Virus record (IMG/VR): IMGVR_UViG_3300031787_007614
Location: 1-64,000 of that record
Reading direction: 5' to 3' (one strand)
Length of the DNA: 64,000 bases
Shown here: in pieces, positions 1 through 64,000 of the stretch
How the letters are laid out: every line of letters starts with the position of its first letter
Position numbering within the stretch: the stretch's first letter is position 1
The notes under the pieces: generated by a model
What the model saw: only the letters and a program-made list of their open reading frames with translations
Database searches by the model: none
What the model was told of the DNA's origin: nothing
Made by a program: the position numbers and the translations under genes

Positions 1-3
1 TTC

Positions 4-153
4 TATAGTCAAGCACCGAGAGATGCTCAATTTATGCGTCCTCCGCTAAGAGTGCAATAGCCGATAGCAGTTATATTAGGATCCGTTCCCGGCCGGTTGG
101 ACCCGAATAGCGTAAGCGTCCTTACACGATACCTTTATCGGTGCTTGACTATA
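4..153 (-). ncRNA. Unassigned structured RNA (A) closed by a 16-bp stem
   Basis: TATAGTCAAGCACCGA (4-19) is the perfect inverted repeat of 138-153. Internal hairpins (GTAAG/CTTAC, GGGTCC/GGATCC) and G-U pairs mostly favour the minus strand. No ORF; lies in the tRNA operon. Confidence 0.6.
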
Positions 154-183
154 AAAACTAAAAGTTCGGATTTGAAAATCAAA

Positions 184-325
184 TCCTCCCACTGCTAACT
201 ACTGCTTCCCAATTTATCGTCCATCGGCACCCGTGGTAGGGCTTGCGATGCTCATCGGCCCTGAGTTCTGGCTCAGGTGATCCTTGGGATAGGACTGCTG
301 GGCCTTGTCCTGCCCAGCATCAGGA
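184..325 (-). ncRNA. Unassigned structured RNA (B) with H-type pseudoknot
   Basis: Minus strand TGCTGGGC/GCCCAGCA stem whose loop AGGAC can pair with the following GTCCT; further hairpins CCTGAG/CTCAGG and CGATG/CATCG; GC-rich. Confidence 0.55.
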
Positions 326-331
326 AAATTA

Positions 332-530
332 GTTGCTCTGCATCCCCCGGCGGTAATTGTAGTGCATCATCTCTTGGGTTGCCCCGCAATTCTCACACAC
401 CTTCCACCCGCTTCCCGACAGGGACCGCTATCGTGTTGCTAACGGCCTTTCGGTAAGAAGACTACCACCCTTGAGAGTCACCTCACTTCTTATCCTGCGG
501 GTCACAGTATCCGCTAACCAAGCGGAACGT
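332..530 (-). ncRNA. Unassigned structured RNA (C), about 200 nt
   Basis: Minus-strand stems CCGCT/AGCGG, TAAGAAG/CTTCTTA enclosing TGAG/CTCA, and CGGT/ACCG; GC-rich, within the tRNA operon. Confidence 0.5.
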
Positions 531-535
531 CGGGG

Positions 536-595
536 AGAAGCCACGGTTGCAGGACCTAGTGCTCTTGCGAGGAAGTGTCCAGGCGATGTGGCTTC
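536..595 (-). ncRNA. Small bulged hairpin RNA (D)
   Basis: GAAGCCAC/GTGGCTTC outer stem, GCCTGG/CTAGGT middle stem, CTC-GCAA-GAG GNRA tetraloop. Confidence 0.45.
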
Positions 596-600
596 AAACT

Positions 601-693
601 TGAGGCATCATGTGGGATTCGAACCCACGCAAGAAAACCTTGATGATCATTCAAGGTTGAAGCAAACCACACTCCGTTACATCCTATGACGCC
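601..693 (-). ncRNA. Non-canonical tRNA-like RNA 1
   Basis: 8-bp acceptor GGCGTCAT/ATGATGCC, T-arm GTGGG-TTCGAAT-CCCAC, 8-bp hairpin with loop ATGATCA, no clear D-stem, ends TCA. Confidence 0.6.
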
Positions 694-700
694 ATAAACT

Positions 701-791
701 TGGTGGACAACAATGGGAATCTAACCCACTTCTTCCTCGTATGCTATTACGAAGTTTCATACCAGCCTCAGGTAATTGACACATCATGTCC
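701..791 (-). ncRNA. Non-canonical tRNA-like RNA 2
   Basis: GGACA.../...TGTCC acceptor ending ACCA, T-arm GTGGG-TTAGATT-CCCAT, hairpin CTTCGTA/TACGAGG, no canonical D or anticodon arm. Confidence 0.6.
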
Positions 792-798
792 ATAAACT

Positions 799-873
799 TG
801 GCGGTCCCAGGGGGTAACGATCCCCCTCCTCAGCAGTGACAGTGCTGTGTGCGTCCATGAACACCTTGAGACC
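799..873 (-). tRNA. tRNA-Asp(GTC)
   Basis: Full cloverleaf, anticodon loop CT-GTC-AC, G73 and encoded CCA; atypical T-loop ATCGTTA. Confidence 0.9.
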
Positions 874-879
874 AAATTA

Positions 880-1075
880 GGATAAGCTACTGGGTTCCAC
901 GCCAGCCCTTAATTGAGCAGTTACTCTGTCCATCTCATTTATTCAAAGTCTGTGTGCAGTGAGATTCTGCCTATCAGAGTCTGTAAGGGTAGTCTCCATC
1001 CTTACGCTTACGGTCTTCTGCCACCGGATCTCTATCGCTAATCAAACGCTACTTTAACGAAAGTAGTAACGGGAT
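880..1075 (-). ncRNA. Unassigned multi-hairpin RNA (G), about 195 nt
   Basis: Between tRNA-Glu and tRNA-Asp; stems CTACTTT/AAAGTAG, CGGT/ACCG, GTAAGG/CCTTAC, AGACTCTG/CAGAATCT, CTGG/CCAG; no ORF. Confidence 0.55.
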
Positions 1076-1076
1076 T

Positions 1077-1151
1077 TGGTAGAGCGTAGGGGAATCGAAC
1101 CCCTCTTACAGGCGTGAAAGGCTTGTGTCCTAACCGATAGACGAACGCTCC
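1077..1151 (-). tRNA. tRNA-Glu(TTC)
   Basis: Cloverleaf, anticodon loop CT-TTC-AC, T-loop TTCGATT, CCA end. Confidence 0.93.
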
Positions 1152-1157
1152 ATAGTT

Positions 1158-1392
1158 CACTATATGAAAACACATTAGGGAAGTTCTTGACACGCATCAC
1201 CAACTTGCATCAAGACCTCATTACAGGCCCAGTAGTTCCGCCGCCTTCCTGGAGTTTGGTGTAGCCTTATCCCTCACGCTCGATGGTGTCTCGCGCTACT
1301 CTTAGGCCCTCCTGCTTCATGGGTATCCGGCTCGAATCAGCCTTTGTTCACCCCTAACGGACTAGGTAACCCTAATGTGTTTACATATAGTG
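1158..1392 (-). ncRNA. Unassigned structured RNA (H) closed by a 23-bp stem
   Basis: 1158-1180 and 1370-1392 are inverted repeats with one mismatch; GC-rich interior with TCTTGA/TCAAGA and GTAGC/GCTAC stems. Confidence 0.6.
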
Positions 1393-1486
1393 CCCAGAAC
1401 TTAATCTGGGGCACTATACAAAATTAAATTTTTAACGAACTTCAAAGTAGTTTCGATCAACTGCCTTTGTTTTCTAACTAGTCTCT

Positions 1487-1515
1487 AGTATAGCATCTCC
1501 TGCTTTACTGGTCAA
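1487..1515 (-). promoter_or_regulatory. sigma70 promoter, RNA operon (proximal)
   Basis: TTGACC-17-TATACT with extended TG. Confidence 0.75.
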
Positions 1516-1584
1516 CTTGTTTTGTAAATGCCCCGCCTTGTTGCAGGGTCTTTACAAACTTCGCTGTTTTTCTAACTTGTGTCT

Positions 1585-1613
1585 AGTATAGCACCAATCC
1601 AATTATTGGTCTA
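1585..1613 (-). promoter_or_regulatory. sigma70 promoter, RNA operon (distal)
   Basis: TAGACC-17-TATACT with extended TG; downstream sequence duplicated relative to the proximal promoter. Confidence 0.7.
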
Positions 1614-1620
1614 CTGCCAT

Positions 1621-1650
1621 AAAAAAACCCGCCTACTTGGCGGGTTTTTT
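1621..1650. terminator. Rho-independent terminator after porin (bidirectional)
   Basis: A7-CCCGCC-loop-GGCGGG-T6. Confidence 0.85.
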
Positions 1651-1669
1651 GGTTTGTACTACTTCTGTT

Positions 1670-2560
1670 TTAGAACTGTACGACCAACCCGCCTGCTACT
1701 TGTTTGACATCAGTGGCTGCTGAGGTTCCCTCAACTGTACGATACAAAACTTGTGCATAGGTCTTTTTGCTGAAAGCATACTCAGCACCTACGTTGTAAC
1801 TCTTGATGCCATTTTCAATGCGACCATAGCTGGCCTTCACTGTGACTGGTCCACCAAGTTTGTGTGCCACGCCGACCAACTGAGCACGGTTGGTGTTGGC
1901 AGCAACGCCTTTGTTGTCGCTTGCGCTGGCAAACACAGTGGTTGCACCAAATTTAGCACGAGCAGCCAACACGTCACTGGTTTCTGCGCCAGCTTCGTAA
2001 CGAGCATAAGTCAACACAGCAGGTCCAACTGCGGCAATCACGGATGCGGCATAAGGATCAGCGGCAGTGCCAACAGCACCAGTGCTACGATCAAAGTTAG
2101 CAGAGACATTGCCAAAGTTCACAGAAGTGAAAGCGGCATTGCTCAAACGCAAACCACGCAGGTTATGCACGTCGGCAGCTGAGCTACCAATCAATGTGCC
2201 AAATGGATCATTGTCGCTGATGGCCAAGAAGTGAGTGTGAACATTGCGACCAAGATCAACGCTACCCATTTTGTGAGCAATACCCACGGTGCTTTGGCGA
2301 TCGCCAAGTCTAGTGTCAGTACCAGTGTCTGGGCTGTTGGCTTGGATGCCGGTCTCGTATGTGGCACGAGCTGTTAATCCGCCACCTAAGTTTTCAGTAG
2401 CACGAATGCCAAAGTGACTCAAGTCATTGGCCATGCCTTGCACGGTGGAAGCACCAGTTTTGGTGTTGTCAAGGTAAGTGCCAACACGACCATAGATACC
2501 AACTTGTGCGCTTGCAACACCAGCAACTGCCAGGGTCAACGCAATTAGAACTTTCTTCAT
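1670..2560 (-). CDS. Gram-negative general porin (Betaproteobacteria-type)
   Basis: Signal peptide, N-terminal V.IYGRV, S.FGIR..E.LGGGL, Y.FSKKT, C-terminal Phe. Confidence 0.9.
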   Translation of the reverse strand: MKKVLIALTLAVAGVASAQVGIYGRVGTYLDNTKTGASTVQGMANDLSHFGIRATENLGGGLTARATYETGIQANSPDTGTDTRLGDRQSTVGIAHKMGSVDLGRNVHTHFLAISDNDPFGTLIGSSAADVHNLRGLRLSNAAFTSVNFGNVSANFDRSTGAVGTAADPYAASVIAAVGPAVLTYARYEAGAETSDVLAARAKFGATTVFASASDNKGVAANTNRAQLVGVAHKLGGPVTVKASYGRIENGIKSYNVGAEYAFSKKTYAQVLYRTVEGTSAATDVKQVAGGLVVQF

Positions 2561-2608
2561 AAGTAATTTTTCCTTGTTAATGAAATGATCAAATGTCGAT
2601 CATAGAGT

Positions 2609-2638
2609 ATTATATAGCACAAACACTGAGAATGTCAA
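2609..2638 (-). promoter_or_regulatory. sigma70 promoter of porin
   Basis: TTGACA with downstream TATAAT-like box. Confidence 0.6.
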
Positions 2639-2640
2639 AG

Positions 2641-2666
2641 AAAATGGCTACTTTCGCAGCCATTTT
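2641..2666 (-). terminator. Terminator after tmRNA
   Basis: AAAATGGCT-GCGAAAGT-AGCCATTTT. Confidence 0.75.
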
Positions 2667-2826
2667 GGTGGTTTCTGTTACGAGGTATTTCCTACCCTAG
2701 ACGACCTTAAGCGGCCATCAAGAATTTTTCATCATTTGCAGATAAAAGTTTTGCTTGATTTACGGTCATCGCCTACCGTGCTGTCCACTCTGTTACTCTT
2801 TGCCCTGTCGAATCTAGGTCAGGCCC
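2666..2826 (-). ncRNA. ssrA: tmRNA, two-piece: piece with 5' acceptor strand and tag ORF ANDEKFLMAA* (2707-2739)
   Basis: Starts GGGCCTGA-CCTAGATTCGAC; tag reading frame ends in AA-stop. Confidence 0.92.
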
Positions 2827-2839
2827 ATCATAAAGAAAC

Positions 2840-2917
2840 TTAATCTACGCTTAATGTTGTTAACAACAAGCATAATATTGGAAAAACAATTAATAAAAAT
2901 TTTGCTAAATTTTCCAT
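2840..2917 (-). CDS. 25-aa hydrophobic micropeptide in tmRNA intervening segment
   Basis: MENLAKFLLIVFPILCLLLTTLSVD*; start is 1 nt after the upstream micro-ORF stop. Confidence 0.45.
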   Translation of the reverse strand: MENLAKFLLIVFPILCLLLTTLSVD

Positions 2918-2918
2918 A

Positions 2919-3029
2919 TTACCATAACTCACAGTTTTTTATTTTCTCTTCGTCCAATGTGGTATCACGTGTAAAATAAAATACACCAAACACTAACCAA
3001 AATAACAAAAATAAAACATAACCTATCAT
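2919..3029 (-). CDS. 36-aa single-TM micropeptide in tmRNA intervening segment
   Basis: MIGYVLFLLFWLVFGVFYFTRDTTLDEEKIKNCELW*; RBS AAGGAAG just upstream. Confidence 0.55.
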   Translation of the reverse strand: MIGYVLFLLFWLVFGVFYFTRDTTLDEEKIKNCELW

Positions 3030-3041
3030 TAAACTTCCTTA

Positions 3042-3108
3042 TGGTGGACCTGGGGGGATTCGCACCCCCGTCCAGAACACTTTTCTCTCGGCTTCATACA
3101 GCAATAAC
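3042..3108 (-). ncRNA. ssrA: tmRNA, two-piece: piece with T-arm and ACCA end (transcribed first)
   Basis: GGAC-GGGGG-TGCGAAT-CCCCC-CAGGTCC-ACCA; pairs with GGGCCTG giving the G3-U70 Ala identity. Confidence 0.92.
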
Positions 3109-3112
3109 TCGC

Positions 3113-3141
3113 AGTATATATTTATTCTTTGGGCTTGTCAA
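3113..3141 (-). promoter_or_regulatory. sigma70 promoter of tmRNA
   Basis: TTGACA-17-TATACT. Confidence 0.8.
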
Positions 3142-3283
3142 CTGCTTTGGAGATGATGTCATACACTTGTGCGTATGCATCAGTAATTTTGTCTAGTTGT
3201 TGTTCCGACACCAAGTCTGTGTCCTCCAGACTGACCAAGTCTCGGGCTAGATTTTCTTGTAGTTTTTTTATGGGATTGAGCAC
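3122..3283 (-). CDS. Hypothetical protein, 53 aa (GTG start)
   Basis: Manual translation VLNPIKKLQENLARDL...; ATAAATA motif upstream. Confidence 0.5.
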   Translation of the reverse strand: MLNPIKKLQENLARDLVSLEDTDLVSEQQLDKITDAYAQVYDIISKAVDKPKE

Positions 3284-3291
3284 ATACCTAT

Positions 3292-3825
3292 TTATTCATC
3301 CCCGCTATCTACTGGGATCCAGCCCAACTTAAAAAAGTCTTCCTGGATTTCTTCTGTGACATGTCCTTCGGGTACATATCTTTTAACACCGTCAGCATCA
3401 CCATTGCCCAGTCCATCGCCTATGCCCGAACAGTACCAATCAATATAGTCACCTTGTTCACGCATGTCGGCAACAATACCCCCGGCATAGCGCCACGAAC
3501 AACTGTAGGTCTCTCCCTTTAGCAAAGGCCATACTTCGTTGCGTTGCCAGTCTTGATTGCACAAGGCTGCGTAGATGTTTTGAGCGTAGGTATCGCTGGC
3601 CTTGGCTTTGTCGCAAACCCACTTGGTGCTACGCAAATCATATTCAAGATTGTTTTCTCGCCACCGTTCGTCGGCTTCGCGTTGAGCCTGATGTTCGTTG
3701 ATCATGCGTTCAAGATCTAAAGCTCGTTGAACATCTTCGTCAGTGGCAGGATCTCCTCCTTCCGCAATGACATCTTCAATTCTGCATTGACTGTGAAAGG
3801 TTCCGCGAGTAGGACTTTTGTTCAT
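3292..3825 (-). CDS. Hypothetical phage protein
   Basis: Start moved to MNKSP to avoid overlap with tRNA-Leu. Confidence 0.75.
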   Translation of the reverse strand: MNKSPTRGTFHSQCRIEDVIAEGGDPATDEDVQRALDLERMINEHQAQREADERWRENNLEYDLRSTKWVCDKAKASDTYAQNIYAALCNQDWQRNEVWPLLKGETYSCSWRYAGGIVADMREQGDYIDWYCSGIGDGLGNGDADGVKRYVPEGHVTEEIQEDFFKLGWIPVDSGDE

Positions 3826-3831
3826 AATGTT

Positions 3832-3917
3832 TGGTACCAGAGACGGGACTCGAACCCGTATGCCCTTGCAAGCGGCAGATTTTAAGTCTGCTGTGTATAC
3901 CATTCCACCACTCTGGC
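3832..3917 (-). tRNA. tRNA-Leu(TAA)
   Basis: Long variable arm, anticodon loop CT-TAA-AA, ACCA. Confidence 0.95.
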
Positions 3918-3935
3918 TTTGCGTTATTTAATACA

Positions 3936-4010
3936 TGGTCCGGCGTAGAGGAATCGAACCTCTATAATGACTTTAGAAGAATCATGTCCTATCCGTTGAA
4001 CGAACGCCAG
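3936..4010 (-). tRNA. tRNA-Arg(TCT)
   Basis: Cloverleaf, anticodon loop CT-TCT-AA, CCA. Confidence 0.93.
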
Positions 4011-4015
4011 ATGTT

Positions 4016-4090
4016 TGGTGGGCCAACTTGGAATTGAACCAAGACTCGACCGATTATGAGTCGGTTGCTTTACCATTAAGCTATTGGCCC
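4016..4090 (-). tRNA. tRNA-CAT (probably Ile2, otherwise elongator Met)
   Basis: Cloverleaf, loop CT-CAT-AA; G1-C72 paired so not initiator. Confidence 0.9.
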
Positions 4091-4098
4091 TGTGCTAC

Positions 4099-4127
4099 AT
4101 TGTAGCAGGAAAACTATTTAGTGTCAA
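4099..4127 (-). promoter_or_regulatory. sigma70 promoter for the tRNA trio
   Basis: TTGACA-17-TACAAT with extended TG. Confidence 0.75.
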
Positions 4128-4494
4128 CTGTTCCGTCGGCCAGGTGGTCATGTTTGATTTCTTTTACAGGATGCCCTAAAATGCTGGCAACAGAATTTTT
4201 GTAAGCAATACGTTTGTTGTTATGATCTCTAATGGCAATGGCTCGGCGACCAATCTCCTGAAGGCTCAACATTTGCTCCACGCCTGATTTGAGCTGCCAT
4301 TCTAGATCCCAGATAGCATGATGGATGTCGGTCATTGCTTGAATGTCCTCATCTAGTTCTGCGCTTTGTGGTAGTTGTCGAAACTTGTCCTCGTACCAAT
4401 CAAGTTCAACTTGGTTGGCGCCTTTGGTTCGTGCATGTTTTACTCTGGCAATGCAGAGTCGATCAATTAGTTCTAATACTGGAAGAAATTCCAT
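4114..4494 (-). CDS. Hypothetical helical phage protein (DUF6165-like)
   Basis: ELIDRL.I..VK ... IWDLE ... N.KR pattern; own promoter TTGACA-17-TATAAT at 4524-4552. Confidence 0.65.
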   Translation of the reverse strand: MEFLPVLELIDRLCIARVKHARTKGANQVELDWYEDKFRQLPQSAELDEDIQAMTDIHHAIWDLEWQLKSGVEQMLSLQEIGRRAIAIRDHNNKRIAYKNSVASILGHPVKEIKHDHLADGTVDTK

Positions 4495-4548
4495 AGCATA
4501 CCCTTTCTATTTTGTATAGAATTATTATACAAAAATGCTAAGTGTTTG

Positions 4549-5313
4549 TCAACGGTCTTTGTCAGTTCTTACCAATTGAATTAAGCGGTATCCAGGATCA
4601 AATTCCCACCATTTTTTGCCAAACTGTGGATCTGCGGCAGCGGCGTGATGATTGTTGTGCCAGCCCTCTCCACCAGTCAAATATCCTACCAGCAGGTTAT
4701 TTGAACTTTGATCACGTGTGTCAAAATTTCTATATCCTGATGGACTGTGAGTGAGAGAGTTGGTCAGTGAACTGGCATGTTGCAACAATAGTGACGGAAC
4801 CAAATAAGCATACACTACTGCATAAGGATCTATCATGTAAACTGCCACCCCGACCAAGATAGTGTACAACCAATGATTGTAGTACATGTGCATGTGAAAT
4901 TTGGATTTCACAATCTCTGGAGCATAACTTAATTTTGGAGTAGCAGGTGTGAGTCTAAATTGCACGGCTAGATAACCGTATACCGCAGGTGAGTGCGGAT
5001 CATCTTTTGTGTCAGAGTGTCTATGATGCGCTCGATGTATTGCTACCCAATACAACATTGGTAAAGTTGTGCCAGGAATAGCAATCAATGTTCCTAGATA
5101 TTCAAACCATTTTGGTGCTTGAAAAGAACGATGGGTGATCAGCCGATGAACTGTTACAGTTCCGACTACCATCTTGATATAGTAGACCAACAGACATATT
5201 GCCCACTGCCATGCTTCACTGTTGAAGATAAAGTAGACCAGGATCACATGTAGACAGGCACTGTATGCAATCATTTCGTTGTGCGAAGGCACAAACCAGT
5301 TTTTCTTTTTCAT
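4549..5313 (-). CDS. Membrane fatty-acid (delta-9-type) desaturase
   Basis: Three His boxes HRLITH, HRAHH, WHNNHH; TM segments; WWEFD. Confidence 0.92.
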   Translation of the reverse strand: MKKKNWFVPSHNEMIAYSACLHVILVYFIFNSEAWQWAICLLVYYIKMVVGTVTVHRLITHRSFQAPKWFEYLGTLIAIPGTTLPMLYWVAIHRAHHRHSDTKDDPHSPAVYGYLAVQFRLTPATPKLSYAPEIVKSKFHMHMYYNHWLYTILVGVAVYMIDPYAVVYAYLVPSLLLQHASSLTNSLTHSPSGYRNFDTRDQSSNNLLVGYLTGGEGWHNNHHAAAADPQFGKKWWEFDPGYRLIQLVRTDKDR

Positions 5314-5321
5314 GCAGATAC

Positions 5322-5480
5322 TTATGCATCTACTTGCAGTAGGTCAGCCTCTTGATCCATTTCCATTTCGGTAATCAGCAGGTCAGCAAATTGCTGACAG
5401 AAGATAGCAAACCAAAGTTGGTCCATCGCTTCTTCGGGTGCGCCAGCGGCCCGCACCAGGCGTTCAAGTTCAGTATTCAT
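5322..5480 (-). CDS. Hypothetical protein, 52 aa
   Basis: MNTELERLVRAAG...QFADLLI, resembles the 7204/7798 paralog family. Confidence 0.55.
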   Translation of the reverse strand: MNTELERLVRAAGAPEEAMDQLWFAIFCQQFADLLITEMEMDQEADLLQVDA

Positions 5481-5773
5481 AGCCTGGAATCATAAGTGAA
5501 GGCAGCAAGATATCGCATGCTGGCACGGCTGGGAATGTGCTGATTACAGAACCGTTGGTATGCCGCACGCCAACGCTTTTGGACAGGTGCTGGCGCATGG
5601 CAAGCAAGATAATGCAAGTGGCCAAATCTGCGCCCAATGCTGATGTGATTGGGCTTCCAGCCTGCAGGATACCATTTGTCGCGAGTTTGCCAATTGTAGT
5701 TTACCCAGACACCCATTCGGCGTTCTTGCATGATATACTTTTTAGATATATCTTGTGGTCTAAATCGGTTCAT
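5477..5773 (-). CDS. Hypothetical protein
   Basis: ATGA overlaps with neighbours. Confidence 0.6.
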   Translation of the reverse strand: MNRFRPQDISKKYIMQERRMGVWVNYNWQTRDKWYPAGWKPNHISIGRRFGHLHYLACHAPAPVQKRWRAAYQRFCNQHIPSRASMRYLAAFTYDSRL

Positions 5774-6564
5774 TTTTGCATCATCAGCGCATTGAAGTTT
5801 GCAGGAACAACAATTGTTTGCACACGACCGTTCTTGATACCTTCTGAGATATTCATCATAGCCTGCGCTTGCATGTAAGCAATTGACTGAGCACCTTGAT
5901 TACTCAATGCTTGCATACGTTCTGCTTCCATCTTAGCAGTCTTAACTTCAACTTCTTTTTGTTTCAATTCATTCTTGGCACGAACCAACTCATTTGCACT
6001 CGCAACCACAGAATCTGCAGGTACAATATTCCGAATCAACACTTGACCAACAACCAAACTACCATCAAGTTTTTCATCAGCCAAACTCTTTTGAATTTGT
6101 TCTTTAATTGCTTGTTCCATCACTTGGCGATTATCAGCCATGTCTAGTGCCTCGTACTTTCGGGCTTCTTTGTAGATGGCATTACGAGTGGTTTGAACCA
6201 TATAGTTGTACATCAAGTAGATGTCGCCGTTGTGCCGAGCATGGAATGCTTGACTCTTTTGGCTATACAACTCGGCTACCTGTGCTTGATTGATGTTATA
6301 GATAACCACTGCATCAAAGTCTTTCATTGTTGAGTTATCTTTAGCAACAGGTGTCATGTCCTCCAGTTTGACATTAACGTCCTTGATTGGGAATGTAAGA
6401 ACATCACCCCAAAAGGTTTGATTAAACGAGCCAGGCATTAATTCACCTTGCTGGACTTGTTTATCAAAGCCAACACGTACACCAACTTCACCTGTTTCGA
6501 TACGAGTACAACCTGTTGCCAGCACAGCCGCGGCAAGAACGGAGAGAGTCAAAATACGTTTCAT
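5770..6564 (-). CDS. SPFH/band-7 (prohibitin-like) lipoprotein
   Basis: Lipobox LATGC, IETGEVGV, C-terminal coiled coil. Confidence 0.88.
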   Translation of the reverse strand: MKRILTLSVLAAAVLATGCTRIETGEVGVRVGFDKQVQQGELMPGSFNQTFWGDVLTFPIKDVNVKLEDMTPVAKDNSTMKDFDAVVIYNINQAQVAELYSQKSQAFHARHNGDIYLMYNYMVQTTRNAIYKEARKYEALDMADNRQVMEQAIKEQIQKSLADEKLDGSLVVGQVLIRNIVPADSVVASANELVRAKNELKQKEVEVKTAKMEAERMQALSNQGAQSIAYMQAQAMMNISEGIKNGRVQTIVVPANFNALMMQK

Positions 6565-6573
6565 TTTATTTCC

Positions 6574-6762
6574 TTAAAAAAGTACCACAAGGGCAAGTAG
6601 ACTACCAAAAGTAAGTATAGCACAAAATGCACTGTAAGTCAAGAGTTTTACCAAACTCCACGATTCTTTTCCGGACATGTTCCGTAGGTACTGAATGCCG
6701 AAAAAGAACATGCCAAACACAACAACAAAAGCCAATAGGATTCTAATCATCACACTCTCCAA
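6574..6762 (-). CDS. Small two-TM membrane protein
   Basis: Two hydrophobic segments. Confidence 0.65.
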   Translation of the reverse strand: MESVMIRILLAFVVVFGMFFFGIQYLRNMSGKESWSLVKLLTYSAFCAILTFGSLLALVVLF

Positions 6763-7223
6763 ATTTCTTCAAAACCTTCCGACAAGTCTGGCTCTTCCCA
6801 GTCCCGAATCATGCGAGCAATCACCTCAGATGGGATTGTTTTGCCCGGACGGCCGGCCAATCGTCTAGCCAATTCTTCAGGCTCGGGCGTTCGAAATACC
6901 ACAGCAATGGCCGAGTATTCCGGCAACATGCGAAACTTTTTGGCCCGGCTTGCCCGTGTGGTGCTGGTCTGATCCCAGATGATGTCGTTGTTGTTAGCCT
7001 GTGCAGTCAACGCATGGTTGGTCATCAGGCGAACAGCAATAGGCATGTATTCTTCAAACACTTCTGAATAGGTCTTGCCTTGGCTCCGGGCATAATCTTC
7101 CACCCAGGGGTCTGTGCTGACCACACTCAAGCCCAAGGCCCAGACCTGGTCTTTGATCCAGGTGCTTTTGCCTGATCCTGGCACTCCTACCAACATGTAC
7201 AATTTAGGCACTTTCAACTCCAA
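6750..7223 (-). CDS. P-loop kinase (AAA_33/PNK kinase-like)
   Basis: GVPGSGKST, IIWDQT. Confidence 0.85.
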   Translation of the reverse strand: MELKVPKLYMLVGVPGSGKSTWIKDQVWALGLSVVSTDPWVEDYARSQGKTYSEVFEEYMPIAVRLMTNHALTAQANNNDIIWDQTSTTRASRAKKFRMLPEYSAIAVVFRTPEPEELARRLAGRPGKTIPSEVIARMIRDWEEPDLSEGFEEIWRV

Positions 7224-7431
7224 AATGTTCTTTGATATTCTTTGCAGAAAAGGTCAACGCTCTATCCCATTGATTATTACCGTGCCCGTTACCAATGCTT
7301 GCTTGTTCAATACATTCTCTCACAATCAACTCGGCGAATTTTTTACACTCTGGCATATCCCAGTGTCCAATGCCAAACATATCTTTTTCGTAGCCAGCCT
7401 GTTCAGCAAGTTGTCGAATTCGTTCGTTCAT
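7204..7431 (-). CDS. Small phage protein, MNERI...KFAELIVREC family
   Basis: Paralog of 7798-8091. Confidence 0.75.
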   Translation of the reverse strand: MNERIRQLAEQAGYEKDMFGIGHWDMPECKKFAELIVRECIEQASIGNGHGNNQWDRALTFSAKNIKEHFGVESA

Positions 7432-7637
7432 ATCATACCCTCAAACAATTTTTTAACCGATATCGCCTGACCTGTAGTATAAACAATATCAAAACTATCA
7501 TTCTCAATGTGATACCGATTGCGGTTGCAATTTACATACTCACCCTTGTCATCAGTATACACTTGTCGCATCTGTGTATAGGTTTTATCCACAGCACCAT
7601 CAAAGATAACCCGTGTAGTGATTTTACGCTTGTTCAT
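7428..7637 (-). CDS. Hypothetical protein
   Basis: ATGA-coupled in the gene string. Confidence 0.65.
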   Translation of the reverse strand: MNKRKITTRVIFDGAVDKTYTQMRQVYTDDKGEYVNCNRNRYHIENDSFDIVYTTGQAISVKKLFEGMI

Positions 7638-7801
7638 TCTTCAACCTCTGTTTCAAAAGTAGAAATTTCTTGATCTTCTGTCAGATCCAGACTTTCTAGT
7701 GCGTATTCTAAATTGTTCCTGGATGCAAACACACGGACACTCACATCGGGCACTTCACTGTCTTTGTCAAATGTTTGAACAGCATAGCCGTAGACTTTCA
7801 T
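7634..7801 (-). CDS. Hypothetical acidic protein, 55 aa
   Basis: MKVYGYAVQTFDKD...EVEE*; ATGA-coupled at both ends. Confidence 0.6.
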   Translation of the reverse strand: MKVYGYAVQTFDKDSEVPDVSVRVFASRNNLEYALESLDLTEDQEISTFETEVEE

Positions 7802-8091
7802 TCTTCAACTCCAAATTTCTTTTTCGCTAATTCTTGTTCGCATTGAGCAATGGAGGCGTCAAGCATAGCAGTTGTGATTTCTTTGGGATTCATTCCAAAA
7901 TGCAATTTAATCAAATCTACTCCCTGACCGCGACTGATCATGTCACGCAACATGGGATTCAATGCTATGCAACATTCCCGCACAATCAACTCGGCGAACT
8001 TTTCAATTTCGTCATCTAACAATGAAACAGCATGGTCATTGCTGTATACTGCGCCAGCCTCAACCGCAAGTAGTTTAATTTGTTCGTTCAT
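7798..8091 (-). CDS. Small phage protein, MNEQI...KFAELIVREC family
   Basis: Paralog of 7204-7431. Confidence 0.75.
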   Translation of the reverse strand: MNEQIKLLAVEAGAVYSNDHAVSLLDDEIEKFAELIVRECCIALNPMLRDMISRGQGVDLIKLHFGMNPKEITTAMLDASIAQCEQELAKKKFGVEE

Positions 8092-8298
8092 TTTACATCC
8101 TTATATAACCATCGGCGGAATCTTGTTGATACTGTTGTTAGCACATTTATGCCAATAATAACAACGACTGCAATAACAATAACAATTTCAATCATTCTTT
8201 AACTCCAAAATGTTTTTTACATTTGTGAAATGGCATAATACGACCAAGCCATCCAATCAGTTCACCGCAATTTTGGCAACAGTATGATGGGTATTTCT

Positions 8299-8577
8299 TC
8301 ATTTCAAATCGCCACGCAGGGTGTGCCACATTTTGGGATCGGTGCCCAAGTAGATGCGATACTTTTGATAATTGCGCCACTGGCTCAGTCGGTTCACACC
8401 ACGCTCGACCCAGTCAAACATGGCACTGCGGAACCACAAGGGATTCACAATGGCCACAATCAGTGCTGCCGCCACAGGCACAATCAGCACAGCCACAACC
8501 ACCCAATGAAATGTCATGGCACGGTAGTAACGGCCACCACCAGGCACCAGTTCAATTTCTTTACTCATATTTGCCAT
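8299..8577 (-). CDS. Hypothetical membrane protein
   Basis: One long hydrophobic segment. Confidence 0.65.
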   Translation of the reverse strand: MANMSKEIELVPGGGRYYRAMTFHWVVVAVLIVPVAAALIVAIVNPLWFRSAMFDWVERGVNRLSQWRNYQKYRIYLGTDPKMWHTLRGDLK

Positions 8578-8978
8578 TCCTTTTTTGTTTTGCGTTTGAA
8601 AGTTGTTGGGTCAATCACTGCCGACAGGGCTTGCGTGACATCTTCCGCAGTGTCTGGGTCAGTGCTCTTTTTGAGTCCTAGTGCAACCTTTTCTTCTGCT
8701 GTGAGTTTACGCAGGGCCGCACGCCGCAGGCGCAGACGCTCTTGTTTGCGTTCTTCCTTTTCGCGGGCCTTGCGGTCTGCTTCTTTGTGTTTAGCCCACC
8801 ATTCACGCACCTCGTCATCACGGAGCAACAACAGATCTTCAATCTTGTTGTTTTCCAGTTCAGTCATGGCCTTGCAGGCAATGCGAGCCAGCATGTCAGC
8901 ACGGTCTTTGAGATCGCGATACTGCCAACTGTCAGTGGGGCTGGAATAACTGTCTGATGCATAATCTCTACAGGGCAT
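8565..8978 (-). CDS. Hypothetical protein (MPCRD family)
   Basis: RBS GGAG; WW..H..AD and ALRKLT.EE motifs. Confidence 0.7.
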   Translation of the reverse strand: MPCRDYASDSYSSPTDSWQYRDLKDRADMLARIACKAMTELENNKIEDLLLLRDDEVREWWAKHKEADRKAREKEERKQERLRLRRAALRKLTAEEKVALGLKKSTDPDTAEDVTQALSAVIDPTTFKRKTKKEWQI

Positions 8979-8979
8979 G

Positions 8980-9372
8980 TTACTCTCCTTGTGTCTGCAG
9001 GGCTTTCAAAAACTCCACACATGCGGCCTCGGTGCGCTTGGTCACTACCACCCGGCCACCCCAGAAGCCCACATACAGACTGCGGTGCTCCACAAACTTC
9101 ACTTCACCGTCAGCACCAGTATGCTTTTGACGAGCCGCTGGCTTTGCAGGCACTGCCTTTTTTGCAGGTGCTTTAGGCACTGCGGCCACCACAGGCTTTG
9201 CTGTCACTGCCTTTGCAGGTGCAGGCACTGCAAGCGGACGATGCTCAAAGCCATGTTTCTTATCATACTTGGCAATGGCTTTTTCATCCATGCCCCATGT
9301 GGCCAGTAGTCGGCGAACTTCAGTGCCGGGCAGTTGATTCCAGTGTATGATAGGGTCAGTCCAGTTGGTCAT
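8980..9372 (-). CDS. Hypothetical protein with AKP-rich linker
   Basis: RBS AAGGAG. Confidence 0.7.
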   Translation of the reverse strand: MTNWTDPIIHWNQLPGTEVRRLLATWGMDEKAIAKYDKKHGFEHRPLAVPAPAKAVTAKPVVAAVPKAPAKKAVPAKPAARQKHTGADGEVKFVEHRSLYVGFWGGRVVVTKRTEAACVEFLKALQTQGE

Positions 9373-9382
9373 GTTGGGCTCC

Positions 9383-9583
9383 TTAATAAGATTGATGTGA
9401 ATGTCCGATACGATACACGGGTGCGCCTGGCGTCAAATCATTTTCCGGAGTATACACTTCCGGCAACATGATATCCGCAAACTCACCGTAGGAGTAATAA
9501 CCAGACTCGGTCACTACCAAGCGAGCATCAGCGGGCAGGGCACGGAGTGCCTCAATCATTTGTGCTACAGTTATAGTGGTCAT
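9383..9583 (-). CDS. Hypothetical early protein
   Basis: Start MTTITV after AAGGAG and an early promoter. Confidence 0.7.
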   Translation of the reverse strand: MTTITVAQMIEALRALPADARLVVTESGYYSYGEFADIMLPEVYTPENDLTPGAPVYRIGHSHQSY

Positions 9584-9602
9584 CTCAAGCTCCTTAGTGT
9601 CT

Positions 9603-9640
9603 ATGTGTGTATTATAGCAAATTGGGAATTTTTGGTCAAC
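9603..9640 (-). promoter_or_regulatory. Early sigma70 promoter (repeat 1)
   Basis: TTGACC-17-TATAAT, TG extension, followed by ACACACAT. Confidence 0.85.
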
Positions 9641-9836
9641 CGTGCAGAGCAGTCCAGGTTTCCCAGGGCTGATCGCGAATGTATTGTATTGCCTTAACAC
9701 CACCTTTAACCCTGCAGGCATACTGCATGGCTGTGGCAAATTTGCCACGCTGACGATGTGTTTTGCGAGCTAATCCTACCGGATTGAGCTTCCATTTCCA
9801 CAGCGAGTCATATTTGCCGCGAATCATCTTGTGCAT
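9636..9836 (-). CDS. Hypothetical basic protein
   Basis: RBS GAGGAG after a promoter. Confidence 0.55.
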   Translation of the reverse strand: MHKMIRGKYDSLWKWKLNPVGLARKTHRQRGKFATAMQYACRVKGGVKAIQYIRDQPWETWTALHG

Positions 9837-9855
9837 GGTGGCTCCTCTGTTGTCT

Positions 9856-9893
9856 ATGTGTGTATTATAGCAAAACGGTGATTTGGTGTCAAC
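9856..9893 (-). promoter_or_regulatory. Early sigma70 promoter (repeat 2)
   Basis: TTGACA-17-TATAAT, TG extension, followed by ACACACAT. Confidence 0.85.
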
Positions 9894-10218
9894 CGTTTTG
9901 CTTCACGCGAACGTCCGTGTTCAGCGCAGGTGCATACTTTTGTATTAACTCGCGCTCCAACTTATGTGCGGCATCTTTGCCACGCACAATGTCCACGATA
10001 GCCACGTTCATTGCTTCAGTACCGTTTGCGCGAATTGCTTCGTACAAGTTCCAGCCTTTGTCTTCTGTGCGGCTACGGTAGATGTGCTTGTTCACACGGC
10101 TACGGAGCGACATGTTGATTGTGCGCTGGGTTTTTGCGGTAATACCAATGTAGTACTCAAATCCAATTTGGATCATGTACACTATGTGGCTGCGATCAGT
10201 ACGTTTCTTTCTCATCAT
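9889..10218 (-). CDS. Small GIY-YIG-like nuclease domain protein
   Basis: VYMI....YYIGIT, R...H, E..LI, LN motifs; probably leaderless. Confidence 0.7.
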
Positions 10219-10254
10219 GTGTGTATTATAGCATTTTGGGCATTTTTGGTCAAC
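10218..10254 (-). promoter_or_regulatory. Early sigma70 promoter (repeat 3)
   Basis: TTGACC-17-TATAAT, TG extension, followed by ACACACAT. Confidence 0.85.
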
Positions 10255-10263
10255 CGAAATGCC

Positions 10264-10320
10264 TGTTGCAAAAATACAACAAAAGTACTACTTTTTTTAG
10301 CCCTAAAAGTAGTACTTTTT
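10264..10320. repeat. Nested palindromes at the strand switch
   Basis: TGTTGCAAAAATACAACA, then AAAAGTACTACTTTT and AAAAGTAGTACTTTT. Confidence 0.7.
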
Positions 10321-10372
10321 TCAGCAAAAATTGAATATTTGGTCAACCAAAGTGTGGGCTATAAGTAACAGC

Positions 10373-11446
10373 ATGGACACTGATCTTTACCACGACATTT
10401 ACACTAGCGAAATTTTTGACACCAGCCAATGCATATGGCACGAAAATAATACCATGAATTTCTTTCACAGTTTGTTGATCAAACTGGGATATGAGCCTGT
10501 GCAAGATGGACACAAAACATGGCGCCGTGGAGACCGTACTGTGGTGCTGTGTCTGGTAGACGACTACATCTCTACCACATACGACTATGACACACCAGTG
10601 GCATATCGATTTGATCGCAATACCACAGTGATCACAGACAACTATGTTACCAGTCCAACCTTGTACAAGGTGTTTCAACTGCCATCCAGTTTCTTTGGCA
10701 TCTATCATTATGAACCCAAGCTGACCAATTTCAATCCCACACGCAGATTTAATTTTTCAGTCAATCGCATTGATTCCAAACGCATGTTGACCATGCTGGA
10801 AATTGCGTTGCGTTGTGAAAAGTATCCAGATGCTGAAACGTTGGACTTTATCAATTTCAACTGCTGGAGTTGGGAAGGTGACAATTCCACAGCTGAAGGA
10901 TGCAATCAAAATTTCAGAGATGCCTACGAAAAACTAGAGCCACAATACAAAGCAGTGTATGGTGACACTTTTGAACGCATTGCTCAAACCATGCCATTTA
11001 AAAATCATGACATGTCAGTTGAGCAGGCACACCTCAGTGCTTATGTGAACATGGTAATTGAAACCTACTCCAGTGACAGTTCAATTGCTCTCAGCGAGAA
11101 GATATTCCGTGCATTGGTCACTCCGGCACCCTGGCAAGTGTATGCTGGCCGCCATGCAGTGGCCTATCTGGAAAGTCTAGGATTTGACACACTCAAAGAC
11201 ATTGTCAATCACAGTTACGATGTCATGATGGAAAACAAAACTGCTGCCTATGGTGACAAACTGGTTGAATACATCTTTGCTGGCGCAGATACATTTACCA
11301 AACTCAGTGCTATGGATCGCACAGAACTGCGACATCGTTGCCTTACTGCCAGCAGACAAAATCAAAAGGTGCTCAAAGACATGAGTGCTCGTTGGCCTGC
11401 AGAGTTTGCCGCTTGGTTGCCGGCTGTTATAGACCATATCAAATAA
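10373..11446 (+). CDS. Putative glycosyltransferase, GT10-like paralog 1
   Basis: IET....LSEK..RAL...P.......L..LGF...D..NHSYD motif; TATAAGTA at 10360-10367. Confidence 0.6.
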   Translation: MDTDLYHDIYTSEIFDTSQCIWHENNTMNFFHSLLIKLGYEPVQDGHKTWRRGDRTVVLCLVDDYISTTYDYDTPVAYRFDRNTTVITDNYVTSPTLYKVFQLPSSFFGIYHYEPKLTNFNPTRRFNFSVNRIDSKRMLTMLEIALRCEKYPDAETLDFINFNCWSWEGDNSTAEGCNQNFRDAYEKLEPQYKAVYGDTFERIAQTMPFKNHDMSVEQAHLSAYVNMVIETYSSDSSIALSEKIFRALVTPAPWQVYAGRHAVAYLESLGFDTLKDIVNHSYDVMMENKTAAYGDKLVEYIFAGADTFTKLSAMDRTELRHRCLTASRQNQKVLKDMSARWPAEFAAWLPAVIDHIK

Positions 11447-11447
11447 C

Positions 11448-12989
11448 ATGTGTGGTGTTCTATACGTAAAAAGCACCACTGATATACCGCTAGAAAAGCA
11501 CAACCAAGCTCTAGAAATTTTAAAAGATCGCGGTCCAGATTTTACCTGTTACCAACATCATGGTCGTGTGTTCTGTGCGCAAACAGTTCTGCACATCACT
11601 GGCAACACACAATTTTACAATCGACAGTCAGATGATTTTTTTGCATTCAATGGCGAAATCTACAACTATCGCTGGTTTGGTTCCTACAGCAACGACACTG
11701 AGCTGATGTATCGTGCTGTAAAAGACGCACCAGTAAAAAAACTCAAATACTTTGAAGGACCGTGGGCGTGGGTGTATGCTCAAGGCGACCAAGTGATATA
11801 TGCCACTGATCCACAAGGCGAAAGATGCCTGTACAGATATCAAGACAACAACATACTGATTGTGAGTTCTGAGGTGGCAGCTATTTTGGTATACATCCGA
11901 CCAAAATTACAAGACATTGATTACACAACCAAACACTATCCAATTTGGCAAAACACGCCTTGGCAAGGAATTGAACGATGTGTGCCAGGTGTGATGTATG
12001 ATCAGTCGGGCAACACCACAGTGATTGACAGTATCTTTTCATGGGCCAAACCCAGTAGTATTCAAACATTGGACCAGGCCTGGGAAGAATATCAACCCTT
12101 GTGGGAACGGGTAATCACTGACATGCGGCCAGAAACATCTTATGCCTGCACATTCAGTGGTGGGCTTGATTCTGGCGTGGTTGCAAAAAGTCTTCCACAA
12201 AGTCAGCACTATTATACCACCAACATGCTGGGCAAAGACCCAGTGAGTGAACAATCTCAACGTATGTTGGAAGGCAGTCAACGAGACAAAATCATCAACA
12301 TTGGTGTTACAGAACAGCAATGGGCCGATGCATTTGAGCAAGTGTGTCGTCGCACACTGATGCCAGTTCAAAGCTACAGTTTTGTTGGCCAGTGGATAAT
12401 TGCTCAACACTGCAAAGAACGTGTGTTGTTTACTGGTGTAGGCGCTGATGAACTGTTTGGTGGCTATGGCGTTTACTCACAGCTTGAATACACCACACAA
12501 ACAAGTGCAAGTCCTTACAGTTCATTTGGCAATGACACTCACGCTCAACAACTGTGGCAACAATGTTTGCATGCACATCAAGGTCAAGCAGAGCCAGCCA
12601 CTCTGTTGATGGATTATATCACTCAAATTTGTGCAATAGACATGCGTGGCATTGACGTTTGTACCATGGCACATGGCATTGAACCACGCTCGCCATTTGT
12701 GCATCCTAAGATCATTCGGTTTGCACTTGGCCTTCCCATGCACCTGAGGCGCGGCAAACCTTTGATTCGTCGACAGTTTTTGGCCTCCTGGCCTGAAGAA
12801 ATGATACTTCCCAAAAAAGGATTCACTGGACATTGCAATGATTCATTGCCTTGGATGAAATTCACTGTGCCAGATCAGGCTCGGGCACCACAGTGGAAGC
12901 AAATTGTCAAAACTGGATTTAGATATTATGCCAATCAATATCTTGATCAAACCACTCAGGACTTATCCGCACATGCGGATGTTGCTTGA
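11448..12989 (+). CDS. asnB: Asparagine synthetase-like glutamine amidotransferase
   Basis: MCG N-terminus, RGPD, NGEIYN, SGGLDS, G.GADELFGGY, E.RSPF. Confidence 0.9.
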   Translation: MCGVLYVKSTTDIPLEKHNQALEILKDRGPDFTCYQHHGRVFCAQTVLHITGNTQFYNRQSDDFFAFNGEIYNYRWFGSYSNDTELMYRAVKDAPVKKLKYFEGPWAWVYAQGDQVIYATDPQGERCLYRYQDNNILIVSSEVAAILVYIRPKLQDIDYTTKHYPIWQNTPWQGIERCVPGVMYDQSGNTTVIDSIFSWAKPSSIQTLDQAWEEYQPLWERVITDMRPETSYACTFSGGLDSGVVAKSLPQSQHYYTTNMLGKDPVSEQSQRMLEGSQRDKIINIGVTEQQWADAFEQVCRRTLMPVQSYSFVGQWIIAQHCKERVLFTGVGADELFGGYGVYSQLEYTTQTSASPYSSFGNDTHAQQLWQQCLHAHQGQAEPATLLMDYITQICAIDMRGIDVCTMAHGIEPRSPFVHPKIIRFALGLPMHLRRGKPLIRRQFLASWPEEMILPKKGFTGHCNDSLPWMKFTVPDQARAPQWKQIVKTGFRYYANQYLDQTTQDLSAHADVA

Positions 12990-13611
12990 AATATTTTTCA
13001 ACCCAATCCAAGCATTGTGATTCGCTAGGAGTCACTGACCTAGTGCGAGAACTGTTGAATTCATACCAGTACAACCCGTATGGTGCCTGAGAATCTGTAA
13101 ATCTAAAAGTAAACAACTGTCCGGGATCTGCTCCGCACAGTTTGGCAAATCTATCAAAAGTTGTGATTGGTTCAAAGTCTGAATACAAGTGTGCTCGACT
13201 GTGATGTGTGGTAATAAATCCTGGCACAGTTTGTATTTCGGGCAATCGTTCTAGACATCGCAATCGTGAATCTCCATTGCCAGCAAGATATGTGCCATCA
13301 CCCTGATCTAACACCAAAAATGGTTTTATAATGCCCTGTGCTCGTATGTCTCGTATCCACATGTTGAGCTTGACAAGATTGGCAATGTCATAGTGATTGC
13401 GCGGCTCAGCTAGAAACCCTGCTGGCCCATCATGATCTAGCCACTGATTGGCCCATTCGCAAAGATCATTCAGTCGTTGGTTGGTTGAAAAGTGTCGAAA
13501 TTCGCAACTGGGATTCCAGAACAAGCAATGCATGCCTTGATTTGAACTGATCTGAATGGGATCTTGTTTGCTGGGCCAGTGAAATTCCACAAGAGGATTA
13601 TTCCAATACAT
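12919..13611 (-). CDS. Hypothetical protein with ParB/Srx-like motif
   Basis: I..QGIIKPFLV.....Y...NGDSRL. Confidence 0.55.
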   Translation of the reverse strand: MYWNNPLVEFHWPSKQDPIQISSNQGMHCLFWNPSCEFRHFSTNQRLNDLCEWANQWLDHDGPAGFLAEPRNHYDIANLVKLNMWIRDIRAQGIIKPFLVLDQGDGTYLAGNGDSRLRCLERLPEIQTVPGFITTHHSRAHLYSDFEPITTFDRFAKLCGADPGQLFTFRFTDSQAPYGLYWYEFNSSRTRSVTPSESQCLDWVEKYFKQHPHVRISPEWFDQDIDWHNI

Positions 13612-13633
13612 AGATCTACTTAGTAAATAGGTC

Positions 13634-14593
13634 ATGGACTATACATCTTTGTTTGCCAACACACTCTCTGGCTTGGGGTTTGATCTGCATGCAGTTTACA
13701 ACTGCTTTGATCCGCCATATCGTCCAGAAACTGGTTGGCCGTTAAAGTTGCCCAACATTGAATTCAAACACAACACACTGCTGTTGTTGCATTTTCAAGA
13801 TTTCATAACACCATGTCAGGGTCGCATACTTGAACTGGAACAAGTAGAACGCCACTATGGCGCCAATGCACATCGTGTGCTGGTAACTTATTGGAGTCAT
13901 AATTTACAAAAATACTATCAAGGACCAGTGAACCTTATCGAATTCAGCAATCACAACATGGCCACTGTGACTGCTATCCAAGCTCGTGAGTCACAATGGA
14001 CCAATTCAATAAATGCAAAAACTTCAGCATGGCAATGCCTCAATGGTCGCATGTGCTTGCATCGTCGACGTGCTGTGGACATCTTGCAACATTGGCCTAA
14101 TGGTGTGTTAAGTTACGGCAACGACATTCCACTTGATGCTTGGGCTTATGACACCTATCGCGGCACAGAAAACGAAGATAACTTCATGCGACTGTTGCCG
14201 GTATATGCAAAATGTCAAGTGAACATTGTGACTGAAACACAGTATGATGAGCCGCCAGGCATTGTGAGCGAAAAAACATTGATGGCGATGATTGCACAGC
14301 AGGTACCCATTGTGATTGGTCACCAAGGTATTGTGCAAGACTGTAGAGAGCTTGGGTTTGACATGTTTGACGACCTGGTGGACACCAGCTATGATAGCAT
14401 GTCCAATGACGTTCGAGTCGAACAAGCCATAATGAAAAATCAAGATCTCATACTGGGAAAAATTAACCTTGCGCCATACCAAGAGCGACTGCAAAAACAA
14501 AGAAGTTTTTTGCTTGATGAATTTATAACTGGCACACAACAACGGTACATTCAAGACGTTGAACAGTTGGCTAAAAAACTAAGTGCGATTTAA
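13634..14593 (+). CDS. Putative glycosyltransferase, GT10-like paralog 2
   Basis: NIVTET....VSEKT...P......LGFDMFDD..D.SYD. Confidence 0.6.
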   Translation: MDYTSLFANTLSGLGFDLHAVYNCFDPPYRPETGWPLKLPNIEFKHNTLLLLHFQDFITPCQGRILELEQVERHYGANAHRVLVTYWSHNLQKYYQGPVNLIEFSNHNMATVTAIQARESQWTNSINAKTSAWQCLNGRMCLHRRRAVDILQHWPNGVLSYGNDIPLDAWAYDTYRGTENEDNFMRLLPVYAKCQVNIVTETQYDEPPGIVSEKTLMAMIAQQVPIVIGHQGIVQDCRELGFDMFDDLVDTSYDSMSNDVRVEQAIMKNQDLILGKINLAPYQERLQKQRSFLLDEFITGTQQRYIQDVEQLAKKLSAI

Positions 14594-14944
14594 AAACTTC
14601 AACCACTTTTCTAGATCGCCGTACATGGCCAACATCACTGCCTGCTGACTGCCAAACAAAACAATTTGCGGATGCTTGCCAATTTTAATGTAGTAAGGGC
14701 AATCTAACTTTTTATCCAAGGTCAGTAAATGTTTGGGTTTAGCAACCAAGTCAGAAGGAGCATCAAATGCGTATGTTTCTAAGTCACAAGTACCAATTGC
14801 TGTATATCCAGCATTGGTCAGTCTGAATCCGCCGCCATCTCTAAAGTTCATCCACCATGACTTGCAGGCTTCGTCGTAGGTCAGTTGGTCTTCCGACGGA
14901 AGACCTGTCAGTATGCGTTCGGTAATCTGTTGTTTAGTTAACAT
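14579..14944 (-). CDS. Hypothetical protein
   Basis: GG.RLT..G and PYYI motifs. Confidence 0.7.
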   Translation of the reverse strand: MLTKQQITERILTGLPSEDQLTYDEACKSWWMNFRDGGGFRLTNAGYTAIGTCDLETYAFDAPSDLVAKPKHLLTLDKKLDCPYYIKIGKHPQIVLFGSQQAVMLAMYGDLEKWLKFLNRT

Positions 14945-15230
14945 TGGGGTACACTTGTTCCCCTTGTGTTAACAGCATGACTGTGAATTTGTCAGTCTTG
15001 AACTGTGCATTTAATTTTTTTGCCAAATTTTTAGCATGCCCTGGATTTGAGAAACTGACTTTTTTGTACTTGGGTCCGGGGTATTGCGTAAGCATGTTAC
15101 CAGTCTTGAGATTGATTGGCTTTTGATCGTAAAAGACCGCCCACACACCTTCAGAGGCCAATACTTGTTCGGTCTTATAGGTTTGTTTCTCAGTGTGCTC
15201 AATTAGAACTAGCGGTTTGGGTCTACTCAT
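14934..15230 (-). CDS. Hypothetical protein
   Basis: MSRPKP start after GGAG; ATAAATA upstream. Confidence 0.75.
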   Translation of the reverse strand: MSRPKPLVLIEHTEKQTYKTEQVLASEGVWAVFYDQKPINLKTGNMLTQYPGPKYKKVSFSNPGHAKNLAKKLNAQFKTDKFTVMLLTQGEQVYPNVN

Positions 15231-15260
15231 ATTTTCTCCCAAGTTTATTTATCTAATAAA

Positions 15261-15476
15261 CTAGGTGTTTTTGAAGCTTCCGCCTGCGAGTTCTACCGTA
15301 ATCACTTCATTGGAATTTGTAGCAGTGTTTGACCGTAGTTCTTCCAAAGTTACCAATAGCTTGGTAATGTCTGCATGCAGATCCTTAGCGTCACGAAGTG
15401 TCATGATAAAATCACGTTGGTTGCGTGACTCATGCGCCTTGATAGAATCAACAAATCGGTGTATGTGTAAACTCAT
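15261..15476 (-). CDS. Hypothetical protein
   Basis: ATGA-coupled. Confidence 0.65.
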   Translation of the reverse strand: MSLHIHRFVDSIKAHESRNQRDFIMTLRDAKDLHADITKLLVTLEELRSNTATNSNEVITVELAGGSFKNT

Positions 15477-15841
15477 TTTTTAAGATATGGGTTGAGATCA
15501 GGTGGCGTCCAGCCTACAGGTTTGAGTACCTTACCATCTTCGCGCTTGCGAACCTTGCCGGTGTCTCGATCAATCTTGGCAAAGTTAGTTTTCATGACTT
15601 CTTTCCAAGCACCTTCGGCATCTGCGCCCATACTGTGTAATGCACCAATAGTAACAACCAAAATGTCAATAAGTGCATCAACAGTTTCGACTTGGTCGTG
15701 TGCTGTGATTGCATCAGCCAATTCGTTGGCTTCTTCTTCAATCAATGTAACATACAAGTTAAATTGATCTTTGTTAAACTCGTTGACACTTTGGTCGCAA
15801 GCCTTCATAAATTTTTCTTGATCTCTAAACGGATTGGTCAT
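15473..15841 (-). CDS. MazG-like NTP pyrophosphohydrolase
   Basis: LIEEEANEL, DALIDI, N.AK, DGKVLKP. Confidence 0.88.
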   Translation of the reverse strand: MTNPFRDQEKFMKACDQSVNEFNKDQFNLYVTLIEEEANELADAITAHDQVETVDALIDILVVTIGALHSMGADAEGAWKEVMKTNFAKIDRDTGKVRKREDGKVLKPVGWTPPDLNPYLKK

Positions 15842-16464
15842 AAGTTCTCCCGAAGTTCCCAAAGTGCTACCCAGCCATTAGATTTTGGAAAATAACTGGT
15901 TTGTAATTTATGTGATATTTTTAAATCATATCCCATATTTGACAGTGATTGATTAATAATAAAGAAGGGAGTTTTAAAATTGACCCCACAATGCTTCCAA
16001 GATTTTCGAAGTTGTCTCGACCCGCTGATATTAATATCTTCTGGTAGATAAGCTAACGGATGCTCGGCAGTTACACAATCAAGCATTATGTATTTTGGTG
16101 TATTATAATTTACAAATAGTTCCAACAGATGCAATGAACTATGATGATGATACAACACACCAAAACAAATTACAACATCAAATGGTTTAGCATCTCTCAT
16201 AAGCCAAACATCATCAACCACAACTTTGTCTACTCCAGGAATATCTTCTAATGTAGATTGGTGAACTATATTCCCTTCAATGCATTCTAAGTAACATGGT
16301 GCATGTTTTGCAATTAATTTAGTGTGTTTTCCAACATGCGGCCCTACTTCAAGTACTCGAGCATTAGCACATACCTTCAAATAGTTTTCATCTATAAAAT
16401 TATAATATTCAGTCTCATTACCAGTAACAGTTTTTACATCTTCTTTAAAGTCATAAGGATGCAT
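15838..16464 (-). CDS. Class I SAM-dependent methyltransferase
   Basis: VLEVGP..G, FDVVICFGVLYH; AT-rich. Confidence 0.85.
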   Translation of the reverse strand: MHPYDFKEDVKTVTGNETEYYNFIDENYLKVCANARVLEVGPHVGKHTKLIAKHAPCYLECIEGNIVHQSTLEDIPGVDKVVVDDVWLMRDAKPFDVVICFGVLYHHHSSLHLLELFVNYNTPKYIMLDCVTAEHPLAYLPEDINISGSRQLRKSWKHCGVNFKTPFFIINQSLSNMGYDLKISHKLQTSYFPKSNGWVALWELRENL

Positions 16465-16894
16465 TTGCTTGCTCCTCGGTGTAAAATGGTCCTTGATAGG
16501 TATAACGTTCTAGCACAATTAGTTTGGGATTCTGTAGCACTTTCCAACTGCGATGTTGTTTGATCGAATACCATCCGGCAGCAAACCATGATTTGCTTTT
16601 GGTTGTTTTGGTAAACAACGGCAATTTTAACTGCACATTCCACATGCCATTGTGTGTTCGGCAACCTGTAGGATAACCATGCACACAATCTTTTGGAATA
16701 GGCGTGACATGTTCTGGTTCAGCAAATTCAATGTTGGCCTGTCGGCGCAACATTCGAATGGTTTTAAATTTAGCAACCTTGTTGCGGATGGTAAGAGCAA
16801 ACCCACCATCTACAGCTTGAACGTTGCCAATTTTTTCATCGTCTTGTTTGAGTATCCAGTATTGATTGTCAATTACCGGTTTTGCTACTATCAT
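16451..16894 (-). CDS. Hypothetical protein
   Basis: LPLFTK...S.S..AAGWY; coupled to exonuclease. Confidence 0.7.
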   Translation of the reverse strand: MIVAKPVIDNQYWILKQDDEKIGNVQAVDGGFALTIRNKVAKFKTIRMLRRQANIEFAEPEHVTPIPKDCVHGYPTGCRTHNGMWNVQLKLPLFTKTTKSKSWFAAGWYSIKQHRSWKVLQNPKLIVLERYTYQGPFYTEEQANASL

Positions 16895-17925
16895 TTTAAC
16901 ACTCCTTGATATGTTTGATTCAGCCAGCGACCAATTGGTTCGGCTTGGTCACTCAGCTTGGTAAGCTCATACTTGCCACAGAACTTGAGAAAGTGTGCGC
17001 CCACCATCCCTATGTCTTTGTTACTGACTTGTTCACCAATCACAGCATCCACAGTATCTTTTACTTCTTGTGGTTGTGCAGTAAGGTCAATTAGTGTGAC
17101 ATTGCGTTCGTAGTCTTCGAGCACCTTGTGTTCTTTTTCTTCGTGGTCGGTCCAACGTTGCAACATGAGATTGTTCCAATTGTAGCCTTTTTTGTTGCGA
17201 TCTTCAAATGCTTCTGTAATGCCTACACGATTCTTTGTGCCTTTTACTGGTGCACCAGGGTATGCTGAGAACACATTGTCGCCGGGATCACCGCGCACAC
17301 ATTTCAAGAACAGCACCCATTTCTGATAGTCAGTTGGGGCCACAAAGCTCCGGTCGGCTTTGCCTACTTTGATCTTTGAATTGCTTTCGATTGTGAAACT
17401 CAATTTGTTGCCTTTGGCATCAGTTACGCCATCAATACTGAACAGGTGGTCGTTTATGCCATTGTACAATTGCACATTTGGTGCAACCAACTGAACGAAG
17501 TCTGAATCACTGCTGACAATAATATGTTCATCTTGGGGGTGTAGTGCAATCCAGCGGCCTATGATATCGTCCGCTTCTGCTGTTGCGCAACGAATCACGC
17601 TACAATTTGTTTTCTCAGACAAGTATTTAGTCAGCTCATCATAGGTTTCCCAAAACAACTTGTCCTCTTCTGCTTCAGTTTCACTCATGGCACCACGGGC
17701 CACAGCACGATTAGCTTTGTAGGGCTTGTAGTGATCTTTACGCCAGCTACGCCCTTCTAGTGCAAAAACCACATGGTCTACACCAAAACGCCTAGCTACT
17801 TTATTTGCACTCATCATGGTCAAGTGCAGTGCAAAGCCTAATTTAGTCCATGTGTCGCTGGCCCTGTGTGCTGAATGGCGGGCACGGAAAAACATGTTAG
17901 CAGTATCAATCAGTAGATATTTCAT
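16891..17925 (-). CDS. rnh: 5'-3' exonuclease / RNase H (T4 Rnh/FEN-like)
   Basis: LLID, WRK...YKANR, EADD, SSDSDF.QL, GD..DN. Confidence 0.92.
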   Translation of the reverse strand: MKYLLIDTANMFFRARHSAHRASDTWTKLGFALHLTMMSANKVARRFGVDHVVFALEGRSWRKDHYKPYKANRAVARGAMSETEAEEDKLFWETYDELTKYLSEKTNCSVIRCATAEADDIIGRWIALHPQDEHIIVSSDSDFVQLVAPNVQLYNGINDHLFSIDGVTDAKGNKLSFTIESNSKIKVGKADRSFVAPTDYQKWVLFLKCVRGDPGDNVFSAYPGAPVKGTKNRVGITEAFEDRNKKGYNWNNLMLQRWTDHEEKEHKVLEDYERNVTLIDLTAQPQEVKDTVDAVIGEQVSNKDIGMVGAHFLKFCGKYELTKLSDQAEPIGRWLNQTYQGVLK

Positions 17926-18634
17926 TAGGGCGGTCCAGAAGTTTGTGTTCCTTCAAGTATTGTAACACATATTCCGACCAAAATCTATGACCATCGGCTC
18001 CAAAGTGATAACTTTTGGGATTCACATGCTCAAATCCGTTGTTTTTTAGTATGGCATTCCAACTGTGGTCTCTTGAATATGGCTCAATGTAATGCCCTTG
18101 CCAATCTCTTAGATTAAATAAATCACTAAATGTACTGTTGCCACTGTAGAATAAATGTCGTACATTTAGATCTTTCAACCGACAATGCAGGTGCCATATT
18201 TTGTTATGCCATTCATCTGTTTTTTGAGTCCAGTTGACATCCAAAATGTACTGACGATACCTATCTTCAAGCTCTGGTGGTACCATGTCCACACCACTGG
18301 CGTTTACTTGATAGCATCGGCCTTCATACTCCCATTCTTCTCGTTCCCAAGTGGTCCATTGGATTACCATCACAGTGTCATACAAACGGCTATAGTTCTC
18401 ATGAATCCACTTGTTAGTGGTACGCAGTATGCGGTCATTGCTGGCTGCTGACTCAGCATCACAGTAAAATTCAGTGTTGAGCATTCGGCTCAATTGCTTG
18501 CCCCAGCTGGCTTCCAAGTTGATTGGATGAGGTCTACGGTCAATGCCATATCTACCATCATCCACAGCAAAGCAATCAGGCACCACTGCTTCGGCAGCCG
18601 CTGTATGGCTGCATCCATTTACATACAAGATCAT
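17906..18634 (-). CDS. SGNH/GDSL-like protein, paralog 1
   Basis: NGCSHT, SN.RI, HF...GH. Confidence 0.65.
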   Translation of the reverse strand: MILYVNGCSHTAAAEAVVPDCFAVDDGRYGIDRRPHPINLEASWGKQLSRMLNTEFYCDAESAASNDRILRTTNKWIHENYSRLYDTVMVIQWTTWEREEWEYEGRCYQVNASGVDMVPPELEDRYRQYILDVNWTQKTDEWHNKIWHLHCRLKDLNVRHLFYSGNSTFSDLFNLRDWQGHYIEPYSRDHSWNAILKNNGFEHVNPKSYHFGADGHRFWSEYVLQYLKEHKLLDRPNEISTD

Positions 18635-19107
18635 TTTTGTAGCAGTACTTTTTCGGTCTCTGCGGCAACCACACGCTTGCGCAGGCTACTGGATGAGAAT
18701 GAGTGATCTCGGCCGTTGAATACTAGTTCAATCCCGCGGTCATAGCATTCGTCGCGACCGGTAAAGTCTTTGTGTTCGTATTCTACTCCCAGTACTCGAA
18801 CATCTAATGGCAGAATTAGTAGAAGGTCACGTAGATCTTGTTCGGTTTGGTACACAACAACTTCATCAACGTAACGGCATGCAGCCAGCTGTATCTGTCT
18901 CTCCACAATACTTTGTATCGGACGATTCTTAGTCTCAGGCCTATCGATAGTTGGGTCCGTTTGGAGCCCACAGATGAGGTAGTCACAGTGATTTTTTGCT
19001 TCAGAAAGCATGGCAATGTGGCCTGCGTGGAGCATGTCAAAGGTTGAGAAAGTGATGCCAATTTTTTTGCCTTCTGCTTTGAGTTGTTTGATGTGATTGA
19101 ATATCAT
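18631..19107 (-). CDS. Cytidylyltransferase (TagD-like)
   Basis: FDMLHAGH, ER..QL, VDEV, SSS.LR. Confidence 0.88.
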   Translation of the reverse strand: MIFNHIKQLKAEGKKIGITFSTFDMLHAGHIAMLSEAKNHCDYLICGLQTDPTIDRPETKNRPIQSIVERQIQLAACRYVDEVVVYQTEQDLRDLLLILPLDVRVLGVEYEHKDFTGRDECYDRGIELVFNGRDHSFSSSSLRKRVVAAETEKVLLQK

Positions 19108-19505
19108 GATACCTCGCTCCTGCCATCGCCAAGATCTCGCTTTTGAACATACATGCCGGAGTTCTTGATGGCTTGTTCTTGTTCCCATGTTTCCATCACA
19201 ACATGGCGGCATACATTTTGAAACCAACGGTCAACAATGTCCCCATCAGTGTCTGTAGGTTTCATCATATAGCCAGCCTTTACCAGTCGAGCCACAAAGA
19301 TTTCATTCCAATCCAACTCAAATGCACCTTGATGCAGATTGTCAGGATCCACATCCATACTGAGCACAGCCACGTAAGGTTCTCCCTTTTCAGTAGCAAG
19401 TTGTTTTTCAGTTTTAGCTGGTGGTTCGGCAACTCTAGGCTTAGTGACTTTTTCTACCACAGGTGGTGGTTTCTTTTGAGATTTTTTAAACCAATCAAAC
19501 ATCAA
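19104..19505 (-). CDS. Hypothetical protein
   Basis: FELDWN..FV..L...GY motif. Confidence 0.72.
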   Translation of the reverse strand: MMFDWFKKSQKKPPPVVEKVTKPRVAEPPAKTEKQLATEKGEPYVAVLSMDVDPDNLHQGAFELDWNEIFVARLVKAGYMMKPTDTDGDIVDRWFQNVCRHVVMETWEQEQAIKNSGMYVQKRDLGDGRSEVS

Positions 19506-19677
19506 TCCTACCCCATTTAATTTTTAACCAAATACGTTCCATACTGTATTGCAAGAATGCTAACACAATATGGATTGCAACTGCATCACCCAGTCCGGTC
19601 CACAATGCAGTAATCAGCAATGCAGCAATTCGATAAGTTAGAGTTCGGATCCATGTTCTTGTATGAGTTTCTGACAT
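19495..19677 (-). CDS. Small membrane protein (DUF2061-like)
   Basis: ET..RT...T..YR and ERIW..I.WG. Confidence 0.7.
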   Translation of the reverse strand: MSETHTRTWIRTLTYRIAALLITALWTGLGDAVAIHIVLAFLQYSMERIWLKIKWGRIDV

Positions 19678-19678
19678 G

Positions 19679-20524
19679 TTATTTGCCCCATCCATTACCC
19701 CAGAGGTCCACATGCAATCGTGGGCTGTACCAATAACCTCGTTTGAGTGCTTCGTCGGCAACGTGAATTCTATTGCCATCATACACACTCACAACACCGC
19801 CAACAGGCATCACAAAAACTGGTCCGCTAAATCCACGGGTTCGATAGTCGTCAACTACTAGATCAAGCTCTTTGAAATCATCAATGTGACCAACAACAAA
19901 CTTCAAATAGGTAACACCGTGAGTTTCGTAATCCCAAATAATGTCAGGTTTGATAGCATCTTCATACTTTTCACCACTGACACTAAGTTTAGGACTTACT
20001 GAGAATGTGATCTCGCCAAACCATTCAGACAGATACTGTTTGAATTCTCTTGTGAGTTCTTGAGTACCATTGGTTTCAAATGTAATGTGTCGCAGTCCAC
20101 GTTCGTGCAACAGATTCAACAGTTCAGGATATGCACGTTGCCAACCTAGCAATGGCTCGCCACCTGTGATCACAAGATGCACTGAATTGCCGTTTGGTTG
20201 TTGCCAGTGGCCATTGGGCAACAGCGCAGCCATTTTGTCAACTAACTCTTGTGCTGTGTATGTGGGACTTAGATGTTTAAAGTCAGGATGCCAACTTGCA
20301 TACGAATCGCATCCTGTATTAACCAACGGGAGCTCTTCAAAAGTCTTGTAGAGATGAACGCTCTTTGCGACGTCATCTGCCTCAGTGCTCTTATCACCGG
20401 GTTGGCATCCAAATCCCGAACACGTAAAGTTGCAACCGAAGGTTCGTAAGAAGATAGAAGGAACTCCAATATAGCGTCCTTCGCCCTGAGCAGAATAAAA
20501 TAGTTCACTTACTTTTAATTTCAT
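19679..20524 (-). CDS. queE: 7-carboxy-7-deazaguanine synthase
   Basis: E.FYS.QGEG, FLR..GCN..C, CDS, ITGGEP, ETNG, SPK, RLH. Confidence 0.95.
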   Translation of the reverse strand: MKLKVSELFYSAQGEGRYIGVPSIFLRTFGCNFTCSGFGCQPGDKSTEADDVAKSVHLYKTFEELPLVNTGCDSYASWHPDFKHLSPTYTAQELVDKMAALLPNGHWQQPNGNSVHLVITGGEPLLGWQRAYPELLNLLHERGLRHITFETNGTQELTREFKQYLSEWFGEITFSVSPKLSVSGEKYEDAIKPDIIWDYETHGVTYLKFVVGHIDDFKELDLVVDDYRTRGFSGPVFVMPVGGVVSVYDGNRIHVADEALKRGYWYSPRLHVDLWGNGWGK

Positions 20525-20527
20525 TGT

Positions 20528-21238
20528 TTATAACCTTGTTACCTTTGACATTCCCGACTTGCGGGGATTCTTATTTAGATTGATACTTTCATCATGCATT
20601 TTAACACGAGTAGATTGTTTTGTCACCCAACCCGGTAATACTGCATCTAAATAGGCCAAATGTTCTTCGGGGCTGGGATGTGGGTCACCGTTTCTATTAG
20701 GATATCCAGTGTTTTTAAATACAGTTTTGTCATACCCTGGTTTGATACTTAAAACCACATTTTCGTACAATCGCATGACATCTCTGTGTTTGCTAACATT
20801 GTCGGACGGAAATGGCATGGCCATTAATTCTACCATACTCAAAAATTCCCATTTTAGATTGTGTCGAGATTCCAGTAGAGTTTTAACTGCTTTGATGCAT
20901 GCCAGATCTCTAATTAGGAATCCTCTTTCATCCATGTGTGTTTTAAGGTATTCTTTGTTAAACACATTGGTTGCGAAGTGTGCATTTCCGGGTGTGTGCC
21001 ATCGACCGTCAACATATCGATCCTCTCGATCTAAACTGGTCCAGCATACAACAACAGTATCTCCGTCACCAAAACAATGCCTTTGATCAGCCTCCATGAC
21101 TGAATTGAAAATATATTGATTTCCTCCTCCTGCCTGGCCCCAATTTTCAAAGTGATCAAATTCTGGAGCAAGACAATCTGCCCAGGTGCTCCAGCGATAG
21201 TTTGTAAAACTACAACCAAACGTAAACAGTCGGCGCAT
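20528..21238 (-). CDS. SGNH/GDSL-like protein, paralog 2
   Basis: FGCSFT, G.GN, D.HP...H. Confidence 0.65.
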   Translation of the reverse strand: MRRLFTFGCSFTNYRWSTWADCLAPEFDHFENWGQAGGGNQYIFNSVMEADQRHCFGDGDTVVVCWTSLDREDRYVDGRWHTPGNAHFATNVFNKEYLKTHMDERGFLIRDLACIKAVKTLLESRHNLKWEFLSMVELMAMPFPSDNVSKHRDVMRLYENVVLSIKPGYDKTVFKNTGYPNRNGDPHPSPEEHLAYLDAVLPGWVTKQSTRVKMHDESINLNKNPRKSGMSKVTRL

Positions 21239-21240
21239 TG

Positions 21241-23223
21241 TTAGGCTGCTAGTTTTGCCCTGGCGCCAGCATCTCCGCGTTTGGCAACGTCTACCTGCGT
21301 GTCAGCGTTCAAGCATTCAACTGTGGCTTTTCCAAAATTTCTACGTCTAGCAAAATAAAATAGTTCTAAGAAACGTGGAAAGCTCATAGTTTTATCTTCT
21401 GGAAACTCCAGTTGATATTCTCTTGGCGCATGTACAAGTTTGTGATCAAAGCTGAGATATTCCCAGATGTTGTAGTCTAATTCTAAAACCTCAGGATAAG
21501 TGTTCATAGCATCGTAAGCCACATGGTATCTGCGTTGGAATCGCATGATGTTCTCCAACAACACAGGCGGTAAATCATAACGACTCATGAACTTTTCTAA
21601 CATGTCAAAGATATTGTGATTTTGTTTTTCCACATGCATGTTCAACACAGTTCTGTGTATGAGGTTCCATCCGTGAATTTCAATGCCAATCTTGGGATGA
21701 TTGATTCGGCCATTGGTCATCCAACTGCGATAGTACTCGCGAACTTCTTCTTGTTCGCGGTGGATCCATTCATGACCTTGCACGTATTCAAACAGGTCTG
21801 CATAAAACTCGCTGTAGGGCACACCCTGATACTTGAACACCAATCGACTCAACAGTGTGCTGATGCCATTGATGTGGAAGGTATTGATAAACCATGAAAA
21901 AATATGTGCTTCCATCATGACATCAAACGGCATGTCTTTGGTGCCAGTGATAATGTCAATGGCTTCTTCAATGTGTTCGTTGGAGTATGATCCAGAAAAA
22001 TAGTCTGTTACACTTTGATTGGTAATCTTAAACAACTTCTTCTGCAACAGGTTCATTTCGGCATTTTCCAACAACTGAGCCTGGAACACCGTGAGACCAG
22101 TATGATTGCCCATTTCAAACAAAGTCCAAAAGTTTTTCTTCCAAGACTCAAGACTTTCACCAGGTAGGCCCAAGATAAGTTCAGTGTAGGTTGGAATGTT
22201 ACGTTGCTCACACAGCTCAAATACTTCGTTGAGCTTGTTCATTTCCATGTTTTTGCGACGAATGTTTTCCAATACATCCAAGTCAAGACTTTGCACACTC
22301 AGCGTTAGACCTTGATTGAAGCCTCGGGCATCCAGCAATTTTTTAACAATGTCCACAACTTCTTTCTTTTGATTCTTGGCCCAGGCCACAGAGAAAGTTC
22401 TCGGAGAACCATACTTTTCTTGACATTCAATAATCTTGTCTGCAATCAAACTGTCACGTTCGGCAAACATGCCAAAGTTAGCGTCAGTAATTGATATGAA
22501 ATCAAAGTTGTGCTTAGCCATCCATTCCAACTCATGGTACACACGTTCTAAACCAAACTTCTTGACCTTGTTGTATGTCAAGCTACCCCAGTCACAAAAC
22601 GTACAAGCAAATGGGCAACCACGAGAAGTTTCTAGTGTGCCTTGCCACATGATGTCAGGATTTGCAGCCATTAGGTCATCAAATACACCTGCCAGATACG
22701 GGCTAGGAATATCTTCAAGAGTTTCAATGCGCTTGGCATCACCTGTGCTTATAGCTTCGCCGTCTCGATTGATCAGCAAGCCAGGTATTGACTCCCAGTC
22801 TTTGCTGTCATATGCCAGCATGAGATTTCTAAATGTGATTTCACCTTCGTAGCAAATCACAATGTCCATGAATGGTTCTTTGCGAAACAGATCTTTGTCT
22901 GTGATTGCAGGTTCGGGACCGCCAAATATGGTCAACACGCCAGGATTGATCTCCTTGAGCCTGCGAGCCAATGCATAGTTGAAATTGTGATTCCACACAT
23001 AAGTGCTAAAAGTCACAACATCATTTTCAGCCAGTCGTTGTGCAATTGGCTCTATGTTGTCCCGGCGCCACACCCATTCAGTCACTTGCCATGCATCACG
23101 TATGCTGGGTTCCGCAACTGCATAACTCCAAATCACACCTGCTGAGTATGGCAGGTAGTAGGCATTGAGTTCTTTAGGACCTTGTTGGAAGTTTGGTTGT
23201 ACCCAGGCAATTTTTCTTTTCAT
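21241..23223 (-). CDS. B12-binding radical SAM enzyme
   Basis: STYVWN/GGP cobalamin domain, ETSRGCPFACTFC, DANFG, ILGLPGE. Confidence 0.92.
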   Translation of the reverse strand: MKRKIAWVQPNFQQGPKELNAYYLPYSAGVIWSYAVAEPSIRDAWQVTEWVWRRDNIEPIAQRLAENDVVTFSTYVWNHNFNYALARRLKEINPGVLTIFGGPEPAITDKDLFRKEPFMDIVICYEGEITFRNLMLAYDSKDWESIPGLLINRDGEAISTGDAKRIETLEDIPSPYLAGVFDDLMAANPDIMWQGTLETSRGCPFACTFCDWGSLTYNKVKKFGLERVYHELEWMAKHNFDFISITDANFGMFAERDSLIADKIIECQEKYGSPRTFSVAWAKNQKKEVVDIVKKLLDARGFNQGLTLSVQSLDLDVLENIRRKNMEMNKLNEVFELCEQRNIPTYTELILGLPGESLESWKKNFWTLFEMGNHTGLTVFQAQLLENAEMNLLQKKLFKITNQSVTDYFSGSYSNEHIEEAIDIITGTKDMPFDVMMEAHIFSWFINTFHINGISTLLSRLVFKYQGVPYSEFYADLFEYVQGHEWIHREQEEVREYYRSWMTNGRINHPKIGIEIHGWNLIHRTVLNMHVEKQNHNIFDMLEKFMSRYDLPPVLLENIMRFQRRYHVAYDAMNTYPEVLELDYNIWEYLSFDHKLVHAPREYQLEFPEDKTMSFPRFLELFYFARRRNFGKATVECLNADTQVDVAKRGDAGARAKLAA

Positions 23224-24089
23224 GCATTATTTACTTGTTTTTGATCAGTATCTTTTTTTGCAAAATGTGTATGCGGGTTGGCAAATTGAACCATTTGACT
23301 GTTTACATCATTCTGTGCTAGTTTTTCCCAGGGATCTTGACTGCCGTTGAACACGTTGGTAAAGAATGAAAGATCCATACCTAATTCACTGCGCATGTAT
23401 GTGGCCAATTTTGCACAGTCTCGGTGTCGCAGGTCCATTTGCTGAACGCTGTGAAAGTCCAACGGATCATCGGGGCGACCTTCTAGCATGGCACGATTTT
23501 TAAATGTTTCATCGCCGTTGTTGCCAGTCAAGTCGTGGCGATCATGTTCTACCCATACTGGAATTCTTTCCCAAATGTCCAGCATGTATGCCTGTTGACT
23601 CAACCACCCATCTTGTGTGGGATGGGGACTGATGTATCCCAACAGTTCATACCATTTGCGTGGAACTATTGGAAAAATTGAGTAGGGGTGGTCGTTGTGA
23701 GTATGGAATGCCAGCAATCTAAACTTGCCATTGTATTTCAAAATCTCACTGTCCCACCCCTGGGTTTGCATGATGGCATCATCATTCCAAATAACAAACC
23801 AAGGAGCCAGGGCTTTCTCAGCCATCTTGTTGTTGTAGATATGCAATCTGATATATCCCAATGGGTCAAACAACATGGCGGTATAGTGATAACCGTGTGA
23901 GTCTAACCAAGGCTGCAATTCAGTTTGGAAGTACGTTTTGCCTTTGTCATCGTCTTTGTCAAATCCAAACATGATTTGCAAACGATGAGGATTGTCAGCC
24001 AGTTCAAACAAACTGCGAACACTTTTGCCCAACGCTTCTGTACGACCTCGAGTGGCCAACAGTAAAGATATATCAAATTCTTGTGCCAT
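23220..24089 (-). CDS. Glycosyltransferase (GT-A/GT2-like)
   Basis: SLLLATRGR, WNDD. Confidence 0.75.
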   Translation of the reverse strand: MAQEFDISLLLATRGRTEALGKSVRSLFELADNPHRLQIMFGFDKDDDKGKTYFQTELQPWLDSHGYHYTAMLFDPLGYIRLHIYNNKMAEKALAPWFVIWNDDAIMQTQGWDSEILKYNGKFRLLAFHTHNDHPYSIFPIVPRKWYELLGYISPHPTQDGWLSQQAYMLDIWERIPVWVEHDRHDLTGNNGDETFKNRAMLEGRPDDPLDFHSVQQMDLRHRDCAKLATYMRSELGMDLSFFTNVFNGSQDPWEKLAQNDVNSQMVQFANPHTHFAKKDTDQKQVNNA

Positions 24090-24112
24090 AAATTCCTACC
24101 AATTTGATGTAA

Positions 24113-24733
24113 TTATGCTTGATTGTCTGCAGCCAGCTTTTTCTGCAAGTGATTCAACAAGAAACCATACGCAGGCAGAATAACCAACAGACTCACAATG
24201 ATCTTACTGATTGAATTGTTGGTTGCAACAATGTGCCAGTTAGCAGCCATGAACTCATTTGCGCCACCAGCAAAGGCAGTAAAGAAGAACACATAGGTAT
24301 CAAAGAATGTGCTCACAATTGAACTCAATGCAGGAGCAATCCACCAAGTGGCGTACTTTTCACGAATGTATTGGAACACGTACACATCAAGCAAGTTGCT
24401 CACAAAGTATGCAACACCCGAGCCAAGACCAATGCGGAAAGCAACTGAGTCAGGAGCACCGCCCAGTTTGACCACTGCCATTGACACAATGATAGCAGGG
24501 ATGAATGCCAATGCAATCACCGCACGACCAGTTTGTTTGCCTAACATTCGCACAGTCAAGTCGGTCAACACAACCACTAGTGGGAATGTGAATGCGGCTG
24601 CTGCCAATGGTGCACCAAACACTGAGAATTTGAATTGCACAATGTAGTTGCTGATAGCAATGATAATGATATGTGCCAGCATGAGCTTGTAGGCCAATGC
24701 ACGGTCAACGCCACTTAAGATTCGATCTAACAT
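24113..24733 (-). CDS. yhhQ: preQ0/preQ1 transporter (VUT family)
   Basis: SN..VQ, FTFP....TDLTVR, RI..GS..AY, DT..FF. Confidence 0.9.
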   Translation of the reverse strand: MLDRILSGVDRALAYKLMLAHIIIIAISNYIVQFKFSVFGAPLAAAAFTFPLVVVLTDLTVRMLGKQTGRAVIALAFIPAIIVSMAVVKLGGAPDSVAFRIGLGSGVAYFVSNLLDVYVFQYIREKYATWWIAPALSSIVSTFFDTYVFFFTAFAGGANEFMAANWHIVATNNSISKIIVSLLVILPAYGFLLNHLQKKLAADNQA

Positions 24734-24750
24734 GATTTTTCCTTGTTATA

Positions 24751-25257
24751 TTAAACGAATAGATCTTCCATCCACTCGCGATGGCCTTCTCTAAAAGCCA
24801 TATTGCTCTGTGTTTCGCGCACTTCCACACGATAGCACCAGAGACGCTCTGCTTCACCCGGTCCCCACAGGTCCGGAATGTAAACACCGTTCACATACTT
24901 GTACAGCATGTCTGCCAAGCCTTCACACCCTAAGCGTGGCAGGATTGTGAGTTTGGCCATTTTTTTCTCTTGCAAGAGCTTGTATGTCGCCAGCTCTGGA
25001 TCATCTGCAGACACCAGCAAGGTATGATCAAATTGATCTTCTAATGTCTTTTTAAGTTCTTTGAGACCGCCATAGTCAGCGGCCCAGTTACGCACATCCA
25101 GGTTGTCTGTGCCAAAGTAGAACTTCATTGAGAATGAGTAACCGTGAATTAGATTGCAGTGGCTGTCGGCACGCCATTGACGGTATGCGCAGGGAAAAGC
25201 ATCATGATACTCTTTGGTGCTGGTGTACTTGTATTGTACTGGTTGATTTGTTGCCAT
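24751..25257 (-). CDS. queD: 6-carboxytetrahydropterin synthase
   Basis: C..IHGY, DYG.LK, FDH, E.LA, V.ET. Confidence 0.88.
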   Translation of the reverse strand: MATNQPVQYKYTSTKEYHDAFPCAYRQWRADSHCNLIHGYSFSMKFYFGTDNLDVRNWAADYGGLKELKKTLEDQFDHTLLVSADDPELATYKLLQEKKMAKLTILPRLGCEGLADMLYKYVNGVYIPDLWGPGEAERLWCYRVEVRETQSNMAFREGHREWMEDLFV

Positions 25258-25283
25258 ATTGTCCTCCTATGTATTATAGCATA

Positions 25284-25326
25284 GGCAGCAGAGTTTGTAT
25301 AGCGGGATGATGCCGGACAGGCCGCT
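25284..25326 (-). promoter_or_regulatory. Candidate preQ1-I-like pseudoknot riboswitch in queD leader
   Basis: AGCGG-CCTGTCCGGCATCATC-CCGCT-ATACAAACT-CTGCTGCC; begins 9 nt after TATAAGTA (25335-25342). Confidence 0.55.
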
Positions 25327-25359
25327 TAGAGAAATACTTATATTAAATATCAACAGAGG

Positions 25360-26016
25360 TTAAGGTTCACGCCAGGTTTCTATTGAAAGAAACTCTTTAG
25401 ACCAAGTTTCTCGATCATATGTGACATCGCCCCATTGGCACGATCCGTGCCATTGGAAACTTTCAAACGCAATTAGATCACCAGGTGACTCCCATTTTAT
25501 GATTTTTCTTACACTGAAATTTCTTGCTTCTTCAGTGTATTGGTCAGAATACGCTGGCAAGATGTTTGGCATATCTGTATATAATGGTTCATTCAAATTG
25601 GCTGGACAACTATAAAATGCAGTACCAGGAGTATGACCGTCTTTCCACCACAAAGGAATTAAAAAAGTAAGACCTTCTTTGAAACCTTTGCTTTTATTTT
25701 CTTTGAGCCAATCGACTCCTCTAATGTCGCTATGTGGCAAAATTGGTGCTGACAAATATCGGATACTGGAATCGTGGATGATAAACTCACCAAAGTCTGT
25801 TTTTAACTGGTTGACTATTTTATGAATAGGACTTCGGGGCAGTTCATAGTGCAACTGACGATCCCAACAACTTGCCCATCCCAGTTTAGATTTTGGATTA
25901 GGATAAGGTCCAGCTGAGTCTAACAATGAATCATTTATTTTTTCATAGTATGATTTTATATCATTGACAACGCTCAATGAAATATACTTTTTTTTGTATA
26001 TAATTTTTTTTTGCAT
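25360..26016 (-). CDS. 2OG-Fe(II) oxygenase-like protein
   Basis: PHSD ... WHGS; AT-rich. Confidence 0.55.
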   Translation of the reverse strand: MQKKIIYKKKYISLSVVNDIKSYYEKINDSLLDSAGPYPNPKSKLGWASCWDRQLHYELPRSPIHKIVNQLKTDFGEFIIHDSSIRYLSAPILPHSDIRGVDWLKENKSKGFKEGLTFLIPLWWKDGHTPGTAFYSCPANLNEPLYTDMPNILPAYSDQYTEEARNFSVRKIIKWESPGDLIAFESFQWHGSCQWGDVTYDRETWSKEFLSIETWREP

Positions 26017-26021
26017 GTTAA

Positions 26022-26426
26022 TTATGGTTTTTGGTAACTACCTGTTTTGTAGTTAGCTTGTCCAATAATAACCCCACGTACTCCGCCCACTGGGTCAGCA
26101 CAGTCACCTGCTCGGCGTGGAATCAAATGCACATGTGGATACATCACAGTTTGACCTGCTTCACGACCCATGTTGATGCCGATATTAAATGCATCACATT
26201 CGCCATTGACAACCATTCTGCGACCATGCAGCATGGCTGATTCAAAACAGTCCATGATTACCGCATCGTTATTGTACTGTGGCACAAACAACAAATGACC
26301 GGGTGTGACAGGATAACGATCACGAAACACAGCCACGTGATAGTCTGACAGTTCTGTCACACGGTCGTCCCAGGGTGCAATATCTTGTTGATATGCAATT
26401 TCTAAATCAGTCATAATAGTTTTCAT
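26022..26426 (-). CDS. HIT family hydrolase
   Basis: D.YPVT.GH.L..P, AGQTV..PHVHLIPR. Confidence 0.92.
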   Translation of the reverse strand: MKTIMTDLEIAYQQDIAPWDDRVTELSDYHVAVFRDRYPVTPGHLLFVPQYNNDAVIMDCFESAMLHGRRMVVNGECDAFNIGINMGREAGQTVMYPHVHLIPRRAGDCADPVGGVRGVIIGQANYKTGSYQKP

Positions 26427-26869
26427 TCAATTGGTAACGGAAAAACTCTTCCAGTCAAGCTGAATCTAGTATGTCCAGATTCTATGCCTTCTACACTATG
26501 ATATCTGCTGGCATGCAATATGTGCCATTGATGTGTTGGAATAACAAAACTGTGTGTTATGGTAGTTTTATCATCTTCAAAAAAATTGGTCCTAACATTG
26601 CTTCCACCAGCGTCAATCAAATACGTTAATTTTACTTCAGTACCAACATCTTTGTGTGCAATGATATCGTTGTTCATAAACTGAAATCCCCAATGCATAG
26701 TGTCACAAATATTTTGCTTGCACCATGTATCTATCTGTTGGGTAAAATCGTCTGACCACTTGTAAGCACCGTTAAGATAGTTGGCCTTAAACGAGTATTG
26801 ATCAAAATTGTAATTGAGGCTGTCTAAAATCTCAACTGGAATTTTAGGCAGATTCAGATATCTAATCAC
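26423..26869 (-). CDS. 2OG-Fe(II) oxygenase-like protein
   Basis: HKD ... YHSV ... R.SL. Confidence 0.6.
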   Translation of the reverse strand: MIRYLNLPKIPVEILDSLNYNFDQYSFKANYLNGAYKWSDDFTQQIDTWCKQNICDTMHWGFQFMNNDIIAHKDVGTEVKLTYLIDAGGSNVRTNFFEDDKTTITHSFVIPTHQWHILHASRYHSVEGIESGHTRFSLTGRVFPLPIE

Positions 26870-27039
26870 TCTTGATCCAAGGCCTCAATAGCATTGTCAT
26901 ATCCACGTTGGAAGTCGTCAGCATCTGCTTCGGCATCTTCCAGTTTCAAATAGGGGTTGAGGCATTTTTCGCCGGCCTTGGCCTGCTCATAGCCTTGTTG
27001 ATAAGGCGCTTGTTCATAAGGAGTGATTTTCTTAGCCAT
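26866..27039 (-). CDS. Small protein, 57 aa, RMF/CrpP-like motif
   Basis: YQQGY..A..G....NPY......F.RGY. Confidence 0.55.
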   Translation of the reverse strand: MAKKITPYEQAPYQQGYEQAKAGEKCLNPYLKLEDAEADADDFQRGYDNAIEALDQE

Positions 27040-27377
27040 TATTCTGCCCTTTCAATTTCAGTTGCTTCACGAACCAACACCAACAGTTCGTCTACAGTGT
27101 CAACGATGATCTTGGAAGTTTTCCAGTTGTCTTCATCGTCCCTACCGCTTACTTCAATCATGTAGCCATTGTCATACATGTTGATGCTAAAGTTTTCGTT
27201 AACTTTGACCAGCTTGTCGCTGAGTTTTTTTACAGACCCTTCAGTCTTTGTTTTTGCTTTTGATTTTGCCATTTGATTTTCCTCTGTAGTAAATGTAGTT
27301 AGTGCTTCAAATTCCAGTTTTAACTCTTCAAGAGCTAATAGTTCTGCTTTGGACACCATTGGTTTTCGTCCGGCCAT
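27039..27377 (-). CDS. Hypothetical protein (alternative start at 27272)
   Basis: YDNG..IEV.G motif; both ATGs have an RBS. Confidence 0.7.
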   Translation of the reverse strand: MAGRKPMVSKAELLALEELKLEFEALTTFTTEENQMAKSKAKTKTEGSVKKLSDKLVKVNENFSINMYDNGYMIEVSGRDDEDNWKTSKIIVDTVDELLVLVREATEIERAE

Positions 27378-27491
27378 TTAGATCTCCTCCAAATGGTATT
27401 GTGAGTAGGGATAGTTCGCTTGCAACCATTCCAACAATCCTTCTTCAACTGGAAATTGAATGTTGCCAGTATAATTAGTAATAATTATCAT
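27378..27491 (-). CDS. Hypothetical protein, 37 aa
   Basis: MIIITNYTGNIQFPVEEGLLEWLQANYP...; fills the gap with ATGA coupling. Confidence 0.5.
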   Translation of the reverse strand: MIIITNYTGNIQFPVEEGLLEWLQANYPYSQYHLEEI

Positions 27492-27898
27492 ACGCAAACT
27501 TCCTCTTTGAGATATCGTTTGAGTTCTTTGTCATTGGGTTCTACAGTATAGTTCTTCTTGAAAAAAATTTCATAACTATCACTGCCGTATTTGCCAATGC
27601 CGTACAAATCGGTAGCATCATCACCATTCCAAGTCATGTAGTCTTGACTCATTTTTTTCAATCTGGTGTATCTTACATTAGCCATACCTAATGGTGCAAT
27701 AATGCTTTTTACAAAATCTTCATCGGCTGCGATCAATGCTTCCGGCGTTGGGAACCAGTATAAAAATTCTGGCAAGGTTGTTTTTACAGATTTGCGGCCT
27801 GTTTGATTCAACATGATCACTCCAACCATGTGTTCCCATGAGTTAGAGATTTGTTGTTGAACCATCAGATCATCTCGTAATGCATGAAAAAATATCAT
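27488..27898 (-). CDS. HhH DNA glycosylase (MBD4/endonuclease III-like)
   Basis: W...V..I.LNQT, PLG....R, LYGIGKYG.DSY.IF. Confidence 0.85.
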   Translation of the reverse strand: MIFFHALRDDLMVQQQISNSWEHMVGVIMLNQTGRKSVKTTLPEFLYWFPTPEALIAADEDFVKSIIAPLGMANVRYTRLKKMSQDYMTWNGDDATDLYGIGKYGSDSYEIFFKKNYTVEPNDKELKRYLKEEVCV

Positions 27899-28587
27899 CG
27901 TGGTGCAAAGTCCTGTTGTAGTTTGATGTTGTCAAAGAATTCTTTTTTTACACTTTGGTCTGATTTAAACGCACCGTGTAAAACTGTTGTTTGGGTGAGA
28001 CTAGAGTGAGCCATGATACCGCGATTCTCACAACAACCATGGGTAGCTTGTATATAAACTGCAACATCCTTGGACCCGGTCGCGAATTCAATTTCGCGAG
28101 CAATATCCATACATAGCTCTTCTTGGAGAGTGCCTCGACGGGCACACCATTGCGCAATCCTGGTATACTTGGATAGACCAATAAGTTTGGGGCCAGCAAT
28201 GATTCCAATATAAGCCACACCCGTAACAGGCTGGTGATGATGCGAACACATGCTCTTAAGCTCTGAACGCACCACAAGCATACCTTCGTATGCTCCGTCC
28301 GTATCGTTTGGGAAAGCCGTAGCATTAGGGCTCGTCTCATAGCGACCAGCCATAATTTCATTGAAGTACATTTTTGCAAGGCGTTGCGCCGTGCCTTGTG
28401 AGTTAGGATCATTTTCCCTGTCAATTAGTAGTGTATCGAGAACTTGTTCAAATGCTTGAGTGGCCTCCATAATCAAATGTTCACGATCTGACTCAGCAAC
28501 ATAATCACTGATGTTGTCACCAGCCCAGAATCTCTTGCCGTCTGCCTTCATGCGTTCGCGAAGGACTTGTGATAGATTTTTTTCCAA
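27895..28587 (-). CDS. folE: GTP cyclohydrolase I
   Basis: SMCSHH, GLSK..R, LQE, H.C...RG; TTG start. Confidence 0.95.
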   Translation of the reverse strand: MEKNLSQVLRERMKADGKRFWAGDNISDYVAESDREHLIMEATQAFEQVLDTLLIDRENDPNSQGTAQRLAKMYFNEIMAGRYETSPNATAFPNDTDGAYEGMLVVRSELKSMCSHHHQPVTGVAYIGIIAGPKLIGLSKYTRIAQWCARRGTLQEELCMDIAREIEFATGSKDVAVYIQATHGCCENRGIMAHSSLTQTTVLHGAFKSDQSVKKEFFDNIKLQQDFAPR

Positions 28588-28594
28588 TTGTTAT

Positions 28595-28621
28595 TCTCCG
28601 AGTTATAAGACGTGGATGTCT
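28595..28621 (-). promoter_or_regulatory. Candidate mini-pseudoknot over the folE RBS
   Basis: AGAC-ATCCAC-GTCT-TATAACTC-GGAG; promoter TTGACA-17-TACAAT at 28630-28658. Confidence 0.35.
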
Positions 28622-28654
28622 ATGTGTTAATTGTAAACTATTTAGATTGACTTG

Positions 28655-29326
28655 TCAATAGATTAATTGATTTGTGACCCATCTAATTAACCTATCTGCT
28701 ATAACTTGATGGCCCAGTTGATTGGGATGGCCACCACTACTGCTAAACAATTCATGTCCTCGTTCCATACTGGTAAATTTCACTCCCAGTATGTCAGCAC
28801 AAGTTACCTTGCCATTCTCATACATGTATCTAGTGTCTACTTCAGACCAAAATTTTATCTTTTGCCAGCCAGCAACAAATAGTGCATTTACCCTGGCTTC
28901 TCTGCAAATTCCTTGCACAGTCAAGATAGCAGTGTTCACAGCATAATCGTGTGCGGCATCGCTAGAAAAATACTTGTAATACAATTCGTTTAGATTGTGT
29001 TCTGTGGGATTGGCATTGGGCACAGCCACTCCGTTGGGTTGCAAATGTACCAGCCGATCATGCCAGGTCATGTGACGTTGTTGAGAAGTCAAAAACACCA
29101 ATACAGTGTACCTATTGTCTGGATTTTCTCTTTCAGTGCGGTACTTGTCTAAAAAGCCTTTGAGTTGCAACACTGTGTGAGGAATGCTGGATCCAGGTAC
29201 TGCAACATTATCCACACTGGTCACATTCAAACGGTCACCAATGATCTGGCCAAATGATTTTTCGCCTGGCTCAAGTTCTGCACCATATGCCCAACTGTCT
29301 CCTAAAATAGCAAGTCTATGAATCAT
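28655..29326 (-). CDS. SGNH/GDSL-like protein, paralog 3
   Basis: LGDSWAYG, N.A.PG, HPN..GH. Confidence 0.75.
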   Translation of the reverse strand: MIHRLAILGDSWAYGAELEPGEKSFGQIIGDRLNVTSVDNVAVPGSSIPHTVLQLKGFLDKYRTERENPDNRYTVLVFLTSQQRHMTWHDRLVHLQPNGVAVPNANPTEHNLNELYYKYFSSDAAHDYAVNTAILTVQGICREARVNALFVAGWQKIKFWSEVDTRYMYENGKVTCADILGVKFTSMERGHELFSSSGGHPNQLGHQVIADRLIRWVTNQLIY

Positions 29327-30317
29327 TCTTATCAAACTCTGTTTCCACGCGGCTGTACCAAGCATCTACGTCTCGTGCATATTCTCTCAACAGATTATAG
29401 TTGTTTTCAATGCGTGTGGACAACTGTTGTTTTAACTCACAACATTGTCCCACAGTCAATTGATCTAGCCTGTGTATTTCTTTCAGCACAGCATGTAATC
29501 TCTGATCTTCATCTGTGATGTTGTCATAACTGTGTGTGACAATGTCATCAAACACATCAAACCCCAGTTTACGCACTTCAGCAACCAGACCAGGAACTGC
29601 AAACCAAATTGGAATTTGTCTCAAGCCAAATGCCTTGAATGTTTTTTCACTGATAAAATGACTGCGCCACACGCCAACATCAGACTGACTGCCAGACTCT
29701 GCAACAATATTGAACATGCAGGTTTTGAACATGCTGTTGGTTTGGTCATGTTCTAGCCCAGTTGATCGTTCCACAATCCCATCCAACAACAGCGGCAATT
29801 CTCTTGGTATAATTTCTCGGTATTCGTTGGTAATGTTATTGGCACCCATGCTACCAAAGCTGAGTCTGACACTAGAGATGTCCGTCAACCCAGCAGCAAG
29901 TCTAGCACGACTTATACTGGGCCTACGAATCAAACACAAAAACTTTGTGTCAATGCCAGTAGCGGCACCAGACGCATCAAGACGATCAAACCAACCGGCA
30001 AAATTTGTTAGAAAAGTAGGTTGCGACAGTGCTTTGTACGAAAGGCCATCAACGTCAACCACAGCGTTGAATACCACCAGGATATCTTCAACTGGTAGTG
30101 TTTGCAAATACGTAATTAGATTGCCGATCACTTTGTCACACTGGCCTTCGGCTCTAAAATCTACTATGAGTTTTTTGCCGTGCAAGTCGGCTCGTGACAT
30201 TCCGCTGGTTGCTAAATCTTGTTCTACTCTAGGACCAGGGTTATCAAGATACCATTGTGCCATGTGCAATGCACCATAATGCACAAGATTGCGTCTTGAA
30301 AAACTAAACCACTTCAT
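29316..30317 (-). CDS. Putative glycosyltransferase, GT10-like paralog 3
   Basis: FNIVAES....ISEKTFK...P......LGFDVFDD...SYD. Confidence 0.6.
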   Translation of the reverse strand: MKWFSFSRRNLVHYGALHMAQWYLDNPGPRVEQDLATSGMSRADLHGKKLIVDFRAEGQCDKVIGNLITYLQTLPVEDILVVFNAVVDVDGLSYKALSQPTFLTNFAGWFDRLDASGAATGIDTKFLCLIRRPSISRARLAAGLTDISSVRLSFGSMGANNITNEYREIIPRELPLLLDGIVERSTGLEHDQTNSMFKTCMFNIVAESGSQSDVGVWRSHFISEKTFKAFGLRQIPIWFAVPGLVAEVRKLGFDVFDDIVTHSYDNITDEDQRLHAVLKEIHRLDQLTVGQCCELKQQLSTRIENNYNLLREYARDVDAWYSRVETEFDKNDS

Positions 30318-30910
30318 TCAACAATCTTGATATTTCTTAGATCAGGATATGGCACATACACAGGTTTAGGATTGTGTTCCTTGACACCTTGTAGCAATGC
30401 CACACCTTGAATGGCATCTTCAATACTGGGCTTGTAGTGATAGCCCACATGAAATGTCTTTTGGTCCTGCCAAGGTGCCACAGTCAAGTCTCTGCCATCA
30501 TAGCGTTGGCGCAATATGGTTTCATATGCTTTTTTATCATCCAACAATATAGCACCACCATGCCCAATAGCCAATGGCTTTGTATGTCCAAAACTCAAAC
30601 ACTGCATGGTGCCTGGCCGATACATATCCTGTTCCAATCTGCGAGCTGAGTCCCAAATTCTAGTGTAAGTGAATTCATACTCGCCTTCCCAATGCTGCCA
30701 GTCAATATCGTGATAGACATAGTGAATGCCTAACTTGTGCATGGTCATAGGAATGCTCAAATAAGTGTAAGGTGTAAACTTACAAGCTCGTACTCGATCA
30801 TATCGCAAGCAAAGTTCAATGGCATGTGTACAGCAATCAGTCATGATTGCATACGGTGCTCCTGTGAACTCTGCTAGTTCTTCTTCAAACTTTTTTATCT
30901 TGTCGAACAT
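30314..30910 (-). CDS. DegT/DnrJ-type PLP aminotransferase (short)
   Basis: FE..LA, T.A..L, DSA, SF...K.L..G.GG. Confidence 0.82.
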   Translation of the reverse strand: MFDKIKKFEEELAEFTGAPYAIMTDCCTHAIELCLRYDRVRACKFTPYTYLSIPMTMHKLGIHYVYHDIDWQHWEGEYEFTYTRIWDSARRLEQDMYRPGTMQCLSFGHTKPLAIGHGGAILLDDKKAYETILRQRYDGRDLTVAPWQDQKTFHVGYHYKPSIEDAIQGVALLQGVKEHNPKPVYVPYPDLRNIKIVE

Positions 30911-31847
30911 ACCAGTTCCATGCGTGTTGAATCATGTCATCTAGCTCATAATGACGCCATGCTCCTGCTATCAAATTAAACTTTTCTGAACTGGCAGTAA
31001 GTACAGGAGGGTCACCGGCTCTACGCTTGCCAACAACAACATTCAATGGTTGTTGTGTTTCATCAAGTGCGGCTTCAATAATGCCGTGATTGCTTGTGCC
31101 CATGCTGGAGCCAAGATTGTAAACGCCCGCAGGGATTTTGTGATATAACGCCAGAACGTGGGCCCGGGCAATATCATCCACATGCACGTAATCACGCACA
31201 CATGTACCATCCTCAGTGGGGAAATCGTTTCCGTTTAACACAAAATCTTTTTGATCCCTTATGCTTTCAAGCACTCTAGCAATAATATGTGTGGCACCAG
31301 GCTCTTGACCATGCCTGCCTTTGGGGTCTGCACCACATGCATTGAAATAGCGAAAACTAACATAGTCAAGACCGTATGCCCGGTGATAGCTTTCCAGCAT
31401 CATGTCAATCATCAGTTTAGATTCGCCATAAGGACTAACAGGTTCGTTGGGATCCACTTCATGTATGGGATTCATGACGGGCTCACCGTATGTGGCTGCT
31501 GAACTTGAAAACACCAATCTACAACGAGGCATGCTTTGTTTAACAATATCCAACAACTTCAATGTTTTGGCCACATTGTTGTTGTAGTATTCTGAAGGGT
31601 TCTGTACTGAAGGCCCCACAAGGCTGGTGCCAGCACAATGAATGATAGCATTGGGTTGCTTTTGTATGATCCAACTCAGTGCTACATCACTTGCAAAGTC
31701 CTGATACAAGAATCCATCGGGCACACCTCTAAGATGTTCAGGAGGCTGTCTGCGATCAATGCCGTATACTTCATGCCCGGCATCTTTCAATGCCAGCATG
31801 GTCTGACCACCAATGTACCCGGCTGATCCAGTTACAATTACAATCAT
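30885..31847 (-). CDS. galE: UDP-glucose 4-epimerase
   Basis: G.AGYIG, SSAA.YG, PYG.SK, RYFN, DGT.VRDY.HV.D. Confidence 0.93.
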   Translation of the reverse strand: MIVIVTGSAGYIGGQTMLALKDAGHEVYGIDRRQPPEHLRGVPDGFLYQDFASDVALSWIIQKQPNAIIHCAGTSLVGPSVQNPSEYYNNNVAKTLKLLDIVKQSMPRCRLVFSSSAATYGEPVMNPIHEVDPNEPVSPYGESKLMIDMMLESYHRAYGLDYVSFRYFNACGADPKGRHGQEPGATHIIARVLESIRDQKDFVLNGNDFPTEDGTCVRDYVHVDDIARAHVLALYHKIPAGVYNLGSSMGTSNHGIIEAALDETQQPLNVVVGKRRAGDPPVLTASSEKFNLIAGAWRHYELDDMIQHAWNWYVRQDKKV

Positions 31848-33058
31848 TTTTCAATCTTTACAACTTGATATTTTTCGTGAGAAGCGTGGTCACGATAGCG
31901 GTTGCCCGCTCTATTCCATTGCTCACCGCTACCACTAATAATATCAATAACGCGATCCACAGTGGCATTGTTCCAATCTGAAATAAGTCCCATGTTGTGG
32001 TGCGGCTCGCGAAGTAGGTTTTGCATTTTGTGATAAGCATCATCTATGCTCCAGGGAATATACAGTCTATTGGGATCGTTCGCGAAGGTTTCAGGAAAAC
32101 TGCGATACGCTGGATATAGCACATTGCATCCAACAGTATCGGCCTCTGATACGGTGTTTGAAACCCAATCTTGTAAAGCACAATTAAACAACACACGAGT
32201 ATTGTTGAGATGACTATAGTATTCATTCTTGCTTATATTGTCGTAGATCTTGAGCTTGCCTTCTGCCTCCATACGGAGGGCACGTTCAATATAGTCTGGA
32301 TTGTTGGATCGGAGAGGTCCGCCACTGTATATTGCAAACTCACACGGTTCGGAGGTAAGCTCACCATACATCTCAATAAGGTCCATGAAGAATCCAGGTT
32401 GTTTTTCCTGATCGAAACGGGCTGCAAAACCCACTCGTCTCGGTCTTTCAGCAAACGGCGTGATATTCTCTGTACCGCCAATTCTTTCCAGAACCTCTGA
32501 TTTTCCAAATGCCAGACCGGAAATGTTGTAGATTGGAGCAGTCCATCCAGCGATGCGCATGTGCGCGACCATTTCTTCATTGGTAGCCAATACTGCACCC
32601 CCCGAGAAAGCCACCATCTCATTGACCATTTGTTCATACAAGTTCATCCACTTTGCCATACCCCACACATGCACAAAGTCATCAGGATCAATGGCCTGTG
32701 CCAAACAACGAACATAAATCTTTGGACATTGTTCTTGTGGAATCTGATTCATGATGTAACCAAGGCTTTCAAAGCCCGGCTGGAACATGTCTTCAAAGTA
32801 GATCACATCGTCACCGGTAACATCGCCGTTCTTCATGAGCTGAACCAAGTTCATCATTTGGCTCATGGCAAAGAAACTGCGTCCGTGTGCGTCTAACACT
32901 TGACCTACTGAGATAGCTTGTGTGTTGTCAATTGTAGTGCCAGGCACATACACAACATCAAGACCTCTGCGGTCAAACACACGTCGATTCCACTCTGTGA
33001 GTTGTAGTGTGTAGCGGGCTTCATAACTTTCCAAGCCCATGTAAAATAGTTTTCTCAT
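31844..33058 (-). CDS. GT-B fold glycosyltransferase
   Basis: R.DQEK, N..SEA...G, YP..RSFPE. Confidence 0.7.
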   Translation of the reverse strand: MRKLFYMGLESYEARYTLQLTEWNRRVFDRRGLDVVYVPGTTIDNTQAISVGQVLDAHGRSFFAMSQMMNLVQLMKNGDVTGDDVIYFEDMFQPGFESLGYIMNQIPQEQCPKIYVRCLAQAIDPDDFVHVWGMAKWMNLYEQMVNEMVAFSGGAVLATNEEMVAHMRIAGWTAPIYNISGLAFGKSEVLERIGGTENITPFAERPRRVGFAARFDQEKQPGFFMDLIEMYGELTSEPCEFAIYSGGPLRSNNPDYIERALRMEAEGKLKIYDNISKNEYYSHLNNTRVLFNCALQDWVSNTVSEADTVGCNVLYPAYRSFPETFANDPNRLYIPWSIDDAYHKMQNLLREPHHNMGLISDWNNATVDRVIDIISGSGEQWNRAGNRYRDHASHEKYQVVKIEK

Positions 33059-33762
33059 TGATGTTCCTGTAAAAATTTTATCACTGTGGGTTTTAAATGT
33101 TCTGCAAACAGTACATTGCCTTTGAAGTTTGGATGAACATTGTTGAACAAATCTTGTGTTTCAAGTTGTTTCCAAAAAAAGAATGTGTCCCACACACTGT
33201 CTACCAAACTTGGTTCTGGATCGATGTTAGGGGTTTCGTGCATGAACCTGTGTATAACTTCAGCACCCCAACAATGATGCATATCAAATTCTGTGCCATC
33301 GTTTAGTATAACACAAACCGACCCATTATTAATAGTCATTCCGGCTTTGTCTGCTAGAAATTTTTGCCAGGAAAGATGTCCTATAGTAATGTTTGGATAA
33401 TTGCAATTAACAATGTCACTGTGTGCTCCAATTAACAACACAGGTTTATTTAAACTGTTGATTTTGTTCAGACAAAATTGATTGCATTCTTCCCAAATAT
33501 CTTTCCAGTCTGAACGCTGAATAAATTCTTTGAAAGTTAACTTAGTTGCATCTTGTAAACACAAAATAGGTTCATTATAGATCCAAATTACAGGTACATT
33601 AGGCGATCGTACCAATCTAATATAACTTCCCAACACACTAGTTCCAGATTGAGCATGGTCATAGAACTCAAACCCCCATTCCTTGGCAAGATTAGTTGTT
33701 GGTACATCCAGCGGCCAACTAGATGCCGCCCAACTTGGTCCAGTGTATGTAAATTTTTTCAT
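33055..33762 (-). CDS. SGNH/GDSL-like protein, paralog 4
   Basis: GPSW, A.SG.S, HPN..G; AT-rich. Confidence 0.55.
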   Translation of the reverse strand: MKKFTYTGPSWAASSWPLDVPTTNLAKEWGFEFYDHAQSGTSVLGSYIRLVRSPNVPVIWIYNEPILCLQDATKLTFKEFIQRSDWKDIWEECNQFCLNKINSLNKPVLLIGAHSDIVNCNYPNITIGHLSWQKFLADKAGMTINNGSVCVILNDGTEFDMHHCWGAEVIHRFMHETPNIDPEPSLVDSVWDTFFFWKQLETQDLFNNVHPNFKGNVLFAEHLKPTVIKFLQEHQ

Positions 33763-33769
33763 CAGCCAC

Positions 33770-33997
33770 TTAGTTACGAAATGCTCCGGCAAAGCGACGA
33801 GTGTCTTCGTCCCACATGTTCTTGGCATTCTTGCCTTGTGAAAACTTGTTGAACTGCTGCCAGGCATAACTCTTAAAGTTATACAAATCGGCTTCGTTGT
33901 AACGATAACCGTAGTCTTGGCAGAACTCCTGGAAGTGCTCAAGATGCTCAAAGAGCTCGGCCACACGTGGGTTAGATTTAATAGCGATTTTTGCCAT
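33770..33997 (-). CDS. Hypothetical protein
   Basis: RBS AGGA; FC..YGY.Y.E..LY. Confidence 0.7.
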   Translation of the reverse strand: MAKIAIKSNPRVAELFEHLEHFQEFCQDYGYRYNEADLYNFKSYAWQQFNKFSQGKNAKNMWDEDTRRFAGAFRN

Positions 33998-34008
33998 TTT
34001 GTTTCCTA

Positions 34009-34452
34009 TTAGATAGCAATGTTAATACTAGGGCGGTGAGTTTCATACTTAATAAGAGCTCCGTTTTCACCATCTTCGGAGACCTCAATCCAGACTGAGC
34101 GTTCTGGATACCGTGCGGCAATTTGCAAATACAAATCGTCTGACATCATTTCACATGACTTGTAGTCGAGTTGGACGGTTCCTGACTCGTAGAGTTTTTG
34201 TAGCCATCGTTTGAACTGGATGAATTCAATGTCTCGATCATTGTGTACAACATCAATCCACACCCGGAAGTGGAAGATATGACGGTGAGGAGTACCAAGG
34301 AAACTAACATCATACTCATCGCCCGTCTTAAGGGCTGGATCTGTTGCGGCTGCGGGGTAGAAGTGGATGCCTTCTTTTTGGAAGGTAACCCAGATTCTTC
34401 TTTGTGCGGCATATTTGATTCTTTCAATTTGTTCACGTTCATCTTGTATCAT
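34009..34452 (-). CDS. Second QueD-like T-fold protein (DpdL-type, putative CDG decarboxylase)
   Basis: H..P, LGTPHRHIF (LxxxHRHxF), RDIEF, SCE, V.EDGE. Confidence 0.72.
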   Translation of the reverse strand: MIQDEREQIERIKYAAQRRIWVTFQKEGIHFYPAAATDPALKTGDEYDVSFLGTPHRHIFHFRVWIDVVHNDRDIEFIQFKRWLQKLYESGTVQLDYKSCEMMSDDLYLQIAARYPERSVWIEVSEDGENGALIKYETHRPSINIAI

Positions 34453-34982
34453 TTGATTACTTCATCCTTTGTGTATTGGTCCCAAGAGGTAAATGTTTTT
34501 CTATCCAGCAAGTCATGCAGGCTGTGACACCATACTCCTGGGTTGGTTGCTTTGAAATCTTTGTCGTCTAGCTTGATAGTGGCATTGTAGCCTAGCAGTT
34601 TAATATAAGGCAGTTTCACTGAAATCATAGGAACAAATTGTGCTTGTTCGCACAAGCTACCTTCGCACAATCCTTCCACAGCACTTGAATCAAGATCCAA
34701 GGTACACCAGTATCCTCGATCCAGCCACGGTTGAATCATCTGTTCCCAGGCAGTCCAGACTCCAGCATCGTTCATAGTGGGGTTTGGAAAACTTTGATTG
34801 GCGCCAAAGTAGATGTGTGTGATTGGATTTTTACTCTTGTGGTCTGACTCACCCAGTTGCCACATGATTTGATCTGCATCTTGCAGTCCGACCACAAACA
34901 ATGTACGGTGACCGGCTACAGGACTGGCCTCAACTTCTGTACCTACAAAGAAATTGGTATCTTCGTGTCCGGGTCTATTCAT
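34449..34982 (-). CDS. Hypothetical protein coupled to the DpdL-like gene
   Basis: G.EVE....G..TLFV, HIYFGAN, K.DD..F..TNPGVW. Confidence 0.75.
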   Translation of the reverse strand: MNRPGHEDTNFFVGTEVEASPVAGHRTLFVVGLQDADQIMWQLGESDHKSKNPITHIYFGANQSFPNPTMNDAGVWTAWEQMIQPWLDRGYWCTLDLDSSAVEGLCEGSLCEQAQFVPMISVKLPYIKLLGYNATIKLDDKDFKATNPGVWCHSLHDLLDRKTFTSWDQYTKDEVIK

Positions 34983-35956
34983 AATGTAATCTCAAATAAG
35001 TTAGATAAATGTTTGTTGTTTGCTTTTTTGTCTGTCTTAGTTTTTTTCATGCCAGGGTGTACCTTTTTATTTTTAAATTCAGTAGCATCAAAAATTGATC
35101 TTGGCACAAAGAAACGATCCATAACTCCAGATACTTTGGTATAACTTTTACCAAGGTCATTGCCGTTAAAATCACACATCACATAATCACCTAACCCCAT
35201 CATAAGATTGATAATATCATTGCAAGTGTACCCAAATCGTTTACAATGTGTATCTCGCAGTTCGACCTGAACCACGGGTTGATACTTAGCAATGGTTTGT
35301 GTTGCACCTTCTAATGCAAACAGTTCAGAACCTTCAATATCAATCTTAATAAGATCAACATTTTCAAACCCAAAACTGTCAAGTGTGCGTTGCTCTGCAG
35401 TCTGTGTGGGATTGTTGGTAGTTTTGCCATCAAGTAACACAGCATCACCGCGACTGCACTCGTTGGTTTTTTGTTCCATGGTAATAATTCCAGCGACTTT
35501 ACCTAATGCATATTCAAAAAACTCAATCTCTCCTATCAAGTCAAGACTGGCAAATGTGCCATTGGGGAACTTGAACCAGCCATCTGGACGATCCGGCTGA
35601 TGTCTTACTTGTTGCAGTTTGCTATCCCAATAACGACCTTGAAGTTTTGCATTTTTTGCAATGTCTACATTGAGTTTCATTAGTTCCATGCTAGACTGCA
35701 TGGGCTCAAAGGTTTTTACATGTTGGCACCAGGTGGCATATTCAATTGCGTTCATGCCAATGTTGCCACCAATGTCAATTACAGTTCTTGCATTAGGTAG
35801 CAAGCGACGATTCATTACCAAATTGCGAGCCTGGTATGGACCGTTTTCTCTTGCCATACGCTGTTCATAAAGTTTGTCATTGTCCCAGATCCAATATTGC
35901 CTGCCTATGCGGTTTGTTACTAGTTTTTTGTTGTTGATATCAAATAGTTGTGCCAT
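34979..35956 (-). CDS. FkbM-family methyltransferase
   Basis: IDIGGNIG, FEP, TLD....DLIKIDIEG.E. Confidence 0.9.
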   Translation of the reverse strand: MAQLFDINNKKLVTNRIGRQYWIWDNDKLYEQRMARENGPYQARNLVMNRRLLPNARTVIDIGGNIGMNAIEYATWCQHVKTFEPMQSSMELMKLNVDIAKNAKLQGRYWDSKLQQVRHQPDRPDGWFKFPNGTFASLDLIGEIEFFEYALGKVAGIITMEQKTNECSRGDAVLLDGKTTNNPTQTAEQRTLDSFGFENVDLIKIDIEGSELFALEGATQTIAKYQPVVQVELRDTHCKRFGYTCNDIINLMMGLGDYVMCDFNGNDLGKSYTKVSGVMDRFFVPRSIFDATEFKNKKVHPGMKKTKTDKKANNKHLSNLFEITL

Positions 35957-36027
35957 GTTGTTGCCTTATAAAGAAATCCTGCATACATATTTAACAGTAT
36001 ACAGGATCACGAGAGAGAAAGCAAGAG

Positions 36028-36951
36028 TTACTTCTTCTTTTTCCAACGATCTTTGAAGGCATCAGGGCACCATCTGGTTGCAATTTCCATTGGATCATTT
36101 TGAGCCAATACATCTAATGCTTCAGGAGTCAAATCGATTAACTTGCGTTCTGTCGAACCAGGAGTTATATTGTAGAGACTCTGCTTTGTTTCTTCCCTAA
36201 CATCTTCAAAATTTGAATCAGGAAGATCTTCAAACAAGCAAATAAATTCCTTGTAGTAAGAATTACGATTCCATCTATTATAGGTTACTTCTTGTATTGT
36301 TGCATTGGTTACGTCAATGAATCTTCCGTCAACATACTGTAACACTCCGTCGTTATATTTTTCAAACGGACGTAAATTTTCGTTAGTAGTGGGACCACCG
36401 TGTGTTCTTTCTGACGTATGAACGGTCGTTGCTAAAGCATGATTCATTGCATATCTAGCCATGTCTTTAGGGCTGACTCTCCTGCTGTTTTCGATCACTT
36501 CTCGAATTAAATCTTTTTCAATTTGTTTAATAGGATATGTGTGCTCGCAATGCCATTCATTGGCAAAGTTATCACCTGATAAACCGGCCAACCCTAGCTC
36601 ATGCATTCTTCCAATGGCCTTGCCAGTGATTAGATCTGTACCGCTATTGCCGGTAGCATGTTGTAATCCCATAACATCTGAATGAAATTTTCTGATACCG
36701 CCATTACTCCAATGCACAGTGTCACCAGAAATGCTCGCCTGGTTATATTCAGGTCCTGCGGCAAAACCACCATTGAAAAATCTTTTGTAATAGCAATATT
36801 CTTTGAGTTCTTCGATTGTGCGGGCTTTAACATGATTAGCAAATTTTCGCAAGTCGCCGGCCATAAATGCTAATCTTACACCGGCCGTTATAGCCTTTAG
36901 AACGGCTTTGTTGGGATCTTGTGCAAGTAGTTTCTGAATATTCAAAACCAA
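36028..36951 (-). CDS. Hypothetical protein with EHxxP motif
   Basis: 307 aa; own promoter TTGACT-17-TATAGT at 36976-37004. Confidence 0.7.
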   Translation of the reverse strand: MVLNIQKLLAQDPNKAVLKAITAGVRLAFMAGDLRKFANHVKARTIEELKEYCYYKRFFNGGFAAGPEYNQASISGDTVHWSNGGIRKFHSDVMGLQHATGNSGTDLITGKAIGRMHELGLAGLSGDNFANEWHCEHTYPIKQIEKDLIREVIENSRRVSPKDMARYAMNHALATTVHTSERTHGGPTTNENLRPFEKYNDGVLQYVDGRFIDVTNATIQEVTYNRWNRNSYYKEFICLFEDLPDSNFEDVREETKQSLYNITPGSTERKLIDLTPEALDVLAQNDPMEIATRWCPDAFKDRWKKKK

Positions 36952-37026
36952 CTCCTAAGTTGTTACAATGCACACACTATAACACAAGAACAATTTTGAG
37001 TCAATCAAATTGTTAAAATAAAAGTA

Positions 37027-38565
37027 TTATATTTCTGTGCTCAGGTTGTCCAATTTGTCACTGTCCAAATCTACTTCGTCGGGCTCCGACTCACTGTCCT
37101 CATATTCAAACAATGCATTGAATTGAGTAGTAGCATTCACAGTCTTCTTGCCCTTAAAGCCTCGTGTGCCCACAATCTCCATCCAATATGTACTGTATTT
37201 CTCAACAATAGATTCGGCTTGTTCTCTTGTGGGTGCAGTGAAAATATCTTCCACAATGTCTTCAAAGTAAGCATAGTCACCAGTGCTACGACGCATCATG
37301 GCAGGATGTTCTCCTGCATCAAAACGTCTATTGGCTTCTTGTACTGCGGTCAAGTGCATCCAGACATTATGGCCCATGAGTAAAGCATATGAGAAACTGT
37401 CCCACGATGTCTTGCCTTCTTTACCATTTTTATTTAGGTCGCCTGGCTTGTAGATACAGATGTCTTTCATCTTGAGAAGTTTGCTTATGGGGCTATCTTC
37501 CCAACGTGGTACTACTCCATCGGCAACTATACTTGTACCCCAGGCACGTGTGTCAGTGGCGTACTTTTTGTCGTCGGCTGTAGGAGCCATGCGATACGAC
37601 CATTTTGAGTTGTTTTCAAAGACATTTTCAAAGTAGACCTGTCCGTTTGCTGTTGCAAGGAACGGACTGGCGCAGTCAAACGAGATTGTGAAGTTTGGAT
37701 TGACATATTTTCTCACGGCCCTTTGGATTACAGTTAATAAAACAGCCCACTCCAGTTTGGAGGTTCCCAAGAAGTGCATCCAATCATGGACACCTTCTTG
37801 AAGTAAATTGTCATAGCGCAATGCCACAATACGTTTGAGTACCAAGTGAACATCACACATGTTTTGTCCGCCCATGGCCCAGCCATTGAAATGCGTATCT
37901 GGATATTTTTGTGGATCGCAATAATCCTTCATCATCTGATACCATTCTTCTGCATGAGTATGGTTACCACCTTGCAACACATTCAAGAACTTGGTACCAC
38001 CGTTTGCCACACCCTTGCGATGTTTCATGAAGTATTCGTTGTTGTAATGTGTTGCCTTGACTGCCTCATCCAAAGTGCTAATGCCAGACTTCCATCCATT
38101 CTTTTCATTGATAACAAAACTTGGAATATCAAGTGTCATAGCATAGTCTGCTATACCATCTAACCAGGCTAGTGCTTGTTCTCGTTTGGCCTGAGCCTTG
38201 GCACAACCTGAGTTGGCTCGCCAATCACCTTCCCACACACCTTTAGCAATCTGGAAACCACCAGAGTCGCCCAGCATGATTGTGCCAGGCTCTCTGTTCC
38301 GTACCATGTCTTCTGACCAGTCTTGTTTAGCAAGATCGAGATTTGCATGCCCTCCAGAGTATAGGGACCAACGGTAAGGGAAAAGTGCTTTGGTAGAGTT
38401 AAGCCAATTAAGTTGCTCCATGTCACTAAGGCCCTGAGGCAATCTCGCCGGATCCACATATGGTTCATTCCTTTGCTTGCCTATGAACGTGGCATAGAAC
38501 CCGCTGATGGCCGGAAGGAACACAGCGTAGTCCGATTGCTTGGCAGTTAAGTCGTCTTGGGTCAT
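37027..38565 (-). CDS. TGT-fold guanine transglycosylase (DpdA-like)
   Basis: DSGGFQ, LDIP, VLQG, GWAMGG, HFLG, SFD; no CxCxxC zinc site seen. Confidence 0.85.
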   Translation of the reverse strand: MTQDDLTAKQSDYAVFLPAISGFYATFIGKQRNEPYVDPARLPQGLSDMEQLNWLNSTKALFPYRWSLYSGGHANLDLAKQDWSEDMVRNREPGTIMLGDSGGFQIAKGVWEGDWRANSGCAKAQAKREQALAWLDGIADYAMTLDIPSFVINEKNGWKSGISTLDEAVKATHYNNEYFMKHRKGVANGGTKFLNVLQGGNHTHAEEWYQMMKDYCDPQKYPDTHFNGWAMGGQNMCDVHLVLKRIVALRYDNLLQEGVHDWMHFLGTSKLEWAVLLTVIQRAVRKYVNPNFTISFDCASPFLATANGQVYFENVFENNSKWSYRMAPTADDKKYATDTRAWGTSIVADGVVPRWEDSPISKLLKMKDICIYKPGDLNKNGKEGKTSWDSFSYALLMGHNVWMHLTAVQEANRRFDAGEHPAMMRRSTGDYAYFEDIVEDIFTAPTREQAESIVEKYSTYWMEIVGTRGFKGKKTVNATTQFNALFEYEDSESEPDEVDLDSDKLDNLSTEI

Positions 38566-39320
38566 GCTTGGTAAAAGTTTACTGTTTCAAATAGTTCACA
38601 GTCCTCTTTATAGAAACTGCGAAGTCTATTTAGATAGTCTGGATTGCTTGAAAGTTTTTCATTGATACGATCTACTATATTTTGTTGTAACTCTGTAGTG
38701 AACAATTCTGTCACTGTGGGGTTGATCTTTTTAGTAATATTAAACACATTGGTAGGATCTTGATCTTCTGTTGTGAGATTAAACGGTGTACCAGTAAACT
38801 GTTCCATCATCTTGCCAAAGTTTTTGGCCAGCTCATCATCACACCGTAACCAAGTGATCTTAGAATGATCGATACCTTTAATAAAATCACATTGTGGTTG
38901 AGTGTGACTGTCGAACATTACAGTATCGAATATCATATCCCAATCAACATTGTTTATATGCAATGGATGTTCTGGATCCCATCCTTGCAGATACTGTGCT
39001 AGTCCAGTCACCCACCGATTGATAGGATCTCTAAGTATCACAGCATACTGGGCATTCTGTAAATGTTCTGACCATGTTGAAACGTTGATATTGTATTGTG
39101 TTGGAATATCTTCGTAAAATTTTTGTGTACGGTAGTTAAACAAATATCCCGGTGTATGATGCTTGGTCCAGCTGCTGGCATTTTTAGGAATGTGAACGTA
39201 AATCAAACATCTTGATGGATTATCTTTGACAATGCAATAGCTTTGTCCATTCCCAGCTTGGTTAGGTCCTGCCGGATCACCATCATCAACAAATTTAGGT
39301 CCTGTTGGTTTTTTAAACAT
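38562..39320 (-). CDS. Sulfotransferase-family protein
   Basis: HIPKNASS, LRDP..R, H..PQ, FY..D. Confidence 0.75.
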   Translation of the reverse strand: MFKKPTGPKFVDDGDPAGPNQAGNGQSYCIVKDNPSRCLIYVHIPKNASSWTKHHTPGYLFNYRTQKFYEDIPTQYNINVSTWSEHLQNAQYAVILRDPINRWVTGLAQYLQGWDPEHPLHINNVDWDMIFDTVMFDSHTQPQCDFIKGIDHSKITWLRCDDELAKNFGKMMEQFTGTPFNLTTEDQDPTNVFNITKKINPTVTELFTTELQQNIVDRINEKLSSNPDYLNRLRSFYKEDCELFETVNFYQA

Positions 39321-39321
39321 A

Positions 39322-40044
39322 TCACTTGCTTTGTGCTGGTAAGATATAATTGTAAACAGCAATGCCACTATCCACCGTGATCTTGGCAGCACCATCATCA
39401 CTGATACGAACGGTCTTGTCCCCAGTCAATGACAGGATACTCATGACTTGTTGAGCAGGCCACGACCAAGCACGTTTCAATTGACCATTTACACCTGGGT
39501 GGAACACAAAGTTACCAGCATGTGTGCTATGATCACCAAAGAAAAACTTCAAGTCTCCGTTTTCAGTCTTGGCCTGGAAATGTGGTTCTTCAGCATTGGC
39601 CTGTGCTTGCATACGCAGGCGTTGGATGGCAGCCACAGTGGGTTCAAATTCAATGTGCCAGTTTACACCTTTGAACTTGGGCGTCTTGAGTTTTTCAGTC
39701 ACAATGGCTTCGGCCATGAAACGATAGTTGTTTTGAAAATCGCCTGCGGCATTTTCAAACTTGATGCCATCTGGCTCGCCGCCTGCTCGGCGACTCAAGC
39801 TGAGTTTGGCGTTTTCTTTGTACTCCTGCAAGTTCAACAGAATTTTGATCTTGGCCAAGTTTGGCATGCCAAATGTGCCCACAAAGTCTGGATGTGGATT
39901 TTTGAATTCACCTTCCACAACCACGCTCATGTCTTCAGCAAGGCCTACAATTTGTGTGGCTTTGTCATCGCCTACAATCTTGATCAAATCAATGCAGCCA
40001 AGATCGTGTGTGTGTTGTACTAAGTCTAATAGATAATCTCTCAT
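39322..40044 (-). CDS. Putative DNA polymerase sliding clamp
   Basis: 240 aa, beta-rich, C-terminal Y.YILP, next to the polymerase. Confidence 0.6.
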   Translation of the reverse strand: MRDYLLDLVQHTHDLGCIDLIKIVGDDKATQIVGLAEDMSVVVEGEFKNPHPDFVGTFGMPNLAKIKILLNLQEYKENAKLSLSRRAGGEPDGIKFENAAGDFQNNYRFMAEAIVTEKLKTPKFKGVNWHIEFEPTVAAIQRLRMQAQANAEEPHFQAKTENGDLKFFFGDHSTHAGNFVFHPGVNGQLKRAWSWPAQQVMSILSLTGDKTVRISDDGAAKITVDSGIAVYNYILPAQSK

Positions 40045-40077
40045 TTTGTATACTCCTAATGTTTAAGTTTAACAGGT

Positions 40078-41022
40078 TTATTTAGAATTTGCAACTATTC
40101 TGGCTAATGTTTGTCCGCCTCTAAGCGAATCTATTTCTCCAGGTTTTTGGAACTCAAACCATGCAACGTCAGCAGGGCCATTGTGACGATGCATGAGCTC
40201 AAATCCCAATGTTTCAGCATGTTCTTGAATCAACGATCCTGGAGTGTAGCACATGTAACTGCGCTCGGCCAATGCAACTCCGTGAGCACGATCACAGTCG
40301 TTGTAGGTAAAAAACACCACTCCGCCAGGCCGAAGTTTTTTCCACAGCTCATCCAAGTACTGACATATCAATTCCAATGGTTTGTAATTGAAGTAATTGT
40401 AAGCAAAGCAATATCCAAACTGAGCATCTGGCAACAGTGCAAGTATTGGTTTGCCTAGAATCTCTTCAGCTGTGTATAATCTCAGTCTACGTCGATATTC
40501 TTCAGTAAATCCTTGACAGGCAGGTTCTAGCAATTCAAGATTGTTGTCAATCATGTACAACGGGTCCAATGGTACCAATTGCTCCACGTGTTGTTCCAGT
40601 GCTGGTCTGAAAATCAATCCAGGCACACGCCAATCTGTGTAGCGTAAAATTCTACCTTGTAGTAGTTCAGCACTTTCGGGATCGCAACGTAGCCTACGAT
40701 TAAGAATGTGTTCGGTAGTGTCATAACACATTTCATGCTGGAACAATCTCAAACTTTCACGCAAGTATTCTGGATGCTGTGCAGTCATAGCGTCAATCAC
40801 GTGACTGCGTATAGCGTCAATGGTATGATTGAATTGCTGGAAACTTTCATTAATTTTGTTACCATTGGCAATGATGCCTTGTGTAAATTTGTTAAATTGC
40901 ACATTGTGGTTGGCAATTTTGTGTATCACAGCATCAAGTCTGTGACGGGCTTCTTGATGAATTTGACCTAACTCAAATTCATCAATGTGGTTCAAGTAAT
41001 CAACAAGTTCGCTCAGTTTCAT
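40078..41022 (-). CDS. Protein with C-terminal SAM methyltransferase-like domain
   Basis: LP..QF, L...LRPGG...FT. Confidence 0.6.
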   Translation of the reverse strand: MKLSELVDYLNHIDEFELGQIHQEARHRLDAVIHKIANHNVQFNKFTQGIIANGNKINESFQQFNHTIDAIRSHVIDAMTAQHPEYLRESLRLFQHEMCYDTTEHILNRRLRCDPESAELLQGRILRYTDWRVPGLIFRPALEQHVEQLVPLDPLYMIDNNLELLEPACQGFTEEYRRRLRLYTAEEILGKPILALLPDAQFGYCFAYNYFNYKPLELICQYLDELWKKLRPGGVVFFTYNDCDRAHGVALAERSYMCYTPGSLIQEHAETLGFELMHRHNGPADVAWFEFQKPGEIDSLRGGQTLARIVANSK

Positions 41023-43679
41023 TCGAATGAAAATAGTGATGTAAAAGTATTTTCTGTGTTGGTAGCAGACGCAAGGTCCCATTCCAACACACCCAGCAAG
41101 TTGTCGACCTTTTGATCCACAACAGTTGCTTCCATTAGCCCATCGTCAAACGGCAGTTCAGTAAACCATGCAGGCAATCTTTGCTCATCTGTAGGATAGC
41201 CAATTGATGTCCATCCAAGTGCATTTGATTTGAGTTTGCACACAATGGTTTTCATACCATCCACAACCTGCATTGAGTAGTTGTCTGAATTCATTCTACG
41301 CATTTGATTCCAATTCATTGCGGCACGAACGTGTCCTGGCATGTTTGCTTTGCCCAGGCGTGCTTCCTCTGCCGCATATTTGGTCAAGTTGTTCACACGC
41401 TTAGGCGATCCTTTTTCCCAGCCTGGACGCTCTTTAAACTCATACTTGAATTCTCTAATGCGTTCAATGATCTCATCTCGTTGTGTACCTGCCAGTACTT
41501 TATTTAGAATTTCTAACAGGAAGTCTTGAATTACTTTGGGGGTATCTGAACGCTTGAGATCCAAGCCCATGGCCTTGGTCTTGCCAATCTTGCCGTCTAC
41601 ATCCAGTCGCTTGCCTTCCAAGTCAATGATGTTCACAGCATAACGCTTCTTGGTAATGAACAAACTGCGGTCAGCAACCAGTTCACGACCTGCTTTGATC
41701 AACGCACCCATGTCTCGGGGACAATGGAACGCCTGTTCCATAAACGCTGGAAAGCTCTCATTCACTTGATCAGCAATTGAGTCGTACAGTTGGATGCAGA
41801 TTTCTTTTGACCATTCCATCCGTCCTTCTGCAACTTCTTTTTCCAGTATGGGCCACGCAGAAAAATAGCATGAGTCTGTATCACCATAGATGATGGCCTT
41901 GCCTGTGTGATCATATTCGCCTGTGATGCACTCATTGATGTGAGCATCCATGTGCTTGGCAATACTTCGACCTGCCAGTGTGGTTGACTGCCCAATACGC
42001 TTGTCAAAGAATCTACAGCCTGGATTCAAAATAGCACCATACAAGCTATTCAAGTTAATCTTCTTGACCAATTGACGTTTGTCCCAGAACGCAATCTCTT
42101 TGGGATCCTTGGTCTGCTTCTTCTTGGCTTGCAGTTCTTGTCGTTCACGATACCAGCGTTCCAGCAGGCCAGGGATGATACCTTTCTTCTCGTAAGTGAG
42201 AATGGTACCATTGGCAGTAAGGATCCAAGGTTGATTTGAGTCAAAGATCATGTGCCAGATTTCCATAGCAGAGTGTACTGACTCTTCGCCACCTTCCCAG
42301 TCAATGGTAATTTCTGTACCACGTTGCTGTTCCATCACAGCAGTATACTCTAAACTGGCAAACAAGCCTTCCCATGCAGCCGCAAAACTTTGTCCCTTGG
42401 CCATGTTGGATTTGATCAACTGATCAGTCATGGTTTGCCGCAATTGGCCCACCACAGTTTCTGGACCCATGTTCATGGCACGAATTGCAGATGGATATAG
42501 ACTGTTGATGTCCACTGACCCAATCCACATGTGCAGGCCCTTTTTAGGATATGCCACATAAGCACCTGCGGCCTGGGTGTCATCATCTGTAAGGCGTTGC
42601 TTACGATTGGGCACAACCATTCCACGCTCGTGTGCTTCATTGATAATGGCCTGTTCAGTCACTGCCACAGCACCCATTGTGGTTTGTAGCAACACAGTAT
42701 TGGCGTGTGCCAGTTCATTGGCTAGGTCCAAGAAACGCAATTTCTTGTCTAACTTGGCAATGATCATGGTGTCTTGGCGGTTGTACTCAATAAACTTTTT
42801 GAAGTGCTGGTTGTACAACTGATCCAGTGTGCCTTCAAATTGTGTTTTGCGTTCACCCAGCTCGTACTCGCCGATAGCATCCAAACTATATGAGTGGCGT
42901 TCCTCGTATGTGTACTTGCGATACAACTGCATGTAGTCCATATGCACACGACCGACTAAGTCGTAAGTTTGATTCTCTGCGCCAAAGCGTTCAAACATTC
43001 TTTGCTTGGGAAACTGTCCCCACAAACAAAAGCGTCGTGTGTCATCCTTGCTGAGTATTCTTGTGGTACGATTTACTGTGTAAGGAATGTCGTAACCTTC
43101 TGAGTTCCAACCTGTAAGTACATCCGCACCTTCAATCACATCCAAGAACATTTTGATCATGTCTTCTTCACGCTCAAACAAGATGGTATTTTCAAACTCG
43201 GCCACCAGCTCTTGTGCAGTATCCCAGCTTAGATGTTTAGGCGGCACCGCCAGTGTGATCATCTGATCCAGCCAATCTAAATATACAGATATAGCAGTGA
43301 TAGGATTGAAGGGATCTGCCACAGGCGAGAATCCACGCTCTGCATCAAACGCAACTTCGATGTCAAAAAATGCTGTGTGCAGTTCTGGAGCATCTTGGTC
43401 TTTGTAGTTCTCTTCCAAACATCTAAAGATAGGATTGATGTCTGATTCATACAACTGCTTGCCCGACTGGCTGCGAACTTCCTTGCGAAATTCTTTGTTG
43501 TTGCGCGATGAGAATCTATTTACAGGTGTGCCGTAGATGCTTTGAAACTTGCCTCTAGGATCGTCATAATAGAAAATGTAGTTGGCAGGATATTCCTTGT
43601 AGACTCGTTCGCCATCGCGGCGTTCTACTACATGTATGCGATCGTGTTCACGATCAAAAAGTGCGTCGATATAACTCAT
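41019..43679 (-). CDS. DNA polymerase family B
   Basis: DIE exonuclease, DINSLYPS, K...NS.YG, YGDTDS, KKRY. Confidence 0.97.
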   Translation of the reverse strand: MSYIDALFDREHDRIHVVERRDGERVYKEYPANYIFYYDDPRGKFQSIYGTPVNRFSSRNNKEFRKEVRSQSGKQLYESDINPIFRCLEENYKDQDAPELHTAFFDIEVAFDAERGFSPVADPFNPITAISVYLDWLDQMITLAVPPKHLSWDTAQELVAEFENTILFEREEDMIKMFLDVIEGADVLTGWNSEGYDIPYTVNRTTRILSKDDTRRFCLWGQFPKQRMFERFGAENQTYDLVGRVHMDYMQLYRKYTYEERHSYSLDAIGEYELGERKTQFEGTLDQLYNQHFKKFIEYNRQDTMIIAKLDKKLRFLDLANELAHANTVLLQTTMGAVAVTEQAIINEAHERGMVVPNRKQRLTDDDTQAAGAYVAYPKKGLHMWIGSVDINSLYPSAIRAMNMGPETVVGQLRQTMTDQLIKSNMAKGQSFAAAWEGLFASLEYTAVMEQQRGTEITIDWEGGEESVHSAMEIWHMIFDSNQPWILTANGTILTYEKKGIIPGLLERWYRERQELQAKKKQTKDPKEIAFWDKRQLVKKINLNSLYGAILNPGCRFFDKRIGQSTTLAGRSIAKHMDAHINECITGEYDHTGKAIIYGDTDSCYFSAWPILEKEVAEGRMEWSKEICIQLYDSIADQVNESFPAFMEQAFHCPRDMGALIKAGRELVADRSLFITKKRYAVNIIDLEGKRLDVDGKIGKTKAMGLDLKRSDTPKVIQDFLLEILNKVLAGTQRDEIIERIREFKYEFKERPGWEKGSPKRVNNLTKYAAEEARLGKANMPGHVRAAMNWNQMRRMNSDNYSMQVVDGMKTIVCKLKSNALGWTSIGYPTDEQRLPAWFTELPFDDGLMEATVVDQKVDNLLGVLEWDLASATNTENTFTSLFSFE

Positions 43680-43682
43680 TGT

Positions 43683-43747
43683 TCTCCGTTTGTGGCCGGT
43701 AAGCCATGATTCATGCTCGTAACGAGAGCGACTCGCAGATATTTATA
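43683..43747 (-). promoter_or_regulatory. Late-type promoter and structured leader of the polymerase gene
   Basis: TATAAATA (43740-43747); TGGC-TTACCG-GCCA-CAAA-CGG-AG pseudoknot reaching the RBS. Confidence 0.5.
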
Positions 43748-43775
43748 TTAGACAGTGTGTTGACAGGAAATCTTA

Positions 43776-44840
43776 TCATGCTCGACTCAAGTCGTTTGTG
43801 ATACAGTGTATACCAGCGTCCCAAAAATAACGATGCCTAAACGGCGACACATGAACTTCAATACCGTGTCTAGCACAGGCTTTTTCAACTTGATCATTGT
43901 GGCTGGATACCACAATGTTCTTTTGATCTATCACAAGTATGTTGACATCAAACACAGTTTCACTAGCATTGCCTACCCAAGACTCAAAGTAATGTTCAAC
44001 CATGTGTACAAGATTAGGATCTGATTCAAAGCCCGGAATGTTCCAGCGGCCTCGATTGTGCTTCATGCTGGCTCGAAATTCCGCAGTGTCTGCATAATCA
44101 CTTGGTGGCAAGTACACCACTTCCCATCCAGGAAAAGTGTCTGCGTAAGTTGGCACATCTCGTAGGCTAATGATCAATCCAGGAGTAACTGGGCAATAGG
44201 TAGCATCTCCGTGACCGCCAGCATTCACAATGCGATTGCGTGTGCGCGGGAACAGTTGATTGACTTTGGCCAACAGTTGTGTTTGATCTTCATCATAACT
44301 TTGAGTGGCAAAATACAAGTCTTGACCAATGCGACTCACAAAGCATCCTGACACTACATCAAGATCTGTATGTCGTACTGTGTTGCCTTGTGACAACACA
44401 TGCTCAACGACGTTTTGATAACAACTCAATTTAGCACGATGTTGTGCAAGATCTCTATGTTGAAATTCTGTCCAAGTCAGTTCAGTTTGATTGGCGTATG
44501 CTCTTTGAGCATGTGAGCTGTTTGGCTGTTGCGGAACCCACAGTTCATCATGAATCATGATGAAATAATCTCTTGGAGTTACAGGCGGTGGCACCCAATG
44601 ATCATGAATTTTCAAAGCACTGAGATCCTCAGGCAGTTGAGGCCGCAACACACGGATTCCGAACCGGCTTTGCAATAGTGCAATAAGGGCTTGATAATCT
44701 TGTTCAGTTTCTTCTGCCAACGTTTGGAAACGTTGGCGTGTGTTGCGATCTTGGATCCAATAGTAATAATCCGGCGGGTACGTCATACCGACCACGCATA
44801 CCTGTAATGGATCCCAGTGTTGAAAAACTTGATAGCTCAA
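43776..44840 (-). CDS. Amidinotransferase-family protein
   Basis: WD.L...VVG, PRD, H.D, N.L, G.HC.T. Confidence 0.82.
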   Translation of the reverse strand: MSYQVFQHWDPLQVCVVGMTYPPDYYYWIQDRNTRQRFQTLAEETEQDYQALIALLQSRFGIRVLRPQLPEDLSALKIHDHWVPPPVTPRDYFIMIHDELWVPQQPNSSHAQRAYANQTELTWTEFQHRDLAQHRAKLSCYQNVVEHVLSQGNTVRHTDLDVVSGCFVSRIGQDLYFATQSYDEDQTQLLAKVNQLFPRTRNRIVNAGGHGDATYCPVTPGLIISLRDVPTYADTFPGWEVVYLPPSDYADTAEFRASMKHNRGRWNIPGFESDPNLVHMVEHYFESWVGNASETVFDVNILVIDQKNIVVSSHNDQVEKACARHGIEVHVSPFRHRYFWDAGIHCITNDLSRA

Positions 44841-45097
44841 AGAGTTTTACCAACTGTTTCTAAAATAGTTTCCAGGGTTTCGTGATCCTGTTTGGCTTTG
44901 CCAAATTCAGCTTTGTGTGCCAGCTTGATTGCTTTTTTAAGTACAGCAGGCTTGATTTCCAGTTCTTCAGCCACAGCCTTGATGGTGTCAGTAAGTCCGC
45001 CGTTGAGAGTTTCAATTTCGTGCATGACTTGCATGCCTTCGTTGATGATCTGAGTGAGTTTGAGTTTTTGCTCGCCGTTAAATGTTTTGCCGCTCAT
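44837..45097 (-). CDS. Small helical dsDNA-binding protein (T4 DsbA/GapR-like)
   Basis: Coiled-coil pattern; promoter TTGACT-17-TATACT at 45116-45144. Confidence 0.55.
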   Translation of the reverse strand: MSGKTFNGEQKLKLTQIINEGMQVMHEIETLNGGLTDTIKAVAEELEIKPAVLKKAIKLAHKAEFGKAKQDHETLETILETVGKTL

Positions 45098-45153
45098 AGA
45101 GCCTCCTAAAACAATAGTATATAGATTTATTTAAAGAAAGTCAATGTATGGTT

Positions 45154-45227
45154 GCTCGTTTTGGATCATTGGGTAGCGAATCCAATGACCCGGGCAGAAG
45201 CCGCCCACTCGGTCCTAAGGCCAGAGT
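45154..45227 (-). ncRNA. Structured intergenic RNA with three stems and a pseudoknot
   Basis: ACTC-TGG/CC-GAGT, GGGCGG/CTGCCC, GGGTCATTGG/CCAATGATCC with loop TTCG pairing to 3' CGAG. Confidence 0.5.
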
Positions 45228-45229
45228 TC

Positions 45230-46762
45230 TTATGTACGACGGATTTGTTTGATTAGGTGGCGGCTTGGATCAAAGTTTTTGCTCCAAGTCAAAGTTTCTG
45301 CAACAATCTTCTCTCTTAGTTTTTTCTTTTTAGTCTTTGTGGGCAGAGTTTTTGTTTGCTTTGTAGGCAGTTTGACCTTGCGACCTGTGTATCCAGGAAC
45401 CTTGCCGGCTGCTCCTGAGCCAGAGGCGTCTGCTGGAGCAGGTGCGGGTGGTCTACTAGCTCTTTTTGCTATCTCAGCATCAAGAACTGCTTTCATTTTT
45501 GGATGTAAATCTGTTCTTGCGGCAAATCTGGATAATACTTCATCAGGTCCTTTCTGAACATCTCTAACTAAATTAGCTATTTGAACATCACTTGGTTCAT
45601 GTGCTGTCGCTCCTGGTGCTGGCGCTGGTGCTGGAGCAGGCTCTGCTGCTGTGACTCCCAGTTGATTTACAAAACTCAACAATGCTTTGGCATCTTCTAC
45701 TGACAGATTGGCCAATTCAACTTGTATATCGTCCCAGCTCAATTCGCCTTGCCCTACATACTTGGTACCAGCTTGTTTGCCTTTAGCGTATGCTTGTGAC
45801 ATTCCAGTGAATGCACCTCTTGTGGCACCAGCAGCAGTTGAAAGCGCACGTGGTGTTGCAGCAATTGCTGAACCTGTGGTTTTTAGAGCTTGTTTGCCCA
45901 TGTCGTATGCTTGGCTCATTCTGCTTTTGTTTGGTACCACAGGTGCGACTGTAGGAGGCAAACGTTCTTCCAATGCACCAGCGGCCTTTTTAGACAATAT
46001 CTGTTTGACTATTTCCAACTGCTTGGCGTCAAGAGCTTGAATGGATTGCACTAGAGGTTTGTTTTGCATCACTTGTGATGCGGCAATTTTGGCATACAAC
46101 GGATCGCTTGGAGAAATCTTTTGTCCACCAATGCTGACTGTTTCAGGCTTGCCACCAGTTGGGGTTCCTGCAATTGCTGATCCCAATGCACCGGTTGCGG
46201 GTTCTGCAGTAGGTTCTGTGCCAGCATCACCAGCAGGTGTTGATGACAGTGCTTCAAGTTCTTTGTTTAGCGCATTGCGTCTTGTTTTGTAGGCTGCATC
46301 TAAATTGCGCAGTTCTGTTTTGACTGTGTCAGCATCTCGTGTGGCTGCTGCGCCACCGCCACCGCCAGAAGCAGCAGGTGCAGGTGTTGCTGTTGCACTA
46401 CCACCTGACGGCCCAGAAAAATCACTAGGCACATAGGGCTTGCCGGTACGAGGATTAATCGTATTAGATCCAATTGGCATTTCTGCTTTACCGCCGGCCT
46501 TGGCGCCAGATGTGTCACCATAGGCTGCGCCGGGCACTGTGCTGCCAGCATCATCTTCGCCACCAATGCCTTTTACTGATCCACGATAACCTTTTTTAAT
46601 TGCTCGACCCAGGCCTTGCGGAATACCTGCCACAGCGCCTGCTGTTTTACCAATGCCGCCGACAAGGCCGCCAATGCCTCGACCAACCTGGTCCAGGCTA
46701 ATTTCGTCAAGCTGTTGCTCGTTGATTGTGGTAGTTGGTTTGATTAGATCAGTGTATATCAT
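45230..46762 (-). CDS. Gly/Ala/Pro-rich putative internal virion protein
   Basis: Low complexity, LDE/LEE/LRE motifs. Confidence 0.7.
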   Translation of the reverse strand: MIYTDLIKPTTTINEQQLDEISLDQVGRGIGGLVGGIGKTAGAVAGIPQGLGRAIKKGYRGSVKGIGGEDDAGSTVPGAAYGDTSGAKAGGKAEMPIGSNTINPRTGKPYVPSDFSGPSGGSATATPAPAASGGGGGAAATRDADTVKTELRNLDAAYKTRRNALNKELEALSSTPAGDAGTEPTAEPATGALGSAIAGTPTGGKPETVSIGGQKISPSDPLYAKIAASQVMQNKPLVQSIQALDAKQLEIVKQILSKKAAGALEERLPPTVAPVVPNKSRMSQAYDMGKQALKTTGSAIAATPRALSTAAGATRGAFTGMSQAYAKGKQAGTKYVGQGELSWDDIQVELANLSVEDAKALLSFVNQLGVTAAEPAPAPAPAPGATAHEPSDVQIANLVRDVQKGPDEVLSRFAARTDLHPKMKAVLDAEIAKRASRPPAPAPADASGSGAAGKVPGYTGRKVKLPTKQTKTLPTKTKKKKLREKIVAETLTWSKNFDPSRHLIKQIRRT

Positions 46763-46763
46763 T

Positions 46764-47489
46764 TTAGCGTTCATCCAAATAATCTTGTTGGCTTGTTTGT
46801 TGAGCCTGTTGTTTCATTGCTCTGCGTTTTTGAAACAACTTTACTGCCATGTCAGCATGGTCTAGGTTTTTAAATTTGCTGGGCATGGATCTATTACCTT
46901 GCCGCAGTTCAAATCCATCCTTTTCGTTGCCATAACATTCAAAGGTAACACCATATTCCATGGCGTAACTTTTTACCGGAGCAGATGATGTTTCTGACAT
47001 GTCATTGATAGGCTGTTGTGGGTTGCCTAGCTGAGTGTCTACTTTGTCCTCGATGCCATGCACTGTGCTGGGATCTGTCAACTCGTAGTCATCTTCTTCA
47101 ATTTCTTCTTCGGCTTGACCTTTTTCCACAGCGTCAACTGCTTTGTCTTTGAGTTCACGATCAACTCGAACTTTTTGTTCCAACTGATCAAGATATTGTG
47201 TAAGGTCCTTCTTGACCTTGCTCAACATATCTTCTTCAACTTCTTGCATGGCTTCTTCTAGTGCGGATTTTCTGGGCTCTACAGAATCACCCACCATGTA
47301 TCCATCCATTGGATGTGCTGGATCTTTTTTGGCACGCAACGCAGGACTGGCTGATTTAGGCTTGAACAGCGCAGGCAACTGTGGCACACCTTTTTGTTGT
47401 GTGTTAAGCCCATGCTTGACGCCTACTGGCGTAAGTTTACCTTCTACCGCCGCAAGGCGTTCCAGTATTGATCTAATGTCCGAACTCAT
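46764..47489 (-). CDS. Hypothetical acidic protein
   Basis: 241 aa, operon-coupled. Confidence 0.7.
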   Translation of the reverse strand: MSSDIRSILERLAAVEGKLTPVGVKHGLNTQQKGVPQLPALFKPKSASPALRAKKDPAHPMDGYMVGDSVEPRKSALEEAMQEVEEDMLSKVKKDLTQYLDQLEQKVRVDRELKDKAVDAVEKGQAEEEIEEDDYELTDPSTVHGIEDKVDTQLGNPQQPINDMSETSSAPVKSYAMEYGVTFECYGNEKDGFELRQGNRSMPSKFKNLDHADMAVKLFQKRRAMKQQAQQTSQQDYLDER

Positions 47490-47926
47490 GCTCTTTCTTC
47501 TTTCAGGTAACTTCTCAGCATCCAGCCATGCTTTTGATGAGCATCGATGCGTTCAGCAATGAAGTTAGCAATACCTTGTTGGTTTTCTTCAGTTGCTACT
47601 TGGAAGACTTGATTGAGAAGATCCAACATTTGGCCGTTGTTGGCCAAGAGTTCTTCTAGCATGAGTCGGGCACGTGGAATTTTTGTTTGGCCCTGTATTT
47701 TTGTTAATTCTACAAATCGTTCAAAACTACCAGGAGCATAGTCGCCCAGGGCACGTATGTATTCTGCTGTGGGATCTGTAGCACCATAAACATCGTCATG
47801 GATTGCGTCAAAGAAAGCGTGAAGCTGGCCAAAGTCTGGGCCTTCAACGTTCCAGTGGAACTGTTTGGCTTTGAGAGCAAAAGCCTCCTCAGTTGCCAGG
47901 AGTGTTTTTAAAGCGTCCGCTAACAT
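47486..47926 (-). CDS. dps: Dps/ferritin-like protein
   Basis: HWNV.G..F..LH, D..AE, K..WML. Confidence 0.92.
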   Translation of the reverse strand: MLADALKTLLATEEAFALKAKQFHWNVEGPDFGQLHAFFDAIHDDVYGATDPTAEYIRALGDYAPGSFERFVELTKIQGQTKIPRARLMLEELLANNGQMLDLLNQVFQVATEENQQGIANFIAERIDAHQKHGWMLRSYLKEERA

Positions 47927-48101
47927 TCTTATTCCTTTTGTATTCCTTGGGCGTGTTAGGCGTAGGATCAGTTGTATATTTACCACTCAACAAGGATCCG
48001 CCTGATCTTGACACCATGCCTAAGGCCTGGCTCACAGGTGCTATACTACCAGCACTGGTGCCGCCCACTGACGCATTTTCCATGATTTCTTGAATTTTCA
48101 T
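47889..48101 (-). CDS. Hypothetical protein (MKI.EI N-terminus)
   Basis: MKIQEIMEN..G.TSAG.IA. Confidence 0.65.
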   Translation of the reverse strand: MKIQEIMENASVGGTSAGSIAPVSQALGMVSRSGGSLLSGKYTTDPTPNTPKEYKRNKNVSGRFKNTPGN

Positions 48102-48385
48102 TATAGTATTTCCAACTCGCCGCCGCTGTCTATCATGCCCGGGCCATCAACCACACGCCAATTCAGCTGCTGTATTGACGCTAATGTTCCAGGCAATAAT
48201 TCATAGCGCAACTTGTACTTACCTGGTTCTGCGGCAATTTGAAAAGACTCTTCCAAATGCTGATCACGCCAAACCCAGGTGCGTTCGGTAAACAATTCAT
48301 TATTGACATAAGCTCGGTAGGTTGGAGGGTCAGTCCAACCTTGGCAATAAACTTCGCAAATTACCTTGACAAACTTTTTGTTCAT
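48101..48385 (-). CDS. Hypothetical protein
   Basis: YR.YVN.EL..ERTW; ATAAATA at 48391-48397. Confidence 0.7.
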   Translation of the reverse strand: MNKKFVKVICEVYCQGWTDPPTYRAYVNNELFTERTWVWRDQHLEESFQIAAEPGKYKLRYELLPGTLASIQQLNWRVVDGPGMIDSGGELEIL

Positions 48386-48422
48386 AAAGATATTTATCAT
48401 TAAGTGGGTCTATAAATATTGC

Positions 48423-49469
48423 ATGCTAAAATTGAATGATATACGCAAAGTGCATGTGGAATTGACCACTAGATGCAATGCCAGATGCCCCATGTGCATG
48501 AGAAACTATCGAGGGTATGATTACAATAGTGGATATCCGCTGTGTGAACTCAGTGTTGGAGATTTCAAGAAAATTCTAACTCCTAACGTTTTAGCACAAC
48601 TAATTCAGCCCGATCCGCCCATTGGAGATCGTGTGCCAATCATATATGAATTTAGAGGTGTGGCATTCAATGGAAATCTGGGTGATTTTGCTTCTGCACG
48701 TGATGCTGTTGAAATAGTAGAATACCTGGTAGAGCATCAGGTACCTGTTATTATCAATACCAATGGTTCTGTGCGCAGTCCAGAATGGTGGGCAAGACTG
48801 GCTCTACCCAAAGTTACAGTGGGTTTTGCCATTGATGGCCTAGCAGACACGCATCATTTGTATCGCCAAGACACAGACTGGCATAGAATAATTTCACATG
48901 CTCAAGCACTGATCAACGCTGGTGGACAAGCTGTATGGAGGTTTGTGCCGTTTGATCATAACCGTCATCAGGAACAGGCCTGCAGAGATATGGCTGCCCA
49001 AATGGGCTTTGCAAAGTTTGAAAATATCTATGATGGAAGAGATCGCACGTCGGTATACAATCGAGACGGCACATTCAGTCACAAGATTGGTCCAGACCCT
49101 GGCGGTCTTACCAATCAAACAGTGCATCCTTTTTTGGAAAGTCATATCACTTGGTACGATGCCAAAACAATCACACATCACAAAGATACTCCTGTGCTAG
49201 ACATGCAGTGTCATCACAAACGCAATCGAGAAATATACATAGCTGCCGACGGCTCTGTTTATCCCTGCTGCTTTTTGGGGTTTTATCCGCATACCATGAA
49301 TCATCCCGGCAATCAAGAACTGGCTCCATTAGTAACAGAAAACAATGCATTGGAATATCCTCTTGAACACTGTCTTGAATGGTTTGAACGTGTGGAACAA
49401 ACCTGGAATGAGTCTAGCATTGCGGCTGGCAGAACTTATCAATGTGTAGTAACTTGTAATCGAACATGA
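48423..49469 (+). CDS. Radical SAM protein with SPASM/twitch domain
   Basis: CNARCPMC, TNGS, G.V.PCC, C...C; TATAAATA at 48411-48418. Confidence 0.88.
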   Translation: MLKLNDIRKVHVELTTRCNARCPMCMRNYRGYDYNSGYPLCELSVGDFKKILTPNVLAQLIQPDPPIGDRVPIIYEFRGVAFNGNLGDFASARDAVEIVEYLVEHQVPVIINTNGSVRSPEWWARLALPKVTVGFAIDGLADTHHLYRQDTDWHRIISHAQALINAGGQAVWRFVPFDHNRHQEQACRDMAAQMGFAKFENIYDGRDRTSVYNRDGTFSHKIGPDPGGLTNQTVHPFLESHITWYDAKTITHHKDTPVLDMQCHHKRNREIYIAADGSVYPCCFLGFYPHTMNHPGNQELAPLVTENNALEYPLEHCLEWFERVEQTWNESSIAAGRTYQCVVTCNRT

Positions 49470-49512
49470 ATAAAGATCTACAACAATTCATGAATCAAAT
49501 TGTCAACTTGTT

Positions 49513-50382
49513 ATGACTGTAGCAAGAGTATTGTTCCTAGCAAGATATCGTGTGCCACATGCATGTTTTGCCATGCAGTGGGACCATAATTTACTGGGCA
49601 TAGATTACACCATAATAGCTTCGCCAGTGCCACAGCATGAACTATGGCCAGTGTTTGAACGCTATGGTATTGATACTTCACAGCTAAAGTACATGAATGA
49701 CAGTGTGATATACCAACGCTATCCTGAAGTCAACAACTGGGTGTTTGACCATGACTATCGGGGCTGGTGGTTGCGACAACAAGCAATCAAACTGGCCTAC
49801 CGAGACCTGTTGGAAGAAGATGTCATACTCATGCATGACTGTGACACTTTTATGATTGAACCTTATAGATGCTGGGATGGTGAACAACTGAATTATCTTG
49901 TGATACCTGACACCAAGCACGGCAGTTATCATGGGGTATTTGAAAGCATTACTGGATTGCCAGAGGCCAGCCCGCATTGTTTTGTGTCAGAGCTTGTGCC
50001 TGTACTGCGCACACACTGGCTTGAATTGCGCAAACTGCTGGCCCAACGTTGGCCCAACAAACTGTGGCTGGACGCTATTATTGACGCTGTTCCTGGCATG
50101 CCCACAATACCTCCCTGGGGCACAGGCGAAATAATCAAATGGTTTTCAGAATATGAATTGATAGGAAACTGGGCAGCATGTTGTGATCCCATCAACTACA
50201 CTTTTCAGAAACGTTTTGAATACAATCAATTGGAGCTGTTGTCTACATTGAATGCCAAAGAGTTCAATGCAGTATGTGATGCTGTGCCGGACCTAAGTCA
50301 AAGCATGCAACTTGATTGGGACACATTGGACATACCTAATTTTGAACATTATCAACACATGGTGAAGCAATGTACACAATAA
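49513..50382 (+). CDS. GT-A-like protein (DUF6492-like), paralog 1
   Basis: W..QQ.IKL, DCD, SEY.L. Confidence 0.65.
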   Translation: MTVARVLFLARYRVPHACFAMQWDHNLLGIDYTIIASPVPQHELWPVFERYGIDTSQLKYMNDSVIYQRYPEVNNWVFDHDYRGWWLRQQAIKLAYRDLLEEDVILMHDCDTFMIEPYRCWDGEQLNYLVIPDTKHGSYHGVFESITGLPEASPHCFVSELVPVLRTHWLELRKLLAQRWPNKLWLDAIIDAVPGMPTIPPWGTGEIIKWFSEYELIGNWAACCDPINYTFQKRFEYNQLELLSTLNAKEFNAVCDAVPDLSQSMQLDWDTLDIPNFEHYQHMVKQCTQ

Positions 50383-51497
50383 CATACCCAGCAAAGTTCC
50401 GATATCCTGTGTATCAACCTGCATCACAAAGTATTGATGTCACAGCTGATTGGGGTCTGGGCAGATTTGAAACTACCAACGATCCTGCACTGGCGCTGAG
50501 TCAACCGTGGTCTGTAGCAGCATTTCGTGTGCTGTGCAACGAGCCCGGCGTGTTTGATTATGATCCAGCACTGGCTGACATGGATCTCAGTCAGTTTGAT
50601 TTGGTACTGCTGAGTGACATTGAATACTACAGTGTTAAAGAAATACGTGCCTGGATTGAAAAAAACAAAATTCAACGTTATGTGTTGGCAGTAGGCGGTC
50701 TTGTGCAAGGAGAAGAATTGGATCAATCCTGCATGGTGTATCGCCCTTGGTGGGCTTACAATCTCTTGCGACACAACGAATACCAAGACACCTACCAAGA
50801 TCAAAAACCCTACATGTTTGAAGCACTGTTAGGAGCACGTAGACCGCACCGTGACTATGTGATGATGGCCATGGACAAAACTGGGCTGTTGGATCGTAGC
50901 ATTGTGACCTACAGAGATTGCTTTGAAGGCAAATTGATTGACAGAAACTGTGATCAATTTCAGCAGACTTTTTATGACACTCCGCTAAAGTGGCCTTACG
51001 TGAGTGCAAACTTAAATCCTGCATGGGAAGTCACGGACAACATCACTCGCAGTATCAGTCCATATGTGCCCTGGAACATCTATCAACGCAGTCATTACAG
51101 CATTGTGTGTGAAACACTGGGCACTGGCACAACATTTTTCTGGAGTGAAAAAGTTACCAAGTGTTTGTTAGCCAGAAGAATTTTTGTGTTTTTTGGCGCA
51201 CAAGGATTTCTTGCTCGCATGCGCGAACTAGGGTTTGAAACATTTAGCAGTATCCTTGACGAAAGCTACGATGAACATCCTGTGGACAGCATACGATTTG
51301 AACGGGCCATGCATCAGGTATTGCAGTTGGCATATTTTGAAAATCCCAAAGTGTTGTATGAACGCATACAAGCCATACTGGATCACAACCAAGCTAGATT
51401 GCGCAGTTACCAGATTCAGTTTCAAGCCACAATGTCTGATCTACTGCATCAACACATTGAAGGTGGCCATTGGTTATGGGATGACGAAGTGGGTTGA
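50370..51497 (+). CDS. Putative glycosyltransferase, GT10-like paralog 4
   Basis: SIVCET....WSEK..K......LGFETF...DESYD. Confidence 0.6.
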   Translation: MYTITYPAKFRYPVYQPASQSIDVTADWGLGRFETTNDPALALSQPWSVAAFRVLCNEPGVFDYDPALADMDLSQFDLVLLSDIEYYSVKEIRAWIEKNKIQRYVLAVGGLVQGEELDQSCMVYRPWWAYNLLRHNEYQDTYQDQKPYMFEALLGARRPHRDYVMMAMDKTGLLDRSIVTYRDCFEGKLIDRNCDQFQQTFYDTPLKWPYVSANLNPAWEVTDNITRSISPYVPWNIYQRSHYSIVCETLGTGTTFFWSEKVTKCLLARRIFVFFGAQGFLARMRELGFETFSSILDESYDEHPVDSIRFERAMHQVLQLAYFENPKVLYERIQAILDHNQARLRSYQIQFQATMSDLLHQHIEGGHWLWDDEVG

Positions 51498-52289
51498 AAT
51501 GTGCTGATAGAAGTTTTCAGCAATTTTTTCCTGTCCTTCGGGACCAGAATGATATCCAGGGTCGTCTCCTGAAAATGGGTAACTGCCACATATGGCTTGA
51601 GGACTTTTAGTTGTGTCCAATTGTATGTAGTGATCAGGGATAAGTTTAGGAAACGCATCACGCCATAAGGTATGATTGTCAGGATCGAATGGCCACAGCA
51701 AGTTGGGTAGCACTAAAAACTTGATGTCATCCAAGAACATGGTAATCACACCTTCTCGGATCATCCACTCGTCCTGTTGCTTTTTCCAAGCATTGTCATA
51801 GATTGAATCAATCCAGTGACGTATGCCGTTCTGCGCTTGTTTGGTAATGCGGCCCTGTCTGTACGGATGATCAAAGTTTTCTGCAAGAGTAAAAATAGTT
51901 TCGCAGATCATGTTTGATGGCTCCCGACCATAATTTACATTGCGTATGCCATCTTGTCTGTTGTAGCCATTGCCCAGTTTTCTATTTTGTAGGTGTCGTT
52001 CTAGTGGAGGATTTTCCCCGGCGCTGGGTGCCTGTGACCAATCATATGGCACAGAGTTTGCAGGTATTTCCATACGATCCCAGAAGGTAGGACCAATCAC
52101 AGCAAAGTCTGGACGCTGTCTGCGTATCTCGTCTATTTGTATACGGATGCCGCCGTTTGAACAACCTTGGCGTGCTAGGTTAACCAACTCCCAGCCACCT
52201 AGTTTTTCGGCCAAGCGTTCACTCCAAGCAGTGCCTGGCAAAGTTTGACTCACTGCCGAAAACGAGCAGCCTGCTACCATTAATTTCAT
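51474..52289 (-). CDS. SGNH/GDSL-like protein, paralog 5
   Basis: AGCSFS, NLA..G.SN, YH...G. Confidence 0.65.
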   Translation of the reverse strand: MKLMVAGCSFSAVSQTLPGTAWSERLAEKLGGWELVNLARQGCSNGGIRIQIDEIRRQRPDFAVIGPTFWDRMEIPANSVPYDWSQAPSAGENPPLERHLQNRKLGNGYNRQDGIRNVNYGREPSNMICETIFTLAENFDHPYRQGRITKQAQNGIRHWIDSIYDNAWKKQQDEWMIREGVITMFLDDIKFLVLPNLLWPFDPDNHTLWRDAFPKLIPDHYIQLDTTKSPQAICGSYPFSGDDPGYHSGPEGQEKIAENFYQHISTHFVIP

Positions 52290-52798
52290 AGTGTTTCCTT
52301 GTAACTGTTTCGGTGTTCTTCGCTGTGAAAACTAGCAATAATTTCTTTGTGCATGGGCAATTCGTCTAAGTTGTATGTGCCAGGTGGAATTGTATGTGTA
52401 ACTCCTTCACCAGGCCGTGCAAAAGTTACCAGTCTAGGATGCCACTGCACTGCACGATGTACCAGCACATGATGTATGTGTCCATAGTCTCCTAGTTCGT
52501 CATGGGTGAGCACTAGATCATAATCACGAGCAAGGTGCCAGCAGGCACGGTCGGCAGATTCTTCAGCCCAGCGTGTGAATACTTTTTGCTCGTTGTCATG
52601 CCAGTGGTCTTCAAAGCCCAAAAACACACAGTCGATTCCCCGACGTTTCCAAAACGCCAAAAGTTCTTGGCCTCGGGGATCATGCTCAGTGTACGTTAAA
52701 TAGCCAATGGTCCATTTGTGCTCAGGGTGCGCATGAATATAACTGTAACCAAATATCACACAGTCATCTGGATGCGCTACCATACACAATGCGTTCAT
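52286..52798 (-). CDS. PIG-L/LmbE-family deacetylase
   Basis: AHPDD, TH...G.YGH.HH. Confidence 0.85.
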   Translation of the reverse strand: MNALCMVAHPDDCVIFGYSYIHAHPEHKWTIGYLTYTEHDPRGQELLAFWKRRGIDCVFLGFEDHWHDNEQKVFTRWAEESADRACWHLARDYDLVLTHDELGDYGHIHHVLVHRAVQWHPRLVTFARPGEGVTHTIPPGTYNLDELPMHKEIIASFHSEEHRNSYKETL

Positions 52799-53640
52799 TC
52801 AAGTTCCCAAGCAGCAAAATGGCCGCGATCAATCAACAACATCTTAAATGCAGTTTTTTGTTCTGGTAACATTTTTGACCAAGCATTTCGATGAATACTC
52901 ACTGTGAGAGCATTTTTATCACGCATGAGTTCAAGTTTCTTATCAAACTGGTCAACTTCGCTATGACAAACATTTACCACACCGCCAAGTGTGTTTTGTT
53001 TGGTATAAAAATGATCCAAATGTCCATACTTGTATTGACAAAATCCTGAGTACAACATGAATTCTGTCAGCATGCCTTGGCGCTGAAACCATGTGGGAAA
53101 ACTTTCATGTGTTTTGATTGTGGTATCAGCAATCATAAAGCGTACAGTGTCATTGTGGAAGAAAAATGGCACACCGCCAGGGCCAGCTTGTTTGGTCATG
53201 TTGATGTCAAACAGCTGATCCACAATGTTCTTACTGGGTTTAAAAACATCAAATATATCCAATTGTCCCACAGTAAGCTGACCTTGTTCGTTAACCAATT
53301 TGGATATTTCCAAGGGTCTAACAAATATAGTCTTGGCGTCTAATACCATGGTGTAGACATTGTAACTTATAGACGCGGTGAGAAGTTTTAGAATCTGCTG
53401 GCTTACCCAGCCGTTTGCTATCCAAGCACTGCTGAATGCTGTGCGCGGCACTACCAAGACAGAGCTTGCTAGATCACCCCACCATGCTGGATCAATTTTT
53501 TCCGCTAGGGTTTCGTAATCATTGAGCACCACATAGATATTTCTTATGCCTATGTTGCGACAATAATTGTTTATGCTTTGTGCCTGAATTTTAAGGATCG
53601 GCAGTTCCTGTTCAAATACTACTGTGCAGATATCAATCAT
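52795..53640 (-). CDS. GT-A-like protein (DUF6492-like), paralog 2
   Basis: GW..QQ.LKL, LDAK, TEF.LY. Confidence 0.65.
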   Translation of the reverse strand: MIDICTVVFEQELPILKIQAQSINNYCRNIGIRNIYVVLNDYETLAEKIDPAWWGDLASSVLVVPRTAFSSAWIANGWVSQQILKLLTASISYNVYTMVLDAKTIFVRPLEISKLVNEQGQLTVGQLDIFDVFKPSKNIVDQLFDINMTKQAGPGGVPFFFHNDTVRFMIADTTIKTHESFPTWFQRQGMLTEFMLYSGFCQYKYGHLDHFYTKQNTLGGVVNVCHSEVDQFDKKLELMRDKNALTVSIHRNAWSKMLPEQKTAFKMLLIDRGHFAAWELE

Positions 53641-53673
53641 GCAGTTATGTATTTGGGTTTTGGGGTGGCCTAA

Positions 53674-54030
53674 TTATTTTCCTGCTGCAAACAGTGCGGC
53701 ACCGCGATTGAAACTGTCGCTCCAACTTGCAGGTTGTCGGCCACCGCGCTTTTGACTCCAGGCATATCCTGCTCTGTGACCAGAACAGTCTTTGGTGCAT
53801 TGTGAACCTAGAAAACTTAATTCACGCAGTTGCTCGCGGGTCCACTTGTCTGGAATTGTGCCGTGTTTTTTCACAAACTCGTCGTGCAGTTGTTTGCCAG
53901 TAATGCCGTAGTCACGAGCAATGGTTTGCATCATGTGATCAATTGCGCTGTAGCTCTTGGGATCATCTAGATCTTTTTCCAAATCTTCTACAGCGCCTTC
54001 TTTCAACTGTGCAAACTCGTATGCTCTCAT
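53674..54030 (-). CDS. Two-module putative internal virion protein
   Basis: MRAYEF start; LKE/LRE junctions; CT.DCSGH.AGY.W module. Confidence 0.7.
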   Translation of the reverse strand: MRAYEFAQLKEGAVEDLEKDLDDPKSYSAIDHMMQTIARDYGITGKQLHDEFVKKHGTIPDKWTREQLRELSFLGSQCTKDCSGHRAGYAWSQKRGGRQPASWSDSFNRGAALFAAGK

Positions 54031-55862
54031 TTTTTAGGTTGCACCGCTGTGGGCATGTTGCGATACACACGCTTTTGGGGATCATACACAGTTTTAAGTG
54101 GGCCCAAGCCAGCCAGTTTCTTTACTCTAGCAATCATGTCTTGATAATCATCACCGTAGTCGGCTTCTTTTTCTTTGGGAGTTGATTTGCTTTCGTCAGC
54201 CTTTTTAGGCAAGTCTGCATAGTCCTGCTTGCGATCAGCACCGTGGAACTCTTGAGCAACGTCTTGGCTGATGCCAACTTTTTTTGCAAATTCAGGATTG
54301 TGTGCGGCTGCTGCCATGGTGCGGAATTGTGCTTGGCTGGTTGACTTTTCATTCAAGTCACCTTCTTGCATGTTCTTTAATAGTTCTTTTGCTTTTTCAA
54401 CACTAACCATTGGTCTTGGGTGCTTGCCGTCTATTACACTTTGTAAATATTCTTTGCTAAAGCCTTTTGGTGCTTCTGCAGCCGGTTTATTATCAGCAGG
54501 TGATGTCATTGTTGCACTTGGCTTGAATCCGCCAGTGAAACCGCCTTGGCCATCAGGAGTAACTCTAGCATTGGCACCACCTGCGCCCAGTGCCATTGCA
54601 CCTGCCAATGCCGCGCCACCTAATTTTTCTTTCCAGCCTTCGTCAAGATCACCTTCCGCTACACCTTGTTCTCTTACACTACTGCGGAAATGTCTGGCAT
54701 CATTTGCATCGTGTTTGCCGCGTTCTAATCCTTTGGCCCATTCGTCATTTTTACGGGCTTCTCTTGTGGCACTATATGGATTGTCTCTGATGGTCATACC
54801 TTGTTTGTATGCTCGACGACCCAGTTCGTATGCTACGCCAACACCTGCTAGTTCATACTCTTCCGCCATGCCTTTCTTCTTCAATGCTTCCTTATTTCTC
54901 ACCCAGCCTTTGCCACCGCATTCTGGGCACTCATCATCGTGTGTATCTATTCCAGTGCCATCGCAAGAACCACATTCATGCTTTTCACCAGTGTTACCGT
55001 AAGCATCTGACTCCGAGCCTTCCGCCATGCCTTGTCCTAGATTGGCTATGTAACCATCAGGGCCAGTCCATTGATCTTTATAGTCTTGCCATTCTTTTAG
55101 ACCCCAAGCTATAGGAAACTGATGCCAAGCCCACATTCCGTGGGTATTAAACTCGCTAGAAAATTCCTGTATGTCAGCCTGTGTAATGCCTGAGGTATTG
55201 GATTGTTTGGCGACCTCAATCAACCAGTGCGCCATAGTTTCGCCACCGTCGTCAAGATTACCTACTTTTTCTAATTTATTAAACCTATCTACACCTTGCC
55301 TTTCAAAGTTGCGGCAAATTTTTTCAAGCCAATTTATAAATTCCTGGCCCCATTTGGCCAATGCTGTTTCTGGGTCGCTGCCTGTTCTTGCAGTGAGAGA
55401 CTTATTCAAACTATCTACACTTTGCCTAGCAGTAGCACCACCTGTGATCTGACCCATCATTGAGTCAAACTTTTGATCGCCAGTTGCTTCCGCCACACCT
55501 TGCTTCTTGTTTAACTCTTTGTTTAGAATCTTTTCAGCATCCTTGGCTACTTTTTTAGCAGTGGTTGCTTTAGCAGTGTATTCTTTTTTGCCGCCTTCAT
55601 CGTTACTACCATCACGCCCTGGAGGTGTTTGTGATTTGTCCATTTCCATCACACCTTCAGACTTGTTGCCATAATTGCCAGCGCCTTTTTTGCGACACTG
55701 AACCAAGCGTCCAGATGCATAGGCTGATGGCCATACTTTTGCTGACGCTTTTACTTTGTAGTAGCAGGCGTCTTTCTTTTCCATCATCAGCATTTCACTG
55801 AACATGGGACCACCACAGTGTGGGCATGACTGTGAGGCTTCAAATAAGTCGTCTATAATCAT
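54027..55862 (-). CDS. Modular polyprotein with G-[VM]-A-E junctions
   Basis: QGVAE, QGMAE, KGMAE, QGVAE separate unrelated modules, including Zn-finger-like and RMF-like ones. Confidence 0.8.
   Translation of the reverse strand: MIIDDLFEASQSCPHCGGPMFSEMLMMEKKDACYYKVKASAKVWPSAYASGRLVQCRKKGAGNYGNKSEGVMEMDKSQTPPGRDGSNDEGGKKEYTAKATTAKKVAKDAEKILNKELNKKQGVAEATGDQKFDSMMGQITGGATARQSVDSLNKSLTARTGSDPETALAKWGQEFINWLEKICRNFERQGVDRFNKLEKVGNLDDGGETMAHWLIEVAKQSNTSGITQADIQEFSSEFNTHGMWAWHQFPIAWGLKEWQDYKDQWTGPDGYIANLGQGMAEGSESDAYGNTGEKHECGSCDGTGIDTHDDECPECGGKGWVRNKEALKKKGMAEEYELAGVGVAYELGRRAYKQGMTIRDNPYSATREARKNDEWAKGLERGKHDANDARHFRSSVREQGVAEGDLDEGWKEKLGGAALAGAMALGAGGANARVTPDGQGGFTGGFKPSATMTSPADNKPAAEAPKGFSKEYLQSVIDGKHPRPMVSVEKAKELLKNMQEGDLNEKSTSQAQFRTMAAAAHNPEFAKKVGISQDVAQEFHGADRKQDYADLPKKADESKSTPKEKEADYGDDYQDMIARVKKLAGLGPLKTVYDPQKRVYRNMPTAVQPKK
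54653..55502 (-). repeat. Dispersed 16-bp repeat (C/A)AAGG(T/C)(G/A)T(G/A)GCGGAAG
   Basis: Copies at 54653-54668, 54860-54875, 55019-55034, 55487-55502; variant at 56728-56743. Confidence 0.75.
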
Positions 55863-56212
55863 TTCTTTTTAGTGGCCACGTTGATGGCCTTTCCTGTGCG
55901 GTTGGGGTTGGGATCTTGTCTGCGTTTTCTTGCGGCTGCTGACGCACGACCTTTTTTGCCCAGGGCATGTGCTTTGGCTTGCGGCAAACACTTGGGCTTG
56001 CCTTCTTTTGAACTGCCTCTAGCACAATCACCACGGATCTTGCCGTCGGGCCCAAAGCGTACCCACTTGTCTTTGAACCAATCACGGAGATTTTCTTCCA
56101 ACTCGGTTTCGCTCACAGGCACACAATTGGGCACCTGACGACCACCTTTGTTTTTCATGCCTGCTTGGCGATAACCAGTCCAGCAGGCTTCAAGAATTTC
56201 TTTATATCTCAT
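55859..56212 (-). CDS. Basic two-module protein (CW.GY...VPNCV; L..WF..KW)
   Basis: MRYKEILE start. Confidence 0.75.
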   Translation of the reverse strand: MRYKEILEACWTGYRQAGMKNKGGRQVPNCVPVSETELEENLRDWFKDKWVRFGPDGKIRGDCARGSSKEGKPKCLPQAKAHALGKKGRASAAARKRRQDPNPNRTGKAINVATKKK

Positions 56213-56218
56213 GATGGG

Positions 56219-59200
56219 TTATTTATTGCGTTTGGCTCGAGCCCGTCCAGCCTTCATGTTGGCCATCCAGTGTGCCAATTGTCCTTTGCGACCGCCTTGT
56301 TTGGCCACTTTACGCAGGGTGCTTACTGATGCTTTGGTGGGCACGCCGTGTCGCTTTGAATCGCCTTTGTCTTGGGGATTCCGACCGTCAGCAAAGTTTT
56401 CACCTACGTTGTATGTGGGATCAGTTTTTTGACGCTTGATGCCAGCAGGTTGATTGGGATCTACAGGATCAATGTCAGTGGTGGTTAACCCTAGTTTTTC
56501 CAACTGCTTGATGTATTCATGTTCAAGATCTTCGTCGCCAAAACTCACAATAGTACTGGGTGGTCCTTTGCCAAAATCGTCAGTGTTATCTCTGTCTAAG
56601 TTAGCAATGTTCTTGCCCAACTTGTACCAGTCATACATGTCTGACACATCCACTCGCACAGTGCCCGCTGGCATTGTGGGTCGGCTTTCAGGACCAGGAG
56701 GATCAAAGTTTCCGTAGCGATCCTTGCCTTCGGCTACACCTTCTGTCATGATTGGCACAACTTCAAAGCCTTCGCCTGACACTCCCCGACCATTGTTTCG
56801 CAACCATTGAGCCGCTACACGGTTAGCATCGCCTTGATTGTTGCCCACGCCTGAAAATCTATGAACTTCTTCACCATTGACCAACACCTTCCATGCACCA
56901 GAGAATGTGCCTGGCGTGGCTCGCTGTTGTGCCAAGGCTGCTGTGCTTCCAGGGTAGACCACCTCTATATCTGGTTCAATGTCAATGATACCACCCGATG
57001 CTGCATCTGCAGGCCGATCCCATTGTTCAGTATCCACCACCATGTAGTCAGCAGCAACCACATTGTTTCTAGCAGCCCAGGCTTGGAGAACATATCTGCC
57101 TTGTGCCTGTTCCGCTGGATTGCCCATGTTAAATCTAAACTGATAGTCAGGTGCTGGGCCAGTAAAACTGCCATACAGGCCTGGATCCGAGCGTAGCACA
57201 ATGGCATAGCGACCGTTGGGGTCATTGGGGCGGCCACCACCTTGAGAACCTGGCGGTGCAGTAAAGGCACTAGCTGTGTCGTCGTCTTGTGTAGATTGTG
57301 CATCCAAATTATACGGACGCACAGGTTCAGCCACAATAGATTGTCGTGTGTTGGCCCAAGACGGATAGCCATCATCCCCCAAGGCTTTTTCAATGGCTTC
57401 TTCTCGAGAGGTGGCAACAACTTCTACACTGGCATAACTATTGCCAGGATTGGAAACGTTCCACCACATCTTTTCACCGCTTGTTTTATTACGCTCCGTC
57501 TTGCGTTGTAGTTGTGCTTGCTTGACAAAACTACGCAAGGCAGCCTTGGGAATCTTGCCAGCCACATAGTCAGCAAAGTATCGGATTGTGTCTGACCCTT
57601 TTTGATCCTGAGTCAACAGTTTGTATAGTTTCTTTTGATACTCTTCTCGATAGGCTTCAGGGTTAAGTGCTGCACTCATGGCCACTGTGAAACGCAACAG
57701 AGTGTTTTCAATCTTGTCAAAGTTGTCATCCAGCCAGTCACCACCCGGCGAACGGAATTCAATGTGTCCGCTCTTGGTGTTGATTGATGTGTACTTGTCT
57801 GTGCTGCCTGAATGGATGGCCTTGGAAGCCAGTTCACCCATTTGACCTTTCATCTTGTCCAGCAAACGCTGTGCGTCTTCGGGGTTGGACCGCACACGAT
57901 CACGCACCTTGCCTAGTGCTGATTTGGTGTAGGTATTGGAACTGCGACCAAATTGTTTGAGCACATACTCGTCGCCCAACAGCAAGGCCAGTTTTACATA
58001 GTCCAAACGATCTAAACTGTAGTCAGGCACTGATATGTTGATGTGCAGGCCAGTCGAACTGTTGGTATAAACGCCCATGCGTCCAGCCCAGGCCTTCACG
58101 GCATTTAAATCTTTCAGCAGTTCATCTATGGGCATGGGCGGGCTCACAAACTCCAAGCCTTCGTCGCCGTCATTGTCGCCTTCCAAACTGGCGTCTGGTT
58201 CTACTACATAGAATTGATTGTTGGGTCCAGGTCTGTCGCCGGACTGATGATATCTTGTGTTCACTCGCACTTCACGACCCACAGCCTGACTGAATTCGTC
58301 AGCCACTTGATCTGCGTCAATCTCGCCGCTGTTCATGCTAGTCCAGTAGGGCCAATTCATTCCATACATTTGCTCAACCTCACTCATTCTGTCAAGGTCT
58401 GTGGCGTCTAACCAGTCGCTTTCGTCATAATTTTCTTGGAATTCTTCCCGCCATTCATCAAAGGCTTCATTGTAGTAAGTACTCGAAGGATCAGCGTCTA
58501 CATTGGCTGCAAATTCATCAAATGCTTCGTTTCGTTCATCACCAGTTAACTCGTTAGGATTCCATTCATCTTCATTTACATTATTCCGAAGCCAGTCACG
58601 AATGTAATCTTGGCTTTCACCGCCCCAGTCATCGCGAAGTTTTTCATCCAGCCATTCCTGGAAATCGTCCTGCATTCTTTCACGCAGGCGTTCAACATCT
58701 CTACGGCCGTTGTAGTCGCCATCATGAAAGAATCGCACAGCATCATCAATGCTAACACAGCGTTCATCCTGATCATAGTCTGGTTCCATTTCAGGATCTT
58801 CGGATTCCATACCAGGCACAATCATTTCAAATTCCATGCCAGCAATGGCACCTGTTTTGGCAGCTTCCCTGCGCAAATTTTTGCTGCCCATGTTTATTTC
58901 AAACAGGTCTTGTTCTTCAAACAGTTCAAATTCTTGTGCTAGACTTTCTGCTAACTTTACCTTGCCATCTGCTCGCAACAGTTGTGGATGGCCTTGCGAA
59001 TCAGTGGCCAGTCGCATCTTGTTGGCTTCTGTGCCAGTTTGTCCTGGATGCACATCCACACTCAGTGCCATTTCAAATCGAGGATCGTTGCGTTCGGCCC
59101 AGGTGGGAATGTATCCAGATGACTCACGAATGTCTTCATGGTCAAACAGTTCTGGGTGTGCATCAGCAAAGTCTCGCATGATAATGCCAGCCACAGCGTT

Positions 59201-60388
59201 TGCTTCGTTCTCCACAGGAGAGCCTGTGTTGCCAGATGTGTGATCCAATTGTTCTAATTCCTGTTGGCGGCAGTGTGCCAGTTCGTGTGCCACAGTGCGA
59301 AGAATATCCATCACATGTCGATCGCGCAGATTCACATGCAAAACATGCAGCTCTGGTTGGTACATGCCAAATGAACGATTTTGTTCACTCCATCCGTCAT
59401 TGTCATGTAGTACAATTTCAGGCATGCGTTCAATGCCCAAGCGTTCAGCAGTGTCTTGAATAAACTGTTGCACCATGCTCTCAGTGTCATCTTCATTCAA
59501 GAACATTTGTGTGCTGGCAGCAACACCATCTTCTGAACTGTAGGGTTGTCCTTGATGGCCTTCGCGCATGCTTTCGCCACCACCACCGTCACCACCTTCG
59601 CCTGATTCTCCTCCGTAGCCAAATCCAGGAGACCAATAGCTGCCAAATCCATAACGCACTCGGGATTTCTTTTTTCGGCGTTCTTGTAGACTCAGCTCGT
59701 GATCTTGTGCGGCTGTTCTAGCTGTGCGCAAATCCTTGATGCAACCTTTGTTACGCAGGATTTTGAACACAATGTTTTCACACCCAAACTCGCCGTGAGC
59801 ATCCAAGCCACTTTGGCGCATGGCCTTGATCTTGTCCCACAGTCTGCTCATGGATTCAGCGTTGCCAGATTCAATTGCTGAATGTATTCTAGCATCCAAA
59901 TCTTCGACCTTGGCTCGCACACAGGTGTCGTCAATTCTGGCACGTTTTCTGCGTGGCACTTGAATCCATTCGTCACGTGGGATAGAATACTCACCTTGAC
60001 TCACAGGAGACTCGGCTGCATTTTGCACATACAGTTCCACAGGCACGCCGCCGATGCTCAACTTGTGTTCATCGTTATATTGGTATTTTTTGGCATTGAA
60101 CAGTTCCTGATAAACTTCGTCGTCAGCAGGAAACTCCACCACAAGGTGTAGATCAATGTCGGAATATGGGGTATAGCTGTAGGCAGCATTACTGCCTGAG
60201 ATGGTTATGTCACGGACGTCAAGGTCACCTACGCCAAGAAATTCGCGAAAATTGTCAGCAATGGCCAACAGCTTTTCGCGTACTTCGGGTAACAATTGCT
60301 CGTCCCTGCCCCAGATTTTAGGGTTGAGACGATTGTGAAACTTTACAGCATCACTCAGCTTGAAGGAATCCAGTTCGTTGATGTTCAT
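56219..60388 (-). CDS. Polyvalent protein: nucleotidyltransferase + zincin + putative amidoligase + variable modules
   Basis: GS...SDIDLH; HELAH; G.EFE, EFVSPP, GLHIN, KY.SIN, IEFR. Confidence 0.82.
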   Translation of the reverse strand: MNINELDSFKLSDAVKFHNRLNPKIWGRDEQLLPEVREKLLAIADNFREFLGVGDLDVRDITISGSNAAYSYTPYSDIDLHLVVEFPADDEVYQELFNAKKYQYNDEHKLSIGGVPVELYVQNAAESPVSQGEYSIPRDEWIQVPRRKRARIDDTCVRAKVEDLDARIHSAIESGNAESMSRLWDKIKAMRQSGLDAHGEFGCENIVFKILRNKGCIKDLRTARTAAQDHELSLQERRKKKSRVRYGFGSYWSPGFGYGGESGEGGDGGGGESMREGHQGQPYSSEDGVAASTQMFLNEDDTESMVQQFIQDTAERLGIERMPEIVLHDNDGWSEQNRSFGMYQPELHVLHVNLRDRHVMDILRTVAHELAHCRQQELEQLDHTSGNTGSPVENEANAVAGIIMRDFADAHPELFDHEDIRESSGYIPTWAERNDPRFEMALSVDVHPGQTGTEANKMRLATDSQGHPQLLRADGKVKLAESLAQEFELFEEQDLFEINMGSKNLRREAAKTGAIAGMEFEMIVPGMESEDPEMEPDYDQDERCVSIDDAVRFFHDGDYNGRRDVERLRERMQDDFQEWLDEKLRDDWGGESQDYIRDWLRNNVNEDEWNPNELTGDERNEAFDEFAANVDADPSSTYYNEAFDEWREEFQENYDESDWLDATDLDRMSEVEQMYGMNWPYWTSMNSGEIDADQVADEFSQAVGREVRVNTRYHQSGDRPGPNNQFYVVEPDASLEGDNDGDEGLEFVSPPMPIDELLKDLNAVKAWAGRMGVYTNSSTGLHINISVPDYSLDRLDYVKLALLLGDEYVLKQFGRSSNTYTKSALGKVRDRVRSNPEDAQRLLDKMKGQMGELASKAIHSGSTDKYTSINTKSGHIEFRSPGGDWLDDNFDKIENTLLRFTVAMSAALNPEAYREEYQKKLYKLLTQDQKGSDTIRYFADYVAGKIPKAALRSFVKQAQLQRKTERNKTSGEKMWWNVSNPGNSYASVEVVATSREEAIEKALGDDGYPSWANTRQSIVAEPVRPYNLDAQSTQDDDTASAFTAPPGSQGGGRPNDPNGRYAIVLRSDPGLYGSFTGPAPDYQFRFNMGNPAEQAQGRYVLQAWAARNNVVAADYMVVDTEQWDRPADAASGGIIDIEPDIEVVYPGSTAALAQQRATPGTFSGAWKVLVNGEEVHRFSGVGNNQGDANRVAAQWLRNNGRGVSGEGFEVVPIMTEGVAEGKDRYGNFDPPGPESRPTMPAGTVRVDVSDMYDWYKLGKNIANLDRDNTDDFGKGPPSTIVSFGDEDLEHEYIKQLEKLGLTTTDIDPVDPNQPAGIKRQKTDPTYNVGENFADGRNPQDKGDSKRHGVPTKASVSTLRKVAKQGGRKGQLAHWMANMKAGRARAKRNK

Positions 60389-60405
60389 ACGAACTGTATT
60401 TACCG

Positions 60406-61266
60406 TTACTTGGCTGTAGCTGGTTCTTCCACGGGCACAACATCCACAGGGGTGCTGGATGCCATGATTTCAGGCTCAGTTATATCAACTGGTTGCTTGG
60501 CTGCATCATGTGCATTGGCAATCTTAGGAGCAGCAATAGCATGCAAGTCTTGGTACAACTTGTCCTGTGTTTGCGCATCAAACACATAGGTGCCCACGTG
60601 TTTCAACAACACACGTTTGTCGATATACACTTTGCCGCCTAGATCACGCCAGTTTTCGCAGAATGTCCAGTCTTCTGAATAGTAGCGGTTTTCACGCACA
60701 GCAGTGTCAAAGTAGGTTTTCATGTACTTGTCCAGCGCAGGATCTAGACCAATGTCATTGTTGAAATGACGCACAGCAGGGTGTGCATTCAGTTTGTCAA
60801 ACACATCTTTCTTGATCAACAAGAATCCTGTGCCAGTCTTGGTAACTTCTACCAAGTTGTCCACGCCTTCTTCTTGACCTGGAATGCCATTCACACACCA
60901 TTTAACTGGCAGTGATTTCATGGGATACAATCCACCAATCACATCCACTTGGCGATTTAGCAACACCAACAAATGCCAGGGTTCCCAGCCAATGTCCGCG
61001 TCAATAAACATCAAGTGTGTTGAACCTTCTGTATTCAAAAACTTTGCAGTCAGAGTGTTTCTAGCACGACTAATCAAACTTTCATTAGTCATGGTTTCTA
61101 CAGTCCAATCAATGCCTAGTTGTCGGCAGGTATTGCCCCATTTGATAAAACTCATGAATGTTGCTTCTGTCAGCTGGCCCCCATAACAGGGCATACAGAT
61201 GTGAACACGAGTGGTTTTTAGATATTCAAGGTCGACTTGAATTTGAACTTGTTGTGGCTCTGCCAT
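60406..61266 (-). CDS. GT-A-like glycosyltransferase
   Basis: SLI.RARN, FIDAD, TGF.LI, SED..FC. Confidence 0.75.
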   Translation of the reverse strand: MAEPQQVQIQVDLEYLKTTRVHICMPCYGGQLTEATFMSFIKWGNTCRQLGIDWTVETMTNESLISRARNTLTAKFLNTEGSTHLMFIDADIGWEPWHLLVLLNRQVDVIGGLYPMKSLPVKWCVNGIPGQEEGVDNLVEVTKTGTGFLLIKKDVFDKLNAHPAVRHFNNDIGLDPALDKYMKTYFDTAVRENRYYSEDWTFCENWRDLGGKVYIDKRVLLKHVGTYVFDAQTQDKLYQDLHAIAAPKIANAHDAAKQPVDITEPEIMASSTPVDVVPVEEPATAK

Positions 61267-61322
61267 TTAGATCTCCGTAAAAAAGTGTAGTATTTACGGA
61301 TTATACAGCCAAGGCAAAATTT

Positions 61323-62039
61323 TTACGACCTAGACTCTTCCATGTAGTCAATAACGGGCTGATTTTCTCTAGCTTGATAGCCTGCCTTCATGCCACCCAC
61401 ACTCAGTTGATTCTCGCTGGTAAATGTCGCGGCCCAGCCTTGATTCTCAGCCACAGTACCAATGGCAGTGTCCAACAGTTTGACAACATTAGCAGCCAAT
61501 TTGGGATTCTTTTGTGTTGCTGGATACAAGCTCATCACAAGAGCTGTTTTGCGTTTTTCGTTTAGTGTGGGCCATGCGCCACGAATCTCTGTGGCCGACG
61601 TCATGCCTGGACCAAACTCCACTGTGGGTAGGTAGGCCATGTAGGCATGTTTTGCAAATGGCTCTAATCGCTTTGCACCTATCAGTGGTTGCAAGTATGC
61701 AGGATTGCCATCTTTCTTTATGCCGCCTGCTTGTGGAGGTTTGTTGGCGTCTTTATCAGAACGCACAAAAATTAATGTGTCTGTAGCAGGGTTAAATTGC
61801 GCAGTAATTTCTTCAGCACGAAACGGTGATTTGACCTGCACAAAATGTCCAGCATCTACTCCAGCCAGCTTGGCCAACTTTTCTTTTACTGCAAATGGAA
61901 ATGGTCTAGCTGAGGTATCGTTTGTGGCCGCAACAAAAACTTCAGCATCAGGGAATGCCCGTTGTGCGGATTGATAAAGTGCTAGGTGCCCTGCATGGAA
62001 AGGATGAAATCCCCCGGGCATGATTACTACAGTGCTCAT
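61323..62039 (-). CDS. HxGH nucleotidyltransferase (cytidylyltransferase-like)
   Basis: PGGFHPFHAGH, SAT.IR. Confidence 0.8.
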   Translation of the reverse strand: MSTVVIMPGGFHPFHAGHLALYQSAQRAFPDAEVFVAATNDTSARPFPFAVKEKLAKLAGVDAGHFVQVKSPFRAEEITAQFNPATDTLIFVRSDKDANKPPQAGGIKKDGNPAYLQPLIGAKRLEPFAKHAYMAYLPTVEFGPGMTSATEIRGAWPTLNEKRKTALVMSLYPATQKNPKLAANVVKLLDTAIGTVAENQGWAATFTSENQLSVGGMKAGYQARENQPVIDYMEESRS

Positions 62040-62055
62040 ACACTGTATTTAGTGC

Positions 62056-62496
62056 TTACATGTGTTCCAGCAACCACAGATAAAATGGTGTGGTAAATTC
62101 AAGTGTTATTGAGCCGTTACAGCCCATGGCTCCATAGAACTTGTCTTTTATGGGATCTTGTGTGCCATTGAAATCGTGTGCATAATCTGCTGTTTCATTC
62201 AACAACTGAGTGATATCAACTCCGTCAATTGACACAGTATCAATGGTCAACATGGCATCAGCAGTGATATTGCCCTGATCATCAACTTGTGTGTGTTCTG
62301 TAGTTTTGCCTGACATCACCAGTTGTAGTTTTTGTTCAGTGTCATCTGTATCTGGAATGTCAAATGTTACCTGACAGTTATCAGTCACATGATCTAACTT
62401 AAAAACACTTTGGCCATTTAGTAAAGCTTCAAAACTCAGTGGTGCAGCGGACGAGGTGGTGCCTAACGTACACTGAAATTTAACAACTTCTGACAT
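62056..62496 (-). CDS. Hypothetical beta-rich protein
   Basis: NG...L.F..P.Y.WLLE C-terminus. Confidence 0.72.
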   Translation of the reverse strand: MSEVVKFQCTLGTTSSAAPLSFEALLNGQSVFKLDHVTDNCQVTFDIPDTDDTEQKLQLVMSGKTTEHTQVDDQGNITADAMLTIDTVSIDGVDITQLLNETADYAHDFNGTQDPIKDKFYGAMGCNGSITLEFTTPFYLWLLEHM

Positions 62497-62504
62497 GGAT
62501 TTCC

Positions 62505-62867
62505 TTAGTAAGTGGCGGTGACAGAATTTATAGTGCCACCAGAAAAGTTTTCAATTCTGCAACGCAGCCACACAAAATTACCAGTTATTGTTGCAGGATG
62601 GTAATCAGTTATTGGTATAGTAGACCCATCATCAAAAATAAATGTGTTAAACCAAGTGGCTGATTCTGGTAGTGTATCCAGCGTGGCGTCAAGATAAATG
62701 GTACCTTCAAAATTTTCAACACTAAAAGTCACAGTTTGCAAGCCGCCACGGCCGCGATAATAACTGGCTGCTGGCACAGCGTCTGATGCCCAGTCTTGAC
62801 TTGACCCGTCGTAGTTGCCCGAAGGTTCTCCGTAAACTGTGGTGCCAAGAATGATTTCAGTGGTCAT
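62505..62867 (-). CDS. Hypothetical beta-rich (possibly structural) protein
   Basis: GNF.W.R motif. Confidence 0.72.
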   Translation of the reverse strand: MTTEIILGTTVYGEPSGNYDGSSQDWASDAVPAASYYRGRGGLQTVTFSVENFEGTIYLDATLDTLPESATWFNTFIFDDGSTIPITDYHPATITGNFVWLRCRIENFSGGTINSVTATY

Positions 62868-63031
62868 TATGCGCGATCAGCTTCCACAACAACACCGCTG
62901 CCGGCTAGTTCTTCTGCAACTGATTGCAGGGCTGCCACAATGTCATCAGTGGCAATTGCTTCTGCTGTTGCATCGTCTTTGACCAATTTTGATAGTTTGA
63001 TCACAACTATTTCTTCATGTATTTTTGCCAT
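62867..63031 (-). CDS. Hypothetical protein, 54 aa
   Basis: MAKIHEEIVVIKLSKLVKD...; ATAAATA upstream. Confidence 0.65.
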   Translation of the reverse strand: MAKIHEEIVVIKLSKLVKDDATAEAIATDDIVAALQSVAEELAGSGVVVEADRA

Positions 63032-63041
63032 AGTGTGTTAT

Positions 63042-63737
63042 TTATTGTTTTTTCACTATGGGCAGAGTTTTCCTAACCATGCCCGGGCATACCATACTCA
63101 GCATGGTTTCATATTGTAGGCTATTGTGCTCGATGTAGTAATAGCTTTCAGTAACATCATTGCGCCACCAATACACCCGTGTTGGCCTAATTTCAATATC
63201 TAAAAATTCTCGCAAACTCTTGCTGGCTGCAACGTCATTGCCCTGGGTGGTTATCCATGCAGCCAGTCGAGACTTTTGTGTTTTGCCAAGTGATCGCCCA
63301 CGGAAATAAGTGCGGTATTGATACTGTGGATTTTTTAATAAAATTGTATCAGGTGGCAAATTGAGTTCTGCTCGTTTGAGATCTACAGACTCAATCCAAT
63401 CGCATGCCATCAATCGACCATGCAAGCCAAGATTGTTTGTGTACACTGTGAGATAATTGTTGAAAAACACCATTTTCTTTGGGGGAGTTTCTGCTGCCAA
63501 CAGTGCTCGCATGCCTTCTAAATTGTCACAACAGCGTGTGGTAAATTTGCTTATAAATTTTTCGCCATAGCGTTGGTAATGAGAATTTCTACTAGCTTCG
63601 TACTCCATTCTCACGCGAATGTGTGACTGCATTTTCTTTTGATCAAGACTGCGAATACACCCAATTTCGTCCTGCTGCCAGGTCATGGCATATTCATATG
63701 CGTTGTAGTACAACGAACTACGCGATTCACTTCTCAT
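63042..63737 (-). CDS. Hypothetical protein
   Basis: 231-aa ORF. Confidence 0.7.
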   Translation of the reverse strand: MRSESRSSLYYNAYEYAMTWQQDEIGCIRSLDQKKMQSHIRVRMEYEASRNSHYQRYGEKFISKFTTRCCDNLEGMRALLAAETPPKKMVFFNNYLTVYTNNLGLHGRLMACDWIESVDLKRAELNLPPDTILLKNPQYQYRTYFRGRSLGKTQKSRLAAWITTQGNDVAASKSLREFLDIEIRPTRVYWWRNDVTESYYYIEHNSLQYETMLSMVCPGMVRKTLPIVKKQ

Positions 63738-64000
63738 TGTCCACCACTATAATTCCATCAACATTTACACTTGCAATCACTTCCACAGGTGCGTCCGCTT
63801 GAACATCAAACACAATTTTGTCCGCCACAACATCCGCAGTGATAGTACAATCACGCAAGCGATCAAACAGGATCTTCTTGCTCAACGGCACACGAATCAG
63901 TTCATCAATCTTCCTCGAGAGTGGTCGCGCACCCAGCTTCGAATCATAGCCCTTGTCAGCAAGCAGGTCAACTGCGCCTTCGGATAAGTTGAGACGTATA
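63727..64000 (-). CDS. ClpA/ClpB-type ATPase, C-terminal fragment (continues beyond window)
   Basis: GYDSKLGARPLSRKI...I..PL...IL. Confidence 0.85.
   Translation of the reverse strand, partial: IRLNLSEGAVDLLADKGYDSKLGARPLSRKIDELIRVPLSKKILFDRLRDCTITADVVADKIVFDVQADAPVEVIASVNVDGIIVVDNEK

What the first reader, a model, noticed from the sequence alone, without database searches (positions are those of the whole stretch)
19679..38565. QueC-less 7-deazaguanine pathway with DpdL-like and DpdA-like genes beside the replisome
Seen: folE, queD, queE, yhhQ, a second T-fold protein with LxxxHRHxF, and a 512-aa TGT-fold enzyme near the clamp and polymerase; no queC or queF in the window. Known: FolE-QueD-QueE yield CDG, DpdA inserts deazaguanines into phage DNA, and as I recall the QueD paralog DpdL with this motif decarboxylates CDG. 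Inference: DNA carries 7-deazaguanine or a derivative; the YhhQ importer suggests salvage as a second input.
Basis: partly seen in the sequence, partly recalled or inferred. Interest (0 to 1): 0.72.

Follow-up and report, generated by a model that had tools for sequence, protein, structure and literature searches.

The report
Phage deazaguanine DNA-modification gene island
A 364-kb freshwater jumbo phage carries, next to its DNA polymerase, genes that most likely swap guanine in its own DNA for a 7-deazaguanine base made without QueC, and these genes always travel with a sugar-transferring enzyme, which hints at a sugar-decorated form nobody has described.

Summary
FolE, QueD, QueE, YhhQ and a DpdL-type T-fold protein (LGTPHRHIF) are all at the stated coordinates. 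The 512-aa protein matches no Pfam, NCBIfam or PHROG model. Its AlphaFold model nevertheless has a TGT fold (Z 19) with all three catalytic aspartates. queC and queF are missing from the whole complete genome, not just the window.

The transglycosylase belongs to a large, unannotated sister clade of DpdA2 (hhalign 97.9%). Its homologue in Pseudomonas phage PA5oct sits in the same gene order, and PA5oct DNA is reported to carry modified G. The best reading is post-replicative exchange of G in phage DNA for a FolE-QueD-QueE-DpdL product. No DNA chemistry could be tested here.

A GT4 glycosyltransferase, an unknown 177-aa protein, an NDP-sugar epimerase and a short DegT-like protein are core parts of this module. 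Among the phage genomes examined, GT4 occurs only where DpdL is paired with a DpdA2-type enzyme. It was not found in phiST-type (DpdA3) phages, whose DNA carries plain dDG. The final base may therefore be a glycosylated derivative.

YhhQ and most tailoring genes are rare accessories.

Verdict: a new variant of a known kind.

The parts
37027..38565 (-). TGT-fold base-exchange enzyme (512 aa), from a sister clade of DpdA2. Residues 468-512 form an acidic, disordered C-terminal tail.
   Evidence: AF2 model pLDDT 89.6. Foldseek TGT E 2e-7. VIA-align Z 19.3, 18.6 and 18.5 to bacterial, archaeal and eukaryotic TGT. Invariant D100 and D297, near-invariant D146. hhalign to DpdA2: 97.9%, E 4e-13.
34449..34982 (-). 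p177, a conserved protein of unknown fold and function. It lies between the transglycosylase and dpdL in most relatives and is homologous to ACP17 gp122.
   Evidence: Present in 70 of 80 relatives' loci. BLAST to ACP17 gp122, E 4e-11. Model pLDDT 80 with no convincing fold match.
34009..34452 (-). DpdL-type QueD paralogue, the predicted CDG decarboxylase.
   Evidence: LGTPHRHIF motif. phrog_17812 E 7e-36. Homologous to ACP17 and phiST DpdL. Carries every residue that is invariant in the family.
31844..33058 (-). GT4-family (GT-B) glycosyltransferase, linked to dpdL.
   Evidence: Atlas GT4 clusters. PF00534 matched by 11 of 24 family members. Adjacent to dpdL in ACP17, PA5oct, X1, BUCT-ZZ01, BCSR5 and Phosso. 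Present in 61 of 80 and 143 of 157 IMG/VR loci.
30885..31847 (-). Extended-SDR NDP-sugar epimerase/dehydratase.
   Evidence: PF01370 E 3e-54. Present in 48 of 80 relatives' loci.
30314..30910 (-). Short (198 aa) DegT/DnrJ/EryC1-like protein with an SFGHTK lysine motif.
   Evidence: PF01041 E 2e-16. Sequence read. Present in 46 of 80 relatives' loci.
27895..28587 (-). GTP cyclohydrolase I (FolE).
   Evidence: PF01227 E 2.8e-39.
24751..25257 (-). QueD-type CPH4 synthase.
   Evidence: PF01242 E 5e-16. phrog_2389 E 1e-35. It is the only PTPS Pfam hit in the genome.
19679..20524 (-). QueE-like radical SAM enzyme (CDG synthase).
   Evidence: phrog_2076 E 5e-55. Five NCBIfam QueE models hit below their cut-offs.
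24113..24733 (-). YhhQ/Vut_1 transporter, an accessory gene.
   Evidence: PF02592 E 2e-21. Present in only 3 of 80 relatives' loci.
26022..26426 (-). HIT-domain protein, a semi-conserved member of the module.
   Evidence: PF01230 E 7.5e-10. Present in 22 of 80 loci.
27488..27898 (-). Short HhH-GPD (EndoIII-like) protein that overlaps the end of folE. Accessory.
   Evidence: PF00730 E 3.5e-9. Present in 4 of 80 loci.
21241..23223 (-). B12-binding radical SAM C-methyltransferase (KedN5-like). Accessory tailoring gene.
   Evidence: NF033712 E 2e-76, below its cut-off; PF02310 and PF04055. Present in 7 of 80 loci.
23220..24089 (-). Second, weakly supported glycosyltransferase-like protein (289 aa).
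   Evidence: phrog_14945 E 3e-9. Present in 21 of 80 loci.
34979..35956 (-). FkbM-type methyltransferase inserted between the transglycosylase and p177. Accessory.
   Evidence: PF05050 E 1e-16. Present in 2 of 80 loci.
36028..36951 (-). 307-aa protein of unknown function, a lineage-specific insertion.
   Evidence: No Pfam, NCBIfam or PHROG hit. Present in 1 of 80 loci.
38562..39401 (-). Weak sulfotransferase-like protein.
   Evidence: PF03567 E 1.8e-4, at its cut-off.
39322..40044 (-). Clamp-like replication protein that flanks the island.
   Evidence: phrog_12062. 29% identical to the Phosso protein annotated as a sliding clamp, 36% to PA5oct gp170.
41019..43679 (-). Family B DNA polymerase, flanking the island.
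   Evidence: PF00136 E 1.7e-34 and PF03104 E 2.5e-18.
16891..17925 (-). 5'-3' exonuclease marking the other syntenic border. Homologous to PA5oct gp159.
   Evidence: PF02739 E 8e-20. 46% identical to PA5oct gp159.

Best explanation
The island between the 5'-3' exonuclease and the clamp/polymerase genes is a phage DNA guanine-modification system.

Inferred from family assignments: FolE, QueD and QueE turn GTP into 7-carboxy-7-deazaguanine (CDG). With no QueC or QueF anywhere in the genome, the pathway cannot reach preQ0 or preQ1.

Predicted in the literature and never shown biochemically: the DpdL-type T-fold paralogue converts CDG, most likely by decarboxylation, to 7-deazaguanine.

Fold and catalytic residues shown here; the DNA substrate inferred from its DpdA2 kinship, its position in the replication module and the PA5oct phenotype: the 512-aa TGT-fold enzyme exchanges guanine in double-stranded phage DNA for that base after replication. 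The three TGT/DpdA aspartates would act as D100 acid/base, D146 base recognition and D297 nucleophile.

Co-conservation shown here; function inferred: the GT4 glycosyltransferase, p177, the NDP-sugar epimerase and the DegT-like protein belong to the same functional unit. They probably either complete the reaction or add a sugar to the inserted base. The product would be dDG or a glycosylated 7-deazaguanine that shields the DNA from host nucleases.

YhhQ, the methyltransferases, the HhH-GPD protein and the sulfotransferase-like protein are strain-level accessories.
For: Gene identities.

queC and queF absent from the complete genome.

DpdL membership: and PMC10516641.

TGT fold and catalytic residues: with residue roles from PMC10164549.

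Kinship to DNA-acting DpdA2:
- hhalign 97.9%, E 4e-13.
- Reciprocal HMM cross-hits.
- BFVD structural hit to the nt-1 protein, E 7e-10.
- nt-1 and VH7D DpdA2 insert deazaguanines into DNA (PMC10516641).

PA5oct:
- gp168 is 36% identical to the 512-aa protein.
- It lies in the same gene order with GT4, DpdL and QueE, between the polymerase and the exonuclease.
- PA5oct DNA resists G-site restriction enzymes and is targeted by modified-base-sensing END nucleases (PMC12191111).

Other family members sit beside deazaguanine genes:
- Vibrio phage 2.275.O, beside QueF, YhhQ, QueC and FolE.
- P0227, beside PTPS and FolE.
- P0216, beside PTPS and QueC.

The module is conserved in 80 and 157 IMG/VR loci, with QueC found in 0 of 157.

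GT4 phyletic pattern.
Against: No chemical or read-level evidence for modified DNA in this phage: all public runs holding it are kept only as assembled contigs.

DpdL's decarboxylase activity is a prediction. ACP17 and phiST DpdL co-expressed with their DpdA gave no dDG in E. coli.

The fold matches tRNA-acting TGTs as well as it would match a DNA-acting one. The phage also encodes the four GUN-anticodon tRNAs.

Plain 7-deazaguanine offers no obvious hydroxyl for a glycosyltransferase, so the GT4 acceptor is unknown.

The QueE assignment rests on a PHROG match; the NCBIfam QueE models score far below their cut-offs.
Confidence: 0.7

Rival explanations
1. Plain dDG, as in Cellulophaga phage phiST. 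DpdL decarboxylates CDG, the transglycosylase inserts 7-deazaguanine, and nothing further happens to the DNA. The GT4, epimerase, DegT-like and other sugar genes would serve an unrelated purpose, such as glycosylating virion proteins or host envelope components, and would merely share the early-gene region.
For: phiST has the same FolE/QueD/QueE/DpdL set and its dG is fully replaced by dDG. 7-deazaguanine has no hydroxyl to glycosylate. Many of the sugar-tailoring genes in the window are rare accessories.
Against: GT4 lies directly beside dpdL in seven distantly related phage lineages with different hosts. It is the only GT4-family hit in the whole ACP17 and PA5oct genomes, and in both it sits at that site. 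It is absent genome-wide from all six DpdL + DpdA3 phages checked and from two DpdA2 + QueC phages. It is present in 143 of 157 IMG/VR DpdL loci.
Confidence: 0.3
2. tRNA target. The TGT-fold enzyme modifies position 34 or 15 of phage or host tRNAs with a deazaguanine base that is made by the cluster or imported by YhhQ.
For: Structural similarity to bacterial, archaeal and eukaryotic tRNA TGTs is Z 18-19. The phage encodes 30 tRNAs, including Asp-GUC, His-GUG, Asn-GUU and Tyr-GUA. YhhQ is a known preQ0/preQ1 importer family.
Against: By profile comparison the nearest relatives are DpdA2 enzymes that act on DNA. The PA5oct homologue sits in a phage with modified G in its DNA. There is no QueC or QueF to make preQ0 or preQ1. 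The gene lies inside the replication module, and YhhQ is absent from most relatives.
Confidence: 0.06
3. A small-molecule branch making a pterin glycoside. FolE plus a PTPS-like T-fold enzyme (the 'DpdL') would make a tetrahydropterin, which GT4 would glycosylate as cyanobacterial and Chlorobium pteridine glycosyltransferases do. This would explain why GT4 is linked to dpdL rather than to the transglycosylase.
For: Pteridine glycosyltransferases that act on tetrahydrobiopterin exist (PMC5683033, PMC4133829). The closest GT4 homologue (64% identity) is in a Synechococcus phage. DpdL's chemistry is unproven.
Against: DpdL lacks the catalytic Cys of QueD/PTPS at the motif position. The adjacent SDR is an NDP-sugar type (PF01370), not a sepiapterin-reductase type. 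phiST has DpdL, no GT4, and dDG in its DNA. The pattern also requires a DpdA2-type transglycosylase, which a pterin pathway would not need. Most hosts are not known producers of pterin glycosides (my own knowledge).
Confidence: 0.07

Closest known systems
Cellulophaga phage phiST dDG system (FolE, QueD, QueE, DpdL, DpdA3; Cui et al. 2023, PMC10516641)
   Same: A QueC-less FolE/QueD/QueE set plus a DpdL with the LxxxHRHxF motif and a TGT-superfamily enzyme. The genes lie near replication genes.
   Different: The transglycosylase is not DpdA3 (hhalign probability 19%). phiST has no GT4-family gene anywhere in its genome, and p177 was not found near its dpdL. Window DpdL is only 33% identical to phiST DpdL.
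Acidovorax phage ACP17 cluster (QueD, FolE, gp122, DpdA2 gp123, gp124, DpdL gp125, QueE)
   Same: It shares QueD (52% identity), DpdL (57%), a p177 homologue (gp122), a GT4 homologue (gp124), FolE and QueE. It lacks QueC and sits beside the polymerase and primase.
   Different: ACP17 uses a canonical DpdA2, which is only remotely related to the 512-aa enzyme (BLAST E 0.047). Its cluster is about 5 kb with no extra tailoring genes. Its DNA chemistry is unpublished in the library searched, and reconstitution failed.
Pseudomonas jumbo phage PA5oct gp159-gp173 region
   Same: Same transglycosylase clade (gp168, 36% identity), GT4 (gp167), DpdL (gp166), QueE (gp162), clamp-like gp170 and exonuclease gp159, in the same order next to the polymerase. 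PA5oct DNA is reported to carry modified G.
   Different: The PA5oct module is about 7 kb, against about 21 kb here. FolE, QueD, YhhQ, HIT, HhH-GPD, the epimerase, DegT-like, B12-rSAM and FkbM genes are not in that PA5oct stretch; its PTPS is elsewhere (gp230). gp168 is annotated only as a hypothetical protein.
DpdA2 of Vibrio phages nt-1 and VH7D
   Same: TGT superfamily with DSGGxQ, (L/F)DxxP, QG, HxLG and SxDSxS/T motifs. Like DpdA2, it lacks the active-site His of DpdA1 and bDpdA. DpdA2 is shown to insert preQ0, preQ1 and CDG into DNA.
   Different: A separate clade: about 19% identity, found only by profile methods, with no Pfam or PHROG model. Here it is paired with DpdL rather than with QueC, QueF or ArcS.
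Bacterial Dpd system (DpdA/DpdB/DpdC, Salmonella Montevideo)
   Same: The same base-exchange fold and the same three aspartates.
   Different: No DpdB-type ParB-like ATPase or DpdC was seen in the island. The inserted base cannot be preQ0, because QueC is absent.
T4 glucosyl-hydroxymethylcytosine, as an analogy for the GT4 step
   Same: A GT-B glycosyltransferase encoded beside base-modification and replication genes.
   Different: The genome has no ThyA-type hydroxymethylase. The acceptor would have to be a deazapurine, for which there is no precedent.

Membership tests
TGT/DpdA superfamily | TIM-barrel tRNA-guanine transglycosylase fold | tested here: met
   AF2 model pLDDT 89.6. Foldseek: the 50 best matches listed are all TGT, E 2e-7, probability 1.0. 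VIA-align Z 19.3 over about 305 residues.
TGT/DpdA superfamily | Three invariant active-site aspartates (acid/base, base recognition, nucleophile) plus the gating Phe and the Gly-rich loop | tested here: met
   D100 (with F104) and D297 are invariant and D146 is at least 90% conserved in 53 family members. They align in register with TGT D102 and D156 and the QG and GG loops, and with the DpdA2 motifs. Residue roles are taken from PMC10164549.
TGT/DpdA superfamily | Match to Pfam PF01702 (TGT) | tested here: not met
   No Pfam hit at E 0.01. No PF01702 hit in the six-frame genome search at E 1. The clade is too divergent for the curated model.
TGT/DpdA superfamily | Zinc site (CxCxxC...H) of the tRNA TGTs | tested here: inconclusive
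   The family consensus keeps only one Cys in this region and an (L)LMxHN motif that aligns with the TGT His-Asn. Model coordinates could not be inspected.
DpdA2 subfamily | Sequence relationship to nt-1 and ACP17 DpdA2 | tested here: inconclusive
   Profile-profile comparison gives 97.9%, E 4e-13 over 186 columns, and HMM cross-hits of 1e-7 and 8e-6. Pairwise BLAST gives only E 0.047 at 19% identity, and tblastn in either direction fails to find the other clade. The protein is best called a sister clade.
DpdA (any subfamily) | Exchanges guanine in DNA, not tRNA | not testable with these tools
   Support is indirect only: the PA5oct phenotype, the replication-module context, and the kinship to DpdA2.
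DpdA3 subfamily | Homology to phiST CGPG_00065 | tested here: not met
   hhalign probability 19%. BLAST shows nothing. The BFVD structural hit is only E 9.5e-3.
DpdL | Homology to phiST and ACP17 DpdL | tested here: met
   BLASTP E 9e-48 to ACP17 and 4e-17 to phiST. phrog_17812 E 7e-36.
DpdL | LxxxHRHxF in place of the QueD CxxxHGH motif, plus the shared His and Glu residues | tested here: met
   LGTPHRHIF. L52, H56, H58, F60, H30, H70, E76, E101 and E126 are invariant across 18 sequences. R57 is not invariant: PA5oct and Ahp1 have HFH.
DpdL | T-fold / PTPS superfamily | tested here: inconclusive
   No Pfam hit at E 0.01. hhalign against phage QueD gives 75%, E 2.6e-5 over 46 columns. Atlas neighbours include clusters carrying PTPS, TM 0.73/0.82. 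A PDB profile search found no PTPS.
DpdL | Genome has FolE, QueD, QueE and a DpdA but no QueC | tested here: met
DpdL | CDG decarboxylase activity | not testable with these tools
   The activity is only predicted in the literature, and heterologous expression failed.
QueE (CDG synthase) | Match to a curated QueE model | tested here: inconclusive
   phrog_2076 'QueE-like' E 5e-55. Five NCBIfam QueE equivalogs hit at 41-53 bits, against cut-offs of 200-300. 47% identical to the BUCT-ZZ01 QueE.
FolE, QueD and YhhQ | Score above the Pfam gathering threshold | tested here: met
   PF01227: 134.8 bits against a cut-off of 27. PF01242: 59.1 against 22.4. PF02592: 77.4 against 27.2.
GT4 glycosyltransferases (GT-B) | Glycos_transf_1 domain and GT-B fold | tested here: met
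   The window protein itself scores 14.3 bits, below the cut-off, but 11 of 24 family members match PF00534 (best E 8e-12). The PDB profile hits are GT1-family proteins. Atlas structural neighbours are GT4 at TM 0.7-0.8.

The most novel reading that the evidence does not exclude
DpdL combined with a DpdA2-type transglycosylase, GT4, p177 and (here) NDP-sugar tailoring enzymes makes a glycosylated 7-deazaguanine in phage DNA. This would be the first sugar-bearing purine DNA hypermodification. It would be widespread in an abundant freshwater jumbo-phage lineage and also present in ACP17, PA5oct, X1, BUCT-ZZ01, BCSR5 and Phosso. It would explain why DpdL plus DpdA2 alone gave no dDG in E. coli.
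Probability: 0.3. Interest if true: 0.85.

Novelty: new variant of a known kind. Interest (0 to 1): 0.62.

Why it matters
7-deazaguanine DNA modifications are a major way for phages to escape restriction and CRISPR. This locus adds three things.

- **An unannotated transglycosylase clade.** The clade is very large: at least 7,158 90%-identity clusters and 965 50%-identity clusters. Current Pfam, NCBIfam and PHROG models do not detect it. It appears to be the commonest partner of DpdL in metagenomes.
- **Candidates for the missing enzymes.** The DpdL route has not been reconstituted, and p177 and GT4 are concrete candidates for what is missing.
- **A clean phyletic pattern.** GT4 occurs only where DpdL is paired with a DpdA2-type enzyme. 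This predicts a DNA base chemistry not yet described.

PA5oct, ACP17, X1 and BUCT-ZZ01 are cultured, so the prediction can be tested directly.

Tried and rejected
1. Megablast of the region against GenBank phages found no match.

2. The weak QueC hit at about 107 kb in the genome is a NadE NAD synthase, not QueC.

3. p177 as a cluster-less QueE-like domain. The lead was the best VIA-align hit, QueE at Z 6.1, plus an N-terminal resemblance seen by eye. hhalign against QueE gives a probability of 0.7%, so it was rejected.

4. p177 as a subunit of the transglycosylase. Complex prediction gave no answer, score 0.00. This is evidence neither for nor against.

5. The 307-aa protein as the equivalent of ACP17 gp124 or PA5oct gp167. 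There is no similarity. The real equivalent is the 404-aa GT4.

6. GT4 glycosylating hydroxymethyl-pyrimidines. The genome has no ThyA-type hydroxymethylase, only ThyX.

7. A read-level test for modified bases. All runs holding the phage are kept only as Logan contigs.

8. A structure prediction for DpdL. 

9. An HMM profile of DpdL against PDB sequences found no PTPS.

10. A single-sequence and a profile HMM search of the 512-aa family against PDB. TGT appeared only at E 2.3, although in the correct register.

Full report
**Setting.** The window is the first 64 kb of a 364,404-bp virus record with direct terminal repeats, rated 100% complete. Public runs that hold it are freshwater and lake metagenomes. 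From 16.9 to 43.7 kb every gene is on the minus strand, and adjacent genes often overlap by 4 bp.

**Checking the observation.**
- FolE, 27895-28587: PF01227, E 2.8e-39.
- QueD, 24751-25257: PF01242 E 5e-16, phrog_2389 E 1e-35. It is the only PTPS Pfam hit in the genome. Its CxxxHGY motif is shared with the phiST, ACP17, BUCT-ZZ01, pf16 and RHph_I1_18 QueD.
- QueE-like, 19679-20524: phrog_2076 E 5e-55. The NCBIfam QueE models score only 41-53 bits, far below their cut-offs.
- YhhQ, 24113-24733: PF02592, E 2e-21.
- Second T-fold protein, 34009-34452, carrying LGTPHRHIF.

Cui et al. 2023 define DpdL as a QueD paralogue in which CxxxHGH becomes LxxxHRHxF. It occurs in phages with DpdA, FolE, QueD and QueE but no QueC, and is proposed to be a CDG decarboxylase. 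The authors could not obtain dDG when they expressed phiST or ACP17 DpdL with the matching DpdA in E. coli (PMC10516641).

The window protein is 57% identical to ACP17 DpdL and 33% to phiST DpdL. It keeps every residue that is invariant across 18 family members. The Arg of HRH is not invariant.

QueC and QueF are absent from the whole genome. The single weak PP-loop hit is a NadE NAD synthase.

**The 512-aa protein.** No Pfam, NCBIfam or PHROG model recognises it, and PF01702 finds nothing in the genome. It nevertheless belongs to a very large family: more than 7,158 clusters at 90% identity and 965 at 50% identity, none of the members listed carrying a Pfam annotation.

I aligned 53 diverse members (A1). 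S70, D100, S101, G103, H264 and D297 are invariant, and D146 is nearly so. An AlphaFold model built from this alignment is confident, with pLDDT 89.6 and pTM 0.89. Residues 468-512 form a disordered acidic tail.

The fold searches agree:
- Foldseek against the PDB: the 50 best matches listed are all tRNA-guanine transglycosylases (E 2e-7, probability 1.0).
- VIA-align gives Z 19.3 (T. maritima TGT), 18.6 (archaeosine TGT) and 18.5 (QTRT1) over about 305 residues.

The motifs GDSGGFQ, LDIP, LQGG, GWAMGG, HFLG and SFDCASPF align in register with TGT D102, D156, Q203, G229/G230 and the nucleophile D280 (the last by structure and by the DpdA2 alignment). These correspond to the three aspartates shown to be essential in Salmonella DpdA (PMC10164549).

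**Which kind of transglycosylase.** ACP17 gp123 belongs to the DpdA2 family of Vibrio phage nt-1.
- The 512-aa family aligns with a DpdA2 profile at 97.9% probability, E 4e-13, over the catalytic core.
- It aligns with DpdA3 (phiST type) at only 19%.
- HMM cross-hits between the two clades are 1e-7 and 8e-6. Pairwise BLAST is insignificant, and tblastn from either side does not retrieve the other.
- In BFVD the best structural matches are the Vibrio phage 2.275.O protein, an Achromobacter phage 'tRNA guanine transglycosylase' and the nt-1 protein. phiST DpdA3 ranks 31st.

I therefore call it a sister clade of DpdA2. DpdA2 enzymes have been shown to put preQ0, preQ1 and even CDG into DNA.

**Evidence from relatives.** Three lines link this clade to deazaguanine genes.
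- *PA5oct-like Pseudomonas jumbo phages.* The homologue gp168 (36% identity, annotated as hypothetical) lies between the polymerase/clamp-like genes and gp167, gp166 (DpdL), gp162 (QueE) and gp159 (exonuclease). The order and borders are the same as in the window. A preprint reports that PA5oct DNA resists several restriction enzymes with G in their sites and is attacked by nucleases that sense modified bases. That preprint names QueE and a PTPS but no transglycosylase (PMC12191111).
- *Vibrio phage 2.275.O.* The homologue sits beside QueF, YhhQ, QueC, an amidotransferase and FolE.
- *Two distant metagenomic members.* One sits beside PTPS and FolE, the other beside PTPS and QueC. Two further contexts were uninformative.

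Like other DpdA subfamilies, the clade is therefore a transglycosylase that pairs with different base-synthesis routes.

The 404-aa protein at 31844-33058 is a GT4-family glycosyltransferase. The evidence is Atlas neighbours, PF00534 in 11 of 24 family members and GT1-family hits in a PDB profile search.

Its homologues lie directly beside dpdL in ACP17 (gp124), PA5oct (gp167), Xanthomonas phage X1, Synechococcus phage BUCT-ZZ01 (64% identity), Burkholderia phage BCSR5 and Sinorhizobium phage Phosso.

In 80 IMG/VR loci from the window's own lineage, the common order is: clamp-like, transglycosylase, p177, DpdL, GT4, epimerase, DegT-like, FolE, (HIT), QueD. How many of the 80 loci hold each gene:

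| Gene | Loci |
|---|---|
| Transglycosylase | 72 |
| p177 | 70 |
| GT4 | 61 |
| Epimerase | 48 |
| DegT-like | 46 |
| FolE | 50 |
| FkbM methyltransferase | 2 |
| 307-aa protein | 1 |
| YhhQ | 3 |
| HhH-GPD | 4 |
| B12-radical-SAM methyltransferase | 7 |

Many of these loci are cut short by contig ends, so the counts are lower bounds. The last five rows mark those genes as rare accessories. Across 157 DpdL loci, GT4 is present in 143 and QueC in none.

Among cultured phages the pattern is sharp:
- DpdL with DpdA3 (phiST, MA9V-3, Ahp1, D479, RHph_I1_18, Bakedbeans): no GT4.
- DpdL with DpdA2 or the 512-aa clade: GT4 always present.
- DpdA2 or the 512-aa clade with QueC (pf16, nt-1, Vibrio phage 2.275.O): neither DpdL nor GT4.

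Whole-genome searches confirm this. GT4 is absent from all six DpdA3 phages and from pf16 and nt-1. ACP17 and PA5oct, used as positive controls, each have a single hit, and it is at the dpdL site.

**Constraints on the GT4 acceptor.**
- The genome has no ThyA-type hydroxymethylase, so hydroxymethyl-pyrimidines are not available as acceptors.
- The neighbouring SDR is an NDP-sugar epimerase/dehydratase (PF01370, E 3e-54).
- Cui et al. do not mention any sugar or glycosyl gene.
- Literature searches found no report of a glycosylated deazaguanine in DNA.

**p177.** This protein (34449-34982) is homologous to ACP17 gp122. Its model has pLDDT 80. The only real structural match is to an unnamed protein. 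The best PDB Z is 6.1, to QueE, which is within background, and profile comparison with QueE rejects that lead. A complex prediction with the transglycosylase gave no answer. Its function remains unknown, but its invariant acidic and histidine residues suggest an enzyme.

**Mechanism and confidence.**

*Shown here:*
- gene identities;
- the TGT fold and catalytic residues;
- absence of QueC and QueF;
- synteny with PA5oct;
- co-conservation of the module.

*Inferred from established family functions:* GTP goes to H2NTP (FolE), then to CPH4 (QueD), then to CDG (QueE).

*Inferred from a published prediction:* DpdL converts CDG to 7-deazaguanine.

*Inferred from kinship and context:* the transglycosylase exchanges G in phage DNA after replication.

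*Speculative but supported by the phyletic pattern:* GT4, p177 and the sugar enzymes complete or decorate the modification.

I put 0.7 on DNA deazaguanine modification by this module. Within that, I put roughly 0.3 on a glycosylated end product and roughly 0.3 on plain dDG with the sugar genes unrelated.

The tRNA-target rival (0.06) draws on the 30 phage tRNAs, including all four GUN species. It does not fit the kinship to DpdA2 or the PA5oct phenotype.

The pterin-glycoside rival (0.07) is suggested by known pteridine glycosyltransferases. It does not explain why a DpdA2-type enzyme is required, nor the dDG in phiST DNA.

**Novelty.** The QueC-less DpdL route is published. The new elements are the unannotated DpdA2-sister clade, its abundance, and the GT4/p177/NDP-sugar extension with its clean phyletic pattern. 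Hence: a new variant of a known kind.

Noticed in passing
window 799-4090; genome 355.8-362.2 kb: The phage encodes 30 tRNAs and a tmRNA (2616-3134, tag ANDEKFLMAA). They cluster at the two genome ends, next to the terminal repeats.
   Followed up: partly
window 37027-37161 (residues 468-512 of the 512-aa protein): The transglycosylase ends in a disordered, strongly acidic tail (EYEDSESEPDEVDLDSD...). It resembles the C-terminal tails by which T4 and T7 replication proteins dock on their partners (my own knowledge).
   Followed up: no
window 17906-18634, 20528-21238, 28655-29365, 33055-33966: Four proteins with SGNH/GDSL-like N-terminal motifs are scattered through the island. One has a DUF6071 hit and one has weak GDSL hits. 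The other two rest only on reading the sequence by eye.
   Followed up: no
window 47486-47986 and 48366-49469: A ferritin-like protein (PF00210, E 1e-23) and a further radical SAM protein (weak hit, E 2.6e-6) lie just beyond the polymerase.
   Followed up: no
genome C1 about 106.7-107.6 kb (L001:961-1833): A phage-encoded NAD synthase, NadE (PF02540, E 1e-49). It produced the only weak QueC-model hit.
   Followed up: yes
L014:7212-8363 (Vibrio phage Bakedbeans gp176) and L018:7395-8276 (Chryseobacterium phage MA9V-3): In these phages the DpdL domain is the C-terminal part of a longer protein (383 and 293 aa). The N-terminal part has no match in my sets.
   Followed up: no
L016 (Burkholderia phage BCSR5): One phage carries both a DpdA3-type and a DpdA2-type transglycosylase, together with DpdL and GT4.
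   Followed up: no
L009:3748-4209 (BUCT-ZZ01) and L002:15946-16380 (PA5oct gp163): A xanthine-guanine phosphoribosyltransferase-like gene sits inside the deazaguanine cluster of two relatives (27% identity to each other, E 1e-9). This hints at a nucleotide-level route for the modified base. It has no counterpart among the window's island proteins compared (16.9-41.1 kb).
   Followed up: no
L025, L047, L068, L070, L074, L080, L095, L097 (IMG/VR relatives): In some close relatives the GT4 slot downstream of dpdL holds a glycosyltransferase only 21-29% identical to the window's GT4. This looks like replacement of the gene within a conserved slot.
   Followed up: partly
L003:14905-16695 (Vibrio phage 2.275.O NVP2275O_468): This homologue of the transglycosylase is 596 aa and aligns to the query in two pieces. 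That suggests an insertion relative to the window protein.
   Followed up: no

Follow-up and report, generated by a model that had tools for sequence, protein, structure and literature searches.

The leader of the queD gene of a giant phage contains a small, strongly conserved RNA pseudoknot that resembles a preQ1-I riboswitch but is predicted to work in the opposite direction, with ligand binding switching translation on. It occurs in hundreds of uncultured phages and gave no match to an Rfam family. The sequence analyzed here (the window) is a 64,000-nt stretch, positions 1 to 64,000 of IMG/VR record IMGVR_UViG_3300031787_007614, and the element lies on its minus strand at 25342-25258, within a 102-nt spacer between queD and an unknown 218-aa ORF that ends at 25360. 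The observation behind the original prediction holds, since every element it described is present. Its interpretation as a variant preQ1-I-like ON switch is partly supported, because the fold, the gene context and the competing platform are borne out while ligand binding and ligand identity remain inferences. The features, all on the minus strand, are as follows.

25335..25342 (-), TATAAGTA box 8 nt upstream of P1
25322..25326 (-), P1 5' strand AGCGG, pairing with 25301-25305
25315..25321 (-), L1, CCU (family consensus N-C-U) followed by a variable spacer, GUCC here
25308..25314 (-), P2 5' strand GGCA-U-CA, the U being the conserved mismatch partner; pairs with 25284-25290
25306..25307 (-), L2, U-C; C25306 lies immediately 5' of the P1 3' strand, the position of the preQ1-I specificity cytidine
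25301..25305 (-), P1 3' strand CCGCU
25291..25300 (-), L3, AUACAAACUC, 10 nt, the A-rich tail ATACAAACT(C) in DNA letters
25284..25290 (-), P2 3' strand UG-C-UGCC, the C being the conserved mismatch partner; shared with the sequestering helix
25266..25285 (-), putative sequestering hairpin CCUAUG-CUAUAAUA-CAUAGG (25285-25280 with 25271-25266); its 5' CC belongs to P2 and its 3' AGG to the Shine-Dalgarno (SD) sequence
25273..25301 (-), embedded sigma70-like promoter, -35-like TATACA (25301-25296), 17 nt, extended -10 TGCTATAAT (25281-25273, TGcTATAAT); the -35 lies in L3 and the -10 in the hairpin loop
25263..25268 (-), SD sequence AGGAGG
25255..25257 (-), queD start codon
24751..25257 (-), QueD-like T-fold enzyme (PTPS family, SHCxxxHGY motif)
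24113..24733 (-), yhhQ (Vut_1, queuosine precursor transporter), starting 17 nt after queD and probably co-transcribed

The loop closed by P1 is CCUGUCCGGCAUCAUC, ending in CATC (25309-25306).

Comparative evidence for the pseudoknot

Folding of the single leader sequence is not better than shuffled controls (z = 0.16), but this says little because the method cannot model pseudoknots. The comparative evidence is decisive, and more than 190 related phage leaders keep the same H-type pseudoknot, with P1 of 5 bp and P2 of 7 bp around a conserved U.C mismatch. The QueD of the window has at least 587 relatives in IMG/VR, and we read the leaders of the best 80. Of these, 78 match the motif pattern and the other two carry P1 variants, UGCGG/CCGCA, which is compensated, and UGCGG/CCGCU, which has a terminal mismatch. 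A gene-blind pattern scan for the 3' half of the motif returned at least 120 stretches. Among the 119 loci fetched, four were chance hits without P1, and the others lie upstream of QueD-like genes of four divergent N-terminal types, apart from a few leaders followed first by another ORF or by an N-terminally extended QueD.

We aligned 140 distinct aptamers (alignment A1) and counted pairs under a pseudoknot model. In A1, 95.4% of cells pair, 8 of 12 pairs show changes on both sides, and 0 of 500 column shuffles reach the observed values on any measure. Sliding the 3' partners by 1-3 columns drops pairing to 30-46%. P2 is the informative helix because nothing selected for it. Five of its 7 pairs covary in A1, and its pair types include GGCA/UGCC, GGCG/CGCC, GGUG/CACC, GGCU/AGCC, GGGC/GCCC, GACAU/AUGUC, GGCAU/AUGCC and GACGC/GUGUC; in one subclass it extends to seven or more pairs (ACGACuu/..GUCGU). 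The extra CA/UG pairs of P2 proposed originally are supported as well: C-G is invariant, and A-U becomes G-C in every sequence where either side changes (2 in A1 and 3 in the independent set described below), with no unpaired case. Covarying forms of P1 in relatives are ACCGG/CCGGU, AGUGG/CCACU, AGAGG/CCUCU, UGCGG/CCGCA and AUCGG/CCGAU. Other partners were considered for the invariant UCUGC. Pairing with the P1 5' strand is rejected because P1 varies while CUGC does not, and a shifted GCA/UGC register of P2 is rejected because it fails in GACAU-type sequences; the UG pairs instead with the invariant CA of the loop.

P1 in A1 is biased, because our filter required it to be fully paired, and some invariant columns are inflated, because 119 loci were fetched with a pattern that fixes them. 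The first 80 loci do not have this bias. We therefore also built a second set (A3) from a different QueD subtype ('STKHYGHNIGLS'), using QueD homology only and no RNA information. A covariance model built from A1 found the element in 66 of 80 loci, and inspection showed a shorter variant in most of the remainder; about 77 of 80 leaders of this subtype carry it. In A3, 96% of cells pair and 9 of 12 pairs have double changes. P1 pairs in 99.6% of cells with three covarying pairs (AU/UA, GC/CG/UA and CG/AU/UA types), and P2 pairs in 93% with six of seven covarying. The short variant (mini-variant) has a 3-4 bp P1 (AAGG/CCUU) and an L3 cut from 10 to 7 nt (CUAAUUC), as an H-type pseudoknot predicts, since L3 spans P1. 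G.U pairs occur in the sense-strand reading only. The structure is therefore RNA, on this strand, and real.

The single-stranded positions are also conserved. In A1, the first L1 nucleotide is U64/C54/A22, the second is C in 137/140 and the third is U in 137/140. N-C-U is followed by 0-6 variable nt, and L1 plus spacer is 4-9 nt long. The distal part of the P2 5' strand is variable, while its junction part is an invariant U-C-A, in which the U faces an almost invariant C across the helix and C-A pairs with U-G of the P2 3' strand (U-G-C plus a variable part). The top G-C pair of P1 (columns 8/31) is present in 140/140, and the C of L2 (column 30), which abuts P1, in 140/140; the nucleotide preceding it is U115/C18/A7. 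The consensus of L3 is W-U-A-H-A-A-A-Y-U-C. Some of this invariance reflects the search pattern, but the QueD-selected sets show the same columns conserved.

Predicted expression platform and embedded promoter

No terminator-like site was found. What follows P2 differs between subclasses, but in five architectures the P2 3' strand, with the next few nucleotides, is the 5' arm of a predicted helix whose 3' arm is the SD sequence and/or the start codon. In class a, to which the window belongs, CCUAUG/CAUAGG covers the SD, with the compensated forms CCUAUA/UAUAGG and CUCUAUU/AAUAGAG in relatives. In class b, UGUC(A/G)UC/GAUGGCA covers the AUG, with an inner stem on the SD. In class c, G(U/C)CAUUG/CAAUGGC covers the AUG. 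In a fourth type, UGUCUU/GGAGACA covers the SD. In the mini-variant, GCCAUA/UAUGGC or CCCAU/AUGGG, following the second codon, covers the AUG. In MFE folds of the platform alone, 144 of 146 leaders of classes a, b and c have P2 3' nucleotides paired to the SD/AUG region, and individual z-scores range from -0.3 to -3.7. The P2 5' strand (GGCAU) and the start region (AUGGCA) are near-copies of each other, the usual signature of a strand that chooses between two partners. The sequestering helix rests on recurring complementarity and a few architecture-level compensations, not on dense covariation: RNAalifold on the class b and c platforms kept only 4 pairs, with one-sided changes only. The class-a hairpin is the centroid structure but is weak (about -7 to -9 kcal/mol, z about -1).

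From this pairing potential, the pseudoknot and the sequestering helix are inferred to exclude each other. If ligand stabilizes the pseudoknot, as in every known H-type riboswitch, translation is switched on. We consider this direction more likely than not, given that the element is a riboswitch. It is also possible, though unlikely, that ligand binding represses, for example if the bound pseudoknot blocks a standby site or ribosome access, or stacks on and stabilizes the downstream hairpin. Feedback repression would be the expected logic for a biosynthetic gene, and in class a only 2 nt are shared between P2 and the hairpin. In classes b and c and the mini-variant, however, 4-8 nt of the P2 3' strand are part of the helix covering the AUG, so the two structures cannot coexist. 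Activating the first committed enzyme of a pathway with a pathway metabolite is unusual logic, and the characterized preQ1 riboswitches, as far as is known, repress.

In class b, 13 of 39 leaders have a sigma70-like promoter (at least 9/12 match, several 12/12) ending 6-11 nt before P1, so the aptamer would start the mRNA. In class a a promoter-like site lies inside the switch, with the -35 in the L3 sequence (T/A)T(T/A)ACA and the -10 in the hairpin loop (TGnTAnnnT). In the window it matches at 10/12 with TG present. The C of the -35 co-occurs with a correctly spaced TAnnnT -10: 94 leaders have both and 6 have the C alone, while 47 of 53 leaders with T or A at that position have no -10. The promoter therefore looks functional, although shared ancestry could inflate the association. 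A transcript from it would begin at about the SD, would lack both the aptamer and the 5' arm of the hairpin, and would escape control. This supports the bypass proposed originally; that it acts early in infection remains conjecture. Conservation of DNA signals only, that is, this promoter with flanking inverted repeats acting as an operator, is very unlikely to account for the element. Classes b and c and the mini-variant keep the full aptamer with no embedded -10, the compensatory changes follow a pseudoknot topology, G.U pairs are tolerated only in the sense-strand reading, and many leaders have their promoter upstream of P1 instead. Further upstream, [AT]TAA[AG]TA lies 5-11 nt before P1 in 75/106 class-a leaders. 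A T4-type late promoter was considered at this position and dropped, as TATAAATA and ATAARTA are not enriched in the window.

Comparison with preQ1-I and candidate ligands

The element shares several features with the preQ1-I riboswitch (RF00522), especially type I (Carnobacterium, Haemophilus, Neisseria) and type III (E. coli yhhQ). These are the H-type topology with a 5-bp P1 and a P2 formed between the P1 loop and the 3' tail, the invariant G-C pair at the top of P1 (the pocket floor), the cytidine at the specificity position immediately 5' of it, mostly preceded by U as in type I, an A-rich L3 that runs along P1, and the association with queuosine-precursor genes including yhhQ (PMC8752633, PMC10622847). 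It differs from preQ1-I in L1, which is N-C-U and not U-U-C. The first L1 uridine (U6 in Tte, U7 in Eco, and U7 as well in type I) contacts the ligand and the floor adenine, and its change to C costs 35,000-fold (Eco) or about 134,000-fold (Tte) in affinity and abolishes regulation (PMC10622847), whereas here this position is not conserved. P2 is 7 bp with a conserved U.C mismatch, against 3-4 bp, which agrees with the original claims of a replaced UUC and a longer P2. L3 is longer, with three extra conserved nucleotides, and ends in Y-U-C. In type I the 3' end of L3 supplies the ligand-reading adenine A30, followed by C31-U32; here L3 has invariant A at three positions and U-C at the end, and the position matching C31 is C67/U73, in a register relative to the crystal structures that cannot be fixed from sequence. 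In preQ1-I the first SD nucleotides lie inside P2 or L3, or a terminator is coupled, so that ligand binding represses, while here the SD lies 16 nt (window) to about 40 nt downstream of P2 and the predicted polarity is opposite.

Scans against Rfam 15, which included the preQ1-II and preQ1-III families RF01054 and RF02680, found no hit in or near the leader at the gathering score, and none at E<=10 for 301 nt of the window, for the relative L055, or for the bare aptamers of the window and of one other locus (L037). This is weak evidence, because the same scan found nothing in the E. coli K-12 yhhQ leader, which contains the validated type III preQ1-I aptamer UUGGGUUCCCUCACCCCAA... A model built from the present family does not recognize the E. 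coli aptamer either. An ordinary preQ1-I member, a fourth 'type' that binds preQ1 or preQ0 in the canonical pocket and represses queD-yhhQ, is favored by the shared topology, the floor pair, the specificity cytidine, an L3 ending in A-(C/U)-U and the gene context; E. coli yhhQ is itself controlled by a preQ1-I type III aptamer (PMC10622847). The variable first L1 position, the C that follows it, the long P2, the SD outside P2 and the competition between P2 and the SD/AUG-sequestering helix make this reading improbable. As the element fails two defining features, the L1 uridine and SD-in-P2 repression, we do not file it as a member, and 'variant of preQ1-I' is a resemblance and not a demonstrated membership.

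We favor, with a probability of about 0.6, a phage-specific translational ON riboswitch built like preQ1-I but with its own pocket nucleotides. In this view, without ligand the P2 3' strand (UGCUGCC) pairs downstream and hides the SD or, in other subclasses, the start codon. A planar guanine-like metabolite of the 7-deazaguanine/pterin pathway would stabilize P1 plus P2, pull the shared nucleotides out of the sequestering helix, free the ribosome binding site and switch on QueD, the enzyme that diverts dihydroneopterin triphosphate into 7-deazaguanine synthesis. The analysis establishes the pseudoknot, its conservation, its link to QueD-like genes and the nucleotides shared by P2 and the sequestering helix, whereas ligand binding with any ligand-dependent change in conformation or gene control, ligand identity, the direction of the switch and promoter use are inferred. 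We are nearly certain that the element is a structured cis-regulator and consider a metabolite riboswitch likely. The alternative is a leader that toggles between the two structures under a phage or host RNA-binding protein (including autoregulation by QueD), temperature, or the kinetics of transcription and translation coupling. Nothing in the sequence proves a small-molecule pocket, the invariant single-stranded nucleotides could equally be a protein recognition site, and riboswitches are rarely found in phages (PMC5473149). We consider this unlikely, since the pseudoknot is small and compact (about 46 nt, 25329-25284), its invariant junction nucleotides sit at the positions that form the ligand pocket in preQ1-I, and, with the few exceptions given above, it is tied to one metabolic enzyme family across four divergent subtypes and different neighboring genes, a pattern typical of metabolite riboswitches.

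The invariant C next to the G-C floor suggests a ligand with a guanine-type Watson-Crick face, which includes 7-deazaguanines (preQ1, preQ0, CDG, 7-deazaguanine), guanine itself and pterins. The variable L1 position fits the original idea of an altered pocket or ligand (guanine, CDG or 7-deazaguanine) but does not prove it. With the few exceptions given above, only QueD-like genes are the first cistron. QueD is the branch point that takes dihydroneopterin triphosphate away from folate synthesis, and substrate or feed-forward activation by a pterin, or positive feedback by a 7-deazapurine, would both fit an ON switch. A 7-deazapurine is the leading candidate, although short of even odds; a pterin is less likely, and another purine less likely still. 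The conserved U.C mismatch inside P2 is a second possible contact site. It is about as likely as not that this is a new riboswitch class, confined to large uncultured (mostly jumbo, T4-polymerase-type) phages, that reuses the preQ1-I fold with a rebuilt pocket to sense a 7-deazapurine or pterin intermediate (CDG, preQ0, 7-deazaguanine, dihydroneopterin triphosphate or a related pterin) and activates translation of QueD, combined in one subclass with an internal bypass promoter. If so, it would be the first abundant phage-only riboswitch and the first ON switch with this fold.

Other systems are comparable in part. The preQ1-II and preQ1-III riboswitches share the gene context and pseudoknot-based translational control, but they are larger HLout-type folds with an embedded hairpin, and the SD is sequestered in the bound state (OFF). 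Translational ON purine riboswitches, such as the Vibrio vulnificus add adenine riboswitch, follow the logic proposed here, in which the apo state hides the SD or AUG in a helix that shares nucleotides with an aptamer helix and the ligand frees it, but their aptamer is a three-way junction, unrelated in sequence and fold. The riboswitches previously seen in phages, the glutamine riboswitch in cyanophages and c-di-GMP-I in C. difficile prophages (PMC5473149), are metabolite-sensing leaders too, but they are a handful of copies of bacterial classes, while this element is abundant and essentially restricted to phages.

Distribution and gene context

Full-text literature searches found no description of the element. 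A 2017 survey considered riboswitches almost absent from phages and speculated that phages might use undiscovered classes (PMC5473149); this element, with hundreds of non-identical copies, would be such a class. It is tied to the pathway that replaces guanine in phage DNA with 7-deazaguanines to evade restriction. If it senses a pathway intermediate, it shows how phages time or meter a costly DNA-modification pathway that competes with host folate synthesis for dihydroneopterin triphosphate. It would also be a natural example of one small fold evolving opposite regulatory polarity and probably new specificity, and it could serve as a very small ON-switch part for synthetic biology.

There is one copy in the window. 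Among 185,579 species genomes only three short MAG contigs (5.5-8 kb) carry it, plus one chance hit. A blastn search of two leader types against 50,697 cultured-phage records gave only chance hits. The closest cultured QueD homologs, in Acidovorax phage ACP17 and Dinoroseobacter phage R5C, have overlapping upstream genes and no leader, and the family model finds nothing there. The window is part of a jumbo phage. Identical loci sit on IMG/VR contigs of 215-364 kb, and the DNA polymerase is 47-51% identical to those of Sinorhizobium phage Phosso and Agrobacterium phage Atu_ph07.

The leader sits inside a 7-deazaguanine-type cluster. The order is folE (27895-28587), HhH-GPD, HIT and an unknown ORF, then the element, then queD, yhhQ, a GT2-like gene, a B12-radical-SAM methyltransferase, an unknown ORF and queE (19679-20524). 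A tblastn search for QueC in the window found none, while the FolE control was found. The 289-aa ORF after yhhQ was considered as a DpdA transglycosylase and rejected; it has no PDB sequence match and looks like a GT2-type glycosyltransferase.

The aptamer, its mini-variant and the upstream box

The experimentally validated type III preQ1-I aptamer of Escherichia coli K-12 is visible in the sequence of the yhhQ leader (positions 6176–6214 of the fetched locus L286). Nevertheless, the Rfam 15 scan of this leader reports nothing at E ≤ 10, showing that the library or the scan is blind to at least this subtype. A mini-variant of the aptamer, located about 35–90 nt upstream of queD in loci L242, L256, L266–L277 (among them L267/L270, L268 and L274), L281, L282 and L284, has a P1 of only 3–4 bp (AAGG/CCUU) and an L3 of 7 nt (CUAAUUC). 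It is usually preceded by a near-consensus TTGACA-17-TATAAT promoter, and the family model scores it at only 20–24 bits or misses it.

A box of sequence TATAAGTA lies upstream of P1 at 25335–25342 on the minus strand of the window. In the form [AT]TAA[AG]TA, it lies 5–11 nt upstream of P1 in 75 of 106 leaders of class a, the subclass of the window. In many relatives the box contains the stop codon of the upstream gene, but this is not the case in the window, and the box is not enriched elsewhere in the window.

The only hits in the genome collection are short contigs (L200, L202 and L203) binned into Bacteroidota MAGs, assigned to Crocinitomicaceae, Chitinophagales and an 'uncultured Bacteroidetes'. 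These may be mis-binned phage DNA or a hint about hosts, although the sigma70-type promoters in the leaders argue against a Bacteroidota host. In two other loci (L185, 4955–5803 and L194, 7776–8624) a 282-aa ORF sits between the aptamer/platform and queD. By eye, its N-terminus looks like that of a GIY-YIG homing endonuclease, and it may be a mobile insertion into the regulated leader.

QueD-like proteins and the 7-deazaguanine genes

The genes of the window that concern this pathway and its surroundings are as follows.
24751–25257 (-), QueD-like protein
23220–24089 (-), phage-specific GT2-like protein (phrog_14945)
21241–23223 (-), 660-aa B12-binding radical SAM methyltransferase (KedN5-like)
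28655–36951 (-), block of sugar-nucleotide genes

The phage QueD-like proteins, that of the window and those of the cultured phages ACP17 and R5C included (L204, 2701–3177; L205, 2734–3177), carry SHCxxxHGY instead of the canonical QueD signature CxxxHGH (PMC10516641). They score far below the QueD cut-off of NCBIfam (36.7 against 89 bits). The GT2-like protein is the commonest gene directly after queD in other loci (34 of 137), and in the window it is followed by the radical SAM methyltransferase, suggesting that there is a further, uncharacterised modification step linked to the 7-deazaguanine genes. A tblastn search of the whole window (1–64000) with the QueC of R5C detected no QueC homologue, while the FolE control was found at 27934–28317. 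The cluster as seen would stop at CDG, unless queC lies elsewhere in the roughly 290–360 kb genome.

Other genes of the window

The block of sugar-nucleotide genes lies just upstream of folE and includes a GDSL-like gene, a DegT aminotransferase fragment, an NAD epimerase/dehydratase and an FkbM methyltransferase. The phage also encodes a permuted (two-piece type) tmRNA (2707–3103 (-)), with a long insertion of about 190 nt, and four tRNA genes (1080–1151, 3835–3917, 3939–4010, 4019–4090 (-)).

Follow-up and report, generated by a model that had tools for sequence, protein, structure and literature searches.

A GT4-like glycosyltransferase linked to phage deazaguanine genes suggests, but does not prove, a sugar-decorated guanine substitute

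Some phages replace guanine in their DNA with 7-deazaguanine, one of the closest known cases for this comparison being the phiST type (Cui et al. 2023, PMC10516641), in which FolE, QueD and QueE are found together with DpdL, a proposed 7-carboxy-7-deazaguanine (CDG) decarboxylase, and the transglycosylase DpdA3, and in which the DNA has been proven to carry plain 7-deazaguanine (dDG). In a separate group of systems, exemplified by the T4 alpha- and beta-glucosyltransferases (AGT and BGT) and by the phage GT-B enzymes that glycosylate 5-hmC (bioRxiv 10.1101/2023.12.21.572611), sugars are added to modified bases in DNA. All glycosylated DNA bases known to us are pyrimidines: glucosyl- and arabinosyl-hmC, base J and glycosylated 5-hydroxycytosine. 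However, sugars are added to free 7-deazapurines in secondary metabolism, as when HuiG adds GlcNAc in huimycin biosynthesis (bioRxiv 10.64898/2026.04.15.718813), and to queuosine in vertebrate tRNA. Here, we examine a locus in a jumbo phage in which a predicted glycosyltransferase (GT) lies beside deazaguanine genes.

We focused on a 64,000-nucleotide window (positions 1 to 64,000 of IMG/VR record IMGVR_UViG_3300031787_007614), in which a first-pass annotation had described a largely ATGA-coupled run of an unknown 177-aa gene, a DpdL-like gene, a 75-aa gene, an SGNH-like gene, a GT-B gene and galE, and had inferred that a sugar may be added to a modified base in DNA. The gene run that it described is real: all six ORFs are present on the minus strand (Table 1), and four junctions are ATGA overlaps (galE/GT, GT/next ORF, DpdL/177-aa and 177-aa/FkbM). 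Furthermore, the genes for the GT, the 75-aa protein, DpdL, the 177-aa protein and GalE recur at 50-99% identity in 71-80 of 80 related IMG/VR loci, and are therefore not chance ORFs. Some corrections were needed. When read from its GTG, the ORF labelled SGNH-like overlaps the 75-aa gene by about 200 nt, making the downstream ATG its most likely start, and it gave no Pfam or PHROG hit at E<=0.01, so that the SGNH label rests only on a GPS...VHPN motif read by eye. In addition, the first-pass annotation missed a DpdA gene, which is what makes a DNA target plausible.

Table 1. Features of the deazaguanine region, with positions in the window and occurrence in 80 related IMG/VR loci.
Position	Strand	Length (aa)	Assignment	Related loci (of 80)
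19679-20524	-		QueE (7-carboxy-7-deazaguanine synthase)	
24751-25257	-		QueD (CPH4 synthase)	
27895-28587	-		FolE (GTP cyclohydrolase I), first step of 7-deazaguanine synthesis	
30314-30910	-	198	Mini-DegT, PLP sugar-aminotransferase-like, about half the usual length; core in this clade	71
30885-31847	-	320	UDP-glucose 4-epimerase (GalE); core in this phage clade only	77
31844-33058	-	404	GT4-like GT-B glycosyltransferase (fold from predicted structure)	
33055-33762 (33966 from GTG)	-	235 from ATG at 33762 (303 from GTG at 33966)	Accessory ORF, formerly SGNH-like; clade-restricted insert	4
33770-33997	-	75	Conserved small protein between DpdL and the GT, specific to this clade	79 (54-99% identity)
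34009-34452	-	147	DpdL homologue, QueD-like T-fold, proposed 7-carboxy-7-deazaguanine decarboxylase	
34449-34982	-	177	Conserved protein of unknown fold, travels with the module in some lineages	
34979-35956	-		FkbM-family methyltransferase; accessory insert	2
36028-36951	-	307	Unknown protein; accessory insert	2
37027-38565	-	512	Long DpdA/TGT-like transglycosylase	
38562-39401 (likely start ATG at 39320)	-		Sulfotransferase-like protein; accessory insert	7 (about 30% identity)

To explore the identity of the 404-aa protein, we generated a structural model using AlphaFold 2 (pLDDT 95.1, pTM 0.93), which revealed a GT-B fold with two Rossmann-like domains and the donor site in the C-terminal domain. 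Foldseek searches of the PDB returned MshA, BshA, PimA, SenB and the cyanobacterial tetrahydrobiopterin glucosyltransferase BGluT at about 1e-11, and VIA-align gave Z 24-27 over 315-345 residues to MshA, BshA, PglH, PimA and sucrose-phosphate synthase (including Z 26.7 with 344 residues aligned, and Z 26 to MshA, BshA and sucrose-phosphate synthase). A sequence profile for the GT matched PglH/WlaC in the PDB at 7e-4 over an R-x-D-x-E-K-x-P motif. Across 55 members, only 28-56% identical to the window's GT, R214, E218, K219 and P221 are invariant and Q296, D297 and E305 nearly invariant, making the enzyme appear catalytically intact; equating D297...E305 with the EX7E-like acidic pair is our own reading. 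The window protein itself gives no Pfam hit, while its 64%-identical BUCT-ZZ01 orthologue passes the Glyco_trans_1_4 and Glycos_transf_1 cut-offs, and P0190, from one of the GT lineages, carries both in precomputed annotation. A special likeness to T4 AGT or BGT was not supported, as neither was among the top 50 entries by Foldseek or VIA-align, and the nearest structures are mostly GT4 enzymes acting on small molecules or lipid-linked acceptors, not DNA glucosyltransferases.

The 147-aa protein carries LGTPHRHIF at residues 52-60, fitting the DpdL signature LxxxHRHxF that replaces CxxxHGH (PMC10516641). It is 33% identical to phiST CGPG_00067 (4e-16) and 57% identical to ACP17 gp125 (9e-47), and matches phrog_17812 at 7e-36. 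Its conserved residues are the same in GT-linked and DpdA3-linked DpdLs, so the same intermediate is expected in both kinds of system. The 512-aa protein has a D100-S101-G102-G103-x-Q105 motif that is invariant with ACP17 gp123, X1 WEM34307 (annotated as a queuine tRNA-ribosyltransferase), BUCT-ZZ01, BCSR5 and PA5oct gp168; a sequence profile aligned across this motif to residues 99-297 of the Z. mobilis TGT at 5e-4, consistent with the TGT catalytic motif and TIM-barrel core, and the ESM atlas placed it at 0.93 to a TGT-like cluster, with relatives labelled TGT or DpdA. The Pfam TGT model (PF01702) matched nothing in the whole genome, but it also gave no match for the accepted phiST DpdA3 or in the ACP17, PA5oct and BUCT-ZZ01 genomes, implying that this test is insensitive for phage DpdAs.

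The remaining deazaguanine genes were assigned by similar means. FolE matches Pfam GTP_cyclohydroI at 2.8e-39; QueD matches PTPS at 5e-16 and is 52% identical to ACP17 QueD; and QueE is 47% identical to BUCT-ZZ01 QueE (4e-84), although it hits several NCBIfam QueE models only below their cut-offs. QueC is absent, the only hit scoring 16.4 bits, below the cut-off. GalE is confirmed by the TIGR01179 equivalog (282.7 bits against a cut-off of 262.3) and by Pfam Epimerase (3e-54). The mini-DegT matches DegT_DnrJ_EryC1 at 2.4e-16 and aligns to about residues 30-210 of 375-aa DegT structures, FkbM matches Methyltransf_21 at 1e-16 and exceeds the TIGR01444 cut-off, and the sulfotransferase-like protein matches Sulfotransfer_2 at 1.8e-4 (22.1 bits, just at the cut-off). 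No Pfam or PHROG family was found for the 75-aa and 307-aa proteins. Homologues of the 177-aa protein are found as ACP17 gp122, next to its DpdA, in two of the GT loci (between GT and DpdL in L092, and in L108), and in PA5oct, 27 kb from its DpdL, together with more than 5900 metagenomic relatives. Its AlphaFold 2 model (pLDDT 74) is alpha/beta with no significant fold match, and an atlas hint of a 2H phosphoesterase is weak (0.80), with no HxT/S motifs present.

Since the first-pass annotation had named a lack of linkage between the GT and dpd genes in other phages as grounds for rejecting its idea, we sought to determine how consistently they are found together. In all 108 loci with at least 4 kb of flank, which fall into 13 GT clusters at 60% identity, a DpdL gene lay within 10 kb of the GT, usually adjacent, with a median gap per cluster of 0-2.7 kb, so this objection fails decisively. 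QueE is present in 13 of 13 clusters, FolE in 12 and QueD in 10, whereas GalE is present in only 2. Members only 30-36% identical to the window's GT still sit in such clusters, and six cultured phage lineages show the same pairing: PA5oct, ACP17, X1/BUDD, BCSR5, Phosso and BUCT-ZZ01. A DpdA is present in every GT lineage examined, being of the long DSGGxQ type in some, lying 170 kb away in Phosso, and in the P0190-like group taking the form of a ~300-aa TGT-like gene beside the GT in 12 of 12 loci. By contrast, five DpdL phages with phiST-type DpdA3 have no such GT anywhere in their genomes. The GT is the best-conserved protein of the module, at 76-97% identity against 54-83% for DpdA, and the family comprises 747 protein clusters at 50% identity. 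No alternative acceptor pathway was found, as the complete 364-kb genome has no ThyA-family hydroxymethylase (Thymidylat_synt) and no Tet_JBP match.

Taken together, the gene identities, motifs, linkage and (from predicted structures) folds are what this analysis establishes, while the acceptor, the sugar, the end product and the activities of the enzymes, including decarboxylation by DpdL, which is unproven even for phiST DpdL, are inferred. In the explanation that we favour, which we hold to be about as likely as not, the region belongs to a larger 7-deazaguanine DNA-modification module (about 19.7-38.6 kb) in which FolE, QueD and QueE would make 7-carboxy-7-deazaguanine, the pathway, lacking QueC, would not go on to preQ0, DpdL would convert the intermediate, by analogy with phiST, to 7-deazaguanine, and the DpdA-type transglycosylase would swap this base for guanine in phage DNA. 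The new element, a GT4-like GT-B enzyme that is genetically locked to DpdL and would be nucleotide-sugar-dependent, is proposed to put a hexose on the DpdL product, with the translationally coupled GalE supplying UDP-galactose, or glucose, in this clade. Glycosylation could happen on the free base before DpdA inserts it or on the base once in DNA; either way, virion DNA would carry a glycosyl-7-deazaguanine, and the FkbM, sulfotransferase-like and SGNH-like proteins would be optional tailoring enzymes. Thus, the interpretation of the first-pass annotation is partly supported, with a glycosylated deazaguanine remaining an inference, for which no mass-spectrometry data exist in any GT-carrying phage; nothing shows that the acceptor is a base in DNA rather than a free base, and co-localisation shows a shared pathway, not the reaction. 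Moreover, 7-deazaguanine has no hydroxyl group, so a sugar would have to go on N2, on C7 as a C-glycoside, or on a different DpdL product, and no retaining GT4 enzyme is known to us that does this on DNA. GalE and the mini-DegT, being confined to this clade, say nothing about the family's usual donor. Two observations on cultured phages are nevertheless in line with the proposal: PA5oct DNA resists G-containing restriction sites and is attacked by nucleases that sense hypermodified bases, its chemistry being unknown (PMC12191111), and ACP17 dpdL plus dpdA alone gave no dDG in E. coli (PMC10516641). There is also a chemical precedent in HuiG, which glycosylates a free 7-deazapurine in huimycin biosynthesis.

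Of the alternatives, the one that survives best, though we consider it unlikely, is that the GT acts only on a free small molecule (7-deazaguanine, CDG or a pterin intermediate) and the glycoside never enters DNA, which would carry plain dDG; the glycoside could be a storage or export form, a way of diverting host queuosine or pterin precursors, or a toxic nucleoside-like metabolite. This is suggested by the small-molecule GT4 enzymes, including BGluT, among the best structural matches, by the HuiG precedent, and by the prediction of Cui et al. that DpdL acts on the free base. Against it, a DpdA accompanies the GT in every lineage examined, the module sits among replication genes such as PolB, the clamp and an exonuclease, and phiST-type phages make dDG without any GT, so the GT is not needed for plain dDG. 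It is less likely still that the GT is an accessory or structural partner for base exchange by the non-DpdA3 transglycosylases, for example in DNA binding or base delivery, with sugar transfer lost or irrelevant, much as bacterial DpdA needs DpdB. The GT does occur with long or short non-DpdA3 DpdAs and never with phiST-type DpdA3, and ACP17 DpdA plus DpdL was inactive alone, but the donor-binding residues typical of active GT4 enzymes are conserved and a GalE is coupled to the GT in this clade; a structure prediction of a GT-DpdA complex gave no answer, and so no support, although this is not evidence against. Finally, that the GT, GalE, mini-DegT, FkbM, sulfotransferase-like and SGNH-like genes are an ordinary glycan cassette acting on host surface polysaccharide or virion proteins and merely lying beside the deazaguanine genes, as suggested by the window's richness in sugar-enzyme families (GalE, a DegT-like protein, FkbM, an RfaE-like adenylyltransferase and a KedN5-like radical SAM methylase), is very unlikely, since the GT-DpdL pairing survives in 13 of 13 clusters and in unrelated phage backbones, most of which have no other sugar gene nearby, and the other sugar genes are clade-specific or accessory.

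If phages carrying this GT do replace guanine with a glycosylated 7-deazaguanine, a reading that we put at slightly less than even, this would be the first sugar-bearing purine-type base in any DNA and a new class of DNA hypermodification, made by a widespread module of six components (FolE, QueD, QueE, DpdL, GT and DpdA) with thousands of metagenomic copies of the GT family, and followed in some phages by methyl, sulfo or acyl tailoring of the sugar. We found no paper describing such a base. It could explain why ACP17 DpdL plus DpdA failed in E. coli, would give a candidate for the unidentified G modification of the therapeutic-candidate phage PA5oct that END-type nucleases sense, and would supply a new enzyme for labelling DNA, and at least six cultured phages carry the module, making the prediction testable at once. 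Even if the sugar never reaches DNA, the strict GT-DpdL pairing defines an undescribed branch of 7-deazapurine metabolism that is abundant in environmental viromes.

Compared with the phiST-type system, the locus shares FolE, QueD and QueE without QueC, a DpdL with the same signature and conserved residues, a DpdA-family transglycosylase and a position next to replication genes, but its DpdA is of another, long DSGGxQ subfamily, and a GT4-like glycosyltransferase and, in several lineages, a 177-aa protein, both lacking in phiST-type phages, are added. Like the T4 glucosyltransferases and the 5-hmC GT-B enzymes, the GT is a phage-encoded GT-B enzyme inside a DNA-modification cluster; some of those clusters also have epimerases beside them, and the published 5-hmC enzymes likewise resemble PglH, the best sequence-profile hit here, although no hydroxymethyl-pyrimidine pathway was found in this genome and the presumed acceptor in this case is a purine analogue without a hydroxyl group. 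In huimycin biosynthesis, a glycosyltransferase encoded with FolE/QueD/QueE-type genes also acts on a 7-deazaguanine-derived base, but the product is a secondary metabolite of an actinomycete, the cluster has no transglycosylase, and the pathway starts from preQ0, which needs QueC. In vertebrate tRNA, where mannosyl- and galactosyl-queuosine are formed and GTDC1/QTMAN is a GT4-family enzyme, the acceptor is the cyclopentenediol of queuosine, and GTDC1 was not among the top 30 Swiss-Prot structural matches to the GT; what the two share is that a 7-deazaguanine base inserted into a nucleic acid by a TGT-family enzyme is, or in the phage would be, glycosylated.

The window forms the first 64 kb of a complete 364,404-bp virus record with direct terminal repeats, that is, a jumbo phage. 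While no near-identical DNA was found among GenBank phages, thousands of copies of its proteins at 70-96% identity occur in metagenomes. From about 15 to 47 kb nearly all genes lie on the minus strand, and these include genes for PolB, a 5'-3' exonuclease and a clamp-like protein, with a ferritin-like protein and a radical SAM/SPASM-like protein lying just beyond the replication genes. Within this region, the first-pass annotation had described a largely ATGA-coupled run of six genes, encoding an unknown 177-aa protein, a DpdL-like protein, a 75-aa protein, an SGNH-like protein, a 404-aa GT-B enzyme and GalE. This observation held, since all six open reading frames are present at the stated coordinates (30885-34982) and four junctions are ATGA overlaps. 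However, the SGNH-like gene has no HMM support in Pfam or PHROG and, when read as a 303-aa ORF from a GTG, it overlaps the 75-aa gene; it more likely starts at the ATG at 33762, giving 235 aa.

Features discussed in the text, with positions in the window unless another sequence is named
Sequence	Position	Strand	Feature
Window	18631-19227 and 21241-23223	minus	RfaE-domain-II-like sugar-phosphate adenylyl/cytidylyltransferase and KedN5-family B12-dependent radical SAM C-methyltransferase
Window	19679-20524		QueE
Window	24113-24733	minus	Vut_1/YhhQ-family protein
Window	24751-25257		QueD
Window; locus L005	27488-27898; 9388-9921	minus (window)	Short HhH-GPD (EndoIII/Ogg-like) protein beside FolE; gene annotated 'glycosylase' in Phosso
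Window	27895-28587		FolE
Window	29316-30317	minus	333-aa multi-copy ORF
Window	e.g. 10331-11446, 13634-14593 and 50370-51497		Paralogues of the 333-aa ORF, with ten more across the genome
Window	30314-30910	minus	198-aa 'mini-DegT'
Window	30885-31847		GalE
Window	31844-33058		404-aa predicted GT4-like GT-B glycosyltransferase (GT)
Window	34009-34452		DpdL homologue
Window	34979-36951 and 38562-39401	minus	FkbM methyltransferase, 307-aa unknown protein and sulfotransferase-like gene
Window	37027-38565		512-aa DpdA/TGT-like protein
Window	47486-47986 and 48366-49469	minus and plus	Ferritin-like protein and radical SAM/SPASM-like protein
L002 (Synechococcus phage BUCT-ZZ01)	3093-3554		Gene annotated xanthine-guanine phosphoribosyltransferase
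L008 (Vibrio phage Bakedbeans)	9212-10363		gp176, 383-aa annotated protein with DpdL as its C-terminal third

We next examined the identity of each of these genes. GalE scores above the TIGR01179 equivalog cut-off. The 404-aa protein itself has no hit in Pfam, PHROG or NCBIfam, but the evidence that it is a glycosyltransferase is strong. An AlphaFold model built from 55 diverse homologues is very confident (pLDDT 95, pTM 0.93) and has a GT-B fold closest to GT4 enzymes, including MshA, BshA, PimA, PglH, SenB, LmbT, sucrose-phosphate synthase and the pterin glucosyltransferase BGluT (Foldseek about 1e-11; structural alignment Z up to 26.7), with the same picture in Swiss-Prot models. A family profile hits PglH/WlaC over the R-x-D-x-E-K-x-P motif, within the family R214, E218, K219 and P221 are invariant and D297 and E305 nearly so, and the 64%-identical orthologue in Synechococcus phage BUCT-ZZ01 passes the Pfam GT4 models. 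T4 AGT and BGT were not among the top 50 structural matches. We also considered whether the 404-aa protein might itself be the missing DpdA3, but rejected this possibility, as it shows no similarity to phiST DpdA3 and its predicted fold is GT-B. The DpdL homologue carries LGTPHRHIF, which fits the LxxxHRHxF signature defined by Cui et al. 2023 (PMC10516641), and is 33% identical to phiST DpdL and 57% identical to ACP17 DpdL. The 177-aa and 75-aa proteins matched no family. A model of the 177-aa protein (pLDDT 74) gave no significant structural match, an ESM-atlas hint of a 2H phosphoesterase (0.80) is not supported by motifs, and phiST CGPG_00066 is not its homologue.

In addition to these genes, FolE, QueD and QueE are present, whereas QueC is absent above its cut-off. 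The first-pass annotation did not record a transglycosylase, and the Pfam TGT model finds none in the genome. However, the Pfam TGT and DpdA models, together with a DpdA3 profile, miss accepted phage DpdAs, and we relied instead on motif and profile evidence and on the ESM atlas. By these criteria the 512-aa protein is DpdA-like: it shares an invariant DSGGxQ motif with ACP17 gp123, BUCT-ZZ01, BCSR5, PA5oct gp168 and X1 WEM34307, the last of which is annotated as queuine tRNA-ribosyltransferase; a profile of these six proteins hits solved TGT structures over that motif at 5e-4; and the ESM atlas places the protein with TGT- and DpdA-labelled clusters. Thus, as judged from gene content, the phage has a complete route to 7-carboxy-7-deazaguanine, a DpdL and a DpdA. 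Next to QueD lies a gene for a Vut_1/YhhQ-family protein (Pfam 2e-21), a family that includes queuosine-precursor transporters, which hints at precursor uptake during infection. QueE is flanked by the RfaE-domain-II-like and KedN5-family genes, and Xanthomonas phage X1 also has an adenylyl/cytidyltransferase-family gene about 8 kb from its DpdL. In BUCT-ZZ01, a gene annotated xanthine-guanine phosphoribosyltransferase lies between QueE and QueD in the deazaguanine cluster, suggesting that some of these phages might also make a deazaguanine nucleotide.

To determine the extent to which the GT is associated with DpdL, we used tblastn with both proteins and found the two genes adjacent or within 3 kb of each other in the cultured phages BUCT-ZZ01, the PA5oct group, X1/BUDD, ACP17, BCSR5 and Phosso. 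The GT family has 747 clusters at 50% identity, and the contexts of members only 30-44% identical to the window's GT again show QueD, QueE, FolE and DpdL beside the GT. We then pooled 180 GT-bearing loci from IMG/VR, GenBank and assemblies, of which 108 had at least 4 kb on both sides and fell into 13 clusters at 60% identity. DpdL was present within the flanks in 108 of 108 of these loci, with a median GT-DpdL gap per cluster of 0-2.7 kb, while QueE was present in 13 of 13 clusters, FolE in 12 and QueD in 10.

A DpdA-type gene was likewise present in every lineage that could be examined. Six clusters possess the long type, whereas in Phosso the gene lies 170 kb away. The remaining group includes two complete mid-sized phages (L102 and L108, IMG/VR records of 80,131 and 91,004 bp with terminal repeats), which carry QueD-QueE-FolE-DpdL-GT followed by a TGT-like gene of ~300 aa. 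In this group, the ~300-aa gene was found beside the GT in 12 of 12 loci and resembles DpdA/TGT by ESM-atlas features (0.93) and by structure (TM 0.65-0.73), but is missed by the long-DpdA, DpdA3 and Pfam DpdA profiles. It is probably a further DpdA subfamily. An hhalign comparison of this family with DpdA alignments was uninformative, since even the control of DpdA3 against long DpdA reached only 15% probability. Prediction of a complex between the GT and DpdA gave no answer, which is not evidence either way.

To distinguish core from accessory genes in this clade, we compared 80 close relatives in which the GT is 76-100% identical. The conserved order is PolB, a 334-aa protein, a clamp-like 240-aa protein, DpdA, the 177-aa protein, DpdL, the 75-aa protein, GT, GalE, mini-DegT, FolE, HIT and QueD, with the GT being the best-conserved protein of the set. 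By contrast, the SGNH-like gene is found in 4 of 80 loci, FkbM in 2, the 307-aa gene in 2, the sulfotransferase-like gene in 7, a GDSL-like 236-aa gene in 5 and the 333-aa ORF in 12 at this position, identifying these as inserts. The FkbM, 307-aa and sulfotransferase-like genes, which are inserted between core genes of the module and occur only in the window's nearest relatives, could encode tailoring enzymes for a sugar or be unrelated morons. The 333-aa ORF has no Pfam or PHROG hit and belongs to a family with 14 copies in the 364-kb genome, raising the possibility that it is a mobile or homing element. The mini-DegT aligns to only about residues 30-210 of 375-aa sugar aminotransferases. We considered whether it might be a gene broken by the 333-aa ORF, but the 198-aa form is conserved in 71 of 80 relatives, most of which lack that ORF, so it is not a recent disruption. 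Although GalE and the mini-DegT are core in this clade, they occur in only 2 and 1 of the 13 GT clusters, respectively. The short HhH-GPD gene beside FolE is present in 8 of 80 relatives, and Phosso has a gene annotated 'glycosylase' directly upstream of its DpdL. These genes are of interest because host END nucleases sense hypermodified DNA through an inactive EndoIII domain (PMC12191111).

Taken together, the linkage indicates with high confidence that the GT works in the 7-deazaguanine pathway, downstream of or alongside DpdL. We found no other plausible acceptor pathway (hmC or hmU) in the genome. The most economical reading is that the GT glycosylates the DpdL product and that the DNA ends up with a glycosyl-7-deazaguanine. 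While the gene assignments, motifs and linkage come directly from the analysis, the acceptor, the sugar and the end product are inferred. The proposal of the first-pass annotation, in which a sugar may be added to a modified base in DNA, is partly supported. The main chemical difficulty is that 7-deazaguanine has no hydroxyl group. The sugar might be added to the free base, for which HuiG in huimycin and the small-molecule GT4 relatives provide precedents (and the non-DpdA3 transglycosylases might accept a bulkier base), or to the base already in DNA, for which the precedent is 5-hmC glycosylation, where phage GT-B enzymes also resemble PglH. Indirect support comes from two published observations: PA5oct has an unidentified G modification and is sensed by END nucleases (PMC12191111), and ACP17 DpdL plus DpdA alone did not give dDG in E. 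coli (PMC10516641).

Other readings are less well supported. The GT might generate a glycoside that stays a free metabolite, or it might play a non-catalytic helper role for DpdA. Only an unrelated glycan cassette is close to excluded. Full-text literature searches found no paper that links a glycosyltransferase to DpdL or reports a glycosylated deazaguanine in DNA, and Cui et al. mention no GT.

The closest point of comparison is the phiST type of system. Five DpdL phages with phiST-type DpdA3 (phiST, D479, Ahp1, RHph_I1_18 and Bakedbeans) have no member of the GT family anywhere in their genomes, and phiST DNA has plain dDG replacing all G (PMC10516641). In Bakedbeans, where DpdA3 lies 7 kb away, the position of DpdL within gp176 could reflect a fusion or a mis-called start. 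DpdL itself shows no group-specific residues between the two kinds of system. The new element relative to the phiST type is the GT that accompanies DpdL, with a realistic chance that the system described here makes a new class of DNA base.
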